Origin: Candidatus Enterousia sp.
Lineage (GTDB): Bacteria > Pseudomonadota > Alphaproteobacteria > Rs-D84
Direction: 5' to 3'
DNA length: 59,435 nucleotides
Assembly: GCA_045636045.1 (NCBI GenBank)
Contig: JAZTWT010000008.1
Location: 1 to 59,435, forward strand
The position numbers and the translations under genes were made by a program. Positions 1-59,435 of this stretch are shown here, one piece after another (positions within the stretch are counted from its first letter, which is position 1; every line of letters starts with the position of its first letter). Under the pieces are notes generated by a model that ran no database searches, was not told the origin of the DNA, and saw only the letters and a program-made list of their open reading frames with translations.

Positions 1-1830
1 TCGGGTAAGGTTAATGCCGGTTATTATTCAACGGGTGGCGGTACCAGTGCAACACCAACCGCAAACGGTAATGGATGCGTTGGTTCTGGCAAAACTTGTG
101 GTTTGATTGCGGGCGGCTATTACGGTGGTGCCGGTGCAACATCCAATACGGGGTCGGGTACAGTATTCGCTGGACACTTCAGTACCGGTGGTGCCACAAA
201 TAACAGACCAACCGCTAATGATTGTGTCGGCACAAAATCAGATGGCACCGCGAATACATGCGGTCTGGTTGCGGCAGGTTATTGGACATCACACGGCAGT
301 AAAACCGCAACACCAACAAACAGTGAAACAGATTGTGTAAACGAACTGTGCGGTATTTTGGATGCGGGCTATTATTCGACAGGTGGTGCCACACGCAGTG
401 CCCCAACTGAAGTCGGTAATCATTGTTTTGGTACCGCATGTGGTCGTGTTGATGCAGGTTATTATTCAACCGGTGGTGGTACATCCGCATCTGGTTCATG
501 TATCAGTGGCCAGGAATGTGGACTGATTAAACTGGGTCTGTACAGTACATGTGGCGCAACCAGTGCCGGCGATACCGGTGGCAGCCTGGCAGATAAAGAC
601 TATCTGGATTGTGTCAGTGGTTGTGAATGTGGTCGTGTTGATGCAGGTTATTATTCAACCGGTGGTGGTACATCAAAAACACCAAATGGAAACGGCGATG
701 GCTGTATCGGCGATGGTAATACCTGTGGCACGGTTAATCCAGGATATTATTCACGTGGTGGCGCAGGAAACGCACAACCTACGGGGTATTTCTGCTGGGG
801 TTATAACACATATTCAGACGGAATCACAGGTTGTGGCCATGTTGATCCTGGTTATTACTCAACCGGCGGTGGTACAATGCCGAATGGTACATGTGTTTCT
901 GGCAAAAGCTGTGGTCCTGTTGCTGCTGGATATTACGCAACCGGTGGTGCAACATCCAATACTGGCAATGGCCAGGTCGCCGGTGGATATTTTGCGACCG
1001 GTGGCGCGACCAAGGCAGAACCATCTTCATCAGATTGTGTCGGCAGTGGTAATACATGTGGTTTGATTAGTGGTGGGTATTGGTCTGTGTCTGGTGCCAA
1101 GACCGCGACACCAACCGCCAAGACTGATTGCATCGGCATGGGCAATGATAACGAGTATTGTGGCGTTATTTCAGGTGGCTACTATTCAACAGCTGGTGCA
1201 ATATATAAATATCCTGCAACCCAGGGCGTTGATTGTGTTGGCGGTTCTGCATGTGGCAAGGTTAAGCCAGGCTATTACAACAATGGTTGTGGAATAAATG
1301 ATTCAGGTTCGGTATGCGACACAATAAAATACGAAGGTGGTGTCGTACCTGCAGGGTATTACACAACCGGTGGTTCGTCAATGTCGCCTGTTGCGGCCGG
1401 TTATTACTCAACCGGTGGTGGCACATCGGCCACGGGCACATGCCTCAGTGGTTATAAATGTGGCACGGTTGACGGTGGATACTATTCAACCGGTGGTGGT
1501 ATATCTGCAAATGGTACATGTATCGGTGGCAAAAGTTGTGGTTTGATTGATGCTGGTTATTATTCAACCGGTGGTGCAAAGAAGGCCAATCCATATCTGC
1601 CAAACAGTTGTGTTGGTGAAAAATCAGATGGTACTGCAAACACTTGTGGGTTGGTTAATGGTGGTTATTACTCGACCGGTGGTGCTATCAATCCTACACC
1701 AACCGCAAACGGTAATGGTTGCGTTGGCTCTGGTAAAACATGTGGCAAGGTTGCTGTGGCATACTATTCAAATGGTGGTGGTACATCTGCAGATGGTACA
1801 TGTATCGAAGGCCAAGTCTGTGGCACGTGT
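1..1830 (+). repeat. Coding tandem repeat array (GYYSTGG units of roughly 13-40 aa)
   Basis: About 21 units counted in the translation. An identical 48-bp segment lies at 438-485 and 627-674, and near-identical segments at 52-101 and 1696-1745. Confidence 0.9.
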
Positions 1831-4800
1831 AATTCCAACTATCGTGCTGGCACACTGACGGGTAAAACCACAGAATCTCAGTGCCAGGCATCCTGTGCAG
1901 CAGGCAAGCGTGTCGCAGAACCATATGCAGCATGTTCTGAACCGGCTGGTGCCTGGTTCACACCGGCGCATTTGGTTGACTATGGTCATATTTCGCCCGT
2001 AAACTATTGTATGGATGGGTATCAGTTAAATAATGAATTCCATACAGGCAGTGTGACGTCATGTGCACGCAATTTAAGTGGTGGCCAATATATGCCATCA
2101 ACACAGATTGCTGCGCGTTATATCAAGGTGACATCTGGTGGCAGTGCCCAAAATTCAGATACCCACATGTTGGAAATCCAGGCATTTGCATCAAACGATG
2201 GTACTGGTACGAACCTGTTATCTGGCAAGGGCGGAAACACGGGCAGCAAATTAACCGCGGCTACAAATGGTTCATGGACGCGTGGTGCCGGCGAATCCTA
2301 TGCCCAGGGTACAGATTTGATATGGGATTTGGGTTCTGTACAAAAACTGGGGTCATTAAAGTTTGCAATGTACACAGACGGTCGTGTATATAGGAATCTT
2401 GTGATTGCGGTATCAGAAAACAACCAGGATTACACAACTGTATTCCAGGATGCGGATTTCCAAACCCAGAACGCAACGGAGCCGACCCCGGATATGGTTG
2501 TTCTGTCTGCGTTGCCAAAATCGTGTGAAAGTGGTACTGTAAACCCAGGTAAAAAAGTTTTGCTTACACAAACGTCCAGCTGTACGGCATGTATGGGACG
2601 CACACAGTTTGCAAACACAATCTCACAGGTATGCACGACCATAGAAGAAGGCGAGTATACCACTGGATGTGATGCGAATGGTAATAAGTGTGCTTCTGCC
2701 AAATGGTGTGACGGTGCCGAATATTGTGTTGCAGGTGTTCGTTATGATTGCCCTGCGCCAGAAACAAATTGGACGGCTGGTACGGGTTCGGGTTGGACAA
2801 ATGTCACACAGTGTAATGAATACAGAAATGCTACGAATATCAGCACAGATTGCAGTTCTGGTCAGCTGGTTCGCAATGCGGTCAGTGCAACAGAATGGGC
2901 CAGCGAATTCACAGAAAAAGTGGCATTTAAAGCAGATCCTGGCGCATACATTGATCGAAGTGGCAGCCTGCCAACATGTACCCTGTGTGTTGCTGGCTCA
3001 TACAGTGCTGGCGGTACTGCAACTGCATGTACGGCATGTCCTGCAGGCAAAACCAACAGTTCGTCCAATTTAAGCACCTGTACAGGTACATGTTCGAATT
3101 CGGCGGGTGTGGCATCCGATGGTTGGGAAACAACAAAGTGGAACACGGATAACACTGTGACGAATTTGTGCACAATTAAGTCAAATGGTTGTTCTGCAAA
3201 TAATTACAAGAACAGCAACGCGTGTTCAACATGTTCCAGCGCGACCAAAAGTCTGTACACATTATCTGCTGCAGGCGCAACCAGCAAGAATGACTGTTAT
3301 CTGGAACCAACTGCAACAAAGTATGTTGCCAGTGCCGGTGCCGGTCAGGTATCGTGTGCCAAGGGTGGATATTGCTCAGGTTCAACCACGGCAAATCCGA
3401 TTAAGATTTACTTTGGTGGCACACATTCCAGCACGCACCCAACAACAGGTGGTCGTACCCAGTGCCCAGCCGGCAGTTATTGCACCGCAGGTGTAAGTGC
3501 TGCAACAACATGCACAACATTGGGTGGTGGTTTGTACAAGAACAGTGATGCAGGCTCGGACGAGCAGACAGACTGTCACTTTACAACAACGGGCGGCTAT
3601 TATATAGATGCATCAACCGACACCGCAGAAAAAGAGTGCGAAGCAAATTATTATTGCGAAGCGACCAAGCTGAACTATCCAAACACTGGCAGTCGTGCCA
3701 GCTGCCCGGATCCAACGGTCAGCACGAATGTCGAAACGATTTCAGATGTTGCGTGGTTGTCAACGGCATGTCCGGATGCAACAACCTCGAATTCCAGCGT
3801 CCAGTATGCAAAATGGCAAACCTGGGGTAATACAAAGGTGAAATCAAAATCAGCATGTCCAGCATTAATGTATGTTGACACACCGTGTGCAACATTCCAG
3901 ATACAAAGTGCGAAATTTAATACAACAACAGGTAAATACGATGCAGATAGCAGCTCCACACGAATTGCAAGTGTCGTTAATGCAGGATACTATTTCACGG
4001 AACCCTACATATCTACGTACTGCACAAATTCACCGACTGCATTGATGTACTATAAAACTGCGGCAAAGTGTCCTGAAAACAGCTATTGCCCTGGTGCAAC
4101 GGTACCAAGGTGCAACAGTGGCGAACATGTATACGGTGAACCATTTGGTAAATATGCGTGTTCATCACTGGGGGCGTTCTATACAACATCAGCGGCCGGT
4201 GCCAAGACAGACACGGCATGTTATGGAACAACAACCAAGACCAAATATATTGCAAAGGCCAATGATGCAACAGAATCCGTATGTGCAGAAAACGGCTATT
4301 GCCAGGGCGGTGTATCTGTTAACTATGGCAGTACAGGCGGCCGCACGGCATGTTCGGGTTCATATACCCTGGCGGCCAGTGGTTCAGATGATGCAAATGA
4401 TTGTTATCTGAAGACAACTGCAGGCAGCTATGTTAAATCCGCAGGTGCAGGTCAGACGACATGCCCGGCTGGTTCATGGTGCGTTGGTAATGTTGTCATC
4501 TATAAGGGTGGTTCGGTTTCTGGTCGCAACACAAGCGGTGGCAGCCAGCAATGTCCGGCGGGATATGATGATGGTACAACAGGATACAGCCTGGAATCAC
4601 AGTGTCTGATGAATGTTGACGGTGGTCACTATGTTGCAAGTGCAAAGGAAAGCACTGCCAGCGGTGTGTGTGATACAGGTTATGCCAAGATTGCACATAC
4701 AGTCCCATACGGCGAAACATCAAGTTGTAGCAAATGTACGGGCCCAACATATGCAAACGAAAAAGGTATGGAAAAATGTATGGAATGTCCAGCAGCAATA

Positions 4801-5382
4801 CGGTTGGCTGATAAAAAGCGTGGGTATTCTTATTATTCCGGTACTGGCAAAAATGATACTGTGTCAGGCTGTCGTGTAGAGTTAAACACAACAGAGTTAA
4901 CACATGGAACAACAACAGGCAATGGGATGCGTTGTAAGTATATTGAAGCCGATAAGGATTATGGCAATGGATATTGCGAACTGACGGTAGGCACAATGAA
5001 ATGTAATCCGGGGTATTATAGCAAGGGTGCTTCGACTTCGTATTGGGGTGTAACTGGCTATGAAAATTTACTTAATAATGCATGTATAGCGGTAGAAGAA
5101 GGGTATTGGTCACCTGCAGACAGTCTGACCCGTACGGCGTGTGCAAGCGGTCTGACAACATGTGGTTCGGGTCTGTGCGCGAACGAGGCCGGCGACTGTG
5201 GCCGCAAACTGCACGCCGGGGACAAGGTTATCCACCTGCGCAGTGAAAAACGCACAACGCCGACAATGGTTGTGAACATTGGTGGAACCAAGTTCTATGG
5301 AAACCTGGGCGCGGCGATTGCAAACAGCCTGCGTGTCAAGAACGGAACAAATAATTACTCGGTCGTCAATGACAACCAGTAA
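1..5382 (+). CDS. Giant Cys/Gly-rich repeat surface protein (>1790 aa, 5'-truncated by the window edge)
   Basis: Frame is open from base 1 (SGKVNAGYYSTGGGT...). It has about 21 'C-G-x-V-x-x-G-Y-Y-S-T-G-G' units, a discoidin-like insert, then CxAGxYC-type Cys-rich repeats and a Cys-free ~60-aa tail. A strong terminator follows. Confidence 0.9.
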   Translation, partial: SGKVNAGYYSTGGGTSATPTANGNGCVGSGKTCGLIAGGYYGGAGATSNTGSGTVFAGHFSTGGATNNRPTANDCVGTKSDGTANTCGLVAAGYWTSHGSKTATPTNSETDCVNELCGILDAGYYSTGGATRSAPTEVGNHCFGTACGRVDAGYYSTGGGTSASGSCISGQECGLIKLGLYSTCGATSAGDTGGSLADKDYLDCVSGCECGRVDAGYYSTGGGTSKTPNGNGDGCIGDGNTCGTVNPGYYSRGGAGNAQPTGYFCWGYNTYSDGITGCGHVDPGYYSTGGGTMPNGTCVSGKSCGPVAAGYYATGGATSNTGNGQVAGGYFATGGATKAEPSSSDCVGSGNTCGLISGGYWSVSGAKTATPTAKTDCIGMGNDNEYCGVISGGYYSTAGAIYKYPATQGVDCVGGSACGKVKPGYYNNGCGINDSGSVCDTIKYEGGVVPAGYYTTGGSSMSPVAAGYYSTGGGTSATGTCLSGYKCGTVDGGYYSTGGGISANGTCIGGKSCGLIDAGYYSTGGAKKANPYLPNSCVGEKSDGTANTCGLVNGGYYSTGGAINPTPTANGNGCVGSGKTCGKVAVAYYSNGGGTSADGTCIEGQVCGTCNSNYRAGTLTGKTTESQCQASCAAGKRVAEPYAACSEPAGAWFTPAHLVDYGHISPVNYCMDGYQLNNEFHTGSVTSCARNLSGGQYMPSTQIAARYIKVTSGGSAQNSDTHMLEIQAFASNDGTGTNLLSGKGGNTGSKLTAATNGSWTRGAGESYAQGTDLIWDLGSVQKLGSLKFAMYTDGRVYRNLVIAVSENNQDYTTVFQDADFQTQNATEPTPDMVVLSALPKSCESGTVNPGKKVLLTQTSSCTACMGRTQFANTISQVCTTIEEGEYTTGCDANGNKCASAKWCDGAEYCVAGVRYDCPAPETNWTAGTGSGWTNVTQCNEYRNATNISTDCSSGQLVRNAVSATEWASEFTEKVAFKADPGAYIDRSGSLPTCTLCVAGSYSAGGTATACTACPAGKTNSSSNLSTCTGTCSNSAGVASDGWETTKWNTDNTVTNLCTIKSNGCSANNYKNSNACSTCSSATKSLYTLSAAGATSKNDCYLEPTATKYVASAGAGQVSCAKGGYCSGSTTANPIKIYFGGTHSSTHPTTGGRTQCPAGSYCTAGVSAATTCTTLGGGLYKNSDAGSDEQTDCHFTTTGGYYIDASTDTAEKECEANYYCEATKLNYPNTGSRASCPDPTVSTNVETISDVAWLSTACPDATTSNSSVQYAKWQTWGNTKVKSKSACPALMYVDTPCATFQIQSAKFNTTTGKYDADSSSTRIASVVNAGYYFTEPYISTYCTNSPTALMYYKTAAKCPENSYCPGATVPRCNSGEHVYGEPFGKYACSSLGAFYTTSAAGAKTDTACYGTTTKTKYIAKANDATESVCAENGYCQGGVSVNYGSTGGRTACSGSYTLAASGSDDANDCYLKTTAGSYVKSAGAGQTTCPAGSWCVGNVVIYKGGSVSGRNTSGGSQQCPAGYDDGTTGYSLESQCLMNVDGGHYVASAKESTASGVCDTGYAKIAHTVPYGETSSCSKCTGPTYANEKGMEKCMECPAAIRLADKKRGYSYYSGTGKNDTVSGCRVELNTTELTHGTTTGNGMRCKYIEADKDYGNGYCELTVGTMKCNPGYYSKGASTSYWGVTGYENLLNNACIAVEEGYWSPADSLTRTACASGLTTCGSGLCANEAGDCGRKLHAGDKVIHLRSEKRTTPTMVVNIGGTKFYGNLGAAIANSLRVKNGTNNYSVVNDNQ

Positions 5383-5402
5383 TAATCAGGGAATCAAGGA
5401 AG

Positions 5403-5440
5403 GAAACAAAAGCCCCGGCAGAAGCCGGGGCTTTTGTTTC
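5403..5440 (+). terminator. Intrinsic terminator after the giant gene
   Basis: Perfect 17-bp inverted repeat gaaacaaaagccccggc-agaa-gccggggcttttgtttc. Confidence 0.85.
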
Positions 5441-5564
5441 GATAACATTGTCATGTGTCATTGCGCTGCGCATCCGTAGTGCCCAGCGTGTCGTACAAAG
5501 CCTTGGTGCAGCATGTGCCCCAGGCCCACAGGTTCAACATTTTTATACAAAACACAAAGTGTTT

Positions 5565-5634
5565 TGTCATCCCGGTGCCAGACACCGGGACCCAGGTTAT
5601 AGATTCCGTATTATTCATGCGCGTTGGAATGACA
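5565..5634. repeat. Palindromic REP/RPE-like element, copy 1
   Basis: tgtcatcccggtg-ccaga-caccgggacccaggtt ... ggaatgaca. It shares its layout and the gggacccaggtt segment with 21669-21702. Confidence 0.55.
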
Positions 5635-5665
5635 TGTTTTTTTATTTCTTATGTATTTATACAGT

Positions 5666-5689
5666 AAAAAACACCCACCAAAATGGTGG
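5666..5689 (-). terminator. Intrinsic terminator for the XRE regulator gene
   Basis: ccacca-aaa-tggtgg hairpin followed by a U-tract on the minus strand. Confidence 0.55.
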
Positions 5690-5697
5690 ACGGTAAA

Positions 5698-6120
5698 TTA
5701 TTGATCTTGACCATTCAGAACACGCAACATTTTCATTACTACCTCGCGTTGCTCATCACTGGATAATTTCCAGTACAGATTGATTAACTGCAGTGTTTCA
5801 TTCTTTGCCAATGGATCATTTGACCCACCATCACGCAGACGTGCACGATTTATATGTCCATTTCGTGGTGTGCGCTCAATAAACCCTGGCAGCCCACAAA
5901 AGAAAAAAGAAACCGGTGTTTCCAACGCAACACTTAATTCAAATAATCGCGATGCAGATATGCGATTACCGGCTGATTCATATTTTTGTATCTGTTGAAA
6001 TGTCACGCCACACAGGTTTGCCAAATCTTTCTGGGACAGTCCCATCATAACACGGCGCAGTTGCATGCGCTGACCAATATGTTCATCAATAGAATTTGGT
6101 ATGGATGTTTTATTGCTCAT
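5698..6120 (-). CDS. XRE/Cro-C1 family helix-turn-helix transcriptional regulator
   Basis: IDEHIGQRMQLRR...LSQKDLA..CGVTFQQIQKYESAGNRISASRL is the typical alphaproteobacterial XRE signature. The ATG at 6120 is preceded by GAGGA. Confidence 0.9.
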   Translation of the reverse strand: MSNKTSIPNSIDEHIGQRMQLRRVMMGLSQKDLANLCGVTFQQIQKYESAGNRISASRLFELSVALETPVSFFFCGLPGFIERTPRNGHINRARLRDGGSNDPLAKNETLQLINLYWKLSSDEQREVVMKMLRVLNGQDQ

Positions 6121-6239
6121 ATTCTTTCCTCTACGCGTATTTTTAATGTGATATTTTATACAATTTTTCTTTTCCTTTTGCAATTAAAAAAGGCCTGTGA
6201 TACCCTGATGTTCTGACAAAGCACAAAGGGGAAATTAAC

Positions 6240-7712
6240 ATGAAAAAACCATTGGTATTATGTATTATGGATGGGGTTGGCATAAACCCAGAAACCGAAC
6301 ACAACGCGGTTGCACGCGCCAATATGCCATTCTTTGATGAATTATTAAAAAAGCATCCACATTCAAAACTGGATGCCAGTGGAACATCCGTTGGTCTGCC
6401 AGATGGCACCATGGGTAATTCTGAGGTTGGACACATCACAATCGGGGCAGGGCGTATTGTGAATCAATTCTTGCGACGTTTTCAAATCGAAGATTGGGAT
6501 AAAAACCCAGGTTTGAACCAGTTTATTGAATCTGTAAAAAAAGATAACGGCATCGTTCACGTCGCAGGACTGATGTCTGACGGTCGTGTACATGCAGATA
6601 TAAATGATATTTTAACCATAACAAAACACATTATTAAATCGGGATTGCGTGTCTGTATTCATTTTATTGCAGACGGTCGTGATACATTACCACAATCTGC
6701 ACCTGAATACATTGCACTAATCAAATCAGAACTGTCTGTTGAATTATCAGATGGCCGTGCGTTTTTTGGGACATTGTCTGGTCGTTATTATGCAATGGAC
6801 AGGAACCAGAACATGGAACGAACTGCATTGGCAATAAATGCGATTGCGAATGCCAAATCTGAATATCACGCAGAAACAATTGAGGCCGCATTGGCAGATG
6901 CATATTCACGCGGCGAAACCGATGAGTTTATTATGCCGACTGTAATTGATGGCGATGTGGCAATCACGCCGAATGATGGATTCTTGTTTGGTAATTATCG
7001 CAGTGATCGCGCCCGTCAAATCATGCGCGAGATTGTTAAAACAAATGCGCATATATTATGCTTTTCCCAATACGGCGAAGGATTAAACGAAGTCTGCCCA
7101 GCGTTACTGCCAGATATTGCGATTGAAAATACACTGGGCGATATCTTGGCGGCACATGGCTTGTCCCAGTTGCGCATTGCAGAAACAGAAAAGTATAATC
7201 ATGTCACATATTTCTTTGATTCAGAACGTAACATTGATTTTCCAAATGGAAAAAAAGTTCTGATTCCATCGCCGGATGTTGCGACATTTGATATGAAGCC
7301 CGAGATGTCCGCGATTGAAATCACAGATGCTTTGTTGCCAATCTTGGGCGATTATGATGTCGTTATTTTAAACTATGCCAACGGCGATATGGTTGGGCAT
7401 ACGGGTAATATGGATGCGACCGTGCGTGCGCTGGAAACACTGGATGCGCAACTGTCGCGCCTGGTGCCGGCGGTTTGTGCATTGGGTGGAACAATGTTGA
7501 TTACCGCAGACCATGGGAACGCAGAAAAGTTATGGGACAATGAAAACAATCTGCCATGGACAGCGCACACAACAAATCCTGTAAATTTAATTGTTGTGTC
7601 TGATAATATTAAATCAGTGCGCGATGGCGGCCTGGCCGATATTGCACCAACAATGTTAAGCATTTTAGGAATTGAAATCCCAGATGATATGACCGGAAAA
7701 TCATTGGTATAG
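6240..7712 (+). CDS. gpmI: 2,3-bisphosphoglycerate-independent phosphoglycerate mutase
   Basis: Motifs MGNSEVGH, DGRDT, GRYYAMDR, AETEKYNHVT, NGDMVGHTG, TADHGNAE and TAHT. Confidence 0.97.
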   Translation: MKKPLVLCIMDGVGINPETEHNAVARANMPFFDELLKKHPHSKLDASGTSVGLPDGTMGNSEVGHITIGAGRIVNQFLRRFQIEDWDKNPGLNQFIESVKKDNGIVHVAGLMSDGRVHADINDILTITKHIIKSGLRVCIHFIADGRDTLPQSAPEYIALIKSELSVELSDGRAFFGTLSGRYYAMDRNQNMERTALAINAIANAKSEYHAETIEAALADAYSRGETDEFIMPTVIDGDVAITPNDGFLFGNYRSDRARQIMREIVKTNAHILCFSQYGEGLNEVCPALLPDIAIENTLGDILAAHGLSQLRIAETEKYNHVTYFFDSERNIDFPNGKKVLIPSPDVATFDMKPEMSAIEITDALLPILGDYDVVILNYANGDMVGHTGNMDATVRALETLDAQLSRLVPAVCALGGTMLITADHGNAEKLWDNENNLPWTAHTTNPVNLIVVSDNIKSVRDGGLADIAPTMLSILGIEIPDDMTGKSLV

Positions 7713-7718
7713 CAACAT

Positions 7719-7752
7719 AAAACACCGCAAAAAAATTAGCGGTGTTTTTTTT
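7719..7752 (+). terminator. Intrinsic terminator after gpmI
   Basis: aaaacaccgc...gcggtgtttt followed by a T-run. Confidence 0.75.
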
Positions 7753-7836
7753 AAAAATAGTGCTTGCCTAACATACTAAATTTTTCCTATACTCAACATT
7801 GATTAAATAACACTTTATTATATCGGGGGGATAAAT

Positions 7837-8768
7837 ATGCGTATATTTATTTTACTTTTATCGCTGATACCGATGGTTGCAGGGGCGGATACGTTGACAT
7901 TGACGGATGCGTTGCGTGCGACATATGTATCATGCGTTGGAATTGATGATGAACTGGCTGAATTAAAGAAAATGGCTGGTATAAACACTGCGATTACTGC
8001 GGTTGGTACGGCGGCCGGCCTTGGTGCGACAGTCACTGGCTTGGTCAAGGCATCCAAGGATCGCACCGCCGAAGAACTGGAACAAATGTTGCGTGAAATT
8101 GATGCAATGCAGGCTGGTAATCAACCCCTGACCGCAGACGAATTCGAAGTGTTTTTCTCTGAATTTAACAAGGCGTATAATACCGAATTATCCAGCAAGG
8201 AATCCCTGCAGGAAGAATTGGATAAAACGGTTGCTCAGTCCAAGAAATTGGGTAATTGGCGTACTGGTTTGATGGCTGGTGCAACTGTGACCAACGTTGC
8301 CGGTGCGATTATTGCCGGTGGGAACAAGGTTGAAGGCGACCTGGCGCACAAATCGATAATTGCAAGGCCAGCATAAACAACCTGCGCAATTCAATCATGC
8401 AGGCGCGTATGAACGGCGAAGACGTGTCTGAGGCCCAGAATATCGTTTCCGTTTGTGGTGAATTTGAATACACCGACATTTCTAAAATTAATACCAAGGC
8501 CAAGGGGGCATTTATTTCGTCTGCAATTGGCGCGGCAACCGGTTTGGGTGGCACGGTGACATCTGCGATTGCGAACACGGATAAAACGCGCGACGACAAC
8601 ACCGATTCGGGAAAAAGGAAAGAAAAGGCATTAAACACAACCGCAAACGTTTTGGCGGGTGCAACATCTGTTGCATCGGCAACCGCCACAGTTTTTAACG
8701 CAACCCAAATCAGCGCAATTAAGAAAGTTGCCACAGTTGCATCAAAATGTACAGAGGTGTTGAAATGA
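7837..8768 (+). CDS. Exported glycine-zipper/coiled-coil protein, apparently one ~310-aa gene interrupted by a 1-nt frameshift near 8346 (ORFs 7837-8376 and 8397-8768)
   Basis: Signal peptide MRIFILLLSLIPMVAGA and four Gly/Ala/Thr-rich hydrophobic helices. The second frame is open from 8334 and reads AQIDNCKASINNLRNSIMQARM. The two halves resemble each other. Confidence 0.7.
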
Positions 8769-11700
8769 AGAAATTAATAACCGCATTATTTTCACTGTTT
8801 TTATTAACGCCATCATTTGCCACACCGGTTGTCGGTGAAGCGTATATTAATCAACTGCAGACTTATTATGATAACGAGAGCACTTTGACCCGAGTTGCAG
8901 TACAGGCAGCATTAAGTGCCAAGTCTACAACGATTAGCGCTGCATTAGAGGTGTTTTTTCCTGCTGCGCAAAATCGCGCTAGCGCATTGGAGAAATATCA
9001 TGCTGCGGTTGCTGCAAACGGAGGACAGGGATTAAAACCTGCGGATTTATGGGCTATCTGTTCAGCAGGTGGTTTGGACATCAACTCCCAAGATGGCAAA
9101 AACAAGTGTGGATATTTTGCCCGCGCATTGCGTGAAACATACTATGATGTATGTGATGACAAGAAAGGTCCTGGCAACAATTATTGCGTAAAGGACTTCA
9201 AAAGTATCCAAACCCAAATGCGTACCGGGACATCTATTGCCAAGGCCTGGGCAAAAACTCAAAAGAAAGACACGATTGTTTGCGAGGATAAATATCGTGG
9301 TTCATGGAATGATGACTATTTGTCTTGTTATTCAATCGTAAATACAGATGCGTATTATGAGTTTCAGTTTGATGATTTGGCAGAATCAGGTGATGTTGAC
9401 ACAGAACGCGGATTTCGCGAAGCGGCATGCGCACTGGCTGGGCTTAATTTTATCGCAGGTGGCTTTTCTAACTCTTCAGCAGGCAGCATTGCTGGTGCTA
9501 ACATGGGGGGCGGTGGGACATCCTGGCCAAGCCATTGCCCAACAACCGGAAAAAGTAATCCTGAGGCTTTGTGTGCTAAAGTAGATGCTTTTGCCAAGGA
9601 GATGGGGTTCAGCTCTCGCTACAGCGTTTCTGATGGGGGATGTGTTTTCTCGGATACTAATGTACGTGATGCTTCTGAAATCGTCAATGAATATAATGGA
9701 ATAATTGATAATTATGTATATTCAAAAGACCAATCTCAGTTACAGGCGGCATCTTCATTGGACGAGTCGATACGCATGTATGCACAAAGACGTCTGGGTG
9801 CGACCCCGATTACCAGTTTTGAATGTGATAAAGCACACAAACGTTATATTCGTGGTATCCTTGAAAATAACGAAGATATCATAACATGTCGCATCAACGG
9901 TAAACGTGTTGACTTTGTCTTTGACGATTTAACCCAGGCAACCGCACTGTGGGGCAGCCAAATTATCGAAGGCAGCCAGCAGGGATTGGATTGTCGCGCA
10001 ATGGATGGTGTATTTGATGGTGAACATTGTGCTGGCCTGACCCAGGATATGTGTGCCCAGGTTGCACAGTTAAATATGGCTGAATGTCCAGATTGCAAGG
10101 CAGCATATTGGGATGCAGAAAAAGGAATCTGTATGTTGCCCGAATCGAAACAGGCAAAAGATATTAGAACACAAATTAGTGTTGTAACCAGTGTTGGTAC
10201 TGCTGTGGTTGGACTTGTTGTGACGGTGGTTTCAGGTGGTTCTGTACTAATGATTGCCGCCGCATCAACAGCAACAGTTGCCGCAGCAACGTCAGAGGGC
10301 GTAAAACTGATGCAGGATGCGGATGCATCTGATTGGGTCGAAGAAATGAACCGTATTCAAACCCCAGAGGCCGCAGATAAATTCCTGCGTGAGCATTTGG
10401 AAGAAATTATGGGGGCAGACCACCTGGTTGAACAGCGTCGCAATGGTTTGGATGAAATGCTGTCACGGGTTTTGGGCAAAGCATCAGATGATTATTTCTA
10501 TGAATTGGTCGGCGGATGCACAGTCGTCACGGGCGATAGTGATGCTGCAGAGGTAAAATATGATACCTCATTGCCAGATTGTGCCCTGAATCCAGAAAAT
10601 GGCAGCAATACGAAAAGTACTATTATACGCATCGCAGATGCTGTTCAATTTATTGCAGGTGTTGTGATGTTGGTCGAGGGGTTGCGCCAAACAATCAATA
10701 TGTTATCAACCCGCGCTACGACAATAGCACAGAAAATAGATGCATTAAAGCAGACCGGCTGGATACGGCAAAATGGCCAATGGGTAAATCAGACCACCGG
10801 ACAAACACTTGCTACATTGCCTAAGGGGGTGCCTGGCTGGGACCCGGGTGTTAATCGTTGGCGCGGTCTGCTGTATGGACATGGCACAACCGGCAGTTTT
10901 ACAAGACAGGCAGATTTGGTAAAATGGTTGGTCACCACAAATGTCTCCCGGACACTTGCACAAACTGTGGCTGGTGTGGCAATTACAGCCACCTCTCCCA
11001 GTGAAGAGAATCCTGCCAATGTTCAGATTCCGGATCGTACAACGGATGTTCCACCGGTTGATACAACGCCGGCTGGTATACCGGTGACGGATATTGTGGT
11101 GGAACTGCCTGACTCAATTCCCCCAATAACAGGCAATGTACCAGAGAAACCTGCACAGCCACAGACACCACCTGTGCAAACCGTGCCGGTTGAAACAGAT
11201 CCTGTTTATACTGCGCCGGTTGAAACAGATCCTGTTTATACCGCGCCGGTTGAAACAATGACAGAACAGCCGACATCTGTGCAATATATGCCTGTTCAGA
11301 CGACGTATAGCCAACCAATACCAGTAGATACGCCTGAAACATCGCGCGACATAAAACCGCATCAGGTCAAGAATAATGGTGCCAAGACCGCATTGATTGC
11401 GACGGCGGCAATCGCCGGTACAATCGGGGCAGGTTGGTTGATTGGTGGGCTGATTGGTAAAGATGATGACGATAATAAAACTACATCTGCACCTGTCGCG
11501 CCCCAGGTTGACCCAGAACTGGAACGATTGATGCAAAATGCTGGTGGTGTAATCGGTGTTATAAATGGTCAATCATTAAAATTGATACCATTGCCTACAA
11601 CGATTAATTCATACGCGCCAATTGTTGATATTAATGGCAAAGCGGTTGTCGTTGTGGATTATCGTGGGCACAGATTGCCATACTATATGAATCCAATGAC

Positions 11701-12022
11701 AATGCGTTGGGAACCATTATTGGGAATCGGTGTAAATGCTGGATGGTTTAATGTTTATCCAAATCCATCACAATCTGGCATCGCAATCATTGATTCGATT
11801 AGTGGACAACTGGTACAGAAATTAAAACCATCTGTTGTTTCGCGTTATGTTGGCAATTATGCAACCGGTACGCGTTTCCCAATGGCTGGCCCGGCGGCAT
11901 ATCAGACGATTAATGCCGAATTCCCGAATGGGGTTGTTAATACAAACACTGGCGCAATGAGTCCATCTGACCAGTTGTTGTATAACAATAATTATCAGTT
12001 GATTCAGCAGAAGTTGCGGTAA
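8765..12022 (+). CDS. Large exported multidomain protein: duplicated Cys-containing domain, hydrophobic hairpin, Pro/Thr-rich linker, further hydrophobic helix, C-terminal domain
   Basis: The ATG at 8765 overlaps the upstream TGA (ATGA) and follows GAGG. Signal peptide MKKLITALFSLFLLTPSFA; ~1085-aa open frame. Confidence 0.85.
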   Translation: MKKLITALFSLFLLTPSFATPVVGEAYINQLQTYYDNESTLTRVAVQAALSAKSTTISAALEVFFPAAQNRASALEKYHAAVAANGGQGLKPADLWAICSAGGLDINSQDGKNKCGYFARALRETYYDVCDDKKGPGNNYCVKDFKSIQTQMRTGTSIAKAWAKTQKKDTIVCEDKYRGSWNDDYLSCYSIVNTDAYYEFQFDDLAESGDVDTERGFREAACALAGLNFIAGGFSNSSAGSIAGANMGGGGTSWPSHCPTTGKSNPEALCAKVDAFAKEMGFSSRYSVSDGGCVFSDTNVRDASEIVNEYNGIIDNYVYSKDQSQLQAASSLDESIRMYAQRRLGATPITSFECDKAHKRYIRGILENNEDIITCRINGKRVDFVFDDLTQATALWGSQIIEGSQQGLDCRAMDGVFDGEHCAGLTQDMCAQVAQLNMAECPDCKAAYWDAEKGICMLPESKQAKDIRTQISVVTSVGTAVVGLVVTVVSGGSVLMIAAASTATVAAATSEGVKLMQDADASDWVEEMNRIQTPEAADKFLREHLEEIMGADHLVEQRRNGLDEMLSRVLGKASDDYFYELVGGCTVVTGDSDAAEVKYDTSLPDCALNPENGSNTKSTIIRIADAVQFIAGVVMLVEGLRQTINMLSTRATTIAQKIDALKQTGWIRQNGQWVNQTTGQTLATLPKGVPGWDPGVNRWRGLLYGHGTTGSFTRQADLVKWLVTTNVSRTLAQTVAGVAITATSPSEENPANVQIPDRTTDVPPVDTTPAGIPVTDIVVELPDSIPPITGNVPEKPAQPQTPPVQTVPVETDPVYTAPVETDPVYTAPVETMTEQPTSVQYMPVQTTYSQPIPVDTPETSRDIKPHQVKNNGAKTALIATAAIAGTIGAGWLIGGLIGKDDDDNKTTSAPVAPQVDPELERLMQNAGGVIGVINGQSLKLIPLPTTINSYAPIVDINGKAVVVVDYRGHRLPYYMNPMTMRWEPLLGIGVNAGWFNVYPNPSQSGIAIIDSISGQLVQKLKPSVVSRYVGNYATGTRFPMAGPAAYQTINAEFPNGVVNTNTGAMSPSDQLLYNNNYQLIQQKLR
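11185..11257 (+). repeat. 30-bp coding tandem repeat (PVETDPVYTA x ~2.4)
   Basis: gccggttgaaacagatcctgtttatac(t/c)gc at 11185 and 11215, with a partial copy at 11245. Confidence 0.9.
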
Positions 12023-12051
12023 AAAAAAGACCCACCAAATGGTGGGTTTTT
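12021..12051. terminator. Bidirectional terminator between the large gene and tRNA-Ser
   Basis: A-run, acccacc-aaat-ggtgggt, T-run. Confidence 0.75.
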
Positions 12052-12056
12052 AAATC

Positions 12057-12147
12057 TGGCGGAGACAAAGGGATTTGAACCCTTGATACGGGGTTACCGT
12101 ATACACGATTTCGAGTCGCGCGCATTCAACCGCTCTGCCATGTCTCC
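12057..12147 (-). tRNA. tRNA-Ser(CGA)
   Basis: Reverse complement GGAGACATGGCAGAGCGGTTGAATGCG-CGCGA-CTCGAAA-TCGTG...GGTTCAAATCC...GTCTCCGCCA; long variable arm and encoded CCA. Confidence 0.95.
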
Positions 12148-12156
12148 GTGCACGCC

Positions 12157-12185
12157 ATTATAATTGTATTGGGATTATTTTGCAA
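12157..12185 (-). promoter_or_regulatory. Sigma70-type promoter for tRNA-Ser(CGA)
   Basis: TTGCAA-17 nt-TATAAT on the minus strand, 9 nt before the tRNA. Confidence 0.7.
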
Positions 12186-12230
12186 GGGTAAAAATTTGAC
12201 TTTTTTATACGATTTAGTAATCTGTATACC

Positions 12231-12575
12231 ATGGAAAAAACATTTAACGAACAGGTTTATGATGTTGTCGCGCGTATCCCATCTGGACGCGTTGCTTCAT
12301 TTGGTCAAATCGCCCAGATGATTGGTCGGCCACGCATGGCGCGCTTTGTTGGATATGCATCTAATAACAAGGCATCATGGCATCTGCCGTGGCATCGGGT
12401 TGTGTTCAAGGACGGTTCGTTGTGCTGTGGAATGGCAGAAGAACAGTATCGTACCCTGAAATCCGAAGGTGTCAAATTTGATGAAGAACGGCGCGTTATC
12501 ATGCCGATTTATCAGTGGGACCCGGAACGTGATGCTGCGCCGCTGGATATACGCGATTTTCCGCTGGTATTTTAA
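12231..12575 (+). CDS. atl: Alkyltransferase-like (ATL/YbaZ, MGMT family) DNA-damage recognition protein
   Basis: VYDVVARIPSGRVASFGQIA...R.VG and the LPWHRVV motif, with Trp in place of the active Cys of PCHR. Confidence 0.88.
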   Translation: MEKTFNEQVYDVVARIPSGRVASFGQIAQMIGRPRMARFVGYASNNKASWHLPWHRVVFKDGSLCCGMAEEQYRTLKSEGVKFDEERRVIMPIYQWDPERDAAPLDIRDFPLVF

Positions 12576-12607
12576 ACCAATAGCAAACAAAATCTTCCAA
12601 TCCCGGA

Positions 12608-13309
12608 TTATTTTTTACAAATCTTTTCATAGATTTCTGCCTTGCTTAGTTTTTTGTAGGTTATAAACCATGGGTTAATATCATTATGTCTGCGCATTTG
12701 CTCTGCTGTCACCGGGGCAGGGACCAAAACATCATCGTCCGGCATCCAGTTAGCCGGCAGGGCGACCTTGAAACCGTCTGCAGTCTGCAGCGCAACCAGC
12801 ATCCGCCATATCTCTGAAATGTTTCGACCCAGAATTGCCGGGTAATACAAAATTGTGCGTATTGTTGCCGTTGGGTCGATTATAAAGACTGCGCGTACTG
12901 CATGGGTGTCTGATGCGTTTTTATGAATCATGCCATATTTTCGTGCAATACTCATATTCATGTCATCGATCAGTGGAAATGTTATCTTTACTCCATTTGG
13001 CATATTTGAAATCGCATCAAACCACCCCAGGTGCGAAGACAGTGAACCAACAGACAGCCCTAGCAATTTAACATTCATTTTTTCAAAGTCTTTGATGGTA
13101 TTTTGAAACGCAATAAATTCTGTGGTGCACACAGGTGTAAAATCTGATGGATGTGAAAAGAATACAACCCAATTTCCCTTGAAATCATCAGGAAATTTTA
13201 TTTGACCGTTTGTTGTGCTTGCATGAAATTCGGGTGCTGTGTCACCAATTAATGGCATGCATGGTGTGTCTAAGATATCTTCATCATCTAAGTCATATAA
13301 ATCATTCAT
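12608..13309 (-). CDS. Peroxiredoxin (Prx6/1-Cys subfamily)
   Basis: FFSHPSDFTPVCTTE, VRAVFIIDP, YYPAILGRN and PANW motifs. The ATG at 13309 follows GGAGAG. Confidence 0.93.
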   Translation of the reverse strand: MNDLYDLDDEDILDTPCMPLIGDTAPEFHASTTNGQIKFPDDFKGNWVVFFSHPSDFTPVCTTEFIAFQNTIKDFEKMNVKLLGLSVGSLSSHLGWFDAISNMPNGVKITFPLIDDMNMSIARKYGMIHKNASDTHAVRAVFIIDPTATIRTILYYPAILGRNISEIWRMLVALQTADGFKVALPANWMPDDDVLVPAPVTAEQMRRHNDINPWFITYKKLSKAEIYEKICKK

Positions 13310-13453
13310 TTTCTCTCTCCGTGTATCTGAACACAACCTATCATTTTCGGTTGTTTTTTTACACAGGAACCTATTCAGGGGCAAATAAAAAAATATTCTT
13401 GATAAAATCCGATAAGTTATCAATAATATGGGGCAAGACATAAGGATATAAAT

Positions 13454-13735
13454 ATGAAACGCTCAGACATTGTTCGTTCTATTCAGGTGAACTTTAAACG
13501 TATGCGCGCATCAGACGCCGCTGCAATATTAGATACAGTTTCAGACCAGGTTATTGAATCAGTTGCCAATGGTGACAGAATTGAAATTCGTGGATTTGGC
13601 ACATTTCAGCCACGCGCCCGCGCGACCAAGATTGGATACAACCCATGCACAGGCCAACCAATGCCATTGCCGGCCAGCACAACAATTCTGTTCAAACCCA
13701 GTCGTGAATTAACAAAAAAGATGAACGGTCAATAA
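13454..13735 (+). CDS. HU/integration host factor family DNA-binding protein
   Basis: MKRSDIV...GDRIEIRGFGTF..R.R....GYNP.TG...FKPS.EL. Confidence 0.92.
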   Translation: MKRSDIVRSIQVNFKRMRASDAAAILDTVSDQVIESVANGDRIEIRGFGTFQPRARATKIGYNPCTGQPMPLPASTTILFKPSRELTKKMNGQ

Positions 13736-13736
13736 T

Positions 13737-15482
13737 ATGTTATTTGGTAAAAAATCAGGAATAAAAAATCGTAATCGTGAACGCTATGAACGCGTTCGCC
13801 GCCTGATGTGGATTAAATGCGAATCTTGTGGTAAATTGGTTTATTACAAGGATTACAAAGAAAACAAATATATCTGTCCACGCTGCGGTCGTGCATTTAT
13901 CATGACACCGAAACAACGTTTTGATTTGCTGTTTGATGACAATTCATGGGAAAAATTACCATCCCCAAATGTGTCAGATGATCCGTTAAAATTTTCTGAT
14001 CGCGTTCCGTACCAGGACAGGTTAGATTCCGCGCGTTCTGAAACAGGCTGTTATGATGCGATTACAACTGCAGATGGTACAATCGGTGGTGTGCCAACAA
14101 CGATCTGTGTCCTGAATGGATTGTTTATGATGGGATCTATGGGGCGTGCCGCCGGGGATGCAATCGTCGCAGCAATGGAACATGCTATTGCCCAGCATCG
14201 CGCATTTGTTATGGTCACATCCAGTGGTGGCGCACGTATGCAGGAAAATATTTTGTCATTAATGCAAATGGCGCGCACAACCGTTGCTGTAAACAAATTA
14301 CACGCAAATGGCATACCGTATATTGTTTTGTTGACCGATCCTACATTTGGTGGGGTGACTGCATCATTCGCGATGTTGGGGGATATTCATATTGCAGAAA
14401 AGGGTGCCCGCATTGGTTTTGCAGGTCGTCGTGTTATTGAACAAAATATTCGTGAGAAATTACCAAGCAATTTCCAAACTGCTGACTATTTGTACGAACA
14501 TGGCATGGTTGACATGGTCGTTGCACGCGGTGAATTACATGATACTATCGCGAATGTCTTGGCTGTTTTGACCAAGCAGACACGCGAACCTAAACAGATT
14601 TCTGTCACAACGCCTGCGCATGACGCGGCCAAGAAAATACGTGGCATGGGCGAAAACGAAGCATATGACAAAGTGTTGTTGGCGCGTCATGAAAACCGTC
14701 CGCACTTCCTGGATTACATCAATGGTATTGTGTCTGATTGGACCTATCTGGCGGGCGATCGTTGCTTTGCCGAAGATGCGGCCATGGCATCTGGTATTGG
14801 TTTTTGGCGCGGAATCCCTGCTGTAATCATTGGGCAGGAACAGGGACGCACTATCGACAGTCGTCAAAAACATCGTTTTGGTATGGCGAATCCAGACGGT
14901 TATCGCAAGGCCCAGCGTATGATGCGTTTGGCGGAAAAATTTCAGTTACCATTAATATCGCTGTTTGATACCGCTGGCGCATTTGCTGGCCGTGAAGGTG
15001 AAGAACGTGGTCAATCCCAGGCGGTTGCGTCTTCTATTGCAACAGGACTGTCGATTGCAACACCGTATGTTGCGGTAAATGTAGGTCAGGGCGGTTCGGG
15101 TGGCGCGATTGCGATTGGTACGGGCGACCGCATATTAATGCTGGAAAACGCAATTTATTCTGTAATCGCACCAGAATCTTGTGCCAGCATCTTGTGGAAA
15201 GATAATAATTATCGTGCAACTGCATCTGCGGCCATGAAATTAACGGCACGTGATATGGCAGATATGAATGTTATTGATGAAATAATTCATGAACCGGCCG
15301 GTGGGGCCCATACAGATTGGCAAACGACAATGGAGTTGTTGGCCAATGCGGTTGTAAAACAAATTAATGAACTGCAACAAATCCCAGTGGACGAATTGCC
15401 ATCGCGTCGTGCAGAAAAGTTCTTGGCGATGACCCGTGATGTTGAGATTTATCAACCCGAACATGTTGGCGAAGAACACTAA
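13737..15482 (+). CDS. accDA: Acetyl-CoA carboxylase carboxyltransferase, beta-alpha fusion (AccD-AccA)
   Basis: N half: CESC/CPRC zinc finger, SGGARMQE, GGVTASFA, GFAGRRVIEQ. C half: ARH..RP, GDR, GYRKAQR, EERGQ, GSGGA, YSVIAPE. Confidence 0.95.
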   Translation: MLFGKKSGIKNRNRERYERVRRLMWIKCESCGKLVYYKDYKENKYICPRCGRAFIMTPKQRFDLLFDDNSWEKLPSPNVSDDPLKFSDRVPYQDRLDSARSETGCYDAITTADGTIGGVPTTICVLNGLFMMGSMGRAAGDAIVAAMEHAIAQHRAFVMVTSSGGARMQENILSLMQMARTTVAVNKLHANGIPYIVLLTDPTFGGVTASFAMLGDIHIAEKGARIGFAGRRVIEQNIREKLPSNFQTADYLYEHGMVDMVVARGELHDTIANVLAVLTKQTREPKQISVTTPAHDAAKKIRGMGENEAYDKVLLARHENRPHFLDYINGIVSDWTYLAGDRCFAEDAAMASGIGFWRGIPAVIIGQEQGRTIDSRQKHRFGMANPDGYRKAQRMMRLAEKFQLPLISLFDTAGAFAGREGEERGQSQAVASSIATGLSIATPYVAVNVGQGGSGGAIAIGTGDRILMLENAIYSVIAPESCASILWKDNNYRATASAAMKLTARDMADMNVIDEIIHEPAGGAHTDWQTTMELLANAVVKQINELQQIPVDELPSRRAEKFLAMTRDVEIYQPEHVGEEH

Positions 15483-15509
15483 AAAAACCCCACCTTTTAG
15501 GTGGGGTTT
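15481..15509. terminator. Bidirectional terminator
   Basis: aaaccccacct-ttt-aggtggggttt between convergent genes. Confidence 0.75.
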
Positions 15510-16041
15510 ATTTTGACTTTATATAAACATTATCCTGTACATATTTTATTAGTTTGAACATGTTTTGTTCTGGGTATCGTTTTATTATTTGGTCGCATTC
15601 GTTTTCAATTTCTTGATTAGCAATACGCAGAACATCGCCAAAACTCAGTTGTTTTACAATTTCTATTGTATGCGAACCACATTGATAAAGTCTATCTGTG
15701 TCAATGCATCGTTGCTTATGTACTGGCGATAACGGTTTTATTTCAAAAAAATACACTTCGCTATATGGCAAACATGGTTTTATTGAAACATAATACCACA
15801 TCAGTAAATCTATGGTATTGTCGCAAAAATGTATCAGTGGCACGGCGCTATGGACGCCCAATCCACGCTGTCTGTACCCAGAATCATCGAAAATAGCGCA
15901 CCAATCATAAAGTTGTCCGCGTGAAACGAAACGACGACCTGGATATATGTCATCAACATCCTGTATATTATACGTTTTTGCAAATCTGGAACATTGCATA
16001 GGAACCAGTTTAAAAAATCTTTTCGTGTTTTTATCTGTCAT
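15508..16041 (-). CDS. Hypothetical protein (~177 aa)
   Basis: Long AT-rich ORF filling the gap and ending at a terminator; no motif recognised; start uncertain. Confidence 0.6.
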   Translation of the reverse strand: MTDKNTKRFFKLVPMQCSRFAKTYNIQDVDDIYPGRRFVSRGQLYDWCAIFDDSGYRQRGLGVHSAVPLIHFCDNTIDLLMWYYVSIKPCLPYSEVYFFEIKPLSPVHKQRCIDTDRLYQCGSHTIEIVKQLSFGDVLRIANQEIENECDQIIKRYPEQNMFKLIKYVQDNVYIKSK

Positions 16042-16100
16042 AACGATACAGATATTACAATGTTTTACAAAGAATTCCATAAAAAAACAGATTTTACCAC

Positions 16101-16129
16101 TTGCATTTAATTTATGATTTCTATATAAT
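16101..16129 (+). promoter_or_regulatory. Sigma70-type promoter for tRNA-Ser(GCT)
   Basis: TTGCAT-17 nt-TATAAT, 11 nt before the tRNA. Confidence 0.7.
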
Positions 16130-16140
16130 ATCCCCTGCAC

Positions 16141-16228
16141 GGAGCGTTGGCAGAGTGGTAATGCAGCAGATTGCTAATCTGTGACCGAAATTTTTGGTCC
16201 ATAGGTTCGAGTCCTATACGCTCCGCCA
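16141..16228 (+). tRNA. tRNA-Ser(GCT)
   Basis: GGAGCGTTGGCAGAGTGGTAATGCA-GCAGA-TTGCTAA-TCTGT, long variable arm, GGTTCGAGTCC, ending CGCTCCGCCA. Confidence 0.95.
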
Positions 16229-16432
16229 TAAATTCAACCCACCTTTTGGTGGGTTAAATTTTTGATGCGGACGGTTGACGAGAACCGTCAAGGTTCGATA
16301 CAGAGTAGATTTGGGAAGCTCATGCGCACCCAAATCGTCACGAGTGGAGAGGGGGATCCCCACCCACGAAGTGGGATGGGGAGTCCAGTCCTATACGCTC
16401 CGCCATAAATTCAACCCACCTTTTGGTGGGTT
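16210..16432 (+). repeat. tRNA-linked 46-bp direct repeat with a 177-bp period
   Basis: agtcctatacgctccgccataaattcaacccaccttttggtgggtt at 16210-16255 and 16387-16432. It comprises the last 19 nt of the tRNA plus its terminator hairpin. Confidence 0.92.
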
Positions 16433-16480
16433 TAATTTTGTACCTTGACTTGCTTGGTCTTATCGTGTCATAATACAAGC

Positions 16481-16519
16481 ATGACAATTCGTTTTATTAA
16501 TTTTTACTGTTGTCGATAA
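16481..16519 (+). CDS. Candidate cysS leader peptide MTIRFINFYCCR
   Basis: 12-codon ORF with tandem TGT TGT codons, 6 nt after a TTGACT-18-CATAAT promoter and 90 nt upstream of cysS. Confidence 0.4.
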   Translation: MTIRFINFYCCR

Positions 16520-16609
16520 TTTGCTTTTTTCTGCAAACTTAATTTGTTTGCATTTCAAATACATAATCACTAAAATTTCAACGCACTTAAACCGAAAAGG
16601 AAACGCATC

Positions 16610-18034
16610 ATGACGATAAAATTATTTAATACATTAACCCGTAAATTGGAAGAATTTAAACCACTAGAAGAAGGAAAGGTTGGTTTCTATTCGTGCGGCC
16701 CAACGGTTTATCATTATACTCATTTAGGCAATTTGCGTACATTTTTGCACAATGATTTTCTTAAACGAATGTTTCTGGCGAATGGTTATGACGTGCGCCA
16801 TGTTATGAATATCACAGATGTTGGGCATTTAACCAATGATGAAGAAGATTCTGGTGAAGATAAAATGGAAAAAGGCGCTGCGCGCGAAAATAAATCTGTT
16901 TGGGATATTGCCAAATTTTACAAAGATGAATTTTTACGTGACTTTAATGATTTAAACATGATTGCGCCAACGGTAATGCCACATGCCACAGACTATATCA
17001 CTGAACAAATCGAACTTGTTCAAAAACTAGAAGATCTGGGCTATACATACGAAATTCCGGGCGATGGTATTTATTATGATACATCTAAATTTGCGGCATA
17101 TGGCGCATTAACTGGCGGTTCACTGTCTGGTAATCGTGCGGGTGCACGCGTTGACTATAATGACGCTAAGCGTAATCCAACGGATTTTGCATTATGGAAA
17201 TTTTCACCAACTGATACCAAACGTCAAATGGAATGGGACAGCCCATGGGGTGTTGGATTTCCTGGGTGGCACGCAGAATGCAGCGCGATGAGCATGAAAT
17301 TATTAGGACAGCATTTTGATATTCATACTGGTGGCGAAGACTTGTCGCGTGTTCATCATGCGAATGAAATCGCACAAAGCGAGCCAATTACGGGTGCGCC
17401 ATGGGTAAATACATGGTTGCATTACAGTTTTTTGCTGGATAAATCTGGTGAAAAAATGGCTAAGTCCAAGGGGGAATTTTTGGGAATGGATGCGGTTCGT
17501 AATCGTGGTTATGATCCAATGGTTTACCGTTATTTTGTTGCAATGGGGCATTATCAATCTCAACTGGCTTTTTCGTGGGAAACAATGGATGCGACAGCAA
17601 AAAGTTATTCAAACCTGGTTCGTCGTGTTGCAGATTTGATGGAATCAGACGTCGCAGAAATAAATCATGATGTCTATAATAAATGGCATGATGATATGGT
17701 CGCTGCCATGTCTGACAACATAAAAACGGCAACTGTATTAGTTTTACTTCAAGACTTTATCAAATCTAATGATGTTGATAATTCAACAAAATTGGCACTG
17801 GTGCATTTTGTGGACGAACTGTTGGGGTTGCGATTTATTGATCGTGCAAAAAAGTTAATTGAACTAGAAAAACAGGCTGCCCCGACTGAAATTGTTGAAT
17901 TGGCAGAACAAAGGGTGTCGGCCAAGGCAAATAAAGATTGGGCTTTAGCAGATGCTTTGCGCGATGAAATTGATGCGGCCGGTTGGACGGTTTTGGATGG
18001 CAAAGACGGTTATAAAATCGTAAAAAAAGCATAA
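16610..18034 (+). CDS. cysS: Cysteine--tRNA ligase
   Basis: YSCGPTVY, HLGN, DFALWK, WDSPWGVGFPGWHAECSAMS, DIHTGG, HHANEIAQ and KMAKS. Confidence 0.97.
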   Translation: MTIKLFNTLTRKLEEFKPLEEGKVGFYSCGPTVYHYTHLGNLRTFLHNDFLKRMFLANGYDVRHVMNITDVGHLTNDEEDSGEDKMEKGAARENKSVWDIAKFYKDEFLRDFNDLNMIAPTVMPHATDYITEQIELVQKLEDLGYTYEIPGDGIYYDTSKFAAYGALTGGSLSGNRAGARVDYNDAKRNPTDFALWKFSPTDTKRQMEWDSPWGVGFPGWHAECSAMSMKLLGQHFDIHTGGEDLSRVHHANEIAQSEPITGAPWVNTWLHYSFLLDKSGEKMAKSKGEFLGMDAVRNRGYDPMVYRYFVAMGHYQSQLAFSWETMDATAKSYSNLVRRVADLMESDVAEINHDVYNKWHDDMVAAMSDNIKTATVLVLLQDFIKSNDVDNSTKLALVHFVDELLGLRFIDRAKKLIELEKQAAPTEIVELAEQRVSAKANKDWALADALRDEIDAAGWTVLDGKDGYKIVKKA

Positions 18035-18124
18035 ATTGTTAAAAGCATAAAAAATAATAAAAAACTGTTGAAATTGGGGCAATATTAGTGTATATTGCCC
18101 CCGTTAACAATAGAGGAAATTTCC

Positions 18125-18676
18125 ATGAACTATCCATATATGCCAAAATCAACCGCTTTGTGGTTAATTGAAAATACAGCATTAACATTTGAACAAATCT
18201 CGGAATTCTGCGGCTTGCACGAATTGGAAGTTAAAAGTATTGCTGATGCAGAAACATATAAAATTCAACCATTAAACCCAATTTTAAGTGGCCAGGTCAC
18301 ACGCGAAGATATTGAAAAGTGCGAGGCTGATCCAGAAGCACGCCTGACATTACGCAAAGAAATTGTTGATGCACAACAGAAACAGAACAAGCGCGGCGTT
18401 GGTTATACACCAAAATTACATCGTCAAAACCGTTTGGGCGGTATTTTGTGGATTGTAAAGAATTATCCAGAATTATCCGACGGCCAGATTGCTCGCCTGA
18501 TGCGCAGTACAAATCCAACTGTTGCATCTGTCCGCAACAAGACACATGCATCTTATTCCGTCATCCAGATTCAAAGCCCGATTGTACTGGGGTTGGTGTC
18601 TGAATCTGCAATTCATGATGCAGTGGCCAAGGCGCAAAAAATGGCATCTGCACCAAAGAAAAAGAAGAAAAAATAA
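18125..18676 (+). CDS. trcR: DUF1013 family cell-cycle transcriptional regulator TrcR
   Basis: MPKSTALWLIENTALTFEQISEFCGLHELEV...GYTP...RQ.R...I.W..KN.PEL.D.QI..L...T. The ATG follows GAGGA. Confidence 0.88.
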   Translation: MNYPYMPKSTALWLIENTALTFEQISEFCGLHELEVKSIADAETYKIQPLNPILSGQVTREDIEKCEADPEARLTLRKEIVDAQQKQNKRGVGYTPKLHRQNRLGGILWIVKNYPELSDGQIARLMRSTNPTVASVRNKTHASYSVIQIQSPIVLGLVSESAIHDAVAKAQKMASAPKKKKKK

Positions 18677-18718
18677 TAACTTTTTGTTAACCTTTTAAGA
18701 CGAAAGCAGGGTTGATTA

Positions 18719-20797
18719 ATGGCAAAGAAACTGGACGAAGCGACAAGACTTTTGATTGAGTCTTTACCAGAAAACTTACAAAAATTGGCTTCTAACGCGA
18801 TGGAAATCGGGTACATGTCACGCATGGACTTTGATGCTGCGACCGAAGCGGACGAAGTTCCATCGGAAGAGCATGAAGAAGTATTAGATTTCTTTCAGCA
18901 GGACCTGGGACTAGAAGTGCTGGAAATAGACAATTACCCCCAGGATTTAAGTCGTTATTATGACACGGACGATGACGAGCCACGCGATAAGACGCGCAAT
19001 CTTTTAAATGCAGATGCGGAACAGGTTGATGTCAACGACGATGATTATGAACATTATGCAAAACAGTTGGAACGCAGCCAAACAGGTTCACTGGTTCTGG
19101 GGGTTCAAGATTCTGTTCAATCGTATTTAAAACAAATCGGTACTGTTCAGTTGTTGACTGCCGCCGGCGAAGTTGCAATCGCCCAGCGTATCGAGGCTGC
19201 GTCACGCCTTATGGTGTACGGCCTGTGCGAAAGCCCAATGACAATTCAGGCGATGCTGGATTGGTATCAGCAGTTATTAAATGAAGAAATTCGTTTGCGT
19301 TATATCGTCAACCTGGAAGTTATGTATTCCAGTGATTCTGAACAAAAATCGTTGGCCGCATTGTCTGAAACATTAAAGTCTAAGGGGGTCGAGCATGTCG
19401 ATGAACTGGACGATGAAGATTTAGACGATTTGGTTGATGCAGCCACCGCAGATGAAGAAGAAGATGAAGATTTAGACGATGAAGAAGGAATCAAGAAAGA
19501 AGATACTCCACGCGGCACATCGGGCGTTCCGATTCCCGTTATGGAAGAATCGCTGATGCCGATGGTTATGGATTTATTCGCGAAAATCAAACGCATCTTC
19601 AACAGTATGCAGAAACTTCAGGCCAAACGCCTGGAAAATCTGCTGGTATCAGATACGCCAGATTCTGCATTGGAAAAGAAATACACAAAACTGCGCCTGG
19701 AACTGTTTGAACATGTCAGTAAAATACGTCTGAATGATGACCGTGTTGCAGAAATTTTAGATCAATTAACCAAGCGTGACCAGTTATTAATGGGGCTAGA
19801 AGGAAAACTGTTGCGCCTGGCAATGGCAAACAAGATTAAGCGCGAAGATTTCTTGGCTGAATACACGGGTAATGAGTTAAACCGTAATTGGGTCAAAAAA
19901 CTGGCCAAGCATAAAAATGCAGCGTGGGCATCATTTGCCAAAAAGCACGAGGCGGATATTCTGAAAATCCAAGAAGATATCACAGCAATCGCCAATGAAA
20001 CAGGACAGCCAACCGCAGAATATAAAAAGGTTGTGGAATTGGTACGTCGTGGTCAGGCCGAAGCCGCACGTGCAAAACGCGAAATGATAGAAGCAAACTT
20101 GCGTCTGGTTATCAAATTTGCAAAAAAATCCAGCAACCGTGGTCTGGGGCTTGATTTCTCGGACTTGGTTCAGGATGGAAATATCGGTTTGATGAAGGCT
20201 GTTGATAAATTTGATTATCGTCTGGGGAATAAATTTTCAACCTATGCAACAAATTGGATTCAGCAGGGGATTTCGCGCAGTATTGCCGACCAGGCGCGCA
20301 CAATTCGTATTCCTGTGCATATGATTGACAACATTCACAAGATTCAGCGTGCTTCACGTCAATTTATGCATAAATATGGTCGTCAGCCAACCGCCGAAGA
20401 GTTATCAAAGATAATCTATCTGCCAGTTGACAAGATTCACAAGGCTATGAAGGTAAACCTGAAACCGATTTCATTAGAAGCGCCGGTTGGCACCGAAGAT
20501 GACAGTTCGCGTATTGAAATTATCGCAGACGAAACGGCAAAGAATCCATTTACATCTGCCGCACAAAAAAATCTGCGTAAAATCGTCACGCAAATCCTGT
20601 CAGAACTGGATCCTAAGGAAGAAACTGTCCTGCGCCAGCGTTTTGGTATGTCTACAAACAAGACCAGCACCCTGGAAGAGGTTGGCGAATACATTGGCGT
20701 GACACGTGAACGTATCCGCCAGATTGAACAAAAGGCGCTGAACAAATTAAAGCATCCAACACGTGCGCGTAAACTGCGCAGTTTCCTGGAAGACTGA
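18719..20797 (+). CDS. rpoD: RNA polymerase primary sigma factor
   Basis: Region 1.2 DSVQSYLKQIG, acidic non-conserved region, MIEANLRLVI, GNIGLMKAVDKFDY, RSIADQARTIRIPVHM, TLEEVG..GVTRERIRQIE. Confidence 0.97.
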   Translation: MAKKLDEATRLLIESLPENLQKLASNAMEIGYMSRMDFDAATEADEVPSEEHEEVLDFFQQDLGLEVLEIDNYPQDLSRYYDTDDDEPRDKTRNLLNADAEQVDVNDDDYEHYAKQLERSQTGSLVLGVQDSVQSYLKQIGTVQLLTAAGEVAIAQRIEAASRLMVYGLCESPMTIQAMLDWYQQLLNEEIRLRYIVNLEVMYSSDSEQKSLAALSETLKSKGVEHVDELDDEDLDDLVDAATADEEEDEDLDDEEGIKKEDTPRGTSGVPIPVMEESLMPMVMDLFAKIKRIFNSMQKLQAKRLENLLVSDTPDSALEKKYTKLRLELFEHVSKIRLNDDRVAEILDQLTKRDQLLMGLEGKLLRLAMANKIKREDFLAEYTGNELNRNWVKKLAKHKNAAWASFAKKHEADILKIQEDITAIANETGQPTAEYKKVVELVRRGQAEAARAKREMIEANLRLVIKFAKKSSNRGLGLDFSDLVQDGNIGLMKAVDKFDYRLGNKFSTYATNWIQQGISRSIADQARTIRIPVHMIDNIHKIQRASRQFMHKYGRQPTAEELSKIIYLPVDKIHKAMKVNLKPISLEAPVGTEDDSSRIEIIADETAKNPFTSAAQKNLRKIVTQILSELDPKEETVLRQRFGMSTNKTSTLEEVGEYIGVTRERIRQIEQKALNKLKHPTRARKLRSFLED

Positions 20798-20803
20798 TAT
20801 GTT

Positions 20804-20831
20804 CGCCCCGTTATATACGGGGCGCATTTTT
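20804..20831 (+). terminator. Intrinsic terminator after rpoD
   Basis: cgccccgt-tatat-acggggcg followed by cattttt. Confidence 0.7.
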
Positions 20832-20847
20832 ACAAAGGGGATTGAAA

Positions 20848-21442
20848 ATGAAAAAGACTTTATTATTTTGCAACGGCATTTCAGGCAGTGGCAAGACATA
20901 TTTTATTCAAAAAACCTTACCATCAGGATTGTTTTACAATCTGCGTTCTGCAACCACACGCCCCATGCGTGACGGCGAAAGCGAAGGCAAACCATACTTC
21001 TTTCGTGACGAGGCGTATTTTGAATCTGCGCCCCTGGCCACACATTTATGGGTAAATCATGCTGTATGGAAACCTGGGGACAAAAAATGGTTGTACGGTA
21101 TACCAGAATCCGAAGTTTATGAACATCTGGGGCAAAATTTGATTTATGATGTTATTGAACCACAATATTCGCGCCAATTAATCGATTGGTTCAAAAAAAA
21201 TGGGTTGGATGCCCATTATGATTTTCGTGTGGCGTATTTTTTTGCCGCCAATCAATCATATGGATACGGTAAAATCGCGTGCAAACATGCCAAATGATGC
21301 CAAGGTTCGCACATATAATACATGCAATCCGTCTGATTTTTCGCGCGCGGGATTAAACATAGATTATATATTGCGCCCAATCGATGGTGTTTATGACCCA
21401 CACTTAATGGCGCATATTGATATGTTGCAAAAACATCGATAA
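20848..21442 (+). pseudogene. Guanylate-kinase-like P-loop protein with a frameshift in a T7 run (21237-21243); pseudogene, slippage site or sequencing error
   Basis: GISGSGKT and SATTRPMRDGESEGKPYFF. Removing one T joins ...RVAYF to LPPINHMDTVKSRANMPND... ending at 21442. Confidence 0.7.
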
Positions 21443-21668
21443 TTTTTTCTTACATAATTGAAACAAAGTTACGATATGACGTGTTGTAGTATTTGGGTGT
21501 GAATATTTAACAGGCCCATCTGCGCGAATTAATGGAAAATATCCGTTTGCTTCCGCATTTTTATCAAAAATCATTCGTTCCAGCACCTGATGCCGTGCCC
21601 CTTCCGTGTCATTTTGCTACGTCATACCTGTACAGGCCGGCATCCATTGTGGTGCCAAGATAACTTTA

Positions 21669-21702
21669 TGTCATTCCGTGGCTTGACCACGGGACCCAGG
21701 TT
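21669..21702. repeat. Palindromic REP/RPE-like element, copy 2
   Basis: tgtcattccgtgg-cttga-ccacgggacccaggtt, resembling the gtcat(c/t)ccgtggcttgaccacggg palindromes of Rickettsiales. Confidence 0.55.
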
Positions 21703-21765
21703 GCACATACTCTCGGCATACCCGTGCAGGCCGCAGGATAAACATTGAAAACGGTTATTGTGCAT

Positions 21766-21789
21766 AAAAAAATCCCGCCATTTGGCGGG
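21766..21789 (-). terminator. Intrinsic terminator for the coiled-coil gene
   Basis: cccgcc-attt-ggcggg with an A7 run on the plus strand (U-tract on minus). Confidence 0.7.
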
Positions 21790-21794
21790 TGGAT

Positions 21795-23720
21795 TTAAAC
21801 ATAATTCTTTAATATAATATAAATCTGCCCCGGTTCTGTTTTTATCAGTGTGGCTGATACCTTGTCTGAAGTATCTGCCTGTTGTGCTGCGGTTAATATC
21901 TTATCGAATCCGCGCACAAACTGCGTGGCCTGGGAACGAAATACAGCATCATTCTTCATCATTTCGCGAACCTGTTTCTTGTCTGCCGCATTCAGCATTT
22001 TTGCCAACCACTTTGAAAAGATTGTTTTGTCACCACTGTGGTACTTCTTCCACACAATATCTGGAATTTCTGCGCCGGCTGCGCGTGTCAGATCCATTGA
22101 TAATTCATGCAGTTTTTCCATCATCTTTTCGCTCTGACTCAAAAAGTCTTGGGCGCTAACGTGTGCAAAAGATTCTGTTGGCGCGGTCTTGATTGCATCC
22201 ATTGGTGCTGATGCGCGTGCAACCATCATTTGTTTGTTCAGTGTTTGCATTGTGTTAACAGCCTTGGCGTAATCACTCATCAAATCAATCATTTGTTGGC
22301 GTGATGCGCCGGCCAAATCTTCCAATTTAATTGCAGATTCTGATATTGCGCCCGTTGATTCTGCGACCGTTGCGTTCATCAGGTTTAATTTTTCATTCAG
22401 ACTGCTGACAATTTTTTCTAACTTTTCACTGGCCTCAACACTGCCGCGCGACAAATCGGGCAGGGCAGAATAATACCTTTCGATTAAAGCGGACAGTGGT
22501 TGCAACTGTGCGGTTGTGTCATTTGACATTTTAATCAGGTTTGCAGACTGGCCGGATAATTGTGTATGTGCCGTGTTCATTTCTATTAATGTCTCGCGTA
22601 CGCCTGTTGCCATCGCCTTGACTGATTCTGAAAACGCACTGGCTGCTGTTTTTGTGTTTTCCAGTGTAGCATTTGCAACCCCAGACACAGTTTTTAATTC
22701 AGATACTACGCCTGTTGCAAATTCTTTGATTTCGCTGTCAAACCGATTTGTCAGTGCCGCCAATTCCGAAGAAATACCACGTACTGAATTTTCTGTTGTT
22801 GTTGCAGATGTCATTAATGTATCAACCGCATCCCCCAGGCGCTGCGCCTGTTTTTCAATCGAAGATTCTGCCAAGCGAACCTGGCCTGCAACAACATTTG
22901 CGGTATTGGTTAATGTGTTCATTTGGGTTGTTAACTGTTTTTTTGATTGTTTGCTGAACAAATCCAATTTTTCTAAATATCCATCCAACAACCTATCGTT
23001 GCGTATCATTATTTCTTCGTAATTTACTGCGGCTGTCTTAACACCTTCAAATCCTTCGGTGGTGCTTTTTGCCAATTCGGATAATTTATTCTGTGTATTT
23101 TCAGATTCAGTTGAAACAGTCTTCATCTGAGCTTCGTTTTTAGCAAATTCGTCCTGCAAGGATTGAGATAAAGTCTTTTCGCTTTCAATCCATGTATCGA
23201 TTTGATTTTGTATTTTTGTTGTTCGCTCTGTCACATCTTGGCTGGTGCGGTCAATTTTGCCTAACAAATCATTTACCGTATTACTAAATCTGTCGGTTGC
23301 ATTTTCTACATCTTTCCATGACTGTGATGCGACAATATCACCTAATCCCATTACTGTATTATCCAAACGTCCTGACATATTCGCCAGTTTTTTTGTTGCC
23401 TCATCTGCCAATGTGACCAGCTTTTCATTTTGTTCGCCCAGTGCGTTTTTCAATTCGATTGCAGATGCGATTTGTGCATTCAGGGTGTCACGCATTGTTT
23501 GGAAACTCTGTTCGATTTTATATATCTCGTCCGCCAGTATCGTATTCAACACGCGTGTTGCGTCTGCGACTTTGGCGCGTTCTGGACGTGTCATAATGGT
23601 CAGCAAAGATTGCATAACTTTCTGTGTTTTGCGCGACACAAAAAATAACACCATCAGTGTTATAAACAATAAACCTGCGAAAATTCCGCTAATAATCAAC
23701 CAAGATTGTGTGATTTCCAT
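21795..23720 (-). CDS. Membrane-anchored long coiled-coil protein, TipN/GPR(RgsE)-like polar scaffold
   Basis: N-terminal TM helix and ~500 aa of helical repeats. The C-terminal domain LHELSMDLTR...WKKY..GD..IF...D..FR.....FV..FD..L...G.IY.IL matches my recollection of the TipN/GPR C-terminus. Confidence 0.7.
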   Translation of the reverse strand: MEITQSWLIISGIFAGLLFITLMVLFFVSRKTQKVMQSLLTIMTRPERAKVADATRVLNTILADEIYKIEQSFQTMRDTLNAQIASAIELKNALGEQNEKLVTLADEATKKLANMSGRLDNTVMGLGDIVASQSWKDVENATDRFSNTVNDLLGKIDRTSQDVTERTTKIQNQIDTWIESEKTLSQSLQDEFAKNEAQMKTVSTESENTQNKLSELAKSTTEGFEGVKTAAVNYEEIMIRNDRLLDGYLEKLDLFSKQSKKQLTTQMNTLTNTANVVAGQVRLAESSIEKQAQRLGDAVDTLMTSATTTENSVRGISSELAALTNRFDSEIKEFATGVVSELKTVSGVANATLENTKTAASAFSESVKAMATGVRETLIEMNTAHTQLSGQSANLIKMSNDTTAQLQPLSALIERYYSALPDLSRGSVEASEKLEKIVSSLNEKLNLMNATVAESTGAISESAIKLEDLAGASRQQMIDLMSDYAKAVNTMQTLNKQMMVARASAPMDAIKTAPTESFAHVSAQDFLSQSEKMMEKLHELSMDLTRAAGAEIPDIVWKKYHSGDKTIFSKWLAKMLNAADKKQVREMMKNDAVFRSQATQFVRGFDKILTAAQQADTSDKVSATLIKTEPGQIYIILKNYV

Positions 23721-23812
23721 TTTCCTTTTCTCCCCTGTACAATGCAATTTTTATAAATCTTGCAGTTCTTTTGAATTTATACTAAAATTGAATCAATAAT
23801 GCAAGGGCAGAA

Positions 23813-26431
23813 ATGGTAAAAAAAACGACTCTTTCACCGGAACAAGACATGGCGGCAACCCCAACAGAAAATGTCTGGGTCCAGGCCAATGCAGGCACTG
23901 GAAAAACCAGCGTTTTGACCCAGCGTCTGTTGCGCATTTTGTTTCGTACGCCCGATTGTTCTTCAACTGGCATACTGTGTCTAACGTACACGAATGCTGG
24001 GGCCGGCGAAATGCGCAATCGAATATTGAAATCTTTGCGCGAATGGGCGCTGGCATCGGATGCCGAGTTGTCTGAAATGCTGATTGGCGTATCTGCAAAC
24101 AAAAAAATCACGTCTGACGACCTGGCGCGCGCAAGAGGGATTTTCTTTAAGTACATAGACGGCCCCGACATGCTGAAAATTAAAACCATACATGGTTTTT
24201 GTGAAGAGATTTTGCGTCGTTTCCCGATTGAGGCCGGCATATCACCATCTTGGTCCCTAATATCGGATGATGCACAACGTGTTTTATTGCAGGATACATT
24301 TTCTAAACTGATAAATTCGCCACAAACGAACCCAGATGTATATCGTGCCTTTGAACACATTGTTTCGCGTATATCTGAAACATATATGTCCGACCTGTTG
24401 GTGGAACTTAGCAAACAATATAAACTGTTTTTTCAGGTTGACAATCACTCTAACTATCGTGAATATTTTATTGAAACGATTAAGAAATATCTAAATTTGA
24501 ACAAAGTGCCAAATATAGAGTTTAATGCTGATTTTCTGCAAAATATTATAAAAATTGCTATCGAAGAACAAAAAAACACAAAAAAGCCGGTAAAGTATCT
24601 GGATGAAGTTATTAACTTAACAAAACAATATGTTGATAAAACTATAGATTTTGAAAAATACAAAACTGCATATTTGACAGACAAAGGAACACGAAAAGCA
24701 AATGTTGCAAAAAAGGAATTTTTAATTCCCGAACAAGAACGTGTGTTCGCTATTAACGAATATAACAACAACAAAATGTTATTTGACGACAGTTTGGCGT
24801 TATTTGATTTGTCGTCTGCATTTGCATCTGAATACAAGCGTGAAAAACGTGCGCGCAATCTGATGGATTTTGAAGATTTGATTTTATATACGCGCAAACT
24901 GTTTTCTAATACATCAACAATGGGCTGGGTTTTGTCGCAACTTGACGTGTCTTTGTCGCATATTCTTGTTGACGAAGCCCAGGACACATCGCCAATGCAA
25001 TGGGATATTTTAAGAATGTTGTCTGGCGACTTCTTTGTAGCAGCACAACCTGGTGAAATGCCAAACTCTTTGTTTGTTGTTGGCGATACAAAGCAGTCTA
25101 TTTATGGTTTTCAAGGGGCGGACCCAGCGGCATTTGCAGCCAGTCGCGACATAATATCTGCGCAAATCGAAAACAATATGCGTACAATTCGTGAAATTCC
25201 GCTGGATCAAAGCTTTCGATCAACCAAACCGGTTTTAGATGCGGTGGATAATTTTTTTGCAGATGAAACAGTTGTGGCCGTATCGGATTTTTACAACAAT
25301 CCGCACAAATGTTTCCGCCAGAACGACATTGGCGCTGTTGAAATTCATCATCTGGTATCAAAACAAGAAACAGACATTACTGTACGTCAATTTATTTGTA
25401 ATATAGCAGACAGAATAAAAGAGATTGTCAACAGTGGCAAATATAGTGCACGCGACATTATGGTACTGGTGCAACAACGCAACCCCATGGCTGCACCCTT
25501 GGTATACGAACTAAAACGCAGGCATATCGATGTTGCAGGCAGCGACCGTATTATTTTGCCAGAATTTCCAGCAATTCGCGATTTGTTAAACTTGGTTCGC
25601 TGGTGTCTGAATCAGGCAGATGATTATAGTTTATGCTGTGTATTAAAAAGCCCCATTTTGTATCTGAAAGAACACGATATTTATAATTTATGCAAACAAA
25701 AAAACGACATAAATCACGAACGTAAAACACAGGATAAAAATGCTGTCCCAATCACTGTTTTTGAAATTTTAGAGAATATCTCGCCAGAAATATTCTCGCA
25801 TCTATACCAGATAAAAGAATGGTCCGAAAAACTGTCTCCATATTCATTTTTTACAAACGTATTGAATACAAATAATGTTCGTCGCGATTTTATCGCGGCA
25901 TTGGGTAATCAGGTTATTGAACCGCTGGAAGAATTTATGACAATATGCCTGGCATACGAGCGTACGCAGCCCGGAACATTAAAAGAATTTCTAAAATGGT
26001 TCATTACTGGCGGCAGTCAAATTAAACGCGATATGAACGCTACCGATGGTGTGCGTATTGCAACCGTTCACGGCAGCAAAGGGCTGGAGGCGCCAGTAGT
26101 GTTTTTGATTGATACTGTTCGTACGCCAAAATCTGAAAAGATATTACCGATACCGTCTGCGCCAGAAATGCCCGTATGGCTTTGGACGGCGCGTACAAAT
26201 ACCGGTGAAAAATGCCTGGATGCCCAGCATTCTTTAAATAATATGCGTATCGCAGAATATTATCGATTGTTGTATGTTGCCATGACACGTGCGCGTGATG
26301 AATTGTATATATATGGATATACACCGCATAAAAACGCGGTATCTGATGCATGGCACACACAACTATGGCGCGTACTGACAAATAACTCAGATTCAGAATG
26401 TATCAGGATAACAAATGACGACATTGCATAA
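23813..26431 (+). CDS. addA: AddA/UvrD-family helicase (helicase moiety only)
   Basis: VWVQANAGTGKT, LTYTNAGA.EM, KTIHGFC, HILVDEAQDTS, VVGD.KQSIYGFQGA, SFRS, TVHGSKGLEAPVV, RLLYVAMTRA. Confidence 0.9.
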   Translation: MVKKTTLSPEQDMAATPTENVWVQANAGTGKTSVLTQRLLRILFRTPDCSSTGILCLTYTNAGAGEMRNRILKSLREWALASDAELSEMLIGVSANKKITSDDLARARGIFFKYIDGPDMLKIKTIHGFCEEILRRFPIEAGISPSWSLISDDAQRVLLQDTFSKLINSPQTNPDVYRAFEHIVSRISETYMSDLLVELSKQYKLFFQVDNHSNYREYFIETIKKYLNLNKVPNIEFNADFLQNIIKIAIEEQKNTKKPVKYLDEVINLTKQYVDKTIDFEKYKTAYLTDKGTRKANVAKKEFLIPEQERVFAINEYNNNKMLFDDSLALFDLSSAFASEYKREKRARNLMDFEDLILYTRKLFSNTSTMGWVLSQLDVSLSHILVDEAQDTSPMQWDILRMLSGDFFVAAQPGEMPNSLFVVGDTKQSIYGFQGADPAAFAASRDIISAQIENNMRTIREIPLDQSFRSTKPVLDAVDNFFADETVVAVSDFYNNPHKCFRQNDIGAVEIHHLVSKQETDITVRQFICNIADRIKEIVNSGKYSARDIMVLVQQRNPMAAPLVYELKRRHIDVAGSDRIILPEFPAIRDLLNLVRWCLNQADDYSLCCVLKSPILYLKEHDIYNLCKQKNDINHERKTQDKNAVPITVFEILENISPEIFSHLYQIKEWSEKLSPYSFFTNVLNTNNVRRDFIAALGNQVIEPLEEFMTICLAYERTQPGTLKEFLKWFITGGSQIKRDMNATDGVRIATVHGSKGLEAPVVFLIDTVRTPKSEKILPIPSAPEMPVWLWTARTNTGEKCLDAQHSLNNMRIAEYYRLLYVAMTRARDELYIYGYTPHKNAVSDAWHTQLWRVLTNNSDSECIRITNDDIA

Positions 26432-26870
26432 TATTTTATCGGCCCGTGATTCCAAGACTTTTGCTACCGCTTCTGGCACAAAAATGCATATACGTCTGCG
26501 ACATATTGTTCTTGAAGACGATACACAATGCGGTGATTCAGATTTGATATCCAAAATACAACAGTGTTCAGATTTGGTTCCATTTTTTTGTCGCGCCTCA
26601 AAAACCGAGGTTCCAATCGTAGGCACAATAAAAGGGCGCTTTATCAGCCGGCGTATTGATCGTTTGCTAGTAAACCATGATGAAAAAACAGTAAAAATAT
26701 TAGATTATAAAACCGACATTAACCCAAACGAACGCAAATCTATCTATGTCTCGCAAATAAACGAATACATTCAATTGATGCGCGCAATTTATCCTGGGTA
26801 TAAGATATCTGGTTATATTCTATGGACACATGATTTTTTACTGGAAAAAATACCATCCAAGCCGCTATAA
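26415..26870 (+). CDS. RecB-family PD-(D/E)XK nuclease (AddA C-terminal domain as a separate ORF)
   Basis: GT.MH..L, EVPIVG, RIDRL, ILDYKT, Y..Q...Y motifs; own ATG after AGGA. Confidence 0.88.
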   Translation: MTTLHNILSARDSKTFATASGTKMHIRLRHIVLEDDTQCGDSDLISKIQQCSDLVPFFCRASKTEVPIVGTIKGRFISRRIDRLLVNHDEKTVKILDYKTDINPNERKSIYVSQINEYIQLMRAIYPGYKISGYILWTHDFLLEKIPSKPL

Positions 26871-26877
26871 TTCAAAC

Positions 26878-28530
26878 ATGTTAATTGGTTTAAGTATTTC
26901 TAATATTGTATTAATCGAGAAACTGAATATTGAATTCGGTATGGGGCTTAATATTCTTACAGGCGAAACCGGTGCAGGTAAAAGTATTTTAATGGATTCG
27001 CTGTCTTTAGCGTTAGGGGCACGCTCTGATGTCGGATTAATTAGACATGGTTGCGACAGCGCATCTGTAATTGCAGAATTTGATACAATACCCAACGGCC
27101 TTCGTGAAATCTTGACAGATAATGATATTGATATATCGAATGGATTAATCTTGCGTCGCACACTTTCTGTTGATGGCAAGAGCAGGGCCTGGATAAATGA
27201 CACGCCAGTATCGATAAAATTACTAAAACAGGTTGGCGATACGCTGGTTGAAATTCATGGCCAATTTGCAAACCATGCTTTGCTAGACCAGGCTACGCAT
27301 CGTCCGACATTGGATTTGTTTGCGCAAAATAATATCAATGGATACAATACGTTATTAAAACAAGTTAAAGAAAAATATATACAATATAACGCTGCAAAAA
27401 AACGTCTGGCAGAATTGCAAGATATGTTGACACGCAGCGAAAACGAACGTGAATTTCTGGAACATAATGTCGCAGAACTGCGCGCCTTGAACATTCAACC
27501 TGGCGAAGAAGAAGAATTGGCCTCGCGTCGTGCAAATATGATGAATATGGAAAAGAATGCCGCAATATTAAATGAAGCACAAGAGGCGCTTTCACCACGT
27601 GGCAATTCCATCGAATCCCAGTTATTTACAGTTGCGCATATATTGCAAAGAATTCGTGGCGACGAAAATCCATATTCTGAACAAATAGATAAATTATATA
27701 ATGCCGCCGAAACAGTGGCGGAAATTTCCGCATCATTAACGACCGAAACTGCAGATATGGATGATATGGATGCGGTCGAAGAAAGATTATTCGCAATTCG
27801 CGCCGCTGCACGTAAACATCGCGTATCAGCAGACGAACTGCCCGGTCTGCTTGAAAAAATGTCCACACAGTTAAATGCAATAGACAATTCTGATGCAGAA
27901 CTGCAAAAACTAGCCAGTGCCACAAAACAATATCGCGCAGAATTTGATATTGCGGCCAACGAATTGCAAAACATGCGCACAATCGCTGCAGATATGATGC
28001 GTACACAACTGTTGGCAGAATTGCCTGAATTAAAATTGGGGAACGCAGACTTTCGGGCCGACATTTCTCAAACCGAACCAACTGCGCACGGTACAGATGA
28101 TGTTACTTTTATGATAAGGACAAATCCCGGTTCTCCATTTGCGCCTTTACACCGTGCCGCCTCGGGTGGGGAATTGGCACGCTTAATGCTGGCAATGCGT
28201 GTTGTCTTGGCTGGCGCAGATGATGCGCACGCATTTGTATTTGATGAAATAGACACCGGAATCAGTGGCGCAACCGCATCTGCTGTTGGGGCGCGCCTTA
28301 ACAGATTATCAACCAAATCCCAGGCGTTGGTTATCACTCATTCTGCCCAGGTTGCAGGTTTTGCAGATCGTCATTTCAAGATTTCCAAATCGGTACAAAA
28401 CGAAAAAACAATAACCAGCATTCATGAAATCACATCTGACGAACGTATAAATGAAATTGCACGAATAATCAGTGGCGCAGAAATCACACCTGAATCAATA
28501 ACAATGGCAAAAACATTAATCAAGAATTAA
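26878..28530 (+). CDS. recN: DNA repair protein RecN
   Basis: LTGETGAGKSI, EIHGQ, TNPG, ASGGELAR, FDEIDTG, ITHSAQVA and EIARIISG. Confidence 0.96.
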   Translation: MLIGLSISNIVLIEKLNIEFGMGLNILTGETGAGKSILMDSLSLALGARSDVGLIRHGCDSASVIAEFDTIPNGLREILTDNDIDISNGLILRRTLSVDGKSRAWINDTPVSIKLLKQVGDTLVEIHGQFANHALLDQATHRPTLDLFAQNNINGYNTLLKQVKEKYIQYNAAKKRLAELQDMLTRSENEREFLEHNVAELRALNIQPGEEEELASRRANMMNMEKNAAILNEAQEALSPRGNSIESQLFTVAHILQRIRGDENPYSEQIDKLYNAAETVAEISASLTTETADMDDMDAVEERLFAIRAAARKHRVSADELPGLLEKMSTQLNAIDNSDAELQKLASATKQYRAEFDIAANELQNMRTIAADMMRTQLLAELPELKLGNADFRADISQTEPTAHGTDDVTFMIRTNPGSPFAPLHRAASGGELARLMLAMRVVLAGADDAHAFVFDEIDTGISGATASAVGARLNRLSTKSQALVITHSAQVAGFADRHFKISKSVQNEKTITSIHEITSDERINEIARIISGAEITPESITMAKTLIKN

Positions 28531-28536
28531 AAAAAC

Positions 28537-28559
28537 AAACGCCCAAACGGGCGTTTTTT
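28537..28559. terminator. Bidirectional terminator
   Basis: aaacgccc-aaac-gggcgttt between convergent recN and the GT2 gene. Confidence 0.75.
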
Positions 28560-29448
28560 ATGGATTAATATGTTTTGTGCCAATATTGATTCCAAACAGA
28601 TAATACCTAATCCGTTTAGTTAATATATCTTTTCTGAAGATTGTGCGATTAAACATTTTAAATATTTCTGTTTTATATGGCTCTTCTGGTGCAGACAACA
28701 TATCTACAACATCGTGATCAACCAAGAACTGCCAATATCTGCGCCATGCTGCTTCTGCCTCGGGCTTTGTTGCTGCTTTTTTCAGTTTTTTACGCTGTTT
28801 CCCTAATGCAGTAATCGTGTTTACCACATTATAACGTGCGCCCGGCACGGTTGCCACACTGTCCGCCAAAACAATCGCAGGGCGTGTAAAGATTAAATCT
28901 TGTGCACCAAAAATCGCTGGTTCAAAACGCAGGTTTGTTCTGTCCAAGAATTCCTTTTTATAAACATACCGCCACGCCGGTTTAAATTTATTCGCACGCA
29001 CAGTCAAAATCTTATCAGCCATATGTGTGCAAATTTCAATTTTATCAAACACCGGGAAATTATAGTCCGGCTGATTAACTTCGCCACACAGAATATCTGC
29101 ATCTGTCAAGATTGCAGCATTCATCATTTTTTCGAAATAATCCAGATTCACAAAATCATCATGATCATGAAAATGAATCCATTCCCCATGCGCGGCATCT
29201 AAACCTGTATTAGATGCAACTGACGGTCCTGCATTTTCCTGGCATATAACTTTAATACGTTTATCAGATTCTGCCCATTTTTCACATACGGCCACACTGT
29301 TATCTGTACTGCCATCATCCACAATAATAATTTCCAGATTTTTATATGTCTGGTGTACCAAATGCGTGACGCATTTATCAATAAACTTTTCTGCATTATA
29401 CATCGGTATAATAACAGAAACCAACGGATTTATCAATTTTTCAGACAT
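28558..29448 (-). CDS. Glycosyltransferase family 2
   Basis: VSVIIPMYNAE, EIIIVDDGSTD, NAGPS...N.GL, F-H-D-H-DD (DxD motif). Confidence 0.92.
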   Translation of the reverse strand: MSEKLINPLVSVIIPMYNAEKFIDKCVTHLVHQTYKNLEIIIVDDGSTDNSVAVCEKWAESDKRIKVICQENAGPSVASNTGLDAAHGEWIHFHDHDDFVNLDYFEKMMNAAILTDADILCGEVNQPDYNFPVFDKIEICTHMADKILTVRANKFKPAWRYVYKKEFLDRTNLRFEPAIFGAQDLIFTRPAIVLADSVATVPGARYNVVNTITALGKQRKKLKKAATKPEAEAAWRRYWQFLVDHDVVDMLSAPEEPYKTEIFKMFNRTIFRKDILTKRIRYYLFGINIGTKHINP

Positions 29449-29452
29449 AAAA

Positions 29453-29640
29453 ACTCCTATAATGCCTCAGTATAGGAGTCGGGAAGTTCGATAAGCCAGA
29501 TAACTTTGACCCTGTGACTTTCAAGTGCAGGGAACCCCACACTTTTTTGTATAATCACAGCTTCCCGACATTTATGTCGGGACAGCTAGTCAAAACATTT
29601 TGTTAGTTATCTGGGTTATCGACGCCCAACTGCTAACTGA
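29453..29640 (-). ncRNA. Candidate structured RNA (cis-regulatory leader of the GT2 gene, or an independent sRNA)
   Basis: 17/18-bp stem 29488-29505/29605-29622, an outer imperfect stem, two inner hairpins, and a competing 9-bp anti-SD hairpin. Confidence 0.6.
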
Positions 29641-29698
29641 CAAAGATAATAATAACTGAATTAATTCCCAAACGCAATCATATATTCCTGAAAGTCGC

Positions 29699-29727
29699 TT
29701 GAACGAGATACTGAATTTTGATATAAT
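29699..29727 (+). promoter_or_regulatory. Sigma70-type promoter for amiC (probably leaderless mRNA)
   Basis: TTGAAC-17 nt-TATAAT, with the ATG 7 nt later and no SD. Confidence 0.6.
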
Positions 29728-29734
29728 ACGAAGC

Positions 29735-30901
29735 ATGAAATTCAACAGACGCGATATCTTAAAAATGACTGGCCTGGGCATTGCCGGTGTGTTTATTCTG
29801 CCGCGTATGGCATTTGCTGCACGGAACACATTGCGTTCTATGCGAACCGGGGTTCAACCGGGCGGAAAAACACGTCTGGTAATTGAAACGGCGAACCGTC
29901 CATCATATTCGATATCATATCCAACTGGACAACTGGTTGTTAATTTATCTAATACTGGCGCAAATAATGGTGTATCGGCCACATTGGCATCTGACGGATT
30001 AATTAAATCCATTTCCCAGGTTCAAAGTGGCGACAGTCTGCAAATTGTTGCATCATTAAAGAAATCAATTGCCCAAATACCAAAGTCTGGAATTATGGTT
30101 TTATCGCCAAATGGCGATAATGATTATCGATTGGTGTTGGATTTTGTTGCTGGCACAACTAACACAGCACCTGATTCATATACAACATCATCTGCGGCGA
30201 CAACCACTGCCATAACTGCATCGCGCAAATATATAATTGTAATTGATGCCGGCCACGGCGGCAAAGACCCCGGCTGCATAGGCAAGGGTGGAACACGCGA
30301 GAAAGATGTCGTATTATCTGTCGCACGTAAATTAAAAACTAAGCTGGACGCAAACGGATTTAAAACATATTTAACACGCAGCGACGACAAATATTTAAAA
30401 CTGGGGCAACGCGCTGAAATCGCTGAATCGCGCAAGGCTGACCTGTTTATATCATTGCACGCGAACGCCAATCCCTCGCGCAAGATGAAGGGCTTTTCAA
30501 TCTATACATTGTCTGAAAAAGCATCAGACGAGGAGGCAAAAAAACTGGCCGAGGCTGAAAATGCCGCTGATAAAATCGGGGTAGAGGGGTTCACCGAATT
30601 CGAAGAAAATATCCGTATTGCATTATCTTCGTTACAGCAGCATGCCGTCGCAGAAATGAGCGAAGAATACGCCAACGGTTGCGCAAAATCATTCAAACGC
30701 GCATCTATTGAACAACAGCCTGGACCAGATGTTCGTCATGCGCCATTTGCTGTATTGCGTTCAACAGTGCCTGGCGCATTGCTGGAATTAGGGCATTTAT
30801 CTAACCCTGCCGAAGAAAAATTATTAAAGTCCAGCAGCCATCAGGACAAATTAGTAAACGCCATTGTCCGCTCAATCAAAAATTATAATTTCGAAGTATA
30901 A
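29735..30901 (+). CDS. amiC: N-acetylmuramoyl-L-alanine amidase (Tat-exported; AMIN-like domain plus Amidase_3)
   Basis: Tat signal NRRDILK; IVIDAGHGGKDPG, EKDVVL, DLFISLHAN, FAVLR and LLELGHLSN. Confidence 0.93.
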   Translation: MKFNRRDILKMTGLGIAGVFILPRMAFAARNTLRSMRTGVQPGGKTRLVIETANRPSYSISYPTGQLVVNLSNTGANNGVSATLASDGLIKSISQVQSGDSLQIVASLKKSIAQIPKSGIMVLSPNGDNDYRLVLDFVAGTTNTAPDSYTTSSAATTTAITASRKYIIVIDAGHGGKDPGCIGKGGTREKDVVLSVARKLKTKLDANGFKTYLTRSDDKYLKLGQRAEIAESRKADLFISLHANANPSRKMKGFSIYTLSEKASDEEAKKLAEAENAADKIGVEGFTEFEENIRIALSSLQQHAVAEMSEEYANGCAKSFKRASIEQQPGPDVRHAPFAVLRSTVPGALLELGHLSNPAEEKLLKSSSHQDKLVNAIVRSIKNYNFEV

Positions 30902-31104
30902 ATTTGTTTGATAAATATAAACCTGTTGTCCCGTGATGCTAATCCTAGACAGGGATGTTTAGGTTTTTTATGCGCATTCACGCATATATACCACGATTCC
31001 ATCTATCATCAATCAAAAACATCATCATACCAACACTGCCCAACATTAATTATCATTATTAGCGACTGCGCCGTGGTGAAAAGCACGTACTAGAATGTAA
31101 AATA

Positions 31105-31124
31105 AACCACCCATTCGGGTGGTT
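31105..31124 (-). terminator. Intrinsic terminator
   Basis: aaccaccc-attc-gggtggtt just downstream of the 31133 stop. Confidence 0.6.
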
Positions 31125-31132
31125 GTAAATCA

Positions 31133-32377
31133 TTACCTTGTACCTGTAACATTTATTCTTGGCGTTGGCTGCGTATTCATTTCCTGACTTTCCTTCGTAC
31201 CATACACGCACTCTTTATAGTCTTGAGGCGAAGCCATAGTCCAACATTGATCTGTTAAATTATTCTTAAAATCTCCTTTTAATTTTCCCTTGCCAAATTG
31301 CAAATCATTGTGTGTAAAACCCTGTGCAGGTTTACAATCACCACTCTCAATATCAAAATATTCCCCCAGTTTACTACACACAACGCATGTGCCATCCTTC
31401 GGACTGGGGCCACCACGAACGTCCGACATGCATTCTACGCACTCATTTGTCTTTCCGGCCTCCGGAAATGCCTTGTCAGGATCCTTACAAACATAAATAT
31501 AACAATTTGAGAAATTGTTTTTATGCAATCTGTGCAACTTAATGTCAAAATCACTTTCCGGGAAATTTCCACAGAACACTGGATTTGTCGACTCTAACAT
31601 CGCCTGATTGGCCAGAATACAATTTGTGTTATCTTCATTTGGTTGAAAACCCTGCTTGCAAAGTAATTTTCGTGTATTAGACATCGTTCCAACACGTGTC
31701 ACCCATGATACGACACCATTCCAGCTATCCCAATCACAACCAACCAAAACCGGGGCCGCAATAACACCGTTTTCCAAAAACTGCACAATCCCCAAGATAA
31801 CATTCTGTTCAGCCTTGTCCTTATTGTTTGTTCTATTAAGCCAATAGTATTCATTAAAACCCGTCACATTATTTTCGCGACGAATCAAATCGTCTTCACC
31901 ACTTGTATGTCTATGTACCCCTTTACTGAGCTTTTTTATAACATCTACACCATCAGTGGCATTATCGACATAATACTGCTTTTCACAGTTTGGACCCGAA
32001 TATCCACGTTCACACAACCATGCACACTTATCCGATGAATAGCCCGCCGCTTGATAATATTCAAACCATACAGTTGTGTTTTTTTTCTTGTTGGCACACT
32101 GCAACTGATACGGACAGAAATATCCACCATGTTCATTAATTTGTGTACCAATAACCGCAACAATCGCCCCTTCGTCAGACCAGGTACCTCTACTCCCCTT
32201 TGACAGATCACCATCTACAATAAACTCACCGGCAGACCCAGAAGTCACAATGGTGTTGTTTGGCGTATACCCCCAGGCTTTTTTTATATTAGCCGAGGCA
32301 ATTTGAATCGCGCTTGCAGAATACACAATCCCTGTAAAAGACACAATTGCAGCAAAAAGAAACCTAACTTTTTTCAT
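31133..32377 (-). CDS. Exported Cys-rich hypothetical protein (~414 aa)
   Basis: Signal peptide MKKVRFLFAAIVSFTGIVYSASA, about 20 Cys, EGF-like CERGYSGPNC. It starts just after the upstream stop (alternative start 32386). Confidence 0.82.
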   Translation of the reverse strand: MKKVRFLFAAIVSFTGIVYSASAIQIASANIKKAWGYTPNNTIVTSGSAGEFIVDGDLSKGSRGTWSDEGAIVAVIGTQINEHGGYFCPYQLQCANKKKNTTVWFEYYQAAGYSSDKCAWLCERGYSGPNCEKQYYVDNATDGVDVIKKLSKGVHRHTSGEDDLIRRENNVTGFNEYYWLNRTNNKDKAEQNVILGIVQFLENGVIAAPVLVGCDWDSWNGVVSWVTRVGTMSNTRKLLCKQGFQPNEDNTNCILANQAMLESTNPVFCGNFPESDFDIKLHRLHKNNFSNCYIYVCKDPDKAFPEAGKTNECVECMSDVRGGPSPKDGTCVVCSKLGEYFDIESGDCKPAQGFTHNDLQFGKGKLKGDFKNNLTDQCWTMASPQDYKECVYGTKESQEMNTQPTPRINVTGTR

Positions 32378-32389
32378 ATTCGTCATTCC

Positions 32390-34918
32390 TTAATTCTCGG
32401 GTGCGACATAACAGACACCGTTTTCATAATATCCATTACCCAACAATTGACACTGACGCTGATACCATTCGGCACTGAACTTACATTCATCGGTTGCTGC
32501 ATCATATATTGCCAACGGGACAGAGAGGCTGTTTTCGTCAACATCCGATTTATCTGCAATGACATTTGAATTGTACGCTTCGCACAATACACGTGTTGTA
32601 TTTTCTACGCAACGCCCCCATTCTTCAGCGCCCTTAACAGTACTGCCACTGCCTTTACCATACAGAGCCGTATAAAACGCTGTCAAATCAGCCGTTCCTG
32701 TCCACTTTCCACCATTGTCACTTGCCAAAACATCTGCATCAATCCAGTATCCGTTTAATTCTTCGCACTTTTCAATGAATTTATACTCCAACTGCCAACG
32801 AATCTCATTAATCGCCTGGTCAATCTTATTTTGTGTTGCCAATGCTATTGCGCCATACCCCTGCATTGCTGACTTTAACTGCGCCAAAGTAGCCTCTGCA
32901 GAAAAGTTTGGCTTAGGCGCATTGTTTGTCGGATCTGCGCACACATCAACCGCAAAATTATAAACATTTCTGGTTAAATCAGTTAATCCCCACTGACGGC
33001 AATTCCATGGATATGCTTCCTTGCTGCCATCCGTTGGTGTGCACCACTCTTTTAATTGCGTTTCAATTGCTGTATCACATCCTTCGGCAACACGAACATT
33101 ATCAACCGCATCAACAAACGCCAACAATTCTGTCAGACCGCAACGTCCAGATGAAACATTCCCATTTTCATCAACCAAACGACCGTTTCCATCAAATTTA
33201 CAATTCTGATTATCGCCATATAACGATGCACAAGCCATAACCTTATCTTCACACATTGCTTTGGCCGCATATGCAGAAATCGCCCCTGATGTTTTTGCAG
33301 TTGTATCATCAAACGATTTCAATGCACTTGATTGTTTATCATAACATTCACTCATTGTTTGTACACAAGACATCTTGACTTCTTCAATCTTGGCATCCTG
33401 TGCCTGGGCAATTTCAATCAATGCCATACGTTTAAACTCTGTCCACACGTTATCAGCAATCGTACGACAAGAATCCAATGCACTTTCTGCATACATTTTC
33501 TTAGTTTCCAAGAATTTATCAAAAGCCGGATTTTGCCCCAATAAATCAGTATTACCAGTGGCGCCTTCCAATGTAATAATATTCGTCAATTCAAACAGGC
33601 GTGGAGAATAGACCGCACCCCCAGTTGATGGATTAATGTACGCACCACTGTAATCCAAACAGCGTTTATAATTTGCGCCACACGCCGTTTCCGCAAACAT
33701 AGCCGTCTGAACCTTAGAGATACATTCATTTACATCACGTGAATTATGCGCACGATATTCTTCCAAACGCGCTTCGCGCAATATTTTTTCTGCCTGACGA
33801 ACCGTAGTTAAAACCTGTTCACGTTTTTTATTCAAACTCTTCTCATACATATTACAATCTTGGGTAATCATAATATTATATGCACTGGTCGCCATGTTTA
33901 AAATCGCACTGTTCTCGCACGAATCCTTCATAACCTGAAGACACTGTTTGTTCGACGCGTTATATAAAGCAATCCCCTCCAAATCAGTCATATCAACAGC
34001 TTTTGAATTATCAAACAAGGATTCTCCGCCATCGCCAAAATTACCATTACCACCCCAAATATCACCCATATCTGTTGAAAAATCTAATGAAATAACCCCC
34101 AAAGAACCAGAATTAGCAGTAGTTGTCGCGTTACTGGATACAGCCTTCTTTTTTCCAGACAACAAATCACCAATTTCATTCAAAATGCTTTGTGCACCAC
34201 TGGTATCCTTTTTAATCGCAGCCTCACCAACAGTGGCAGAATACATAGCATCAACTTCTTCGGCTGTTTTATCAACCGCATTCAAGTTATTGTCTTCAAA
34301 CCTCTGCAGCAAAACCTTGGCCTGATCCATCGCCTGTTCCATATCATAAAACTCTGTAAAACGTGCACTACAGAAACAGCGACGATATGTATCATTGGCA
34401 TTTGCACAGAACTGATCCATACATGTTGCATACGCGTCACGACAATCAGAATATCCGCCACCAATTTTTGATATATCACTGAACACAGCAGTCGCACGCG
34501 CCTTGGTCGCAGCACGTGCAAAACCTGATTTAACAGTATTTATCGCACTGCGCGCATTGTTTGTTGCACCACGCCCCGTACCAACCGCACTTCGAGCACC
34601 CGTCGCGCTACGCATTAACGCAGGTGTCCCCTGACGCACATCCAGTGCAGTTCTGGCTGTTTTCTTCTTCTCAGAATCAGCGTTCCTCGACTGAACAACC
34701 ATCGGACGACGCACCGAACTGCGCGATGAATCGGAGACTACACTAGCAGCCTTGCCTCCACCACGCTTTACAACTGCACCATCAGCACGTGCCGGCGCAA
34801 CATTTGCAACCGTCGCACTACGTGGATTTGGTGCCTGATCTGCAGACGCAACATCGGCACATACAACTGCGGCCAACAGGGCCGAAAACTTACAAAAATT
34901 TGCGAATATGTTTCTCAC
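32390..34918 (-). CDS. Exported helical Cys-patterned hypothetical protein (~840 aa)
   Basis: Signal peptide ending ASA, a basic R/S/A-rich linker, then CRDAYATCMDQFC...RRCFCS and coiled-coil segments with spaced Cys. Start is GTG 34918 or ATG 34948. Confidence 0.85.
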   Translation of the reverse strand: MRNIFANFCKFSALLAAVVCADVASADQAPNPRSATVANVAPARADGAVVKRGGGKAASVVSDSSRSSVRRPMVVQSRNADSEKKKTARTALDVRQGTPALMRSATGARSAVGTGRGATNNARSAINTVKSGFARAATKARATAVFSDISKIGGGYSDCRDAYATCMDQFCANANDTYRRCFCSARFTEFYDMEQAMDQAKVLLQRFEDNNLNAVDKTAEEVDAMYSATVGEAAIKKDTSGAQSILNEIGDLLSGKKKAVSSNATTTANSGSLGVISLDFSTDMGDIWGGNGNFGDGGESLFDNSKAVDMTDLEGIALYNASNKQCLQVMKDSCENSAILNMATSAYNIMITQDCNMYEKSLNKKREQVLTTVRQAEKILREARLEEYRAHNSRDVNECISKVQTAMFAETACGANYKRCLDYSGAYINPSTGGAVYSPRLFELTNIITLEGATGNTDLLGQNPAFDKFLETKKMYAESALDSCRTIADNVWTEFKRMALIEIAQAQDAKIEEVKMSCVQTMSECYDKQSSALKSFDDTTAKTSGAISAYAAKAMCEDKVMACASLYGDNQNCKFDGNGRLVDENGNVSSGRCGLTELLAFVDAVDNVRVAEGCDTAIETQLKEWCTPTDGSKEAYPWNCRQWGLTDLTRNVYNFAVDVCADPTNNAPKPNFSAEATLAQLKSAMQGYGAIALATQNKIDQAINEIRWQLEYKFIEKCEELNGYWIDADVLASDNGGKWTGTADLTAFYTALYGKGSGSTVKGAEEWGRCVENTTRVLCEAYNSNVIADKSDVDENSLSVPLAIYDAATDECKFSAEWYQRQCQLLGNGYYENGVCYVAPEN

Positions 34919-34964
34919 TTCAATTCTCTCTTTTTTGCATTCTAACATTTTTTGCTATTTTAAA

Positions 34965-35219
34965 TCAATAGCAAACTATCATATTTTTTATTTTTTTGCA
35001 TATTTCGGCACACCCACCAACATTTCCCAGCTGATTTTCCGCATTACATAACAAGTTAGCCAATTCTTCAAGTTCTTTTATATCTATCTCATTCGAGTTT
35101 CCCAACAATTTTTTCTTTATATTGCGCACCATATCCAGCAAAACATCGTTATCCGCCACGCACTTTTCCAGCGAAATCAAATTCATCAAAGCAACAACTA
35201 AATCTTCATTTTGATTCAT
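34965..35219 (-). CDS. Small hypothetical protein (84 aa)
   Basis: ORF with AAGG upstream, co-oriented between rsmH and the Cys-rich pair; no motif recognised. Confidence 0.55.
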   Translation of the reverse strand: MNQNEDLVVALMNLISLEKCVADNDVLLDMVRNIKKKLLGNSNEIDIKELEELANLLCNAENQLGNVGGCAEICKKIKNMIVCY

Positions 35220-35267
35220 AAAAACGCCTTCCTTATCTTATATGATACAAAAATCATACCCAATGGG

Positions 35268-36113
35268 TCAACACAATTTTATTACCCCACGCATATGCGC
35301 CGAACGGGCACGCGGATTAGCGGTCAACTCTTCTTCTGTTGGCACAACAGGCCTAAGCGCCTCGAATGGCGCATCTGCAACCGTCGGCATACGTGGGTCA
35401 CCCGGCGTGATCGTCCATGCACGAAATGTATTCTTTACAATTCTGTCTTCCAACGAATGAAATGTCACACAAACACATTTACCACCCGGCAACAATAAAT
35501 CAGGCACCACCGCCAATGCGCGTTCTACTTCACCCATTTCATCATTCACAGCAATACGCAGTGCTTGGAACACTGGCGCAATATCCCGGGGGTTATGAAT
35601 CAAGTCACGTAATTCAAAAGTTGTTTTTGGTTTCGCGTCCTTTAAAACGCGCGCCAATACTCCTGCTTTTTTTACATCACCATAATTACGCAAAATATCC
35701 GCCAATTCAGGAACAGATAAACGCACAATCAAATCTGCGGCTGTTTCGCCATCTGATTCCATGCGCATATCCAATGGCGCATCCATACGAAAAGAAAAAC
35801 CACGTTCTGCCACATCAATCTGCATTGATGAAATCCCTAAATCAAAAACGATTGCATCAACAGGAACATCCAATTCAGATATATTTGAAAATGGCTTTGG
35901 GATAAAAGTAAATTGTCCTGGATATTCTTTTTTTAGCATCTCGGCATCCGCAACAACATTAGGATCGCGATCAAACGCGATAACATTCGCACCATGTGTC
36001 AAAAACGCGCGCGAATAACCACCTGCGCCAAAAGTACAGTCAACAACGGTTCGTCCACAAATATCACCCAACGCATCTAAAACCGCATTCAACAAAACAG
36101 GAACATGTTTCAT
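35268..36113 (-). CDS. rsmH: 16S rRNA m4C1402 methyltransferase
   Basis: HVPVLL, DCTFGAGGYS, DLGISSMQID..ERGFSF, FQALRIAVN.E, TFHSLEDRIVK and NPRARSA. Confidence 0.96.
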   Translation of the reverse strand: MKHVPVLLNAVLDALGDICGRTVVDCTFGAGGYSRAFLTHGANVIAFDRDPNVVADAEMLKKEYPGQFTFIPKPFSNISELDVPVDAIVFDLGISSMQIDVAERGFSFRMDAPLDMRMESDGETAADLIVRLSVPELADILRNYGDVKKAGVLARVLKDAKPKTTFELRDLIHNPRDIAPVFQALRIAVNDEMGEVERALAVVPDLLLPGGKCVCVTFHSLEDRIVKNTFRAWTITPGDPRMPTVADAPFEALRPVVPTEEELTANPRARSAHMRGVIKLC

Positions 36114-36114
36114 A

Positions 36115-39100
36115 TTATTCAACCTCTACCTTCAGGCCCAATGCCGCTAAATCTGCAACCGTTGTCGCACCTAATTCAACCCCACCTGGCAACGCCACCG
36201 TCGCCGTTTTTTCCGCACCATGCAAAACCAATTCCACACGCGTATATCCACGTGGCAATGCAATCAAAGCCTTTTTTACATCTTGCAAAACGGTCTGATC
36301 ACGTATATCCAGCGTTAATTTTTTTGCAATCTTTGCCACCCATTCCGTCAAAGGTGTAATTGAATCTACAAAGATAGAAACCCGGTCATCACGATTTGAT
36401 GTCTTGCCAGAAATTATAACAGCATTTTCATTCTGCAAAATCTGGGCAAATTCTATTGATGCATCACCAAAAGCCACCGCATCAATATTACCATGACTGT
36501 CCGATGCATTAATTGTAATCATTTCTTTGCCAGTTTTTGTACGACGGCGTCCAAAACTGTTTACATTGGCCGCGATTTGCACCGGCTTTCTGTCGCCCAT
36601 CTTTTCCAACGTTGCACTGGTTGCCAAATTTGCGCGTGCAATCAAGTGCTTGTACTGATCCAGCGGATGTGCGGAAATATAGAATCCCAACGCCGACAAT
36701 TCATTTTCCAGTTTTTGACCAAACGTCCACGGTTCTGTTCTTGGCAGATTCTTGCATAATCTATCTTCTTCAACATCATCTTCGACAGTATTTGCAAACA
36801 ACGACAACACATTCGCTCCATCTTTCGATTTGGCGGCATACGACAATATCGCATCTGCATTCAGGTAGATAAGGGCGCGATTTGGCTCTAATGAATCCAG
36901 AACCCCCGTCTTAGCAAAGGCTTCCAGAATACGCTTATTCATAATTGGGGCACAGCGCTTTGCAAAGTCTGTCAAATTTTTAAATTTACCGTTCGCATTT
37001 CGTTCTGCAACGATTGCATCTGTCGCAACGGTTCCAACCCCTTTCAGTGCCGCCAAACCATAGATAATTTTACCATCACGAACAGTGAACAAAGACTCAC
37101 TCTGATTGATATCTGGTGCAACAATCTGGATTCCAAAATTAGTCTTAGCGTCATCAACAAATATCGCTAACTGGTCAGTATCATTTAAATTACTGGACAT
37201 AGATGCCGCCAGGAATTCAGGTGTATAATTTGCTTTTAGATACGCACACTGATTTGCAACAATAGAATACGCAATAGCGTGCGATTTATTAAATGCATAC
37301 TTGGCAAAATCCTTAAACTTTTCCCACAAATCCTTGGCCGTTACACGATCCAGCGTTCCTTCTTTTTCGCACCCCTCGTAAAATTTTCCCTCTAGCTCAT
37401 CCAACATAGCTATGATTTTTTTACCCATTGCCTTACGCACATTATCAGACTGACCACGTGTAAACCCGGCCAAAACACGCGTTAATTGCATAACCTGTTC
37501 TTGGTAAACAATAATACCGTACGACTCTTTCAAAATAGGTTCTGCACGCGGATGAACATACTCAATCTTTTCCTCGCCATGCATACGCGCAATAAATTGT
37601 GGAATAAATGCGATTGGTCCCGGTCGATTCAATGCGTTCAAAGCAGATATTTCCAAGAAATTTGTCGGATGCATTTTACGCAGTGTCTGTTGAACAAACG
37701 GGGCATCAAACTGGAATATACCTTCGGTCAACCCTTGTTGCCACAGTTTCATGGTTTTGGGGTCATCTGTTGGAATCTGATCCAAATCAATGTTAACGCC
37801 ACGGGTTTGCTGAATTAGACGCGTTGCATACTTCAAAACCACCAAGGTTTCCAACCCCAGAAAGTCAAACTTAATCAACCCAGATTTTTCCAGGTATTTA
37901 CCATCAAACTGACATGATGGTAACGGGTTGGCAGGGTCACGATACACCGGGGCAATTTTTGTTGTTGGACGATCGCCAATAACAACCCCACACGCATGTT
38001 GCCCCAAATTACGCAGCGACCCCTCTAATTCTTCTGCCACCATAACAACCTTGTTCAAATCCTCGTCATTATTTAAAATATCTTGGATTTCTGGTGACAT
38101 TCCAACCGCATCTTTCAGTGTCTTGGCATCCTGTGGAATCAATTTTGATAATCGGTCAGATTTAGAATAGGGCATTCCATATACACGCCCAATATCGCGT
38201 ATTGCACCACGCGCCTGCAACGAACCAAATGTAATAATACGACACACTGAATCATGTCCATATTTATCACACACATACGCCAATACGCGTTCAATACCTG
38301 TTGGTTCAAAGTCAACGTCAAAGTCCGGCATAGAAATACGGTCTGGGTTCAAGAAACGTTCAAACAGCAACCCATATTTCAACGGATCAACATTTGTAAT
38401 ACCCAACGCCCATGCCACAATCGAGCCCGCGCCCGATCCACGCCCAGGTCCAGTCAAAACATCGTTATTTCTGCACCAATCAATATAGTCTGCTACAATC
38501 AAAAAATATCCTGGGAACCCCATACCGATAATAACGCCTAATTCAAATTCTGCCTGTTCATAGTATGGCCCTGTATCCGTAATTCCATGCTGTTCCAATC
38601 TGCGTTTCAAACCATTCATGGTATTATCACGCAACATCTGACACTCGGTCTCTAAATCATCGCCGAAACGCGGCAGCAATGGCTTTTCATGAACATTGAC
38701 CATAAATCCACAACGTTTTGCAATAACGACAGTATTCTCTATTGCCTCTGGCAAATCTGAAAATATTTCTGCCATCTCGTCATAAGATTTAAAATATTGT
38801 TCCGAAGATTTTCTTGCACGTTCTGGGTCAATAACCTTGGTTTGCCCCAACACACAACTCAATGCATCTGCTGGCTCATAATCTTTATCTGAAGCAAAGC
38901 ATACATCATTTGTTGCAACAATCGGAATATTTAATTCTTGCGCAATCCCCAGGAATGCTGGCTCTGTCTTAATTTCATTTTCCAGGCCATGGCGTTGAAT
39001 TTCTATATAAAATCTATCACTAAATATTTCCAAGAAACGCCCGGCATAAATCCGTGCCTGATCATCTTGACCATTCAGAATTGCCATGCCTATTGGTCCC

Positions 39101-39522
39101 AAGTGCGCCCCAGACAAACATATCAGTCCATCACTATGTCCTGCTAATTCTTCAAATGATATAAACGGTCCCAGATGATGATTTTCGCTTCGCATATACA
39201 TAACACGATTTAATTCACACAGATTCAAATATCCTGCGTGATTTTGTGCCAACAAAACGATTCTGGACAATGCCTCGCTGCGCAATATTTTAGGATCAGC
39301 ATTATGATGATTTAATGTTATTTCAACACCAATAATTGGCTGCAACTTATTCTTGGGCATAACATCCGAGAATTCTGCACATCCCGACATCAGGTTAGTA
39401 TCCGTCAGTGCACACGCACTCATTCCCAAAGACTGACACAGCCCCGGAATCGCCTTAACTGTTAAAGTACTTGCCCCAACTGAAAAACGCGAATGTGTAC
39501 GAAGATGAATAAATTGCTGCAT
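36115..39522 (-). CDS. dnaE: DNA polymerase III alpha subunit
   Basis: PHP domain, GPGRGSGAGS, LLFERFLNPDR.SMPDFDVDF, KFDFLGL, YQEQVMQ, YAFNKSHA. Confidence 0.97.
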   Translation of the reverse strand: MQQFIHLRTHSRFSVGASTLTVKAIPGLCQSLGMSACALTDTNLMSGCAEFSDVMPKNKLQPIIGVEITLNHHNADPKILRSEALSRIVLLAQNHAGYLNLCELNRVMYMRSENHHLGPFISFEELAGHSDGLICLSGAHLGPIGMAILNGQDDQARIYAGRFLEIFSDRFYIEIQRHGLENEIKTEPAFLGIAQELNIPIVATNDVCFASDKDYEPADALSCVLGQTKVIDPERARKSSEQYFKSYDEMAEIFSDLPEAIENTVVIAKRCGFMVNVHEKPLLPRFGDDLETECQMLRDNTMNGLKRRLEQHGITDTGPYYEQAEFELGVIIGMGFPGYFLIVADYIDWCRNNDVLTGPGRGSGAGSIVAWALGITNVDPLKYGLLFERFLNPDRISMPDFDVDFEPTGIERVLAYVCDKYGHDSVCRIITFGSLQARGAIRDIGRVYGMPYSKSDRLSKLIPQDAKTLKDAVGMSPEIQDILNNDEDLNKVVMVAEELEGSLRNLGQHACGVVIGDRPTTKIAPVYRDPANPLPSCQFDGKYLEKSGLIKFDFLGLETLVVLKYATRLIQQTRGVNIDLDQIPTDDPKTMKLWQQGLTEGIFQFDAPFVQQTLRKMHPTNFLEISALNALNRPGPIAFIPQFIARMHGEEKIEYVHPRAEPILKESYGIIVYQEQVMQLTRVLAGFTRGQSDNVRKAMGKKIIAMLDELEGKFYEGCEKEGTLDRVTAKDLWEKFKDFAKYAFNKSHAIAYSIVANQCAYLKANYTPEFLAASMSSNLNDTDQLAIFVDDAKTNFGIQIVAPDINQSESLFTVRDGKIIYGLAALKGVGTVATDAIVAERNANGKFKNLTDFAKRCAPIMNKRILEAFAKTGVLDSLEPNRALIYLNADAILSYAAKSKDGANVLSLFANTVEDDVEEDRLCKNLPRTEPWTFGQKLENELSALGFYISAHPLDQYKHLIARANLATSATLEKMGDRKPVQIAANVNSFGRRRTKTGKEMITINASDSHGNIDAVAFGDASIEFAQILQNENAVIISGKTSNRDDRVSIFVDSITPLTEWVAKIAKKLTLDIRDQTVLQDVKKALIALPRGYTRVELVLHGAEKTATVALPGGVELGATTVADLAALGLKVEVE

Positions 39523-39605
39523 AACCCCTTTCCTTTAACCTTTTAATCATCAGCAAATAAAAACAATCAAAAAATAAAAAACGCAATAAATTGCACTAAT
39601 AAAAC

Positions 39606-42215
39606 TTAGTGCAATTTACCACAACAATGTTTAAACTTTTGTCCTGAACCACACGGGCAGGGCGCATTACGACGCGAATCCATTGCAGCTTGATTCAGTT
39701 CTTGGTCATGCTTTTGACGTTCTGCCTCGGTCGCATCAACCTGTTCGCGTGTCAATTCCATACGACAAATCGATGATATAGAAAAGATTTTAAAGTTCGT
39801 AACTGTATTCTTAAACAAATCCAATGCTTCACGTTTGTATTCATACAATGGATTTTTCTGGGCGTATCCACGCAAACCAATCGCGCTTTGCAGATAATCC
39901 ATCTGTTGCAAATGCTTTTTCCAAACCGCATCCAAAGCACCCAACATCATCTGACGTGTCGCTAAATGCATCAGGTCTGGTCCATACTTTTGCTTTTGCT
40001 GTTCATATCTATACAACCCTAATTTCTGCAACACCTCAAAAGCCTTACGCTCGGTAATTGTTTCGTCCGTTTTCCAGCGTTCTACATCGGTAATATCTAA
40101 TGCAAACACACGCAACATAGAATTGCGAATACCATCAATATTCCAATCTGCAGGCGTAGATTTTTCTGGCATATTATTTTCACAAATAATCTCTACGACA
40201 TCGCCAATCATCTCTGCCGCCAAACCAGACAAATCATCTGATATCATCAGGTCATCGCGTTGCTTGTAAATCACACTACGCTGTTCATTTGCAACATCAT
40301 CGTATTTTAACAATTCCTTACGTGCCTCGAAATAACGTGCTTCAACACGTTTCTGTGCTTTTTCTAACGCCTTGGTAATCCACGGATGCGTAATCGCTTC
40401 ACCCGGTTTCAAACCTAACGTTGTCAGCATCCCCTGTAAACGTGATGCACCAAATATACGCATCAAATCATCATCCAATGATAAAAAGAACTTTGAATCA
40501 CCAGGATCGCCCTGACGTCCAGATCTACCACGTAACTGATTATCAATACGGCGCGACTCATGGCGTTCCGTGCCAATAACATACAAACCTCCCATATCTA
40601 AAACCAACTTCTTATTTGCCTCGATGGTTTCATAGATTTCTTTCTTTTTTTCTTCAAAGTCTGGTGCTGTTGGGTCAAGTTCTGCAATCAATTCTTCTGC
40701 ATTACCACCTAACTTAATATCCGTACCACGTCCTGCCATATTTGTTGCAATCGTCACTGCGCCCGGCGCACCGGCCTGGGCAACAATCTTCGCTTCAGAC
40801 TGATGATGTTTTGCATTTAGAACTGCTGGATTAATCCCCAGTTTTTCACGCACAATATCCGCCAATTCTTCTGACTTTTCAATCGAAACCGTACCAACCA
40901 GAACTGGCTGTTTTCGCGACACACACTCTGAAATTTGTTTTAAAATCGCTTCATATTTTTCTTCCTTATTGCGATAGATTTCATCATGATGATCAATACG
41001 CGCAACAGGACGATTCGTTGGAATAGAAACCACACGCAAATTGTAAATTTCTTCAAATTCTGCCGCCTCTGTCATTGCGGTTCCTGTCATACCAGACAAA
41101 GTAGGGTACAGTCTGAATAAATTCTGATACGAGATACTTGAAACAGTTTGATTTTCTGGCTGAACCTCAACATGTTCCTTGGCTTCAATCGCCTGGTGTA
41201 ATCCCTTGCCAAAGCGACGCCCTGTCATAACGCGACCTGTAAATTCATCAACGATTAAAATTTCACCACCACGTACGACATAATTTACATTCAACTGATA
41301 CAAATGATGTGCCAACAACGCCTGCTGGATATGCATAACCAAGGCAGCATTTTCAGATGCATACAAGTTATCGCCGATTAATAAATTCGCTTCTTTCAGC
41401 AAACGTGTTACCGCATCGACACCTGTTTCCGTTAATGTCACATGACGGTCTTTTTCATCTTTCTTAAAATCGTCTTCTGTCAGCTGTGCCACGACCGCAT
41501 CAACTTTGGCATATAATTCACTGGTGTCTTCGGCCGGCCCTGAAATAATCAACGGAGTACGTGCCTCATCAATCAAAATACTGTCAACTTCGTCAACAAT
41601 GGCATAAAAGAACGGGCGCAAAACCTGTTGAGCCTTTGAAAATTTCATATTATCACGCAGATAATCAAAGCCCAACTCAGAATTTGTCACATATGTAATA
41701 TCACATGCATATGCTGCGCGTCTTTCTTCGTCAGTCATATCATGCTGAATAATACCGACTGTCAGCCCCAAGAAACGATAAACCTGACCCATCCAATTCG
41801 CGTCACGGGACGCCAAATAATCATTAACCGTAATCAAATGCGCACCCTTGCCATGCAATGCCTTCAAAAACATTGCCAATGTTGCAACCAGTGTTTTACC
41901 TTCACCAGTTTTCATCTCAGCAATTTGTCCACCAGTCAAAACCATACCGCCAATCAACTGAACATTAAAATGACGCAAACCGATTGAGCGAACCGCCGCT
42001 TCACGAACCAAAGCAAATGCATCTGGCAGAATATCTTTCTCGCGTTCTCCATTTGCTAAACGTTCACGCAATGCAACCGTTTGCGCACGTAAATCATCAT
42101 CGCTCATCGCATGATATTTGGGTTCTAAATCATTAATTAAAGATACCGTTTTATCATAACTTTTTACCAATCGATCATTTGCAGACCCTAATATTTTACT
42201 AAATATATTTTTCAT
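39606..42215 (-). CDS. secA: Preprotein translocase ATPase
   Basis: EMKTGEGKT, DEVDSILIDEARTPLIISG, ATNMAGRGTDI, HESRRIDNQLRGRSGRQGDPG, SEC-C motif CPCGSG. Confidence 0.98.
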   Translation of the reverse strand: MKNIFSKILGSANDRLVKSYDKTVSLINDLEPKYHAMSDDDLRAQTVALRERLANGEREKDILPDAFALVREAAVRSIGLRHFNVQLIGGMVLTGGQIAEMKTGEGKTLVATLAMFLKALHGKGAHLITVNDYLASRDANWMGQVYRFLGLTVGIIQHDMTDEERRAAYACDITYVTNSELGFDYLRDNMKFSKAQQVLRPFFYAIVDEVDSILIDEARTPLIISGPAEDTSELYAKVDAVVAQLTEDDFKKDEKDRHVTLTETGVDAVTRLLKEANLLIGDNLYASENAALVMHIQQALLAHHLYQLNVNYVVRGGEILIVDEFTGRVMTGRRFGKGLHQAIEAKEHVEVQPENQTVSSISYQNLFRLYPTLSGMTGTAMTEAAEFEEIYNLRVVSIPTNRPVARIDHHDEIYRNKEEKYEAILKQISECVSRKQPVLVGTVSIEKSEELADIVREKLGINPAVLNAKHHQSEAKIVAQAGAPGAVTIATNMAGRGTDIKLGGNAEELIAELDPTAPDFEEKKKEIYETIEANKKLVLDMGGLYVIGTERHESRRIDNQLRGRSGRQGDPGDSKFFLSLDDDLMRIFGASRLQGMLTTLGLKPGEAITHPWITKALEKAQKRVEARYFEARKELLKYDDVANEQRSVIYKQRDDLMISDDLSGLAAEMIGDVVEIICENNMPEKSTPADWNIDGIRNSMLRVFALDITDVERWKTDETITERKAFEVLQKLGLYRYEQQKQKYGPDLMHLATRQMMLGALDAVWKKHLQQMDYLQSAIGLRGYAQKNPLYEYKREALDLFKNTVTNFKIFSISSICRMELTREQVDATEAERQKHDQELNQAAMDSRRNAPCPCGSGQKFKHCCGKLH

Positions 42216-42370
42216 TATTCTTCTTCCTTATTTTATCATGCAATATATAGCAATTTTCCCTAATTCGGTCAATCATTTTATGATATAATAACATCAATTA
42301 AATTTAACAAGTGCAAAACAAAAAAAATCTGATAAAATGCTGTCTAAAGCAGGGGGGGGGGATTATAATC

Positions 42371-42583
42371 ATGTCAGAACCAATTCATACACTAAACACA
42401 AAAGATATTACCAGCGACATCTATGTTATCGCGCCGACCCAAATTGAATATATCGCACGCCTGTTTGGCAACACCGTTGCAGACACAATGAACATGCGAA
42501 CTTTTGCACCAAAAATTCGCCAAATTGCAGAACAGGCACTGCGCCACGCCCTGAATTCCGCAAAAACCCAGGGTGCAAAATAA
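42371..42583 (+). CDS. Small hypothetical protein (70 aa)
   Basis: ATG 9 nt after a G10 tract, followed by a hairpin and T-run (42602-42625). Confidence 0.5.
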   Translation: MSEPIHTLNTKDITSDIYVIAPTQIEYIARLFGNTVADTMNMRTFAPKIRQIAEQALRHALNSAKTQGAK

Positions 42584-42645
42584 CCCCAATAACAAAAATT
42601 TATCCCACAAATGTGGGATTTTTTTATCATACAAAAAGAAAAAAC

Positions 42646-42665
42646 ATCCCCCATTTCTGGGGGAT
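42646..42665 (-). terminator. Intrinsic terminator for the 2114-aa gene
   Basis: atccccca-tttc-tgggggat with an A-rich flank on the plus strand. Confidence 0.65.
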
Positions 42666-42670
42666 TGTTA

Positions 42671-45600
42671 TTACCAAGACATATATCCCGGACTACATGT
42701 GCGTTCACACTTATTGCGTGATGCATTCCACTTTCGCGATCCTGTCTCATCAGAATAAGTATCACAAATCAGAATACATTCATTGTTTTCCAGCGTGTAC
42801 TTCTCGCCATCATACATACAGGATGCAATTTCACAACCATCAACATAACTGCTGGCCGCTAATTCACCACCTGCGCTGTACATATTATTGCAGCGTCCAC
42901 ACTGTTTCCACAATTCATTTGTCTGACTACGGTCATTTGTATAACCTGGATCACACTTGGTTGCGATACAATCACCCCACTTGCTCATCTTATGATTCCA
43001 TTCGCGTATACCCACACCATGTTCTACTTCACACAGCTGTTCATCTGCCTGACAAACATTGTCACCCAAATGATACCCGTCTTCACATTCCAATGCCACA
43101 CATTCACCAAAGGTTTGCTTTGCAGAATTCCATACCCGTTCCGCAGAAACCGCATTTGGCAACAAACATTTAACTGTGTTCAATTCGCACTTCTGACCGT
43201 TTGGATGGAATCCACTTACACAAGATTCTACAACACAGTTTCCACCATTTTCTTTGTACGACACCGCATTGTCTCGTGCACATGGACTACATTTCCCTGC
43301 AATCATTTCGTAATCATAATTACATGATGTTTCCACACAAACACCCTTGACTATATTACACGGATTACCTGTCACGGACACACCCTTATACCGACACTGC
43401 ACTGGATAGAATTCAGTATCCGACAACTGTACCGCCTGACCATATTCAACATCATATGGCTCACACATTACATAGCAATCTGAAACTTCATCCGAACCCA
43501 CCTTAGACAACACATGTGTACCATTCGTCAGACTCTCACATGTCTTTGGCGCACCGCCTTCGACATCTGGACGACAGACATTATTTTCTGGACACAGCAC
43601 ACATTTGCCATCACTTAATGTGTATCCAGCCTGACACAATTCCACCTTGCATGTATCCTTGCCCTTACCATAGTAATCGCGTCCCGACATTTCTATCGCA
43701 TTTGTCGCATTCAGACAGTCTGTATAACACTGCTGCGCTGATTCTGCACCTGCATCTGCCATATCAAAGCCTGCTGGACATACCTCGCGTCCACCAATCT
43801 CTGTACGCATCAACTTGATGCCACCTGCACAATATCCGTCTTCTGCACACAGAACCTGACCAAAACCTGCAACGGCAACATAACTACCCTTATCGGTCAC
43901 CAGATAACAGTCATCAATCGAACCACTACCCGCATCAGATCTGGTATACACACCATTTGTCAACTCTGAACAAGTGTACGGCTTACCATTGTCCTTGACC
44001 GGGCTACATACATTGTCTGCTGGACAAACCTCACAAACACCACTTACCAGCGTATAACCAGCCTTGCATGTTGTGACCCCACAGGTATCATTTGCATCTG
44101 ATCCATAATAGTCACGCCCCGACATCTGTGTTGCGTTATCACCCATTGCACAACGCTGATAACATTCTGTTTCAACCGTCGCCCCCACATCAGACGTATA
44201 CCCAGAACCAAAGGTAGAGCAGGCCATATTACCACCTGTACCTGTAGCCAATACCTTTGTGCCACCCAGACAGTAATCACCAACCTTACATTTTACCTCA
44301 CCTTGACCCGCTGCTTGTACATAATAACCCGGTTTGGTCATCACATAACACGCATCCACAGACACTGTGTTTTCTGGCGCCTTTGTATATTTATCCCCCG
44401 TCAGCTCGGAACACTTATGTGGCCTACCACCATCATAATCGGGATCGCACACATGATCCTCTGGACAGCTGCCACATGTGCCATACGCCAATATATAACC
44501 ACTCTCGCATGCTGTTGCTTCACATGTATCCGCGCCATCGCCATAATAGTCACGACCAATCATCTGTGTTGCATGCTTATCTAATGCACATGCTGTATAA
44601 CACTGTTCTATCTTGCCAGCACCAGCATCTGATTTATACCCAGCAACACACTGTACACGTCCACCTGTTGCAGCGTATTTCACAAGCTCGCCACCCGGGC
44701 AATAACCATCCTCAGAACACTGAACCTGACCTGCGCCAGCTACGGCAACATATTTTCCTGCTTCGGTTTCCAGATAGCAATTATCAACAGAACCATTACC
44801 TGCATCTGACTTAGTATAAACACCCCCCGTCAGTTCAGAACACGAATACTGTTTACCACTATCCTTTAGCGGATCACACACATGGTCTGCCGCACAAACC
44901 GCACAACTTCCATTTAATACGGTATACCCAACATCACACAGTGTCGCTTTACACGTATCCGCAACCGTTGCACCGTAATAGTCATTACCATTCACCTGGA
45001 TTGCATTCTGAACTGCAGACACCACACACGGCTTATAACATCTATCTGCCATCTTTGTCCCAGCCACAGATGTATAACCTGTCCCCAGGGTCGCGCACGA
45101 CGTGTTTCCTCCAACGCCACTAACTTTTACCGTCACATTTCCTGGACAATAATCACCAACTTTACATGTCTCCTGTCCTTGACCTGGCGCTGCAACATAC
45201 TTACCTGCCTCGGTCACAAGATAACATTCTGACGCACCCGATTCAGACTTATATCCTGCCGGACAAGATGTGCAATCACTGGTCTGACCATAGTACACAT
45301 TATGCGCTGTCTTATATGTGCCTGCGGCGCACGCCATCACAGAATTTCCATTCCAATAATACCCATCTTCAACAGATACATAACAGTGATCTGGTGTGCT
45401 GGCGCCATTTGAAGATATTGCACTCTCCCACTCAACGTCATCGGACAAATCAGCACAGGACTCGCTGCCACCTTCATTGCCATAGTAAACCTTTTTATTA
45501 CCTGGGCAATAATATGGGGCTGCGCATGTCTTCACAATATTACCAACAATATAACTCCCTTTTGTTGTCATTGTGTAACAGTCATCAACGGCATCGCTGT

Positions 45601-48600
45601 TCGCAACACTGCTTGGGAACACATCATCTGTTTCCTCTGCACAAGAGTACTTAGTACCCTCTGTACAATAACTACCAGATTCACAAGACGAACATTCACT
45701 TGTGTTACCAAAGCTAACCTTAATCGCTGCCGCTGTATATTTGCCTGCCGGACATACTGTCATCTTCGTGCTTTCTGCTGTTGCCAAATACGAACCTTGT
45801 GGTACGTTAATCTGACACTGCGACGCATCGTCATATCCTGTACCTCCGTCCACATATCCTGCTGGACACGCCACACGGCATCCTGTCACACCGATTGTCA
45901 CTTTACCTTCACCTGGGCAATAATATCCCTTTGGACAGTCGACAAACGATGTACCATTATAGTACTTGCCCGGACGACACATCTCGACATTTATCTCCCA
46001 TTTGGCATATACAGACTTGCGTGCTGTACATGTTCCTGCCGGCAGGGTGGTAATAACACTACCACTAAAGTTGTTATTATCATACCAACCTACAAACTTG
46101 TAATCTTCCCTTGCAATCTGGTTTGCGCTTGGCAACACTATCGCACCTGATTCAACCGTACACTCTGCAACCTGGTTGAAACTCTCGCTAATTTCACCAC
46201 CATTCGTATAGTACTCAATATTATACTTAATTGGACTACAAGTTGGATTGTAAGCGCCATTATTCTGCAGATTTTCATAATTTGCAGAACAAGATGTGCT
46301 GTATGTACAAACACCCTTTGGTGCCGTCATACCACAGTTTGCACCTTTACCCGGGGCACACGCTGTACAATTTTTCCAAACCGCATACAGTTCCACACGA
46401 GCTCCTTCTTCAGCAGTCAGATTAACAACTGACTGACCATTTGTATATTCTGGCACCGTCGCTGTTTGGGTTCTTGCCCAACCCAAAAATTCACGATTGT
46501 TTGTATCGAATGTAAATTCATTCAACATTAACTCTTGCGACTGTGTACATACATGAGACTGCTCCATCGTACGTTTCACAACACCTGCATCTTCATAAGT
46601 ACCACCATTACCATAATAGACAACGGTATACGTATTCAGCTTCCAACGTGCATACAGCGTAATATCAGATGTCAGCAATGCATTTTTATACTTTGCCTCA
46701 TTAGAGATAAATCTACCTTTTTCATCTGTGACCTGTGCATAATCCGTCGAACCCGCCACTGAATTTGTCACATAACCAACGAATGTATAATACTCGCGTG
46801 TTGGCACAGGCAATGCCGTAATTTCATCTGTCGCACCAGAATTATTAAACCAACCTGTATTATACTTCTGATACACATACTTCTCTGCTGCACCACTAAA
46901 CGTACCTTCATTTGCATCCAAATTCACAGTATACACATGTGGCGTACACAACTCATCAGCTGATGTATCTGTCACAGAATCTGTCGGATCAATATTTGCA
47001 CTCATATTCTTGTCATACCCAGTATTACATGTGAACGATGCATTCGGACACATATATGCCGTAGCGGCCCCTGGCAAAACCTTAGAATAGCCATAAAACT
47101 TATAACCACCATTTGTCTTTTCATGTCCCACATCATAAGAACATGTTCCTGTACCTGGCAATGGACATACCGGCTCCGTACAAGGTAAATTAACAACTTT
47201 ATAACATGCATTCACACCATTATAGGAATCAGGTACAAAGAAAGCAGTTGTTAAAGAACGATCGTATTCTCCGTCTTCAAAAGAAGAACAAAGGTCACAC
47301 GTTCCATTCTCGAAATCACCAATGTTTGTATAATAATAATCCGACTTACAAGTCACCTTTTGAAGGGCGCAATACGTATCATCAGAGCTACCAGGCGCAG
47401 CAACACAAACATCTGGTTCTGCATAATACTTCACACCGTTAAATCTGCGCGATTCATAGAGACAAGAGTTTACCCCCTGAGAACTACCATCACACAAAGG
47501 ATTTTCCTTTATACATCTACACGACCCACCCGAAGTATAACACTGACCTATATCAGCAGCACCTTCAACAGAGTAGTTATAATCTGATGGACAATCCATA
47601 ATTGGGCACGTCACACCATCAACCTCACCACCCGGGCAATAACTACCTGCTGGGCACAACTTAATCTTACGCTCACCCGTATCATAATACATACCTGGCT
47701 CACAATTACCATCCGACATCCATTGTGCATACAGTATCATATTACTATCTACATCCCATTCTTTAACAGGATTTCCCAACATATTATAATACTGTGTACC
47801 TCCTTCAGGTTCAGAATAGTATCCCTTGAATACATGACCTTCCATTGTTGGCATCTCAGCGCCCGGCAATAATTCACCATACGTCGCAACAACCGATGTC
47901 GCACCACCTTCGGCGCCATTGTGGTTCAATGTAATTACATATGTTTTCGCTTCCCACTTGGCATACAAATTATAATCAGACAAGCAGGTTCCTGCCGCAA
48001 TATGCGTTATCGAATCACCTGTCAGACCAGAATTCTGATACCAACCTTTGAAAGCATACCCCGTCTTACTTGGTATTGGCAATACAATATCTTCTGATTC
48101 CACAGAACATGCCATACTGTTAGCGCTGCTGCCACCCACAATCGTGCCACCATTCGCATTCAATGTGACCTTATAAGAAACTAATTCACAAGATGATGCA
48201 CCCGTCTTGCCATTTGTTGAATACCCCTCATTGCAAGGTTCGCACAAAACACGCCCATTCTTTGCTTGCTCATACGATACCGTACGATATTTACTTGATG
48301 TATCAACAGGGCAATCAACAACCTTTTCGGCAGTCGCATCAAAAAATTTACCTGCCACAACAGACGCAGAACAATTTTCTGGTCCAACATTCCCCAATCC
48401 AGTCAACCCATTACCATTCCATGTCAGGTTACCGTATTCTAAATCCTCGCAAAGCATGCGACCTGCAGTATCCCCATAATAGACCTGCATTCCACCTGGG
48501 CAATAAGAGCCAGCAGGACACTGAACAAGTCCAGACACCCCTGCAATATAAGAACCAGCTTCAACAACAGTATAACAATCATTTATAGAATCACTTCCTT

Positions 48601-49015
48601 CCACACTATACTGAAAACCAGCAGGACATTTATTTGGAATACCTGCTTCACAATAAAAACCTGTTTCGCATTTTTTTTGCTCAATAACGCCGATTTCCGA
48701 ACAATCCATACCATTCTGACACACATATCTACCAACCTCAACCGTTCCATCGTATAAATCACCACCTGGACAATAATATCCACGCGAACAATCTACCAAC
48801 TCCGTACCATTAAAGTACTTTCCAGCAGGGCATTCCTTGGATTCAATTTTTTTATACTGCGCAACAAAAGTAATATCTTCTGTATAAAGGAACTCTCCAA
48901 GAGAATCACCAGGCATATAAACAGTTGTCGCAAACGATTCGGACGCCCCGAACAACATCACCATAACAGACACAAAAAACACCAGAATCTTCGACATCAA
49001 GCGCTTACAATTCAT
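42671..49015 (-). CDS. Giant exported Cys-rich repeat protein with five InlB B-repeat (Flg_new)-like domains (2114 aa)
   Basis: Signal peptide ending SFA. Five Y.V...NGG...P...GY.F.GW...LYA.W modules and many CPAGSYCPGG-type repeats. Confidence 0.92.
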   Translation of the reverse strand: MNCKRLMSKILVFFVSVMVMLFGASESFATTVYMPGDSLGEFLYTEDITFVAQYKKIESKECPAGKYFNGTELVDCSRGYYCPGGDLYDGTVEVGRYVCQNGMDCSEIGVIEQKKCETGFYCEAGIPNKCPAGFQYSVEGSDSINDCYTVVEAGSYIAGVSGLVQCPAGSYCPGGMQVYYGDTAGRMLCEDLEYGNLTWNGNGLTGLGNVGPENCSASVVAGKFFDATAEKVVDCPVDTSSKYRTVSYEQAKNGRVLCEPCNEGYSTNGKTGASSCELVSYKVTLNANGGTIVGGSSANSMACSVESEDIVLPIPSKTGYAFKGWYQNSGLTGDSITHIAAGTCLSDYNLYAKWEAKTYVITLNHNGAEGGATSVVATYGELLPGAEMPTMEGHVFKGYYSEPEGGTQYYNMLGNPVKEWDVDSNMILYAQWMSDGNCEPGMYYDTGERKIKLCPAGSYCPGGEVDGVTCPIMDCPSDYNYSVEGAADIGQCYTSGGSCRCIKENPLCDGSSQGVNSCLYESRRFNGVKYYAEPDVCVAAPGSSDDTYCALQKVTCKSDYYYTNIGDFENGTCDLCSSFEDGEYDRSLTTAFFVPDSYNGVNACYKVVNLPCTEPVCPLPGTGTCSYDVGHEKTNGGYKFYGYSKVLPGAATAYMCPNASFTCNTGYDKNMSANIDPTDSVTDTSADELCTPHVYTVNLDANEGTFSGAAEKYVYQKYNTGWFNNSGATDEITALPVPTREYYTFVGYVTNSVAGSTDYAQVTDEKGRFISNEAKYKNALLTSDITLYARWKLNTYTVVYYGNGGTYEDAGVVKRTMEQSHVCTQSQELMLNEFTFDTNNREFLGWARTQTATVPEYTNGQSVVNLTAEEGARVELYAVWKNCTACAPGKGANCGMTAPKGVCTYSTSCSANYENLQNNGAYNPTCSPIKYNIEYYTNGGEISESFNQVAECTVESGAIVLPSANQIAREDYKFVGWYDNNNFSGSVITTLPAGTCTARKSVYAKWEINVEMCRPGKYYNGTSFVDCPKGYYCPGEGKVTIGVTGCRVACPAGYVDGGTGYDDASQCQINVPQGSYLATAESTKMTVCPAGKYTAAAIKVSFGNTSECSSCESGSYCTEGTKYSCAEETDDVFPSSVANSDAVDDCYTMTTKGSYIVGNIVKTCAAPYYCPGNKKVYYGNEGGSESCADLSDDVEWESAISSNGASTPDHCYVSVEDGYYWNGNSVMACAAGTYKTAHNVYYGQTSDCTSCPAGYKSESGASECYLVTEAGKYVAAPGQGQETCKVGDYCPGNVTVKVSGVGGNTSCATLGTGYTSVAGTKMADRCYKPCVVSAVQNAIQVNGNDYYGATVADTCKATLCDVGYTVLNGSCAVCAADHVCDPLKDSGKQYSCSELTGGVYTKSDAGNGSVDNCYLETEAGKYVAVAGAGQVQCSEDGYCPGGELVKYAATGGRVQCVAGYKSDAGAGKIEQCYTACALDKHATQMIGRDYYGDGADTCEATACESGYILAYGTCGSCPEDHVCDPDYDGGRPHKCSELTGDKYTKAPENTVSVDACYVMTKPGYYVQAAGQGEVKCKVGDYCLGGTKVLATGTGGNMACSTFGSGYTSDVGATVETECYQRCAMGDNATQMSGRDYYGSDANDTCGVTTCKAGYTLVSGVCEVCPADNVCSPVKDNGKPYTCSELTNGVYTRSDAGSGSIDDCYLVTDKGSYVAVAGFGQVLCAEDGYCAGGIKLMRTEIGGREVCPAGFDMADAGAESAQQCYTDCLNATNAIEMSGRDYYGKGKDTCKVELCQAGYTLSDGKCVLCPENNVCRPDVEGGAPKTCESLTNGTHVLSKVGSDEVSDCYVMCEPYDVEYGQAVQLSDTEFYPVQCRYKGVSVTGNPCNIVKGVCVETSCNYDYEMIAGKCSPCARDNAVSYKENGGNCVVESCVSGFHPNGQKCELNTVKCLLPNAVSAERVWNSAKQTFGECVALECEDGYHLGDNVCQADEQLCEVEHGVGIREWNHKMSKWGDCIATKCDPGYTNDRSQTNELWKQCGRCNNMYSAGGELAASSYVDGCEIASCMYDGEKYTLENNECILICDTYSDETGSRKWNASRNKCERTCSPGYMSW
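43472..45226 (-). repeat. Four ~146-aa coding super-repeats in ABAB order
   Basis: Each unit runs CY..T..G.YV...G.G...C...YC...G(R/N)DYYG...DTC....C..GY......C..C..(D/N).VC.P...C..LT. Units 1 and 3 have CKVGDYC; units 2 and 4 have CxEDGYC. Confidence 0.88.
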
Positions 49016-49155
49016 GTATTTACCCTCTCATTTAATACCAATCCTAGAAAAAAAATAGTGTTTTAAGCAAGTAAAAAATCACCCAAACACATATTAAAAT
49101 ACATCATGTATATACAGATATGACAAAGGTATTCTTAGACAACAAACCAAACAAC

Positions 49156-50274
49156 TTAACGATGTGATTTTTTTGTCAAAGAATTAAACATTTCATTAAA
49201 CAAAACATACACCCGTTCTAGTGCTGCATCACGCCATCTGCTATCTGACGGATACCAACTTTCCGTAAGATTCGCCCATGTTTGTTTATTAATTTTTCCG
49301 TAATTAATCAAATCATATCGGGCATCCCCCATATCCATCCGCTTATATATCGGTGACAATATTGGGAATTCTCCTGTACCAACTTCAAAATCTGCTGTAT
49401 ATACAGGCAAATCAATCCGCCCATAACGCATCTCCAGACAATCAACCAAATCCCCCAACAATGTCGGGCTATTTATTGCGGCCTCATCTGAAACAATACA
49501 TACATCCGGCAGCATCTCGGCAAAATATTTTGTATTTTTATGTAATTGCGGATGCGACACCATTAATTGCGATGTCACACGACCATTTTTCCTGTCAAAC
49601 CGTCCCAGTCCTGTATGCAAACCGACAGAAGTCAACGAGCGCGCACCACGCATAATCTCATCATAAATACCCAACGTCATTTTATTTTCCGTCATTGGGG
49701 CTGCACCACCATAAAACAAACCATACGGATATTCATACTGTCCATAACTAATTGCATCCCACACACCATCACGCAAATGTTTTTGACGAAAATCTTTGAT
49801 TGCATCCCTCTTTTTTATTGCATCGGGCTTTGACAACAATAAATCATGCGCCACAGAATATTTTAAATTTTGGGGCAGGGCATCCCTGTTGCTAAAATCA
49901 ACACCGAAATTACGGTTCAAATCAACCAGGCCACCACGCCTATTATCTATAACCTCACGCATACGATTTTGCATTCCCCATCCATTAATAACATGTATCA
50001 ATACAATCGTATAGTTATCTAATAATTTGCCCGACAATTTGTCTGCCATTTTATCCAGAAACATACATTGTGCGGCACTGCCAAAATACCCCTCGATACC
50101 ATGAACACCCGAATTAATTACAACCCGATTTTCACCATTACCAACAGTCAAATAAGGGATATCATAATCATGCCCTGGCGCCACACACCATTTCAATTCT
50201 CCACGACCACGGGCCATCTTGCAAAATTTATCAGTTGCCTGATACCAATTTTCCGAATAATAATCTTTTTTCAT
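49156..50274 (-). CDS. DUF2817 / M14-like zinc metallopeptidase family protein
   Basis: SGVHGIEGYFGSA (HxxE), VDLNRNF, GQY..P.GLFYGG and LHTGLG. Confidence 0.85.
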   Translation of the reverse strand: MKKDYYSENWYQATDKFCKMARGRGELKWCVAPGHDYDIPYLTVGNGENRVVINSGVHGIEGYFGSAAQCMFLDKMADKLSGKLLDNYTIVLIHVINGWGMQNRMREVIDNRRGGLVDLNRNFGVDFSNRDALPQNLKYSVAHDLLLSKPDAIKKRDAIKDFRQKHLRDGVWDAISYGQYEYPYGLFYGGAAPMTENKMTLGIYDEIMRGARSLTSVGLHTGLGRFDRKNGRVTSQLMVSHPQLHKNTKYFAEMLPDVCIVSDEAAINSPTLLGDLVDCLEMRYGRIDLPVYTADFEVGTGEFPILSPIYKRMDMGDARYDLINYGKINKQTWANLTESWYPSDSRWRDAALERVYVLFNEMFNSLTKKSHR

Positions 50275-50316
50275 CTGTGTGCCTTTGGTTTATTCTCTCT
50301 CCGCAGGCTCATTACA

Positions 50317-51108
50317 CTACATAACTTTACCCTGGGTTGGATAAAAAGTTAATTGAATCTTTTCCCACTTTGAAAAATCTTTTGCTGGCAACATACGCAA
50401 TGGCTGACAACGATTAATTGCATCGCGAATTGTCTGCAACACATACGCAAAGGCCGTATCTGTTTCTTCTCGCGCCTGTGATTCAAACCATACATCACGA
50501 ACCGTTCCATTTTTACGCATTGTCAAATGCGCTACTGCACGAATATCGGCAATATCTGGTCGTGCAGAATCAACAACCCAACAACGTGTCATCGCAACAC
50601 GCAACGCATCAACAACCGACACCGTCAACGTTCTATCCAGTGATAAAACCTCGCGATTAACACGTACAACCTTGCGTTTTTTTGGGGCAGGGGCAGGCTC
50701 AACCGGCTTAGATTCCGATTGTTTTTCTTCCTGTTCTTTCTCTTCTTTTTTTTCTTCTACCTCAATCTTTGGTTCTGGCTTTGGCTCTTCCACCAGTGTT
50801 GGTTGTTCGATTTTTTCGGGTTCGGCATCTGCCTTTACTTCTTCTATATCAGGTTTGGCAACGGGGGCTGTTTTTTCTGCCTTAGGCTTTGATTCTGCTA
50901 CATTACCAATATTATACAATTTTGTTTCTTCCACAGAAACTACTACATCGTTTAAGTCTATTTCCATAATCTGAATACGATCAGGCGCAACTAATTTAGC
51001 ACGATTTACCACAACAACAAATGATGTTATCATAATCGCCACCAGCAACAAATGTCCACCCAGTGATATTAAAAAATTTTCCGATGAAAACAAATTAAAC
51101 TTTGCCAT
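50317..51108 (-). CDS. tolA: TolA/TonB-like energy transducer
   Basis: TM helix with SxxxH (SLGGH), Pro/Glu/Lys-rich linker, C-terminal RCW...AI.RC.PL...W..I.LTF.P; follows tolQ and tolR. Confidence 0.8.
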   Translation of the reverse strand: MAKFNLFSSENFLISLGGHLLLVAIMITSFVVVVNRAKLVAPDRIQIMEIDLNDVVVSVEETKLYNIGNVAESKPKAEKTAPVAKPDIEEVKADAEPEKIEQPTLVEEPKPEPKIEVEEKKEEKEQEEKQSESKPVEPAPAPKKRKVVRVNREVLSLDRTLTVSVVDALRVAMTRCWVVDSARPDIADIRAVAHLTMRKNGTVRDVWFESQAREETDTAFAYVLQTIRDAINRCQPLRMLPAKDFSKWEKIQLTFYPTQGKVM

Positions 51109-51111
51109 ATC

Positions 51112-51510
51112 TTACTCTGGTTGTGTACGCAGTCCAACTTTTTGGAAACCCGCATCTTTTAATTTTCCCATCATGGACATCACCGCGCCATAATCCGCAT
51201 GTGTATCACCACTTATCATAATGGTTAAATTTGGGTTTTCTCCACGCATTGCAATCGCACGTTTTACAACCTCGTCCCGGGGCAATTCCATTTCGGCCAA
51301 GAAATAGTGTCCTTTGGAATCCACACTGATTTGAATTGCATGATCATTACCTGTCATCGCAGATGCGCCTGCACGTGGCAATTCTAAATCTATTCCCGTT
51401 GTCATCATCGGGGTTGTCACCATAAACACCGCCAACAACACCGTCATAACATCAATCATTGGCGTTAATTGAATCAAAGAATCCGTATTTCTGCGTCTTA
51501 ATCTGGACAT
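51112..51510 (-). CDS. tolR: TolR/ExbD family protein
   Basis: LTPMIDVMTVLL..FMVT.P, GD....YG.V...M..L..AG...VGL.T. Confidence 0.9.
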   Translation of the reverse strand: MSRLRRRNTDSLIQLTPMIDVMTVLLAVFMVTTPMMTTGIDLELPRAGASAMTGNDHAIQISVDSKGHYFLAEMELPRDEVVKRAIAMRGENPNLTIMISGDTHADYGAVMSMMGKLKDAGFQKVGLRTQPE

Positions 51511-51521
51511 TTATAACACCA

Positions 51522-52001
51522 TCATTTCTGATTTTTAACTTCTTTGCACGCACATTCCAATCGCTCATACAAATCATCTGATTTTTTTGTAAAATACTGT
51601 TGTGCAATCGCAGCAGGAATCGCCGCAATCAATCCCAAAGCAGTCGTCCCCAGCGCCGCCGCCAAACCTGGGGCAATAACACCTATACTGACCGACTGGT
51701 TAATACCAATTGCTGCGAACGAATCCATAACACCCCACACGGTTCCAAACAAACCAATAAAAGGCGATATATACGCAACCATTGACAAGAACCACAAATT
51801 CCTGTCAAATGGACGAATAAAAATATCAATATTATCCTCTGGTTTCATCTTCATCGGCATTCTTTTTTGTGCGCGCCACAAACGAATTTTTTCAACAATC
51901 ACCGCCCACGACATAACACTAAAAATCACCAAGACCACTGATGCCAACACGGTCATCCAATCTCCTGTAAACAAACTTAATAATGAAAAATTACCTTCCA
52001 T
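51522..52001 (-). CDS. tolQ: TolQ/ExbB/MotA proton-channel protein (short form)
   Basis: S..SWAVI, SPFIGLFGTVWGVM.SF, IAPGLA.AL.TTALGL.AAIPA. Confidence 0.88.
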   Translation of the reverse strand: MEGNFSLLSLFTGDWMTVLASVVLVIFSVMSWAVIVEKIRLWRAQKRMPMKMKPEDNIDIFIRPFDRNLWFLSMVAYISPFIGLFGTVWGVMDSFAAIGINQSVSIGVIAPGLAAALGTTALGLIAAIPAAIAQQYFTKKSDDLYERLECACKEVKNQK

Positions 52002-52018
52002 CTCTTTTACCCCCTTAT

Positions 52019-52396
52019 TTACATTAAATCTGAAACAAAATCTTCTGGAATCCTTTTTGGACGCATATCTGCCCCCAAATAAGCCACCTTAAGGTTGATT
52101 ATAGCACAAACAACATTGTCTTTCACGAACTTTTGTTCTACACGCACAATCGCCGCGCCAACATCGACCATCTGTGTCTCTACGACAAAATCATCTGCAA
52201 CCTTTAGTGGCTGAAGATACTTTATATTCAATTCACGAACAACAAAGCCAATATCATCACCCACATTTAATTTACCACACAGCCAATTCATACGCGCACG
52301 TTCTGCGATTTCCAGATATCGCGCGTGATAAACTATCCCTTCGGCATCTGTATCCGCATATGCAATCGAAAATGGAAATATATGCACCTTACTCAT
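52019..52396 (-). CDS. ybgC: YbgC/FadM family acyl-CoA thioesterase
   Basis: Y.DTDAEGIVYHARYL..AERAR; immediately upstream of tolQ. Confidence 0.9.
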   Translation of the reverse strand: MSKVHIFPFSIAYADTDAEGIVYHARYLEIAERARMNWLCGKLNVGDDIGFVVRELNIKYLQPLKVADDFVVETQMVDVGAAIVRVEQKFVKDNVVCAIINLKVAYLGADMRPKRIPEDFVSDLM

Positions 52397-52399
52397 ATT

Positions 52400-52825
52400 C
52401 TAATCCAATACCTTTATATCAACACTGACTGTTCCAGCGCCAATCATATCTAACCTTTCTGCGGCGGCACGCGACAGATCAATTATGCGTCCGTTAACAA
52501 ACGGACCGCGATCATTTATTACAACATCTACTTTTTTACCATTTGATTTGTTTTTTACCTGAACCCGTGTTCCAAACGGCAGTGTCTTATGTGCAGCGGT
52601 CATTTTGTTCTGATTATACGTTTCACCACTGGCTGTTTTACGACCATGAAACTTTTTACCATACCACGACGCAGTACCTGTCTCCACAAAACCTTCGACA
52701 TTTTCCAACGGATAATACGTGTTCCCAGAAACAATATATGGCCGTGTCGTATTTTTATACACAACATCTGATGCACATCCCACCAGAAACACCAACACAA
52801 TAAAGCACATCACAAATCGAAACAT
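52400..52825 (-). CDS. rlpA: RlpA-family septal lytic transglycosylase lipoprotein (DPBB domain only)
   Basis: Lipobox LVGC; GTASWYG, TASGE, TAAHKTLPFGT, INDRGPF, RIIDLS; no SPOR domain. Confidence 0.92.
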   Translation of the reverse strand: MFRFVMCFIVLVFLVGCASDVVYKNTTRPYIVSGNTYYPLENVEGFVETGTASWYGKKFHGRKTASGETYNQNKMTAAHKTLPFGTRVQVKNKSNGKKVDVVINDRGPFVNGRIIDLSRAAAERLDMIGAGTVSVDIKVLD

Positions 52826-53815
52826 TTATTTTTCCAGCCCTAAATGTTTATACCCCATTTCGGTAATAACACGCCCACGCGGAGTACGTTGAACAAATCC
52901 CAACTGCATCAAATATGGTTCAATAACATCTTCAATTGTGTCAGACGGTTCAGACAATGCAGCTGCCAGATTTTCAATTCCAACCGGCCCACCAGCATAA
53001 AATTTAATAATCGTATTCATATACTCACGATCAATCTCGTCCAAACCGCATTCATCAATATGCAACTGAAACAAAGTTGTCTTAATCGTATCCGCAGTAA
53101 TATGATTTCCGCCCAAAGCCGTTGCAAAATCACGTGCCCGTTTTAACAGTCGATTGGCAATTCGCGGCGTTCCACGTGCAGACCGCGCCAACATCAATGC
53201 ACCATCTGCATCAATCGGCGTTCCCAAAATATTGGCACTGCGCTGGATAATACGCGCTAAATCTTCTGGCGAATAAAACGTCAAACGCAAATCGATTCCA
53301 AACCTGTCACGCAACGGATTTGATAACAAACCAGTACGTGTCGTCGCCCCAACCAATGTAAACGGTGGCAAATCAATACGAACACTCTTTGCGCTTGGCC
53401 CTTCGCCTAACATAATATCCAACTTAAAGTCTTCCATTGCAGAATACAAGACTTCCTCGATTGCTGTCGGCAAACGATGAATTTCATCAATGAACAAAAC
53501 ATCCATCGGTTCCAACGCCGTCAATATAGCAGCCAAATCCCCCTGTTTGGTCAACATAGGCGCCGCTGTTGCGCGAAAATTAGTCCCCAATTCATTCGCA
53601 ACAATATGTGCCAATGTTGTTTTTCCTAATCCTGGGGGGCCATACAACAACACATGATCCATTGCTTCACGACGACTGCGTGCACCAGACACAAAAACAG
53701 ACAAATTCTGCTTTAAACTCTCGTGCCCAATAAAATCTGACAATGTCCGCGGACGAATTGTTGCCGCCATATCATCAGGTATATTTGCATCTAAAAAACG
53801 TTCTTTATTTTGCAT
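52826..53815 (-). CDS. ruvB: Holliday junction branch migration helicase
   Basis: [41 protein letters not shown] and RTPRGR. Confidence 0.97.
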
Positions 53816-53818
53816 AGT

Positions 53819-54478
53819 TTACAACAACTTATCTTCGGCATTTTCACGTCCAACATACGCCTTTAAATCATTATACATTTGGCGTAAATCTGCAGGCTGG
53901 CTGTACGTTGAATCTGCACCACGAACTCGAATTGTTTCCAAATCAATTTGTGCCTGTTTTTTTAACACCTGGGTTAGATGCGGCGCGAATGCACGTGCCT
54001 CGTCAGACTCCATAGCTCCCTGCAACAACAGTCCACGATTTGGCCGTGGTGACAAGAACGCAAAATCAGAAACAGATGAATCTGGTGACACTAATGCAAA
54101 CCCGGACACCTCTGGCCTGCGCATCATCGCCTGCAAAACATACCATGCCCCCAACTGATGTCCCGCCAGCCAGATTTTATCACTATCTTCATTATGATTC
54201 TGAATCCAATCAATCACAGTCGCTATATCCAGCATATTTTCCGCAGTTGTTCCAATTACACCTTCGGAATCGCCAACCCCACGATAATTAAACCGCACGA
54301 CCGAAAAACCAATATCCATAAAAGCACGAAACATTGCATATGAAACACGATCATTCATATGATATTTCTGACGTGGATTCCCAGACAGAATTACCGCCAA
54401 AGGCGCTGCCTCTTGTGCAGACTTGTGATAAACCGCGTGCAACTTACCAGATTCTCCGGAAATAATTAAATCAACCAT
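53819..54478 (-). CDS. Alpha/beta-hydrolase-fold protein, probably catalytically inactive
   Basis: GF.V.RFNYRGVGDSEG, D....DW, W.AG..GAW...Q..MRRPE..GF, FAFL.P match the conserved alphaproteobacterial family, but the catalytic motifs are altered. Confidence 0.8.
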   Translation of the reverse strand: MVDLIISGESGKLHAVYHKSAQEAAPLAVILSGNPRQKYHMNDRVSYAMFRAFMDIGFSVVRFNYRGVGDSEGVIGTTAENMLDIATVIDWIQNHNEDSDKIWLAGHQLGAWYVLQAMMRRPEVSGFALVSPDSSVSDFAFLSPRPNRGLLLQGAMESDEARAFAPHLTQVLKKQAQIDLETIRVRGADSTYSQPADLRQMYNDLKAYVGRENAEDKLL

Positions 54479-54613
54479 TACTTTCCACCTTTCTTTATTT
54501 TAATTCTTTACAAACTTAGAACAAACGCCAAACAAATTTCAATAAAAAATTTTCACTTTACACAAATATCTAAAATGTTCTAAGATTTACCCGAGAGAAC
54601 CAAAGGTCAAATC

Positions 54614-55534
54614 ATGCTAAAACCATTATCTATTGCGTTATTTATTGTTTTTTGCGGTTTTTCTGCCTATTCGGCTGATCAGGCGACATCCCAAGATTTC
54701 CAAACAATATACACGCAAACACCTGTACAGTCATACTATGCATACCCCGAAGACCCGAATTTTATCCCAGAATCAGAATTCATGATGCGCGCAGACAGCC
54801 TGGATTATGACCAAAACATTGAAACTGCACGCGCCGAAGAATCTGCCCAACACCCTGGTGTAATGTTTGCTGAACGACCAATGGTAATTTGTCGCAACTT
54901 TGGGTGCACTCGCCTGAACGAACGTATTACACGTTCATTCCTGTTCAACAGTTTAACAAACATGTTTTTGATGAACGCACATTCACGCGTATATATCTGC
55001 GAGGCTGATCCATTCTCACGCGATTGCCTGCAATCTGGCATTTCATTCCCCGTACGCAGCGGCATTGCAAACGCCATGGTTAAAATCCCCAAGGCAACCA
55101 TTTCACAGGTCAGCACCTCAACCGGTCTGTCCAAGGCAACTGTTGGCATGACTTACGAATTCTTAGTAAACGGAATCGATCGCGTTTGCGAACCAACCGT
55201 AATGGACATTGTTGTTCCCGTTAATTCCGAGGCATTACTATCAAATCGTGAATTTGCCTGCAACATGACCAGTGACGGCGTCAGCAGCGTTTCACTAATA
55301 CTCAGCATTGACTACATAGATCTGGATTATGGAATCATTGGTGGATATTATTCCTTAGGAATGCAAGGACCAACAACTGGTGGCGGCACAGGATATGCGC
55401 TGTTTAAAACAGAATTCGCAACAGGTGGCATGCAATTCCGCGCCGCTGTCTACGAAGAAGATATGATGGGCGCAAACAATGCAATGCGCACAATACAACC
55501 TGGCGAATATGCCGTTGAACCATTGAACAAATAA
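54614..55534 (+). CDS. Exported hypothetical protein, first gene of the two-component operon
   Basis: Signal peptide ending AYS and six Cys in the mature part. Its stop directly abuts the ATG of the response regulator. Confidence 0.82.
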   Translation: MLKPLSIALFIVFCGFSAYSADQATSQDFQTIYTQTPVQSYYAYPEDPNFIPESEFMMRADSLDYDQNIETARAEESAQHPGVMFAERPMVICRNFGCTRLNERITRSFLFNSLTNMFLMNAHSRVYICEADPFSRDCLQSGISFPVRSGIANAMVKIPKATISQVSTSTGLSKATVGMTYEFLVNGIDRVCEPTVMDIVVPVNSEALLSNREFACNMTSDGVSSVSLILSIDYIDLDYGIIGGYYSLGMQGPTTGGGTGYALFKTEFATGGMQFRAAVYEEDMMGANNAMRTIQPGEYAVEPLNK

Positions 55535-56185
55535 ATGTACAGAACAATTTTAATTGTTGATGACGATGATATATTGCGCAATACACTGGCACGTGGATTG
55601 CGCAATGATGGTTTTTATGTATTAACCGCAGAATCTGCGGAAAATGCCACAGAGATTTTAAACCGCATTACAGTCGATGCAATCGTCTTGGACAGAATGA
55701 TGGGCGGCATGGACGGTCTGACGTTTCTAAAAAAGATACGCACATCTGGAAATCAAACACCAACCATAATGCTGACCGCAATGACAGGGGCAGAAAACGC
55801 GATTGACGGTCTATCGAGCGGCGCAAACGACTATCTGGCAAAACCCTTTCAAATTCGCGAATTAATTCTACGTTTGAACAATATTATCAAAGACAATAAT
55901 ATCAACAATAATGAAATGCCAATCGGACTGGCGTTTATAAATGACGACTTTTTCACAAAAAACGGCACAAACCAACAAATATTGCCGTTGTCCGGCGAAG
56001 AAAAAAAATTACTGCAAAATTTAACCCATCCAATCGGCAACATTGTGCCGGCAGCACCAATGGTTGCAAAACGCTTGCGCAACAAATTAAATGTTGTATT
56101 ATCTAATTTGGATATAATAACAATCCGGGGGCAGGGCTATAAATTAATAGATCTGCACAATACCCCCGAACAACAAAAACGGTAA
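55535..56185 (+). CDS. OmpR-family response regulator
   Basis: ILIVDDD, VLDRMM, MLTA, GANDYLAKPF; C-terminal RLRNKL...ITIRGQGYKL. Confidence 0.92.
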   Translation: MYRTILIVDDDDILRNTLARGLRNDGFYVLTAESAENATEILNRITVDAIVLDRMMGGMDGLTFLKKIRTSGNQTPTIMLTAMTGAENAIDGLSSGANDYLAKPFQIRELILRLNNIIKDNNINNNEMPIGLAFINDDFFTKNGTNQQILPLSGEEKKLLQNLTHPIGNIVPAAPMVAKRLRNKLNVVLSNLDIITIRGQGYKLIDLHNTPEQQKR

Positions 56186-56189
56186 AAAA

Positions 56190-57470
56190 ATGAGATTAAC
56201 ACCACGCAGTTTTTTATGGCGCACGATTTTAATGATTTTAATACCACTGATTGTCGCATTGGCTATTATCGCCAACGCATTCTTTGGCAACCACTGGTCA
56301 CGCGTTCACGACACACTGGCACGCACATTAGCAGGCGAAATAACCACAATGACAAACTTCATTGACGAAGGCAACACAGACGCATTACAAAAAATGGCAC
56401 GCGACATCGGTATCAATGTCACATTCCATGAAAAACTGAACCGTCCAAAAAACAATGACAATCATGCGCTTGAGACAGGCAAACTAGCCTCAGAACTGTC
56501 AAAACGCCTGAAACGCCGCGCGCAAATCTATACAGATCGCAGCAAACGTCTGGTCTATATCGATGTTCCAACACGCGACAGCCGCATCGCGACATTTGGC
56601 ACATCATTGTACAGAATATATTCAACCAGTACCGAAGTTTTTATAATCTGGCTGCTGGGTTCAATATTAATCGTGTCTATTTTAATTTCACCATTTATCA
56701 TAATGCACACACGCAGCATACGCCGCATCGCGCGCGCCGCCAGTCGTTTTGGTCGTGGTCTGGATGCACCCGGCTTTGTTCCAACCGGTTCCAAAGAAAT
56801 ACGCGAAGCCGCAAAATCCATGATTACCATGAAAGAACGTCTGGACAGATACAACCGCACACGCACCGACATGCTGAACGCGGTCAGCCATGATTTAAAG
56901 GCACCGCTGACACGCATGCGCTTGGCACTGGAAACAAATACAGCAACGAACGAAGAATTAATTCGCGATATTGATCGCATGACAGAAATGGTTAACGGCT
57001 ATCTGGCGTTTGCACGTGGCGAAGCACCAGAAATAGAACAGGCAACTGAACTGCCGCCAATGCTGACCCGTATCGCGCGCGACGCAGCGCCTGACAAGCG
57101 CATTATCACAGATTTTCCCGATACGCCAATTCAGTTCTATGCCCGTCCAATGGCATTGGCACGCGCGTTCAGCAACATAATTGAAAACGCAGATAAATAT
57201 GCGCATAAAATAATTAAAATCACCGAACGCGACAACGACGAAAATGTTGAAATTATCATTGAAGACGACGGCCCCGGCATTCCAGACGAACGCAAGAAAG
57301 ATGCAATGCGTCCATTTGTACGCCTGGACGATGCACGACGTGCCGACACCGGCGGCACAGGATTGGGATTAACAATTGCCCAGACAGCAATAGAAAATCA
57401 CGGTGGTCAAATCTTCCTTGAAGACAGCGAGATGGGCGGATTAAAAGTAAAAATTGTTTTACCGATATAA
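56190..57470 (+). CDS. EnvZ-like sensor histidine kinase
   Basis: Two TM helices, HAMP domain, H-box VSHDLKAPLTR, N-box NIIENA.KY, EDDGPGIP, GTGLGL. Confidence 0.94.
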   Translation: MRLTPRSFLWRTILMILIPLIVALAIIANAFFGNHWSRVHDTLARTLAGEITTMTNFIDEGNTDALQKMARDIGINVTFHEKLNRPKNNDNHALETGKLASELSKRLKRRAQIYTDRSKRLVYIDVPTRDSRIATFGTSLYRIYSTSTEVFIIWLLGSILIVSILISPFIIMHTRSIRRIARAASRFGRGLDAPGFVPTGSKEIREAAKSMITMKERLDRYNRTRTDMLNAVSHDLKAPLTRMRLALETNTATNEELIRDIDRMTEMVNGYLAFARGEAPEIEQATELPPMLTRIARDAAPDKRIITDFPDTPIQFYARPMALARAFSNIIENADKYAHKIIKITERDNDENVEIIIEDDGPGIPDERKKDAMRPFVRLDDARRADTGGTGLGLTIAQTAIENHGGQIFLEDSEMGGLKVKIVLPI

Positions 57471-57501
57471 ACAGTATTTTTTAAGAACAAGGTTAAATAA
57501 G

Positions 57502-59208
57502 ATGAATTTATATAAGTATGTATCAAATGCAATAAATGAAAAATTGGGAACAACTGTTAATCTGGAAGTTCCACGAAACCGTGAATTTGGCGACTTTTCA
57601 ACAAACGCCGCCATGGTAATGGCAAAATCTGCTGGGAAAAACCCACGCGAATTGGCATCTGAAATTTTGCCAAAATTAGCCGAACTGGATTTTGTTGCAG
57701 ACGCATCAATCGCAGGTCCTGGTTTTATTAACATTAAACTAAAAGACGAATTTATTTGGCAATCTGCATGCGCACCTCAATCGCCAAAAACCGACACCCC
57801 AATAACAATCGACCTGGACTATGGCGCATATAATGTTGCAAAATCTCTGCATATTGGACACCTGCGCACATCAATCGTTGGTGACACATTTAACCGCATT
57901 GCAAAAATGCTGGGACATAAAACATACTCGTGGAATCATATTGGCGATTGGGGCAAACCAATGGCTTTAATCATCGCATGGATTGAACGTCTACACCCAG
58001 AATTACCGTATTTCAGTGATAATTTTGACCCCGCAACACCGGTTGATTTTGAAATAAACCCATCAGAATTAAACACATACTATCCTGCCGCCAGCAGTTA
58101 CGCCAAAGAAAACCCAGATTTTCAGGCACACGCCCAGGATATCAAGGCAAAATTCCAAAATGGACACCCTGGTTATTTTGCCCTATATGAAAAATTCCTG
58201 AAAATATCCATGGAAATGATGCAGGAAACAGTCAGCCGTCTGAACATTTTGCCATTCGATTATGATTTAGGCGAACGCAACGCAGCGAAGTATCTAGATG
58301 AAGTTGAAAAAATCCTGCGCGCCAAGGATTTAATTTCTGAAAGCGATGGCGCCCAGGTAATCGTTGTCAAGCGCGAAGACGACAACAAACCAATGCCCCC
58401 ATACATGTGGACTGATTCGCGTGGGGCAGACACATACGATTCAACCGACCTGGCGGCAGTATTTTGTCGTAAATTAACAGATAATCCTGACAAGATTATT
58501 TACTTTACCGACCTGCGTCAAAGCCTACACTTCGAACAACTATTCCGTGCATCCCAAATTTCTGAAATATTTGATTACAACAACCTGGAACATATAGGAT
58601 ACGGTACAATCAACGGCCGCGACGGAAAACCATTTAAAACACGCGATGGCAATGCCGCTGGTCTGGACGATATTATTGACGCAGTAAACATCGCCGTTCG
58701 CGAACGCGTATCTGAATCCGGCAAAACCCTGGACGAAGATACAATCCGCGCAATCGCATTAGCCGCGGTAAAGTTCAACGATTTAATGCACGATGTACGT
58801 TCTGACTATATCTTTGACCCATCTGCAGTCACCAGTTTCGAAGGCCGCACTGGTCCATACATCTTATACACAGCCGTCCGACTGAACAGTGTATTAAAAC
58901 GCGCCACAATGACTGCAAACCCCACATATATGTCAATGAATGCAGATGAACGCAATCTGTTAATCAGCGTATTGGACTTTGAACGCACGGTACACAGCGC
59001 ATTTGAAAATCGCGCAACAGACATGATTGCAAATTATGCATATGATTTGTGCCAACTGATTAACACATTCTATCATAATTGCCCAATCCTGCGCGAAGAC
59101 GTCCCATCCGACACACGGGCAGGGCGCCTGCATATTGTAAACGTGGCACGTGATACATTATTAAAAACAATTGATTTAATGGGACTAATTGTTCCAAGTG
59201 AAATGTAA
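57502..59208 (+). CDS. argS: Arginine--tRNA ligase
   Basis: FGDFSTN.AM, AGPGFINI, NVAK.LHIGHLR, GDWG, PFKTRDG, EG.TGPY..Y. Confidence 0.96.
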   Translation: MNLYKYVSNAINEKLGTTVNLEVPRNREFGDFSTNAAMVMAKSAGKNPRELASEILPKLAELDFVADASIAGPGFINIKLKDEFIWQSACAPQSPKTDTPITIDLDYGAYNVAKSLHIGHLRTSIVGDTFNRIAKMLGHKTYSWNHIGDWGKPMALIIAWIERLHPELPYFSDNFDPATPVDFEINPSELNTYYPAASSYAKENPDFQAHAQDIKAKFQNGHPGYFALYEKFLKISMEMMQETVSRLNILPFDYDLGERNAAKYLDEVEKILRAKDLISESDGAQVIVVKREDDNKPMPPYMWTDSRGADTYDSTDLAAVFCRKLTDNPDKIIYFTDLRQSLHFEQLFRASQISEIFDYNNLEHIGYGTINGRDGKPFKTRDGNAAGLDDIIDAVNIAVRERVSESGKTLDEDTIRAIALAAVKFNDLMHDVRSDYIFDPSAVTSFEGRTGPYILYTAVRLNSVLKRATMTANPTYMSMNADERNLLISVLDFERTVHSAFENRATDMIANYAYDLCQLINTFYHNCPILREDVPSDTRAGRLHIVNVARDTLLKTIDLMGLIVPSEM

Positions 59209-59212
59209 TCCA

Positions 59213-59240
59213 GAAAAAAAACGCCCAAATGGGCGTTTTT
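59213..59240 (+). terminator. Intrinsic terminator after argS
   Basis: aaaaacgccc-aaat-gggcgttttt. Confidence 0.8.
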
Positions 59241-59283
59241 ATTTATCATACCATATGGTATAATAATACCGCAATGTTTTTTC

Positions 59284-59312
59284 TTGACTTTTCTGGGGGG
59301 TTGCGTCATAAT
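59284..59312 (+). promoter_or_regulatory. Sigma70-type promoter for rplM
   Basis: TTGACT-17 nt-CATAAT. Confidence 0.65.
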
Positions 59313-59351
59313 ACGCACCGCTATAACAATTAATAAACAAGGAAAACAAAA

Positions 59352-59435
59352 ATGGCAGCGACAAAATCGTTAAAAAAGTGCGAATTAGAGGCCAAATGGT
59401 ATCTGATTGACGCAACTGATTGCACATTGGGTCGT
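59352..59435 (+). CDS. rplM: 50S ribosomal protein L13 (3'-truncated by the window edge)
   Basis: Not in the ORF track. Translates MAATKSLKKCELEAKWYLIDATDCTLGR (KW..IDA....LGR signature), with AAGGA upstream. Confidence 0.9.
   Translation, partial: MAATKSLKKCELEAKWYLIDATDCTLGR

Follow-up and report, generated by a model that had tools for sequence, protein, structure and literature searches.

The VSPs of Giardia and the immobilisation antigens of ciliates are Cys-rich surface coats of protists. Among diderm bacteria, C-terminal sorting domains are represented by the T9SS CTD of Bacteroidota and by the autotransporter barrels, and we know of no T9SS in Alphaproteobacteria. Large surface families are also a feature of reduced-genome symbionts and epibionts, e.g., the Sca proteins of Rickettsia, the adhesins of Mycoplasma and the families found in Patescibacteria. 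Passages of PMC12306168 that deal with gut lineages such as the one considered here draw the parallel with Patescibacteria and propose a partner-dependent life for such gut lineages.

The window analysed in this study is the whole of contig C8 (59,435 nt) of a MAG (961,943 bp; completeness 85%), within an order in which every sampled genome falls at 0.5–1.1 Mb. The runs in which the stretch occurs are metagenomes of bovine or sheep gut and manure, with 20 rows spread over 11 studies and no RNA run among them. The window can be seen as part of the chromosome of an uncultured ruminant-gut alphaproteobacterium with a reduced genome (~1 Mb), consistent in genome size, habitat and class with the order Rs-D84; this is part of an overall explanation in which we place somewhat more trust than doubt. 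The initial annotation had singled out seven loci that together would cover about a third of the window, and had read them as one dispersed system of exported proteins, Cys-rich throughout and peculiar to the lineage. ORFs exist at all seven places, and their spans total 20,612 nt, i.e., 34.7% of the 59,435. In all six complete N-termini, basic residues at the start precede a hydrophobic stretch, the feature that had been described as a Sec-type signal (judged by inspection and a hydropathy heuristic, without a dedicated predictor). The lineage-specific and exported character of the set is likewise borne out, most of the proteins being without a Pfam or NCBIfam family. The richness in Cys applies to four of the loci, namely both giants and the 417-aa and 852-aa proteins (binomial P 2e-4 to 6e-45 against the genome-wide 1.64%), but not to the other three taken as wholes: 7837–8768 with 4 Cys, 8765–12022 with 1.8% and 54614–55534 with 2.3%. 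Across the genome, proteins with a signal-peptide-like start, a length of 200 aa or more and a Cys content of 3% or more number 33 and account for 20,815 of the 298,564 aa in a crude ORF set.

The two largest proteins, hereafter the giants, resemble the Giardia VSPs and ciliate immobilisation antigens in their dense Cys repeats, large size and strain variability, but they are few per genome as opposed to hundreds of genes, and no VSP family appears among their Pfam matches at E ≤ 0.05. The organism resembles the reduced-genome symbionts and epibionts in combining a tiny genome that lacks biosynthesis with a heavy outlay on exported proteins specific to the lineage; yet the families differ, with no sequence relation, and the Cys-rich chemistry is unusual for those groups.

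Architecture of the giants

Giant 1 (1..5382, + strand) is an ORF open at the contig start, with 1,793 aa and 106 Cys (5.9%). Its N-terminus, previously described as lacking, is indeed missing from the window but is found on a second contig (C29:1-1086, − strand; 362 aa with a signal-peptide-like start). Positions 1–111 of the window are the exact reverse complement of C29:1-111, and the joined protein measures at least 2,118 aa, provided that no repeats have collapsed. By motif segmentation, positions 1..1800 (+) hold about 20 tandem units of 26–54 aa of the form (A/G/P)GYYSTGGxTSA...C...CG, and contigs from other runs show joints and skips in this part. Strain-level change is seen as skips and uncovered parts within giant 1 and the gene for the 1,085-aa protein discussed below, with the genes between them covered. 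Downstream, a weak discoidin-like stretch (F5/8 type C, PF00754) at 2245..2484 (+; aa 749–828) scores 19.6 bits (E 1.1e-3) and does not reach the cut-off of 28.2 bits; the region 604–872 is 38–44% identical in two relatives.

An array of Ephrin_rec_like-type Cys modules then occupies 2578..5070 (+), where PF07699 reaches 19.4 bits on the protein and 23.5 bits with frame matches summed, against a cut-off of 23.1. The paralogue at C9:6336-9719, which shares 28.6% identity with giant 1 across 482 aa, passes that cut-off with 32.7 bits. On the window's own giants, the Ephrin_rec_like and discoidin matches lie at or below the Pfam cut-offs. One module of the array (nt 3208–3519, +; aa 1070–1173) is common to both giants, as had been claimed, and matches aa 1384–1474 of giant 2 (nt 44594–44866, −) at 41% identity over 104 aa (E 6e-11); such sharing of modules extends to no other locus of the seven. 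That Cys repeats of this kind are uncommon in bacteria is supported for Ephrin_rec_like, which occurs in five of 151 alphaproteobacterial genomes and in none of 14 control genomes. In the passage of PMC6993872 that treats it, the domain is given a eukaryotic origin. The giants follow the C...G.Y...C repeat logic of the eukaryotic Ephrin_rec_like/TNFR-type CRDs (Eph receptor, CaSR, TAS1R and a Chlamydomonas mastigoneme protein); unlike those, they are bacterial proteins with Sec signal peptides and dozens of modules, have no kinase, transmembrane or GPI part, and score at the borderline.

Giant 1 ends in a domain (5074..5376, +) made of the last Cys module and a beta part of about 60 aa, here a diverged copy ending in YSVVNDNQ. 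It is 41–55% identical to the C-terminal ends of many ORFs of unrelated length in relatives, and an alignment of 18 sequences gives the consensus ...GDCGRxLHxG..YLRSxKKTTPSLN..G..YYGNM..KG.LR.N..G..YSVYDDSM. In profile searches, this tail of about 70 aa is present in 65 of 71 genomes of the family and 62 of 63 of the genus, and absent from all 29 genomes from five sister families. Each genome with the tail has 1–12 matches, on ORFs of about 60 to 6,219 aa. Among 1.84 billion representatives, 882 clusters match at E ≤ 1e-3; in the best 150 of these the tail core is detected in 149, ending no more than 5 aa from the C-terminus in 116 of them and no more than 15 aa from it in 126, and the tail-bearing proteins have a median Cys content of 5.7%. 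A structure model of the last 120 aa of giant 1 comprises the Cys module and six short strands (pLDDT 77). The module aligns weakly to the Cys-rich domains of Eph receptors, CaSR, TAS1R and TNFR (Z 3–5.5): residues 11–61 of the model match the EphA2/EphB2 CRDs at Z 4.8–4.9 (rmsd 1.8–2.0 over 45–46 residues) and the CaSR and TAS1R CRDs at Z 5.1–5.5, with Foldseek E-values of at least 1. The fold search with the beta part gave no match.

Giant 2 (42671..49015, − strand) has 2,114 aa, of which 144 are Cys (6.8%), and a signal peptide. Three Flg_new repeats (PF09479; nt 47957–48175, 47723–47941 and 46001–46225, all −) together reach 98.7 bits against a cut-off of 27, and a weaker fourth (nt 46724–46933, −) lies below it. 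TIGR02543 of NCBIfam likewise matches at 44.8 bits against 20.95, and no Pfam match to Ephrin_rec_like is reported on this protein. These repeats liken giant 2 to the internalin-type and Bacteroidota surface proteins with Flg_new (Listeria-Bacteroides repeat) units, from which it differs in being without LRR, LPXTG or GW anchors, in consisting mostly of Cys modules, in its diderm host and in its other C-terminal domain. That C-terminal region (42674..43756, −; aa 1754–2114) is the best kept part: in all four same-genus genomes searched the last ~360 aa are 54–55% identical, as opposed to 30–45% for the rest, and the orthologues there measure 2,102–2,358 aa. A fixed Cys pattern marks the last ~230 aa, which end in ...C..G[YF]..W; 13 of 17 relatives end exactly on the W, and the region is weakly related to CPL1-like units via contigs C12 and C18.

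The earlier reading of the giants as adhesins has gained support from the Flg_new repeats, the Ephrin_rec_like-type Cys modules and the weak discoidin match. In the explanation that we rate as the best, and as fairly probable, the giants are modular adhesin-like surface proteins and the other loci are separate families.

Export and cellular location

The initial annotation had seen no beta-barrel, RTX or lipobox export signal on the giants. Those particular signals are indeed not seen, but the statement calls for revision: both giants have, at the C-terminus, a conserved domain that had gone unremarked, and the genome encodes a secretin and further machinery listed below. No autotransporter barrel family of Pfam is found on either giant, and the end of giant 2 is a Cys-rich repeat region. 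Pfam also places no RTX family on them, and their signal-peptide-like N-termini and 5.9–6.8% Cys are equally unlike RTX substrates. By inspection, the lipobox [LVI][ASTVI][GAS]C is absent from the N-termini, with giant 2 reading ...MLFGASESFATTVY, without Cys; the 852-aa protein has AVVC at its N-terminus, with a Cys that the family consensus lacks. By hydropathy, the giants show no hydrophobic segment past the signal peptide and so no C-terminal transmembrane anchor. The giant 1 tail parallels the T9SS CTD as a conserved unit of ~70–100 aa on cargo of variable size, with several to a dozen copies per genome and a restricted lineage. It differs from that domain and from autotransporter barrels in having no family match (none of the 18 tail sequences matches Pfam or NCBIfam, including the T9SS Por secretion tail profiles, at E ≤ 1) and in being modelled as six short strands as opposed to a 12-strand barrel, and its sorting role is putative. 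A polymorphic toxin layout was rejected, the conserved C-terminal domains and variable bodies of the giants being the opposite pattern.

The genome encodes a secretin, TcpQ, a T2SS-type ATPase (T2SSE), a platform protein (T2SSF) and a PilO-like protein, as well as BamA, two TolC-like proteins and VirB4. Co-occurrence with Dsb proteins, proposed earlier as a check, is seen for one half of the pathway: a DsbA-like protein with two N-terminal hydrophobic helices and CGYC is present in 38 of 41 genomes (25 of the 26 good ones), but DsbB and VKOR are each found in none of the 41, with the control genomes matched in 6/14 and 3/14, respectively, and a DsbA paired with either membrane re-oxidant accordingly occurs in none of the 41.

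The giants, which carry signal peptides in a genome that has SecA and SecB, would on this evidence enter the periplasm by the Sec route, where the membrane-anchored DsbA-like oxidoreductase (CGYC) may form the many disulfides predicted for them. A long stalk of Ephrin_rec_like-type Cys modules would then carry the binding modules, i.e., the Flg_new repeats and a possible discoidin-like domain. The C-terminal domain, conserved yet different in each giant, may serve in surface sorting, anchoring or assembly, because no other part is held so steady, the body differing from one species to the next and even from strain to strain; it could equally be a functional head, e.g., a receptor-binding tip, instead of a sorting tag. 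Type II secretion in other bacteria handles folded disulfide-bonded proteins, and for this reason a secretin-type machine is the most plausible candidate for passage across the outer membrane.

This outer-membrane route is putative, and the Cys-rich proteins might instead stay in the envelope, in the periplasm or at the inner face of the outer membrane, with structural or scavenging rather than contact functions. The lack of autotransporter, RTX or lipobox features, the presence of DsbA and the hydrophobic Gly-zipper-like segments in many of these proteins would be in keeping with such a location. On the other side, cell surfaces are the typical place for proteins that are assembled from adhesin-type modules (Flg_new, Ephrin_rec_like) and reach lengths of 2,000 to more than 6,000 aa, and the strain-level turnover and fast divergence suggest a selective pressure from outside; we consider an envelope-internal role improbable, at roughly one chance in eight.

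The remaining families and the proposed role

The ~310-aa exported protein encoded at 7837..8768 (+) has hydrophobic segments that are zipper-like and rich in Gly/Ala/Thr, and its gene carries a frameshift near 8345–8376. In this assembly it is split into two frames, one stopping at 8376 and the second running from 8334 to 8768. Its paralogues on C17 and C25 read through, and contigs from all four other runs (3 studies) have an extra base behind 8345, so the break is an assembly error or strain-specific. The gene at 8765..12022 (+) encodes a 1,085-aa membrane protein. This has a signal peptide and an N-terminal domain with 18 of its 20 Cys (within the first ~470 aa), together with four hydrophobic segments, a linker rich in Pro and a ~190-aa domain at the C-terminus. 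It has no match in Pfam and NCBIfam searches, only 21 homologues and a patchy distribution (8/40 family genomes), with paralogues within its own genome on C9 and C27. From its position immediately after the third copy of the ~310-aa gene, the 497-aa ORF C25:7432-8925 may be another copy.

The 306-aa exported protein (54614..55534, +) is encoded just upstream of a response regulator and a histidine kinase. It occurs as one copy each in 34 of 40 family genomes at 52–82% identity, and has 752 homologues, all unnamed and without Pfam; these searches place its gene in the conserved single-copy core of the family. The 417-aa exported Cys-rich protein (31133..32386, −; 18 Cys, 4.3%) is encoded directly downstream of the gene for the 852-aa protein, and evolves fast (30–40% identity within the genus).

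The claim that all seven loci form a single dispersed contact system, with adhesins and membrane-inserting partners acting together, can draw on their common exported-type and lineage-specific character. It can also draw on the adjacency of the 417-aa gene to an 852-aa orthologue in six of seven genomes with both located, and on the recurrence of the ~310-aa gene on C8, C17 and C25, with the 1,085-aa gene immediately after it on C8 and the candidate 497-aa ORF on C25. Zipper-like Gly/Ala/Thr segments, furthermore, recur across several exported proteins of the genome. Against it stand discordant phyletic patterns: 26/26 good genomes have the 306-aa protein, whose presence contrasts with that of giant 2 in 27/40 family genomes, the 417-aa protein in 21/40 and giant 1 homologues (E ≤ 1e-8) in 14/40, and the 1,085-aa protein in none of four same-genus genomes. 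Sequence modules are common to the giants only, and unrelated bacterial housekeeping genes (Pfam neighbours) separate the loci. The loci represent at least five unrelated families (the giants, the 852-aa protein, the 417-aa protein, the pair at 7837–12022 and the 306-aa protein) with differing phyletic and evolutionary behaviour, and the single system is not supported, its probability being as small as that of the envelope-internal role. These patterns favour, with the same modest confidence as the overall explanation, several unrelated families within a large lineage-specific exported proteome over one machine; the 852-aa family with its variable neighbour, the multi-copy pair at 7837–12022 and the 306-aa protein would be separate envelope components.

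The 852-aa exported protein (32390..34948, −) consists of a signal peptide, a basic disordered stretch of ~130 aa and a long all-helical region; it has 31 Cys (3.6%), and the alignment shows 11 invariant Cys in the helical region. With 9–16 matches in each of 31/31 family genomes of ~0.9 Mb, such an exported, helical, Cys-stapled family beside a fast-evolving neighbour gene might be seen as a variable surface coat that undergoes antigenic or phase variation in the manner of trypanosome VSG or Borrelia Vsp/Vlp, with the giants being secondary. However, its ~11 paralogues in the genome are old (20–34% identity), and orthologues are kept at 50–73% identity across the genus, contrary to what a family of rapidly switching cassettes would show. 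The fold search with the model gave only generic helical bundles (Z ≤ 9.2) and no specific match. We regard the coat as slightly less probable still than the two preceding alternatives.

An origin of the Cys-rich genes in foreign or misassembled DNA of a eukaryote (protist), or in a recent transfer from one, is hardly credible. The Ephrin_rec_like-type module is mostly eukaryotic and haptophyte proteins form the nearest Atlas clusters (score 0.82), which is no more than a lead, but the genes have bacterial-type signal peptides and uninterrupted ORFs, and their bacterial housekeeping neighbours on the same contig and the recurrence of the tail in 62 of 63 genomes of the genus contradict misassembly. 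GC is 0.47–0.50 in giant 1, 0.42–0.47 in giant 2 and ~0.39–0.45 in the rest of the window. An ancient transfer origin of the module type is possible.

Returning to the giants as modular adhesin-like proteins among separate families, the reading of these loci as a lineage-specific surface repertoire is supported, the surface location being predicted from sequence. The giants would probably serve to attach the bacterium, which is unable to make most of its own metabolites, to a partner cell, glycans or mucosa.

The seven loci and their setting

Livestock commonly harbour gut alphaproteobacteria with genomes below 1 Mb, which presumably live off partner cells; to our knowledge, none of them has ever been cultured. 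The genome studied here (961,943 bp in 30 contigs, with contig GC of ~0.39–0.44; 84.8% complete and 0.12% contaminated) belongs to an order in which all 61 sampled genomes measure 0.5–1.1 Mb. The window, 59,435 nt long, is contig C8 of this genome in full. The order is probably Rs-D84 (Ca. Enterousia and its kin), whose members are described in the available text of PMC12306168 as gut bacteria of ~1 Mb or less that lack most biosynthetic and respiratory capacity and presumably rely on partner cells. The first 9 kb of the window is partly present in 20 rows from 11 studies, comprising bovine and sheep gut, other gut and manure metagenomes, with no RNA run among the sequencing runs listed for it; near-identical contigs occur in the four bovine-gut runs that were compared.

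Seven exported, Cys-rich loci had been proposed in the initial annotation to form one dispersed contact system. ORFs are indeed found at all seven places, together spanning 20,612 nt (34.7% of the window), and their N-termini, judged by eye and hydropathy, look Sec-type as had been claimed. The Cys-rich character holds for four of them, which are significantly enriched relative to a baseline of 1.64% derived from a crude set of 956 ORFs in the genome: giant 1 (1–5382, +; 1,793 aa, 106 Cys, 5.9%), giant 2 (42671–49015, −; 2,114 aa, 144 Cys, 6.8%), a 417-aa protein (31133–32386; 18 Cys, 4.3%) and an 852-aa protein (32390–34948; 31 Cys, 3.6%). It does not extend to the other three, i.e., the ~310-aa product of 7837–8768, read across two frames (4 Cys), a 1,085-aa protein (8765–12022; 20 Cys, 1.8%) and a 306-aa protein (54614–55534; 7 Cys, 2.3%). 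The two giants do have a module in common (E 6e-11; 104 aa aligned, 41% identical). Counted with a coarse heuristic, proteins that have a signal-peptide-like start, ≥200 aa and ≥3% Cys number 33 and account for 20,815 of 298,564 aa. Taken together, these data speak for an extensive exported proteome specific to the lineage and do not support a single system of seven parts.

Between the seven loci lie housekeeping genes recognized by Pfam, namely those for iPGM, peroxiredoxin, a fused AccD-AccA, CysS, TrcR, RpoD, a UvrD-type helicase, RecN, a GT2 glycosyltransferase, an AmiC-type amidase, RsmH, DnaE, SecA, DUF2817, ExbB/TolQ, RuvB, a hydrolase, a response regulator with a histidine kinase, and ArgS. 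The fusion joins the beta (AccD) and alpha (AccA) subunits of the acetyl-CoA carboxylase carboxyltransferase in a single 581-aa ORF (13737–15482). No Pfam family matches the 650-aa protein at 21795–23747 (−), which has a hydrophobic segment at its N-terminus and a long sequence that resembles a coiled coil. Cluster mates of SecA and RuvB, like the matches of the 852-aa and 306-aa proteins, are labelled only "MAG: ... Alphaproteobacteria bacterium".

Conserved ends and variable bodies of the giants

The last ~100 aa of giant 1 recur at 41–55% identity at the ends of many ORFs (120–2,416 aa) in relatives, with several such ends per relative's genome and one further in the present genome (contig C9:17905–18483, 192 aa). 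In 20 fetched examples, this tail reaches within a few residues of the stop, mostly ending in YSVYDDSM. A consensus and a profile were made from an 18-sequence alignment, none of whose members has a meaningful match in Pfam or NCBIfam. The profile is found in 65 of the 71 genomes of the family to which this bacterium belongs (62 of 63 for the genus) and in none of 29 genomes from five sister families; there are 1–12 matches per genome, in ORFs whose lengths range from about 60 to 6,219 aa.

Searched against 1.84 billion representative proteins, the profile retrieves 882 clusters at E ≤ 1e-3; the number falls to 557 at ≤ 1e-10 and to 188 at ≤ 1e-30. The best 150 representatives of these 882 clusters have a median length of 1,008 aa and a median Cys content of 5.7%, and an HMM of the core only recovers the tail in 149 of them: it ends at most 5 aa from the C-terminus in 116 and at most 15 aa in 126, is followed by 109–142 further residues in 16 (P0128, P0176, P0185 and others) and is otherwise placed in 7. 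In 14 of those 16 the extension is one conserved Cys domain of about 130–140 aa. Its motif reads ...CWC..TSP...W...C..KC..YCANNMKG...NITYRTNLY..., and a similar one occurs in C9:16402–17898 of the present genome; P0201 and P0203 carry a different extension of 109 aa behind the tail. The AlphaFold model of the giant 1 tail (pLDDT 77, pTM 0.67) has six short strands behind a Cys module. The Cys module aligns weakly to the Cys-rich domains of Eph, CaSR, TAS1R and TNFR (Z 3–5.5), and the strand part, which was modelled together with the Cys module, has no match by Foldseek or VIA.

The N-terminus of giant 1 lies on another contig, where C29:1–1086 (−) encodes 362 aa with a signal-peptide-like start. 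The reverse complement of C29:1–111 is identical to window 1–111 over exactly 111 nt within the repeat region of giant 1; therefore, the two contigs probably join there, and the repeat number between them may have been collapsed. The protein opens with a series of some 20 (A/G/P)GYYSTGGxTSA...C...CG units, followed by a weak discoidin-like stretch (19.6 bits, below the cut-off) and then ~830 aa of Cys-rich modules. In other runs, the contigs skip or leave uncovered some parts of giant 1, e.g., from 3473 to 4570 in two runs, and cover the genes flanking it. In three of four runs, the 11 intergenic bases behind giant 1 (5625–5637) are swapped for 43 other letters; this changed stretch adjoins an HTH_3 gene at 5698–6183 (−).

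The initial annotation had also likened the Cys repeats to those of protist surface antigens. This remark is fair, since the Ephrin_rec_like domain is rare in Alphaproteobacteria (5 of 151 genomes at E ≤ 1e-3, with 3 of the 151 over the cut-off) and is said, in the available text of PMC6993872, to have arisen in early eukaryotes, with one bacterial case cited; the membership of the giants themselves is borderline. Giant 1 scores 19.4 bits as a protein and 23.5 bits summed in frame relative to a cut-off of 23.1, and its paralogue at C9:6336–9719 (1,127 aa, 88 Cys), with which it shares 28.6% identity over 482 aa, passes at 32.7 bits. All five matching genomes are of ~1.0–1.2 Mb or smaller, and there were no matches in 14 control genomes. 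The only other Ephrin_rec_like genomes among the 151, G166, G217 and G234, measure 1.0–1.2 Mb and belong to three other families. An Atlas search gave residues 860–1793 of giant 1 a score of 0.82 to haptophyte Ephrin_rec_like clusters, which serves as a lead only, and a PDB sequence search with giant 1 returned no match. MSC, TFIIA and other below-cut-off Pfam rows on the paralogues were taken as compositional.

Giant 2 consists of three Flg_new repeats above the cut-off and one weaker repeat, followed by Cys-rich modules; a PDB sequence search with it returned one internalin B row (E 0.073). In its same-genus orthologues (2,102–2,358 aa), only residues 1754–2114 are kept at 54–55% identity and the remainder falls to 30–45%. 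The Cys pattern is fixed over its last ~230 aa, and the final residue is W in 13 of 17 relatives. At the level of sequence, giant 2 behaves like giant 1, with a different conserved end. These comparisons support a view of the giants as modular, adhesin-like proteins in which the body varies and the tail is conserved.

Two further Cys-rich proteins of this genome, at C12:1–2100 and C18:1–1863, have units in common with the end of giant 2. The CPL1-like match on the former is below the cut-off (20.2 bits) and is a weak lead for that end, and on the latter CPL1-like and two CarboxypepD_reg families pass their cut-offs. Both proteins run into a contig edge with the same terminal stretch, a coiled coil plus a Gly zipper, suggesting that the assembly is broken by a gene end present more than once.

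The helical family and the smaller loci

The 852-aa protein has about 11 paralogues in this genome. A search with it gives 9–16 matches per genome in all 31 genomes of the bacterial family and only weak matches in other families of the order, and 950 matches among 8,000 candidates scored in a large protein database. One match, P0060, is labelled Muribaculaceae, which we attribute to faulty binning or labelling. In a 32-sequence alignment, 15 columns are invariant, and 11 of these are Cys. The model (pLDDT 66) comprises a signal peptide, a disordered basic region (29–159), long helices (166–730) and a small mixed end. Foldseek against the PDB found nothing at E < 0.1 and a wide VIA search gave three-helix bundles with Z ≤ 9.2; as these fold searches yielded only generic helical bundles, no family can be named for the protein.

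The 417-aa protein is 30–40% identical within the genus, and its gene immediately follows the 852-aa orthologue in six of the seven genomes in which both were located; in the seventh, both are at contig ends. Within the present genome, a Cys-rich downstream neighbour is found beside only 3 of about 12 paralogues of the 852-aa family. Two tandem copies of the pair, an 852-aa family gene and then a 417-aa-like gene, occur in a relative (G055 C1:184566–191964). Just upstream of the 852-aa gene, a candidate 84-aa ORF with 5 Cys (34965–35219, −) has no Pfam match.

The gene at 7837–8768 is split across two frames in this assembly, and its paralogues on contigs C17 and C25, which bring its copies in the genome to three, read through. 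Contigs of all four runs compared (three studies) have an extra base behind 8345, and therefore this is a single gene in those strains. A Diphtheria_T match on 7837–8376 (E 0.006, 17 bits vs a cut-off of 27) was taken as chance. Only 21 homologues were found for the adjacent 1,085-aa protein, which is present in 8 of 40 family genomes and in none of the four of the same genus, with paralogues detected on C9 and C27; in two of the four runs, most of its gene is uncovered or replaced. On C25, a 497-aa ORF directly behind the 310-aa copy is, going by its position, a candidate copy of the 1,085-aa gene.

The 306-aa protein is single-copy, is 52–82% identical and is present in all 26 good genomes. 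Its 752 homologues are all nameless and without Pfam domains, and an Atlas search gave no usable match. It is a conserved core envelope protein and not a variable adhesin.

Proposed export and oxidative folding, and a possible role in attachment

Family searches and Pfam identify BamA, two TolC-like proteins, VirB4, SecB and SecA in this genome. A secretin adjoins a TcpQ-like protein (C19:63236–65869), and T2SSF, a T2SSE ATPase and an R64-type PilO-like protein are clustered at C4:18027–22629; these two sets correspond to a type IVb pilus or T2SS-class gene set. The VirB4 gene stands alone at C4:30475–32904, and a VirB11-like ATPase match lies at C28:7920–8258.

The suggested co-occurrence with Dsb proteins was borne out for DsbA-like proteins, found in 38 of 41 family genomes (25 of the 26 good ones), and not for their partners: neither DsbB nor VKOR was detected in any of the 41, with control genomes positive. 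The DsbA-like protein of the present genome (C22:12389–13213) carries a CGYC site and, at its N-terminus, two hydrophobic helices; where found among this genome and the 40 relatives examined, such proteins are membrane-anchored and of ~275–300 aa.

We infer the location, disulfides, export route and function of the giants from the sequence features and distributions observed. The giants would be exported through Sec, oxidized by the anchored DsbA-like protein and then sorted or anchored at the cell surface in a tail-dependent manner, with a secretin-type machine as the most plausible means of crossing the outer membrane. Their likely role would be to attach the cell to a partner or substrate. 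A more specific reading, which is conceivable if on balance unlikely, is that the ~70-residue ...YSVYDDSM tail is the recognition tag of an undescribed, lineage-restricted pathway of surface sorting or anchoring. By this means, ~0.9-Mb gut alphaproteobacteria without most of their own metabolite synthesis might display fast-changing repeat proteins, Cys-rich and eukaryote-like, that reach about 6,000 aa in length, and fasten onto a partner cell, be it a protist, a bacterium or an epithelium, with disulfides made via a membrane-anchored DsbA without DsbB or VKOR.

Literature searches found no published description of these families; the available text of PMC12306168, the closest paper, mentions just "hypothetical membrane-bound proteins". 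To judge by this contig, a large share of a sub-1-Mb gut genome is spent on exported, mostly unannotated proteins. The recurrent C-terminal domain is a marker of the variable giants, and the helical multigene family, with its 9–16 matches per genome, offers a second handle for further work. A DsbA without a known re-oxidant in an anaerobe poses a puzzle in oxidative folding. Together, these are testable markers for the partner, export route and surface architecture of the lineage, and they would permit the annotation of hundreds of "hypothetical" proteins.

Follow-up and report, generated by a model that had tools for sequence, protein, structure and literature searches.

Directly 5' of the AUG of a family-2 glycosyltransferase (GT2) gene of Candidatus Enterousia sp. 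lies a structured leader RNA of about 190 nt (29449-29639, minus strand). It belongs to a new family of structured leader RNAs, multi-copy and restricted to one lineage, that is distantly related to sRNA-Xcc1. The structure of this RNA is conserved, two of its pairings are mutually exclusive and nearly equal in stability, and its linkage to a downstream gene is obligatory. We think it rather probable that the GT2 mRNA has the element as its 5' leader and that the element, as one of a multi-copy family of ~160-230 nt RNAs, acts in cis as a two-state attenuator. All positions refer to the window, by which we mean the whole stretch of 59,435 nt that was analysed; base p of the RNA corresponds to window coordinate 29640 - p.

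The locus

The leader RNA sits between the GT2 gene (28558..29448, minus strand; Pfam PF00535, E = 1.8e-36) and a divergent amidase gene on the plus strand (Pfam Amidase_3, ATG at 29733). The run of five U that closes the RNA is abutted by the GT2 AUG. A sequence-only reading of the same DNA had claimed an RNA on the GT2 strand immediately 5' of this AUG, and the comparisons below bear out both its conservation and its place. The RNA and GT2 form a module that is absent from the same amiC-adjacent locus in three species of the genus.

Some further features of the surroundings may be recorded here. The amidase-proximal part of the intergenic region (29652-29740) is 81-86% identical in the three species of the genus without the module, and in some relatives an inverted repeat, GGAAUAU...AUAUUCC, occurs in it. 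In 29699-29735 (+) there is a promoter-like TTGAAC-17-TATAAT preceded by a TG; it ends at 29727, leaving just 5 nt to the amidase ATG at 29733, which suggests either a leaderless mRNA or a later start codon. Near the amidase gene are two long ORFs of 417 and 852 aa (31133-32386 and 32390-34948, minus strand) with no Pfam match. Over the window (1-59435) GC skew is positive to ~22 kb and strongly negative (-0.13 to -0.33) from ~30 kb; the sign changes near 22-29 kb, where a replication origin or terminus may lie. Two tRNA genes, at 12060-12147 (-) and 16141-16225 (+), are the sole Rfam matches in the whole window at gathering cut-offs, and in the region of the element no Rfam family reaches its cut-off.

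Fold and covariation

On the minus strand a 221-nt stretch has a minimum free energy (MFE) of -80.8 kcal/mol. Dinucleotide-shuffled sequences give -50.3 +/- 4.5 (z = -6.75), and none of the 200 reached the native value. Since the fold of the plus strand is almost equally stable (z = -6.5), fold energy alone cannot assign the strand. Three other lines of evidence assign the RNA to the minus strand. G-U pairs, which would be A-C on the other strand, are frequent (at three of the pairs they occur in 29, 26 and 14 sequences, for example); the covariance model described below scores 189.8 bits on the minus strand versus 22.4 bits on the plus strand; and the U-run and the downstream gene are both on the minus strand.

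The sequence-only reading had proposed covariation among homologues as a check, and counts of paired cells and of two-sided changes bear on it. Across 41 aligned copies 94.8% of 1878 cells hold standard pairs, versus 72.5% in shuffles, and changes on both sides are seen at 39 of the 51 pairs; this alignment was fitted to the covariance model and hence leans toward it. When the partners were slid by 1-3 columns as a control, only 30-44% of the cells remained paired. The helices that covary are the closing rod (P1a and P1b), P2, P5, P6 and the terminal hairpin.

Read from its 5' end, the RNA begins with the strand CAGUUAGCAGUUGGG (29625..29639, minus strand), which pairs with 29467-29483 to form P0 and which is our proposed antiterminator; P0 is part of the MFE fold of the window copy. 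It is followed by the 5' strand of P1, the long closing (rod) helix (29605..29622), whose two parts are 95.0% and 95.4% paired, with 5/6 and 9/9 pairs changed on both sides. Both the long closing helix (29488-29505 with 29605-29622, 17 of 18 pairs) and its extension (29467-29483 with 29625-29640) had been noticed from the letters, and the minus-strand MFE fold contains both. P2 (29596..29602) is a small variable hairpin in which 3/3 pairs covary (87.9% paired) and which has GAAA-type loops in some homologues. P4 (29559..29587) is a hairpin, UCCCGAC / GUCGGGA with a 4-bp extension; it is 96.7% paired and largely invariant. Its 3' arm, GUCGGGAAG, doubles as the 5' strand of an alternative helix, P1x, discussed further on.

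In the alignment P5 (29512..29560) is a stem with a conserved internal loop, UAUACAA / AAA, and with the variable hairpin P6 at its distal end. P5 and P6 are 99.6% and 94.6% paired and all 12 of their 12 pairs covary. Of the two inner hairpins in the sequence-only reading, the one at 29559-29587 is thus real and conserved, being P4; the other, ccctg/caggg at 29510-29532, has to be given up, as the family evidence places its bases in P5 and P6. All the helices proposed can be located at the coordinates given, and this is the sole one that the family contradicts. The 3' strands of P3 and P1 are contained in GGUCAAAGUUAUCUGGCUUAUCGA (29488..29511), which in an Xcc1-like fold could instead form a local hairpin, GGUCA...UGGCU; P3 is the weakest helix (83.2% paired). 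Next comes the conserved AACUUCCCGAC (29478..29488). It is the 3' strand of P1x, its CCC anchors P0, it is invariant among 15 close homologues and it can pair with GUCGGGAAG in 95.4% of cells. The RNA is closed by the terminator-like hairpin ACUCCUAUA / UAUAGGAGU followed by UUUUU (29449..29479), 99% paired with 5/8 pairs changed on both sides. The conserved unpaired parts are UAUACAA facing AAA(A/G) in P5, AGGUC and AACUUCCCGAC.

Two competing states of the 3' end

A hairpin and a U-run close every copy listed. The sequence-only reading had described the hairpin as a perfect 9-bp helix (29471-29479 with 29453-29461); it is real, UUUUU and then the AUG follow it, and hairpin and U-run are found in 41 of 41 aligned copies. 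In the window copy the stable 9-bp stem with UUUUU has the form of an intrinsic terminator, and we treat it as a predicted one. It was left uncalled by a simple consensus terminator scan, apparently because its 9-nt loop exceeds the 8-nt limit of that scan.

In P0 the first ~15 bases of the transcript, CAGUUAGCAGUUGGG, pair with CCCGACUCCUAUACUG, a stretch that runs from immediately upstream of the terminal hairpin through its 5' arm and into its loop. By taking the 5' arm P0 excludes the terminal hairpin. This agrees with the earlier proposal that the outer helix and the hairpin which buries AGGAG are mutually exclusive, and the two states of the window copy are predicted to be nearly equal in energy (-74.4 vs -74.1 kcal/mol). 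Of 11 copies folded, four have P0 in the MFE structure, with gaps to the terminator state of 0.3 (the window copy), 2.0, 0.9 and 2.2 kcal/mol; in the other seven the terminator state is the MFE structure and P0 is absent.

If P0 is a genuine pairing, the 5' strand of each copy should fit its own 3' partner better than that of others. When cofolding was anchored at GGG:CCC, cognate strands of 35 dereplicated copies gave -11.07 kcal/mol versus -9.07 for non-cognate ones (Wilcoxon p = 2.6e-4; none of 5000 permutations was as low); 24 of the 35 copies did better and 11 no better than average. By this anchored test the competition is a feature of the family and not of the window copy alone. The unanchored duplex test was marginal (-6.82 vs -6.20 kcal/mol, p = 0.057), with 183 of 5000 permutations reaching as low a value and 24 of 41 copies doing better. 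Both tests overstate independence, because the copies are related. In the subfamily whose 5' end carries a GGGA-loop hairpin, UUCC stands in the terminator loop in 12 of 23 copies, versus 2 of 38 elsewhere, which suggests that a GGGA:UUCC loop-loop contact could seed P0.

The predicted folds thus contain what a riboswitch-type expression platform contains, namely mutually exclusive terminator/antiterminator or Shine-Dalgarno (SD)-masking helices, and the family has a conserved core of invariant columns. No known riboswitch model matches the region at E <= 10. The sequence-only reading had likewise recognized no riboswitch; that part stands, but the RNA does have a relative, since its 3' half resembles Rfam sRNA-Xcc1 below threshold.

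In the window copy the AGGAG SD (29454-29458) is within the 3' arm of the terminal hairpin. The 3' arm being AGGAG and the U-run the spacer to the AUG, in the window copy and its genus-level relatives the same choice of structure also decides whether the ribosome site is accessible. In most other copies the SD is 10-25 nt beyond the hairpin, so the mechanism shared by the family is more likely to be transcription attenuation than a purely translational one. The translational switch proposed earlier for this locus survives only as far as the masked SD of the window copy; attenuation is the likelier common mechanism. A search of the 85%-complete genome for Hfq, CsrA and ProQ gave none of them, and for this reason a mechanism in cis fits better than a classical trans-acting sRNA.

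How might such an attenuator work? In the ON state the first ~15 bases would pair with CCCGAC and the 5' arm of the terminal hairpin (P0), lengthening P1. The terminator would be blocked, AGGAG would be free in the window copy, and GT2 would be transcribed and translated. In the OFF state the terminal hairpin and U-run would form and transcription would stop, leaving an RNA of ~190 nt; in molecules of the window copy that are read through, the SD would be buried. We infer that termination actually occurs at the U-run and that some signal sets the balance between the states. The likeliest signal might be a small ligand or a factor that recognizes the conserved core, made up of the P4/P5 junction and the UAUACAA/AAA loop, and thereby fixes or releases the 5' strand.

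The 5' end and expression

A -10-like box, TATTAT (29646..29651, minus strand), can be read in the sequence 6 nt upstream of the proposed first base, C29639. A strict scan upstream of the RNA gave no full sigma-70 promoter, and a search for a shared upstream promoter or operator showed in the close subfamily only the -10-like box. In the larger subfamily, which opens with the small GGGA-loop hairpin, TAnnnT precedes the conserved 5' GAAY (GAAUC) start by 4-16 nt in 22 of 23 copies.

Four metatranscriptome runs were searched. One of them contained 9% of the sampled words, two short contigs were obtained in all, and three runs gave nothing. One 218-nt contig covers 29492-29709 with 2 differences; it carries no information on strand or ends and may be DNA. 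This contig extends 70 nt past the proposed start at C29639, which speaks weakly against that start, and the 5' border of the RNA in the window is accordingly provisional.

Many PAP2-type copies (L086-L109) have a hairpin of variable sequence and RGACA 10-45 nt upstream of the model start, and their A-rich RGACA stretch shows partial complementarity to the last bases of the terminator 3' arm together with the U-run. There is also a longer subtype of ~240 nt (L144, L147, L149, L151, L155, L157, L159, L162 and L113), in which the model start falls ~50 nt inside the RNA. It starts with GAAUCC..GGGA..GGGUUCGGGG and contains, in addition, another hairpin and a CCGGUGC motif.

A lineage-restricted family of many copies

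A first comparison with 41 relatives gave two clear homologues, from another family of the same order, with the hairpin and U-run before a small PAP2 gene. By a search with the conserved pattern the element was found in 13 of 328 genomes of the order. In a species-representative collection the pattern gave 43 matches, of which 13 were judged to be family members (2 of them new) and 30, in unrelated taxa, to be due to chance.

A covariance model, R1, was built from the alignment of 15 close homologues. In a run with 17 candidates scored per genome it had matches in 122 of the 151 genomes sampled from this order; each match extended over the whole length of the model, and those listed scored 58-206 bits. 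With 150 candidates scored in each of three genomes, 26, 16 and 7 copies were counted. Taken together the matches number roughly 640 or more. The genome of the window has four: the window copy itself (C8, 189.8 bits) and three further diverged copies at 37-45 bits (C29:44097-44259, C17:181-358 and C9:16350-16543), each before a protein without a Pfam match. A DNA search of this 0.96 Mb, 85%-complete genome found no second near-identical copy; the element matched itself alone, and the idea that it is a near-identical repeat was dropped.

The hosts of the family are gut Alphaproteobacteria with reduced genomes of ~0.9 Mb, the named ones being Candidatus Enterousia. In other alphaproteobacterial genera weak matches occurred in only 2 of 149, at 45 and 31 bits. 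Excerpts of one study characterize Enterousia (order Rs-D84) as inhabiting the gut of farm animals and having genomes of less than about 1 Mb (PMC12306168); these excerpts mention neither 'RNA' nor 'lipopolysaccharide'. In the available portions of the sRNA-Xcc1 and Enterousia literature we found no description of this RNA family or of the extended Xcc1 architecture set out below.

Genes downstream of the family

In 66 of 69 copies an ORF on the same strand starts no more than 40 nt from the end of the match or the U-run, which leaves no space for a separate promoter. The three exceptions have 88 nt, 118 nt and, in one case, no ORF of at least 60 aa at all. Among a first set of 24 downstream ORFs, Pfam recognizes PAP2 in 12, GT2 in 2, and GT6, GT92, RgpF, HtrL_YibB (weakly) and an outer-membrane protein (OMP) barrel in 1 each; 5 have no match. 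A second set of 25 comprises 3 OMP barrels and single representatives of PAP2, GT2, RgpF, PLD-like, sulfatase-type and Cys-rich repeat proteins. The remaining 16 have no Pfam match, and by eye their N-termini are mostly signal-peptide-like.

The common theme of the downstream genes is the cell envelope and not glycosylation alone. A control specific for surface glycosylation, as read from the window alone, does not hold for a family whose downstream genes encode PAP2 phosphatases, glycosyltransferases of several families, outer-membrane barrels and secreted proteins.

The 3' half and sRNA-Xcc1

The Rfam family sRNA-Xcc1 (RF02221) matches the window copy end to end on 29470-29569 (-), with 35.5 bits and E = 1.5e-4. 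The score is below the gathering cut-off of that family (53 bits), as are those of other members: 7 of 16 family loci match at E < 0.1, with 32.5-51.8 bits and always in the 3' half. The best score for RF02221 in the genome of the window is 47.5 bits.

One link between the two is P1x, in which GUCGGGAAG pairs with the distant CUUCCCGAC instead of the nearby UCCCGAC of P4, and which is the closing helix of the sRNA-Xcc1 model. The sequence-only reading had listed it as a perfect 9-bp alternative (29478-29486 with 29561-29569), and it can indeed be drawn: 95.4% of cells allow the pairing. Most of it does not vary, covariation being limited to 2 pairs (4 cells), and one pair is broken in 8 of 39 sequences. 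Compensatory changes occur only in the three diverged copies from the genome of the window (C29, C17 and C9), where GGGGAG or GGGGUG is found with CUCCCC or CACCCC. If the Xcc1-like fold is forced together with the terminator, it is predicted to be 8-16 kcal/mol worse than the MFE rod fold, and the freed 5' half folds on itself.

sRNA-Xcc1 was described in Xanthomonas, and excerpts of two papers place it in front of symE on integron cassettes and ahead of an ORF6N gene in APSE phage (PMC12444791, PMC7313666). It is widespread in Proteobacteria, where it scored over the cut-off in 24 of 151 genomes in a separate sample. We compared 20 true loci (L115-L134, 56-77 bits) from other Proteobacteria. 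In most of them a same-strand ORF begins 14-53 nt downstream, and several of these ORFs have N-termini that look antirepressor-like by eye. An exact complement of at least 7 nt to the Xcc1 hairpin or 3' region is present upstream in 20 of 20 true loci versus 81 of 380 non-cognate pairings. This motif recurs, over at least 6 nt, just before the downstream AUG in 15 of 20, versus 147 of 380. A long-range rod like the Enterousia-type fold appears in 4 of the 6 true loci folded. It seems, from the upstream complements and the rod folds, that the RNA is larger than the Rfam model, which represents a single conformer of its 3' half. The Enterousia-like family, for its part, seems to be a contiguous, terminator-bearing version of this extended Xcc1 architecture.

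The upstream segments at true Xcc1 loci have some regular features. They lie ~95-125 nt upstream, are complementary to the second hairpin and the strand that follows it, and covary locus by locus (examples are GCCGAAAACC / GGUUUUCGGC and CAAACAG / CUGUUUG). After them comes a GCGG-NNN-CCGC hairpin and CACCCG(U/A)C, and the same word is often found again before the AUG.

Alternative explanations

It could be asked whether the element is not a leader at all but an independent gene for a trans-acting sRNA, with a constitutive terminator and incidental read-through into the neighbouring gene. Such an RNA would pair with mRNAs, for example by its CUUCCC masking ribosome sites of the GGGAAG type. 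The Rfam class of the related sRNA-Xcc1 is 'Gene; sRNA', papers citing the original sRNA-Xcc1 study call it trans-acting in the excerpts available, every copy has its own hairpin and U-run, and GGGAAG-like sequences before the AUG of several downstream genes match the GGGAAG of the RNA itself. A free-standing sRNA gene, however, has no need of a same-strand gene within 40 nt, as 66 of the 69 copies have, nor does this explanation sit well with up to 26 diverged copies in a genome, each with private covarying helices. The lack of any Hfq or ProQ found and the SD inside the hairpin of the window copy point the same way, and we consider a trans-acting sRNA rather unlikely. We have much the same doubts about a role like that of c4 of phages P1 and P7. 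Here a released 3' Xcc1-like domain would act copy by copy on its own transcript, pairing through its private hairpin or 3'-strand sequence either with the 5' strand, which would serve as decoy, or with a repeat close to the ribosome site, and so giving each surface gene a self-addressed feedback. The upstream complements (20 of 20), downstream repeats (15 of 20) and rods (4 of 6) of the true Xcc1 loci are what it would lead one to expect, and in two PAP2-type copies (L090 and L097) the word GAUAUUAC from the 5' strand of helix P1 is found again between SD and AUG. Neither the window copy nor its 14 close homologues have a repeat at the ribosome site, though; the Rfam c4 model (RF01695) finds no match, the downstream motif enrichment at true Xcc1 loci is modest, and release of the 3' domain by processing would have to be assumed.

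Two further possibilities are much more remote. An element at the DNA level, be it a MITE, a REP-like palindrome or a recombination site, would account for a long imperfect palindrome that is multi-copy and folds on the plus strand with z = -6.5, and also for the missing RNA+GT2 module at the same locus in three species of the genus. It would not account for copies that have diverged with compensatory changes and G-U pairs and of which no second near-identical one exists in the genome, for a score of 22.4 bits on the reverse strand against 189.8, or for the fixed orientation to the downstream gene and the U-run; we regard it as very improbable. A divergent 6S RNA had been the alternative offered in the sequence-only reading. 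Its ~190 nt size and long closing helix are right, and the genome has no recognisable 6S elsewhere (E <= 0.01), but there is no RF00013 match in the region even at E <= 10, the interior is multi-branched with no central bubble, and 4 to 26 copies per genome are each linked to a gene. That idea can be set aside with hardly any reservation. The cis-acting two-state attenuator is the explanation that we prefer.

Possible significance

If the attenuator reading is right, this is a large and very abundant class of well-folded leader RNA that no Rfam family reaches at its gathering cut-off, and a candidate orphan riboswitch or attenuator. In an uncultured host-associated lineage it would control lipid A/LPS modification as well as outer-membrane and secreted proteins. 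With dozens of natural variants in each genome, it would be ideal material for finding the signal. sRNA-Xcc1, too, would have to be seen differently: its 87 annotated nt look like the 3' domain of an RNA that is longer, pairs with upstream sequence by conserved long-range helices and is followed by a gene.

A more speculative suggestion, to which we give only modest credence and which we would call unlikely as it stands, concerns the origin of the family. A phage or cassette immunity RNA of the sRNA-Xcc1/c4 kind might have been adopted by gut Alphaproteobacteria with reduced genomes as the main control of their outer surface. Up to 26 leaders per megabase would share a core sensing one ligand or ion, and private 'address' helices would flip each gene singly. 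If this is true, these bacteria would possess an RNA-only regulon that varies the surface without rearrangement of DNA, and what Rfam calls sRNA-Xcc1 would be no more than a single conformer adopted by the 3' half of a larger, bistable RNA.

Comparison with known systems

With the 87-position model of sRNA-Xcc1 the family has in common the 9-bp closing helix (here GUCGGGAAG/CUUCCCGAC), the stem with AUACAA...GAA-loop and the second hairpin. The three-way fold of sRNA-Xcc1 can be obtained in the family, but as an alternative to the more stable rod fold. True sRNA-Xcc1 loci likewise have a same-strand gene shortly downstream and long-range complements upstream. Unlike the sRNA-Xcc1 model, Enterousia-like RNAs carry a contiguous 5' half, a rod helix of 16-18 bp and a hairpin with a U-run. 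They stand before envelope genes (GT2, PAP2, OMP barrels and others) instead of phage or cassette genes, and the association with mobile elements is not seen. They also differ in reaching up to 26 copies per genome and in being confined to one order.

In the terminator/antiterminator platforms of riboswitches, and in antisense-driven attenuators such as that of pT181, segments compete for the 5' arm of a hairpin that precedes a U-run. The same is predicted here: directly upstream of a gene, a 5' segment and a 3' arm compete, and the states are near equal in energy. The difference is that the antiterminator would be the very 5' end of the transcript, ~150 nt away and brought near by the rod helix.

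In the c4 antisense RNA of phages P1 and P7, a segment pairs with an upstream decoy or with the ribosome site of the downstream gene. This RNA (Rfam RF01695) is listed in PMC2864571. A c4-like logic can be seen in the true Xcc1 loci, which precede what by eye are antirepressor-looking N-termini; from the window copy the repeat at the ribosome site is absent. And unlike c4, whose business is phage immunity, the RNAs of the present family stand before genes of the cell envelope.
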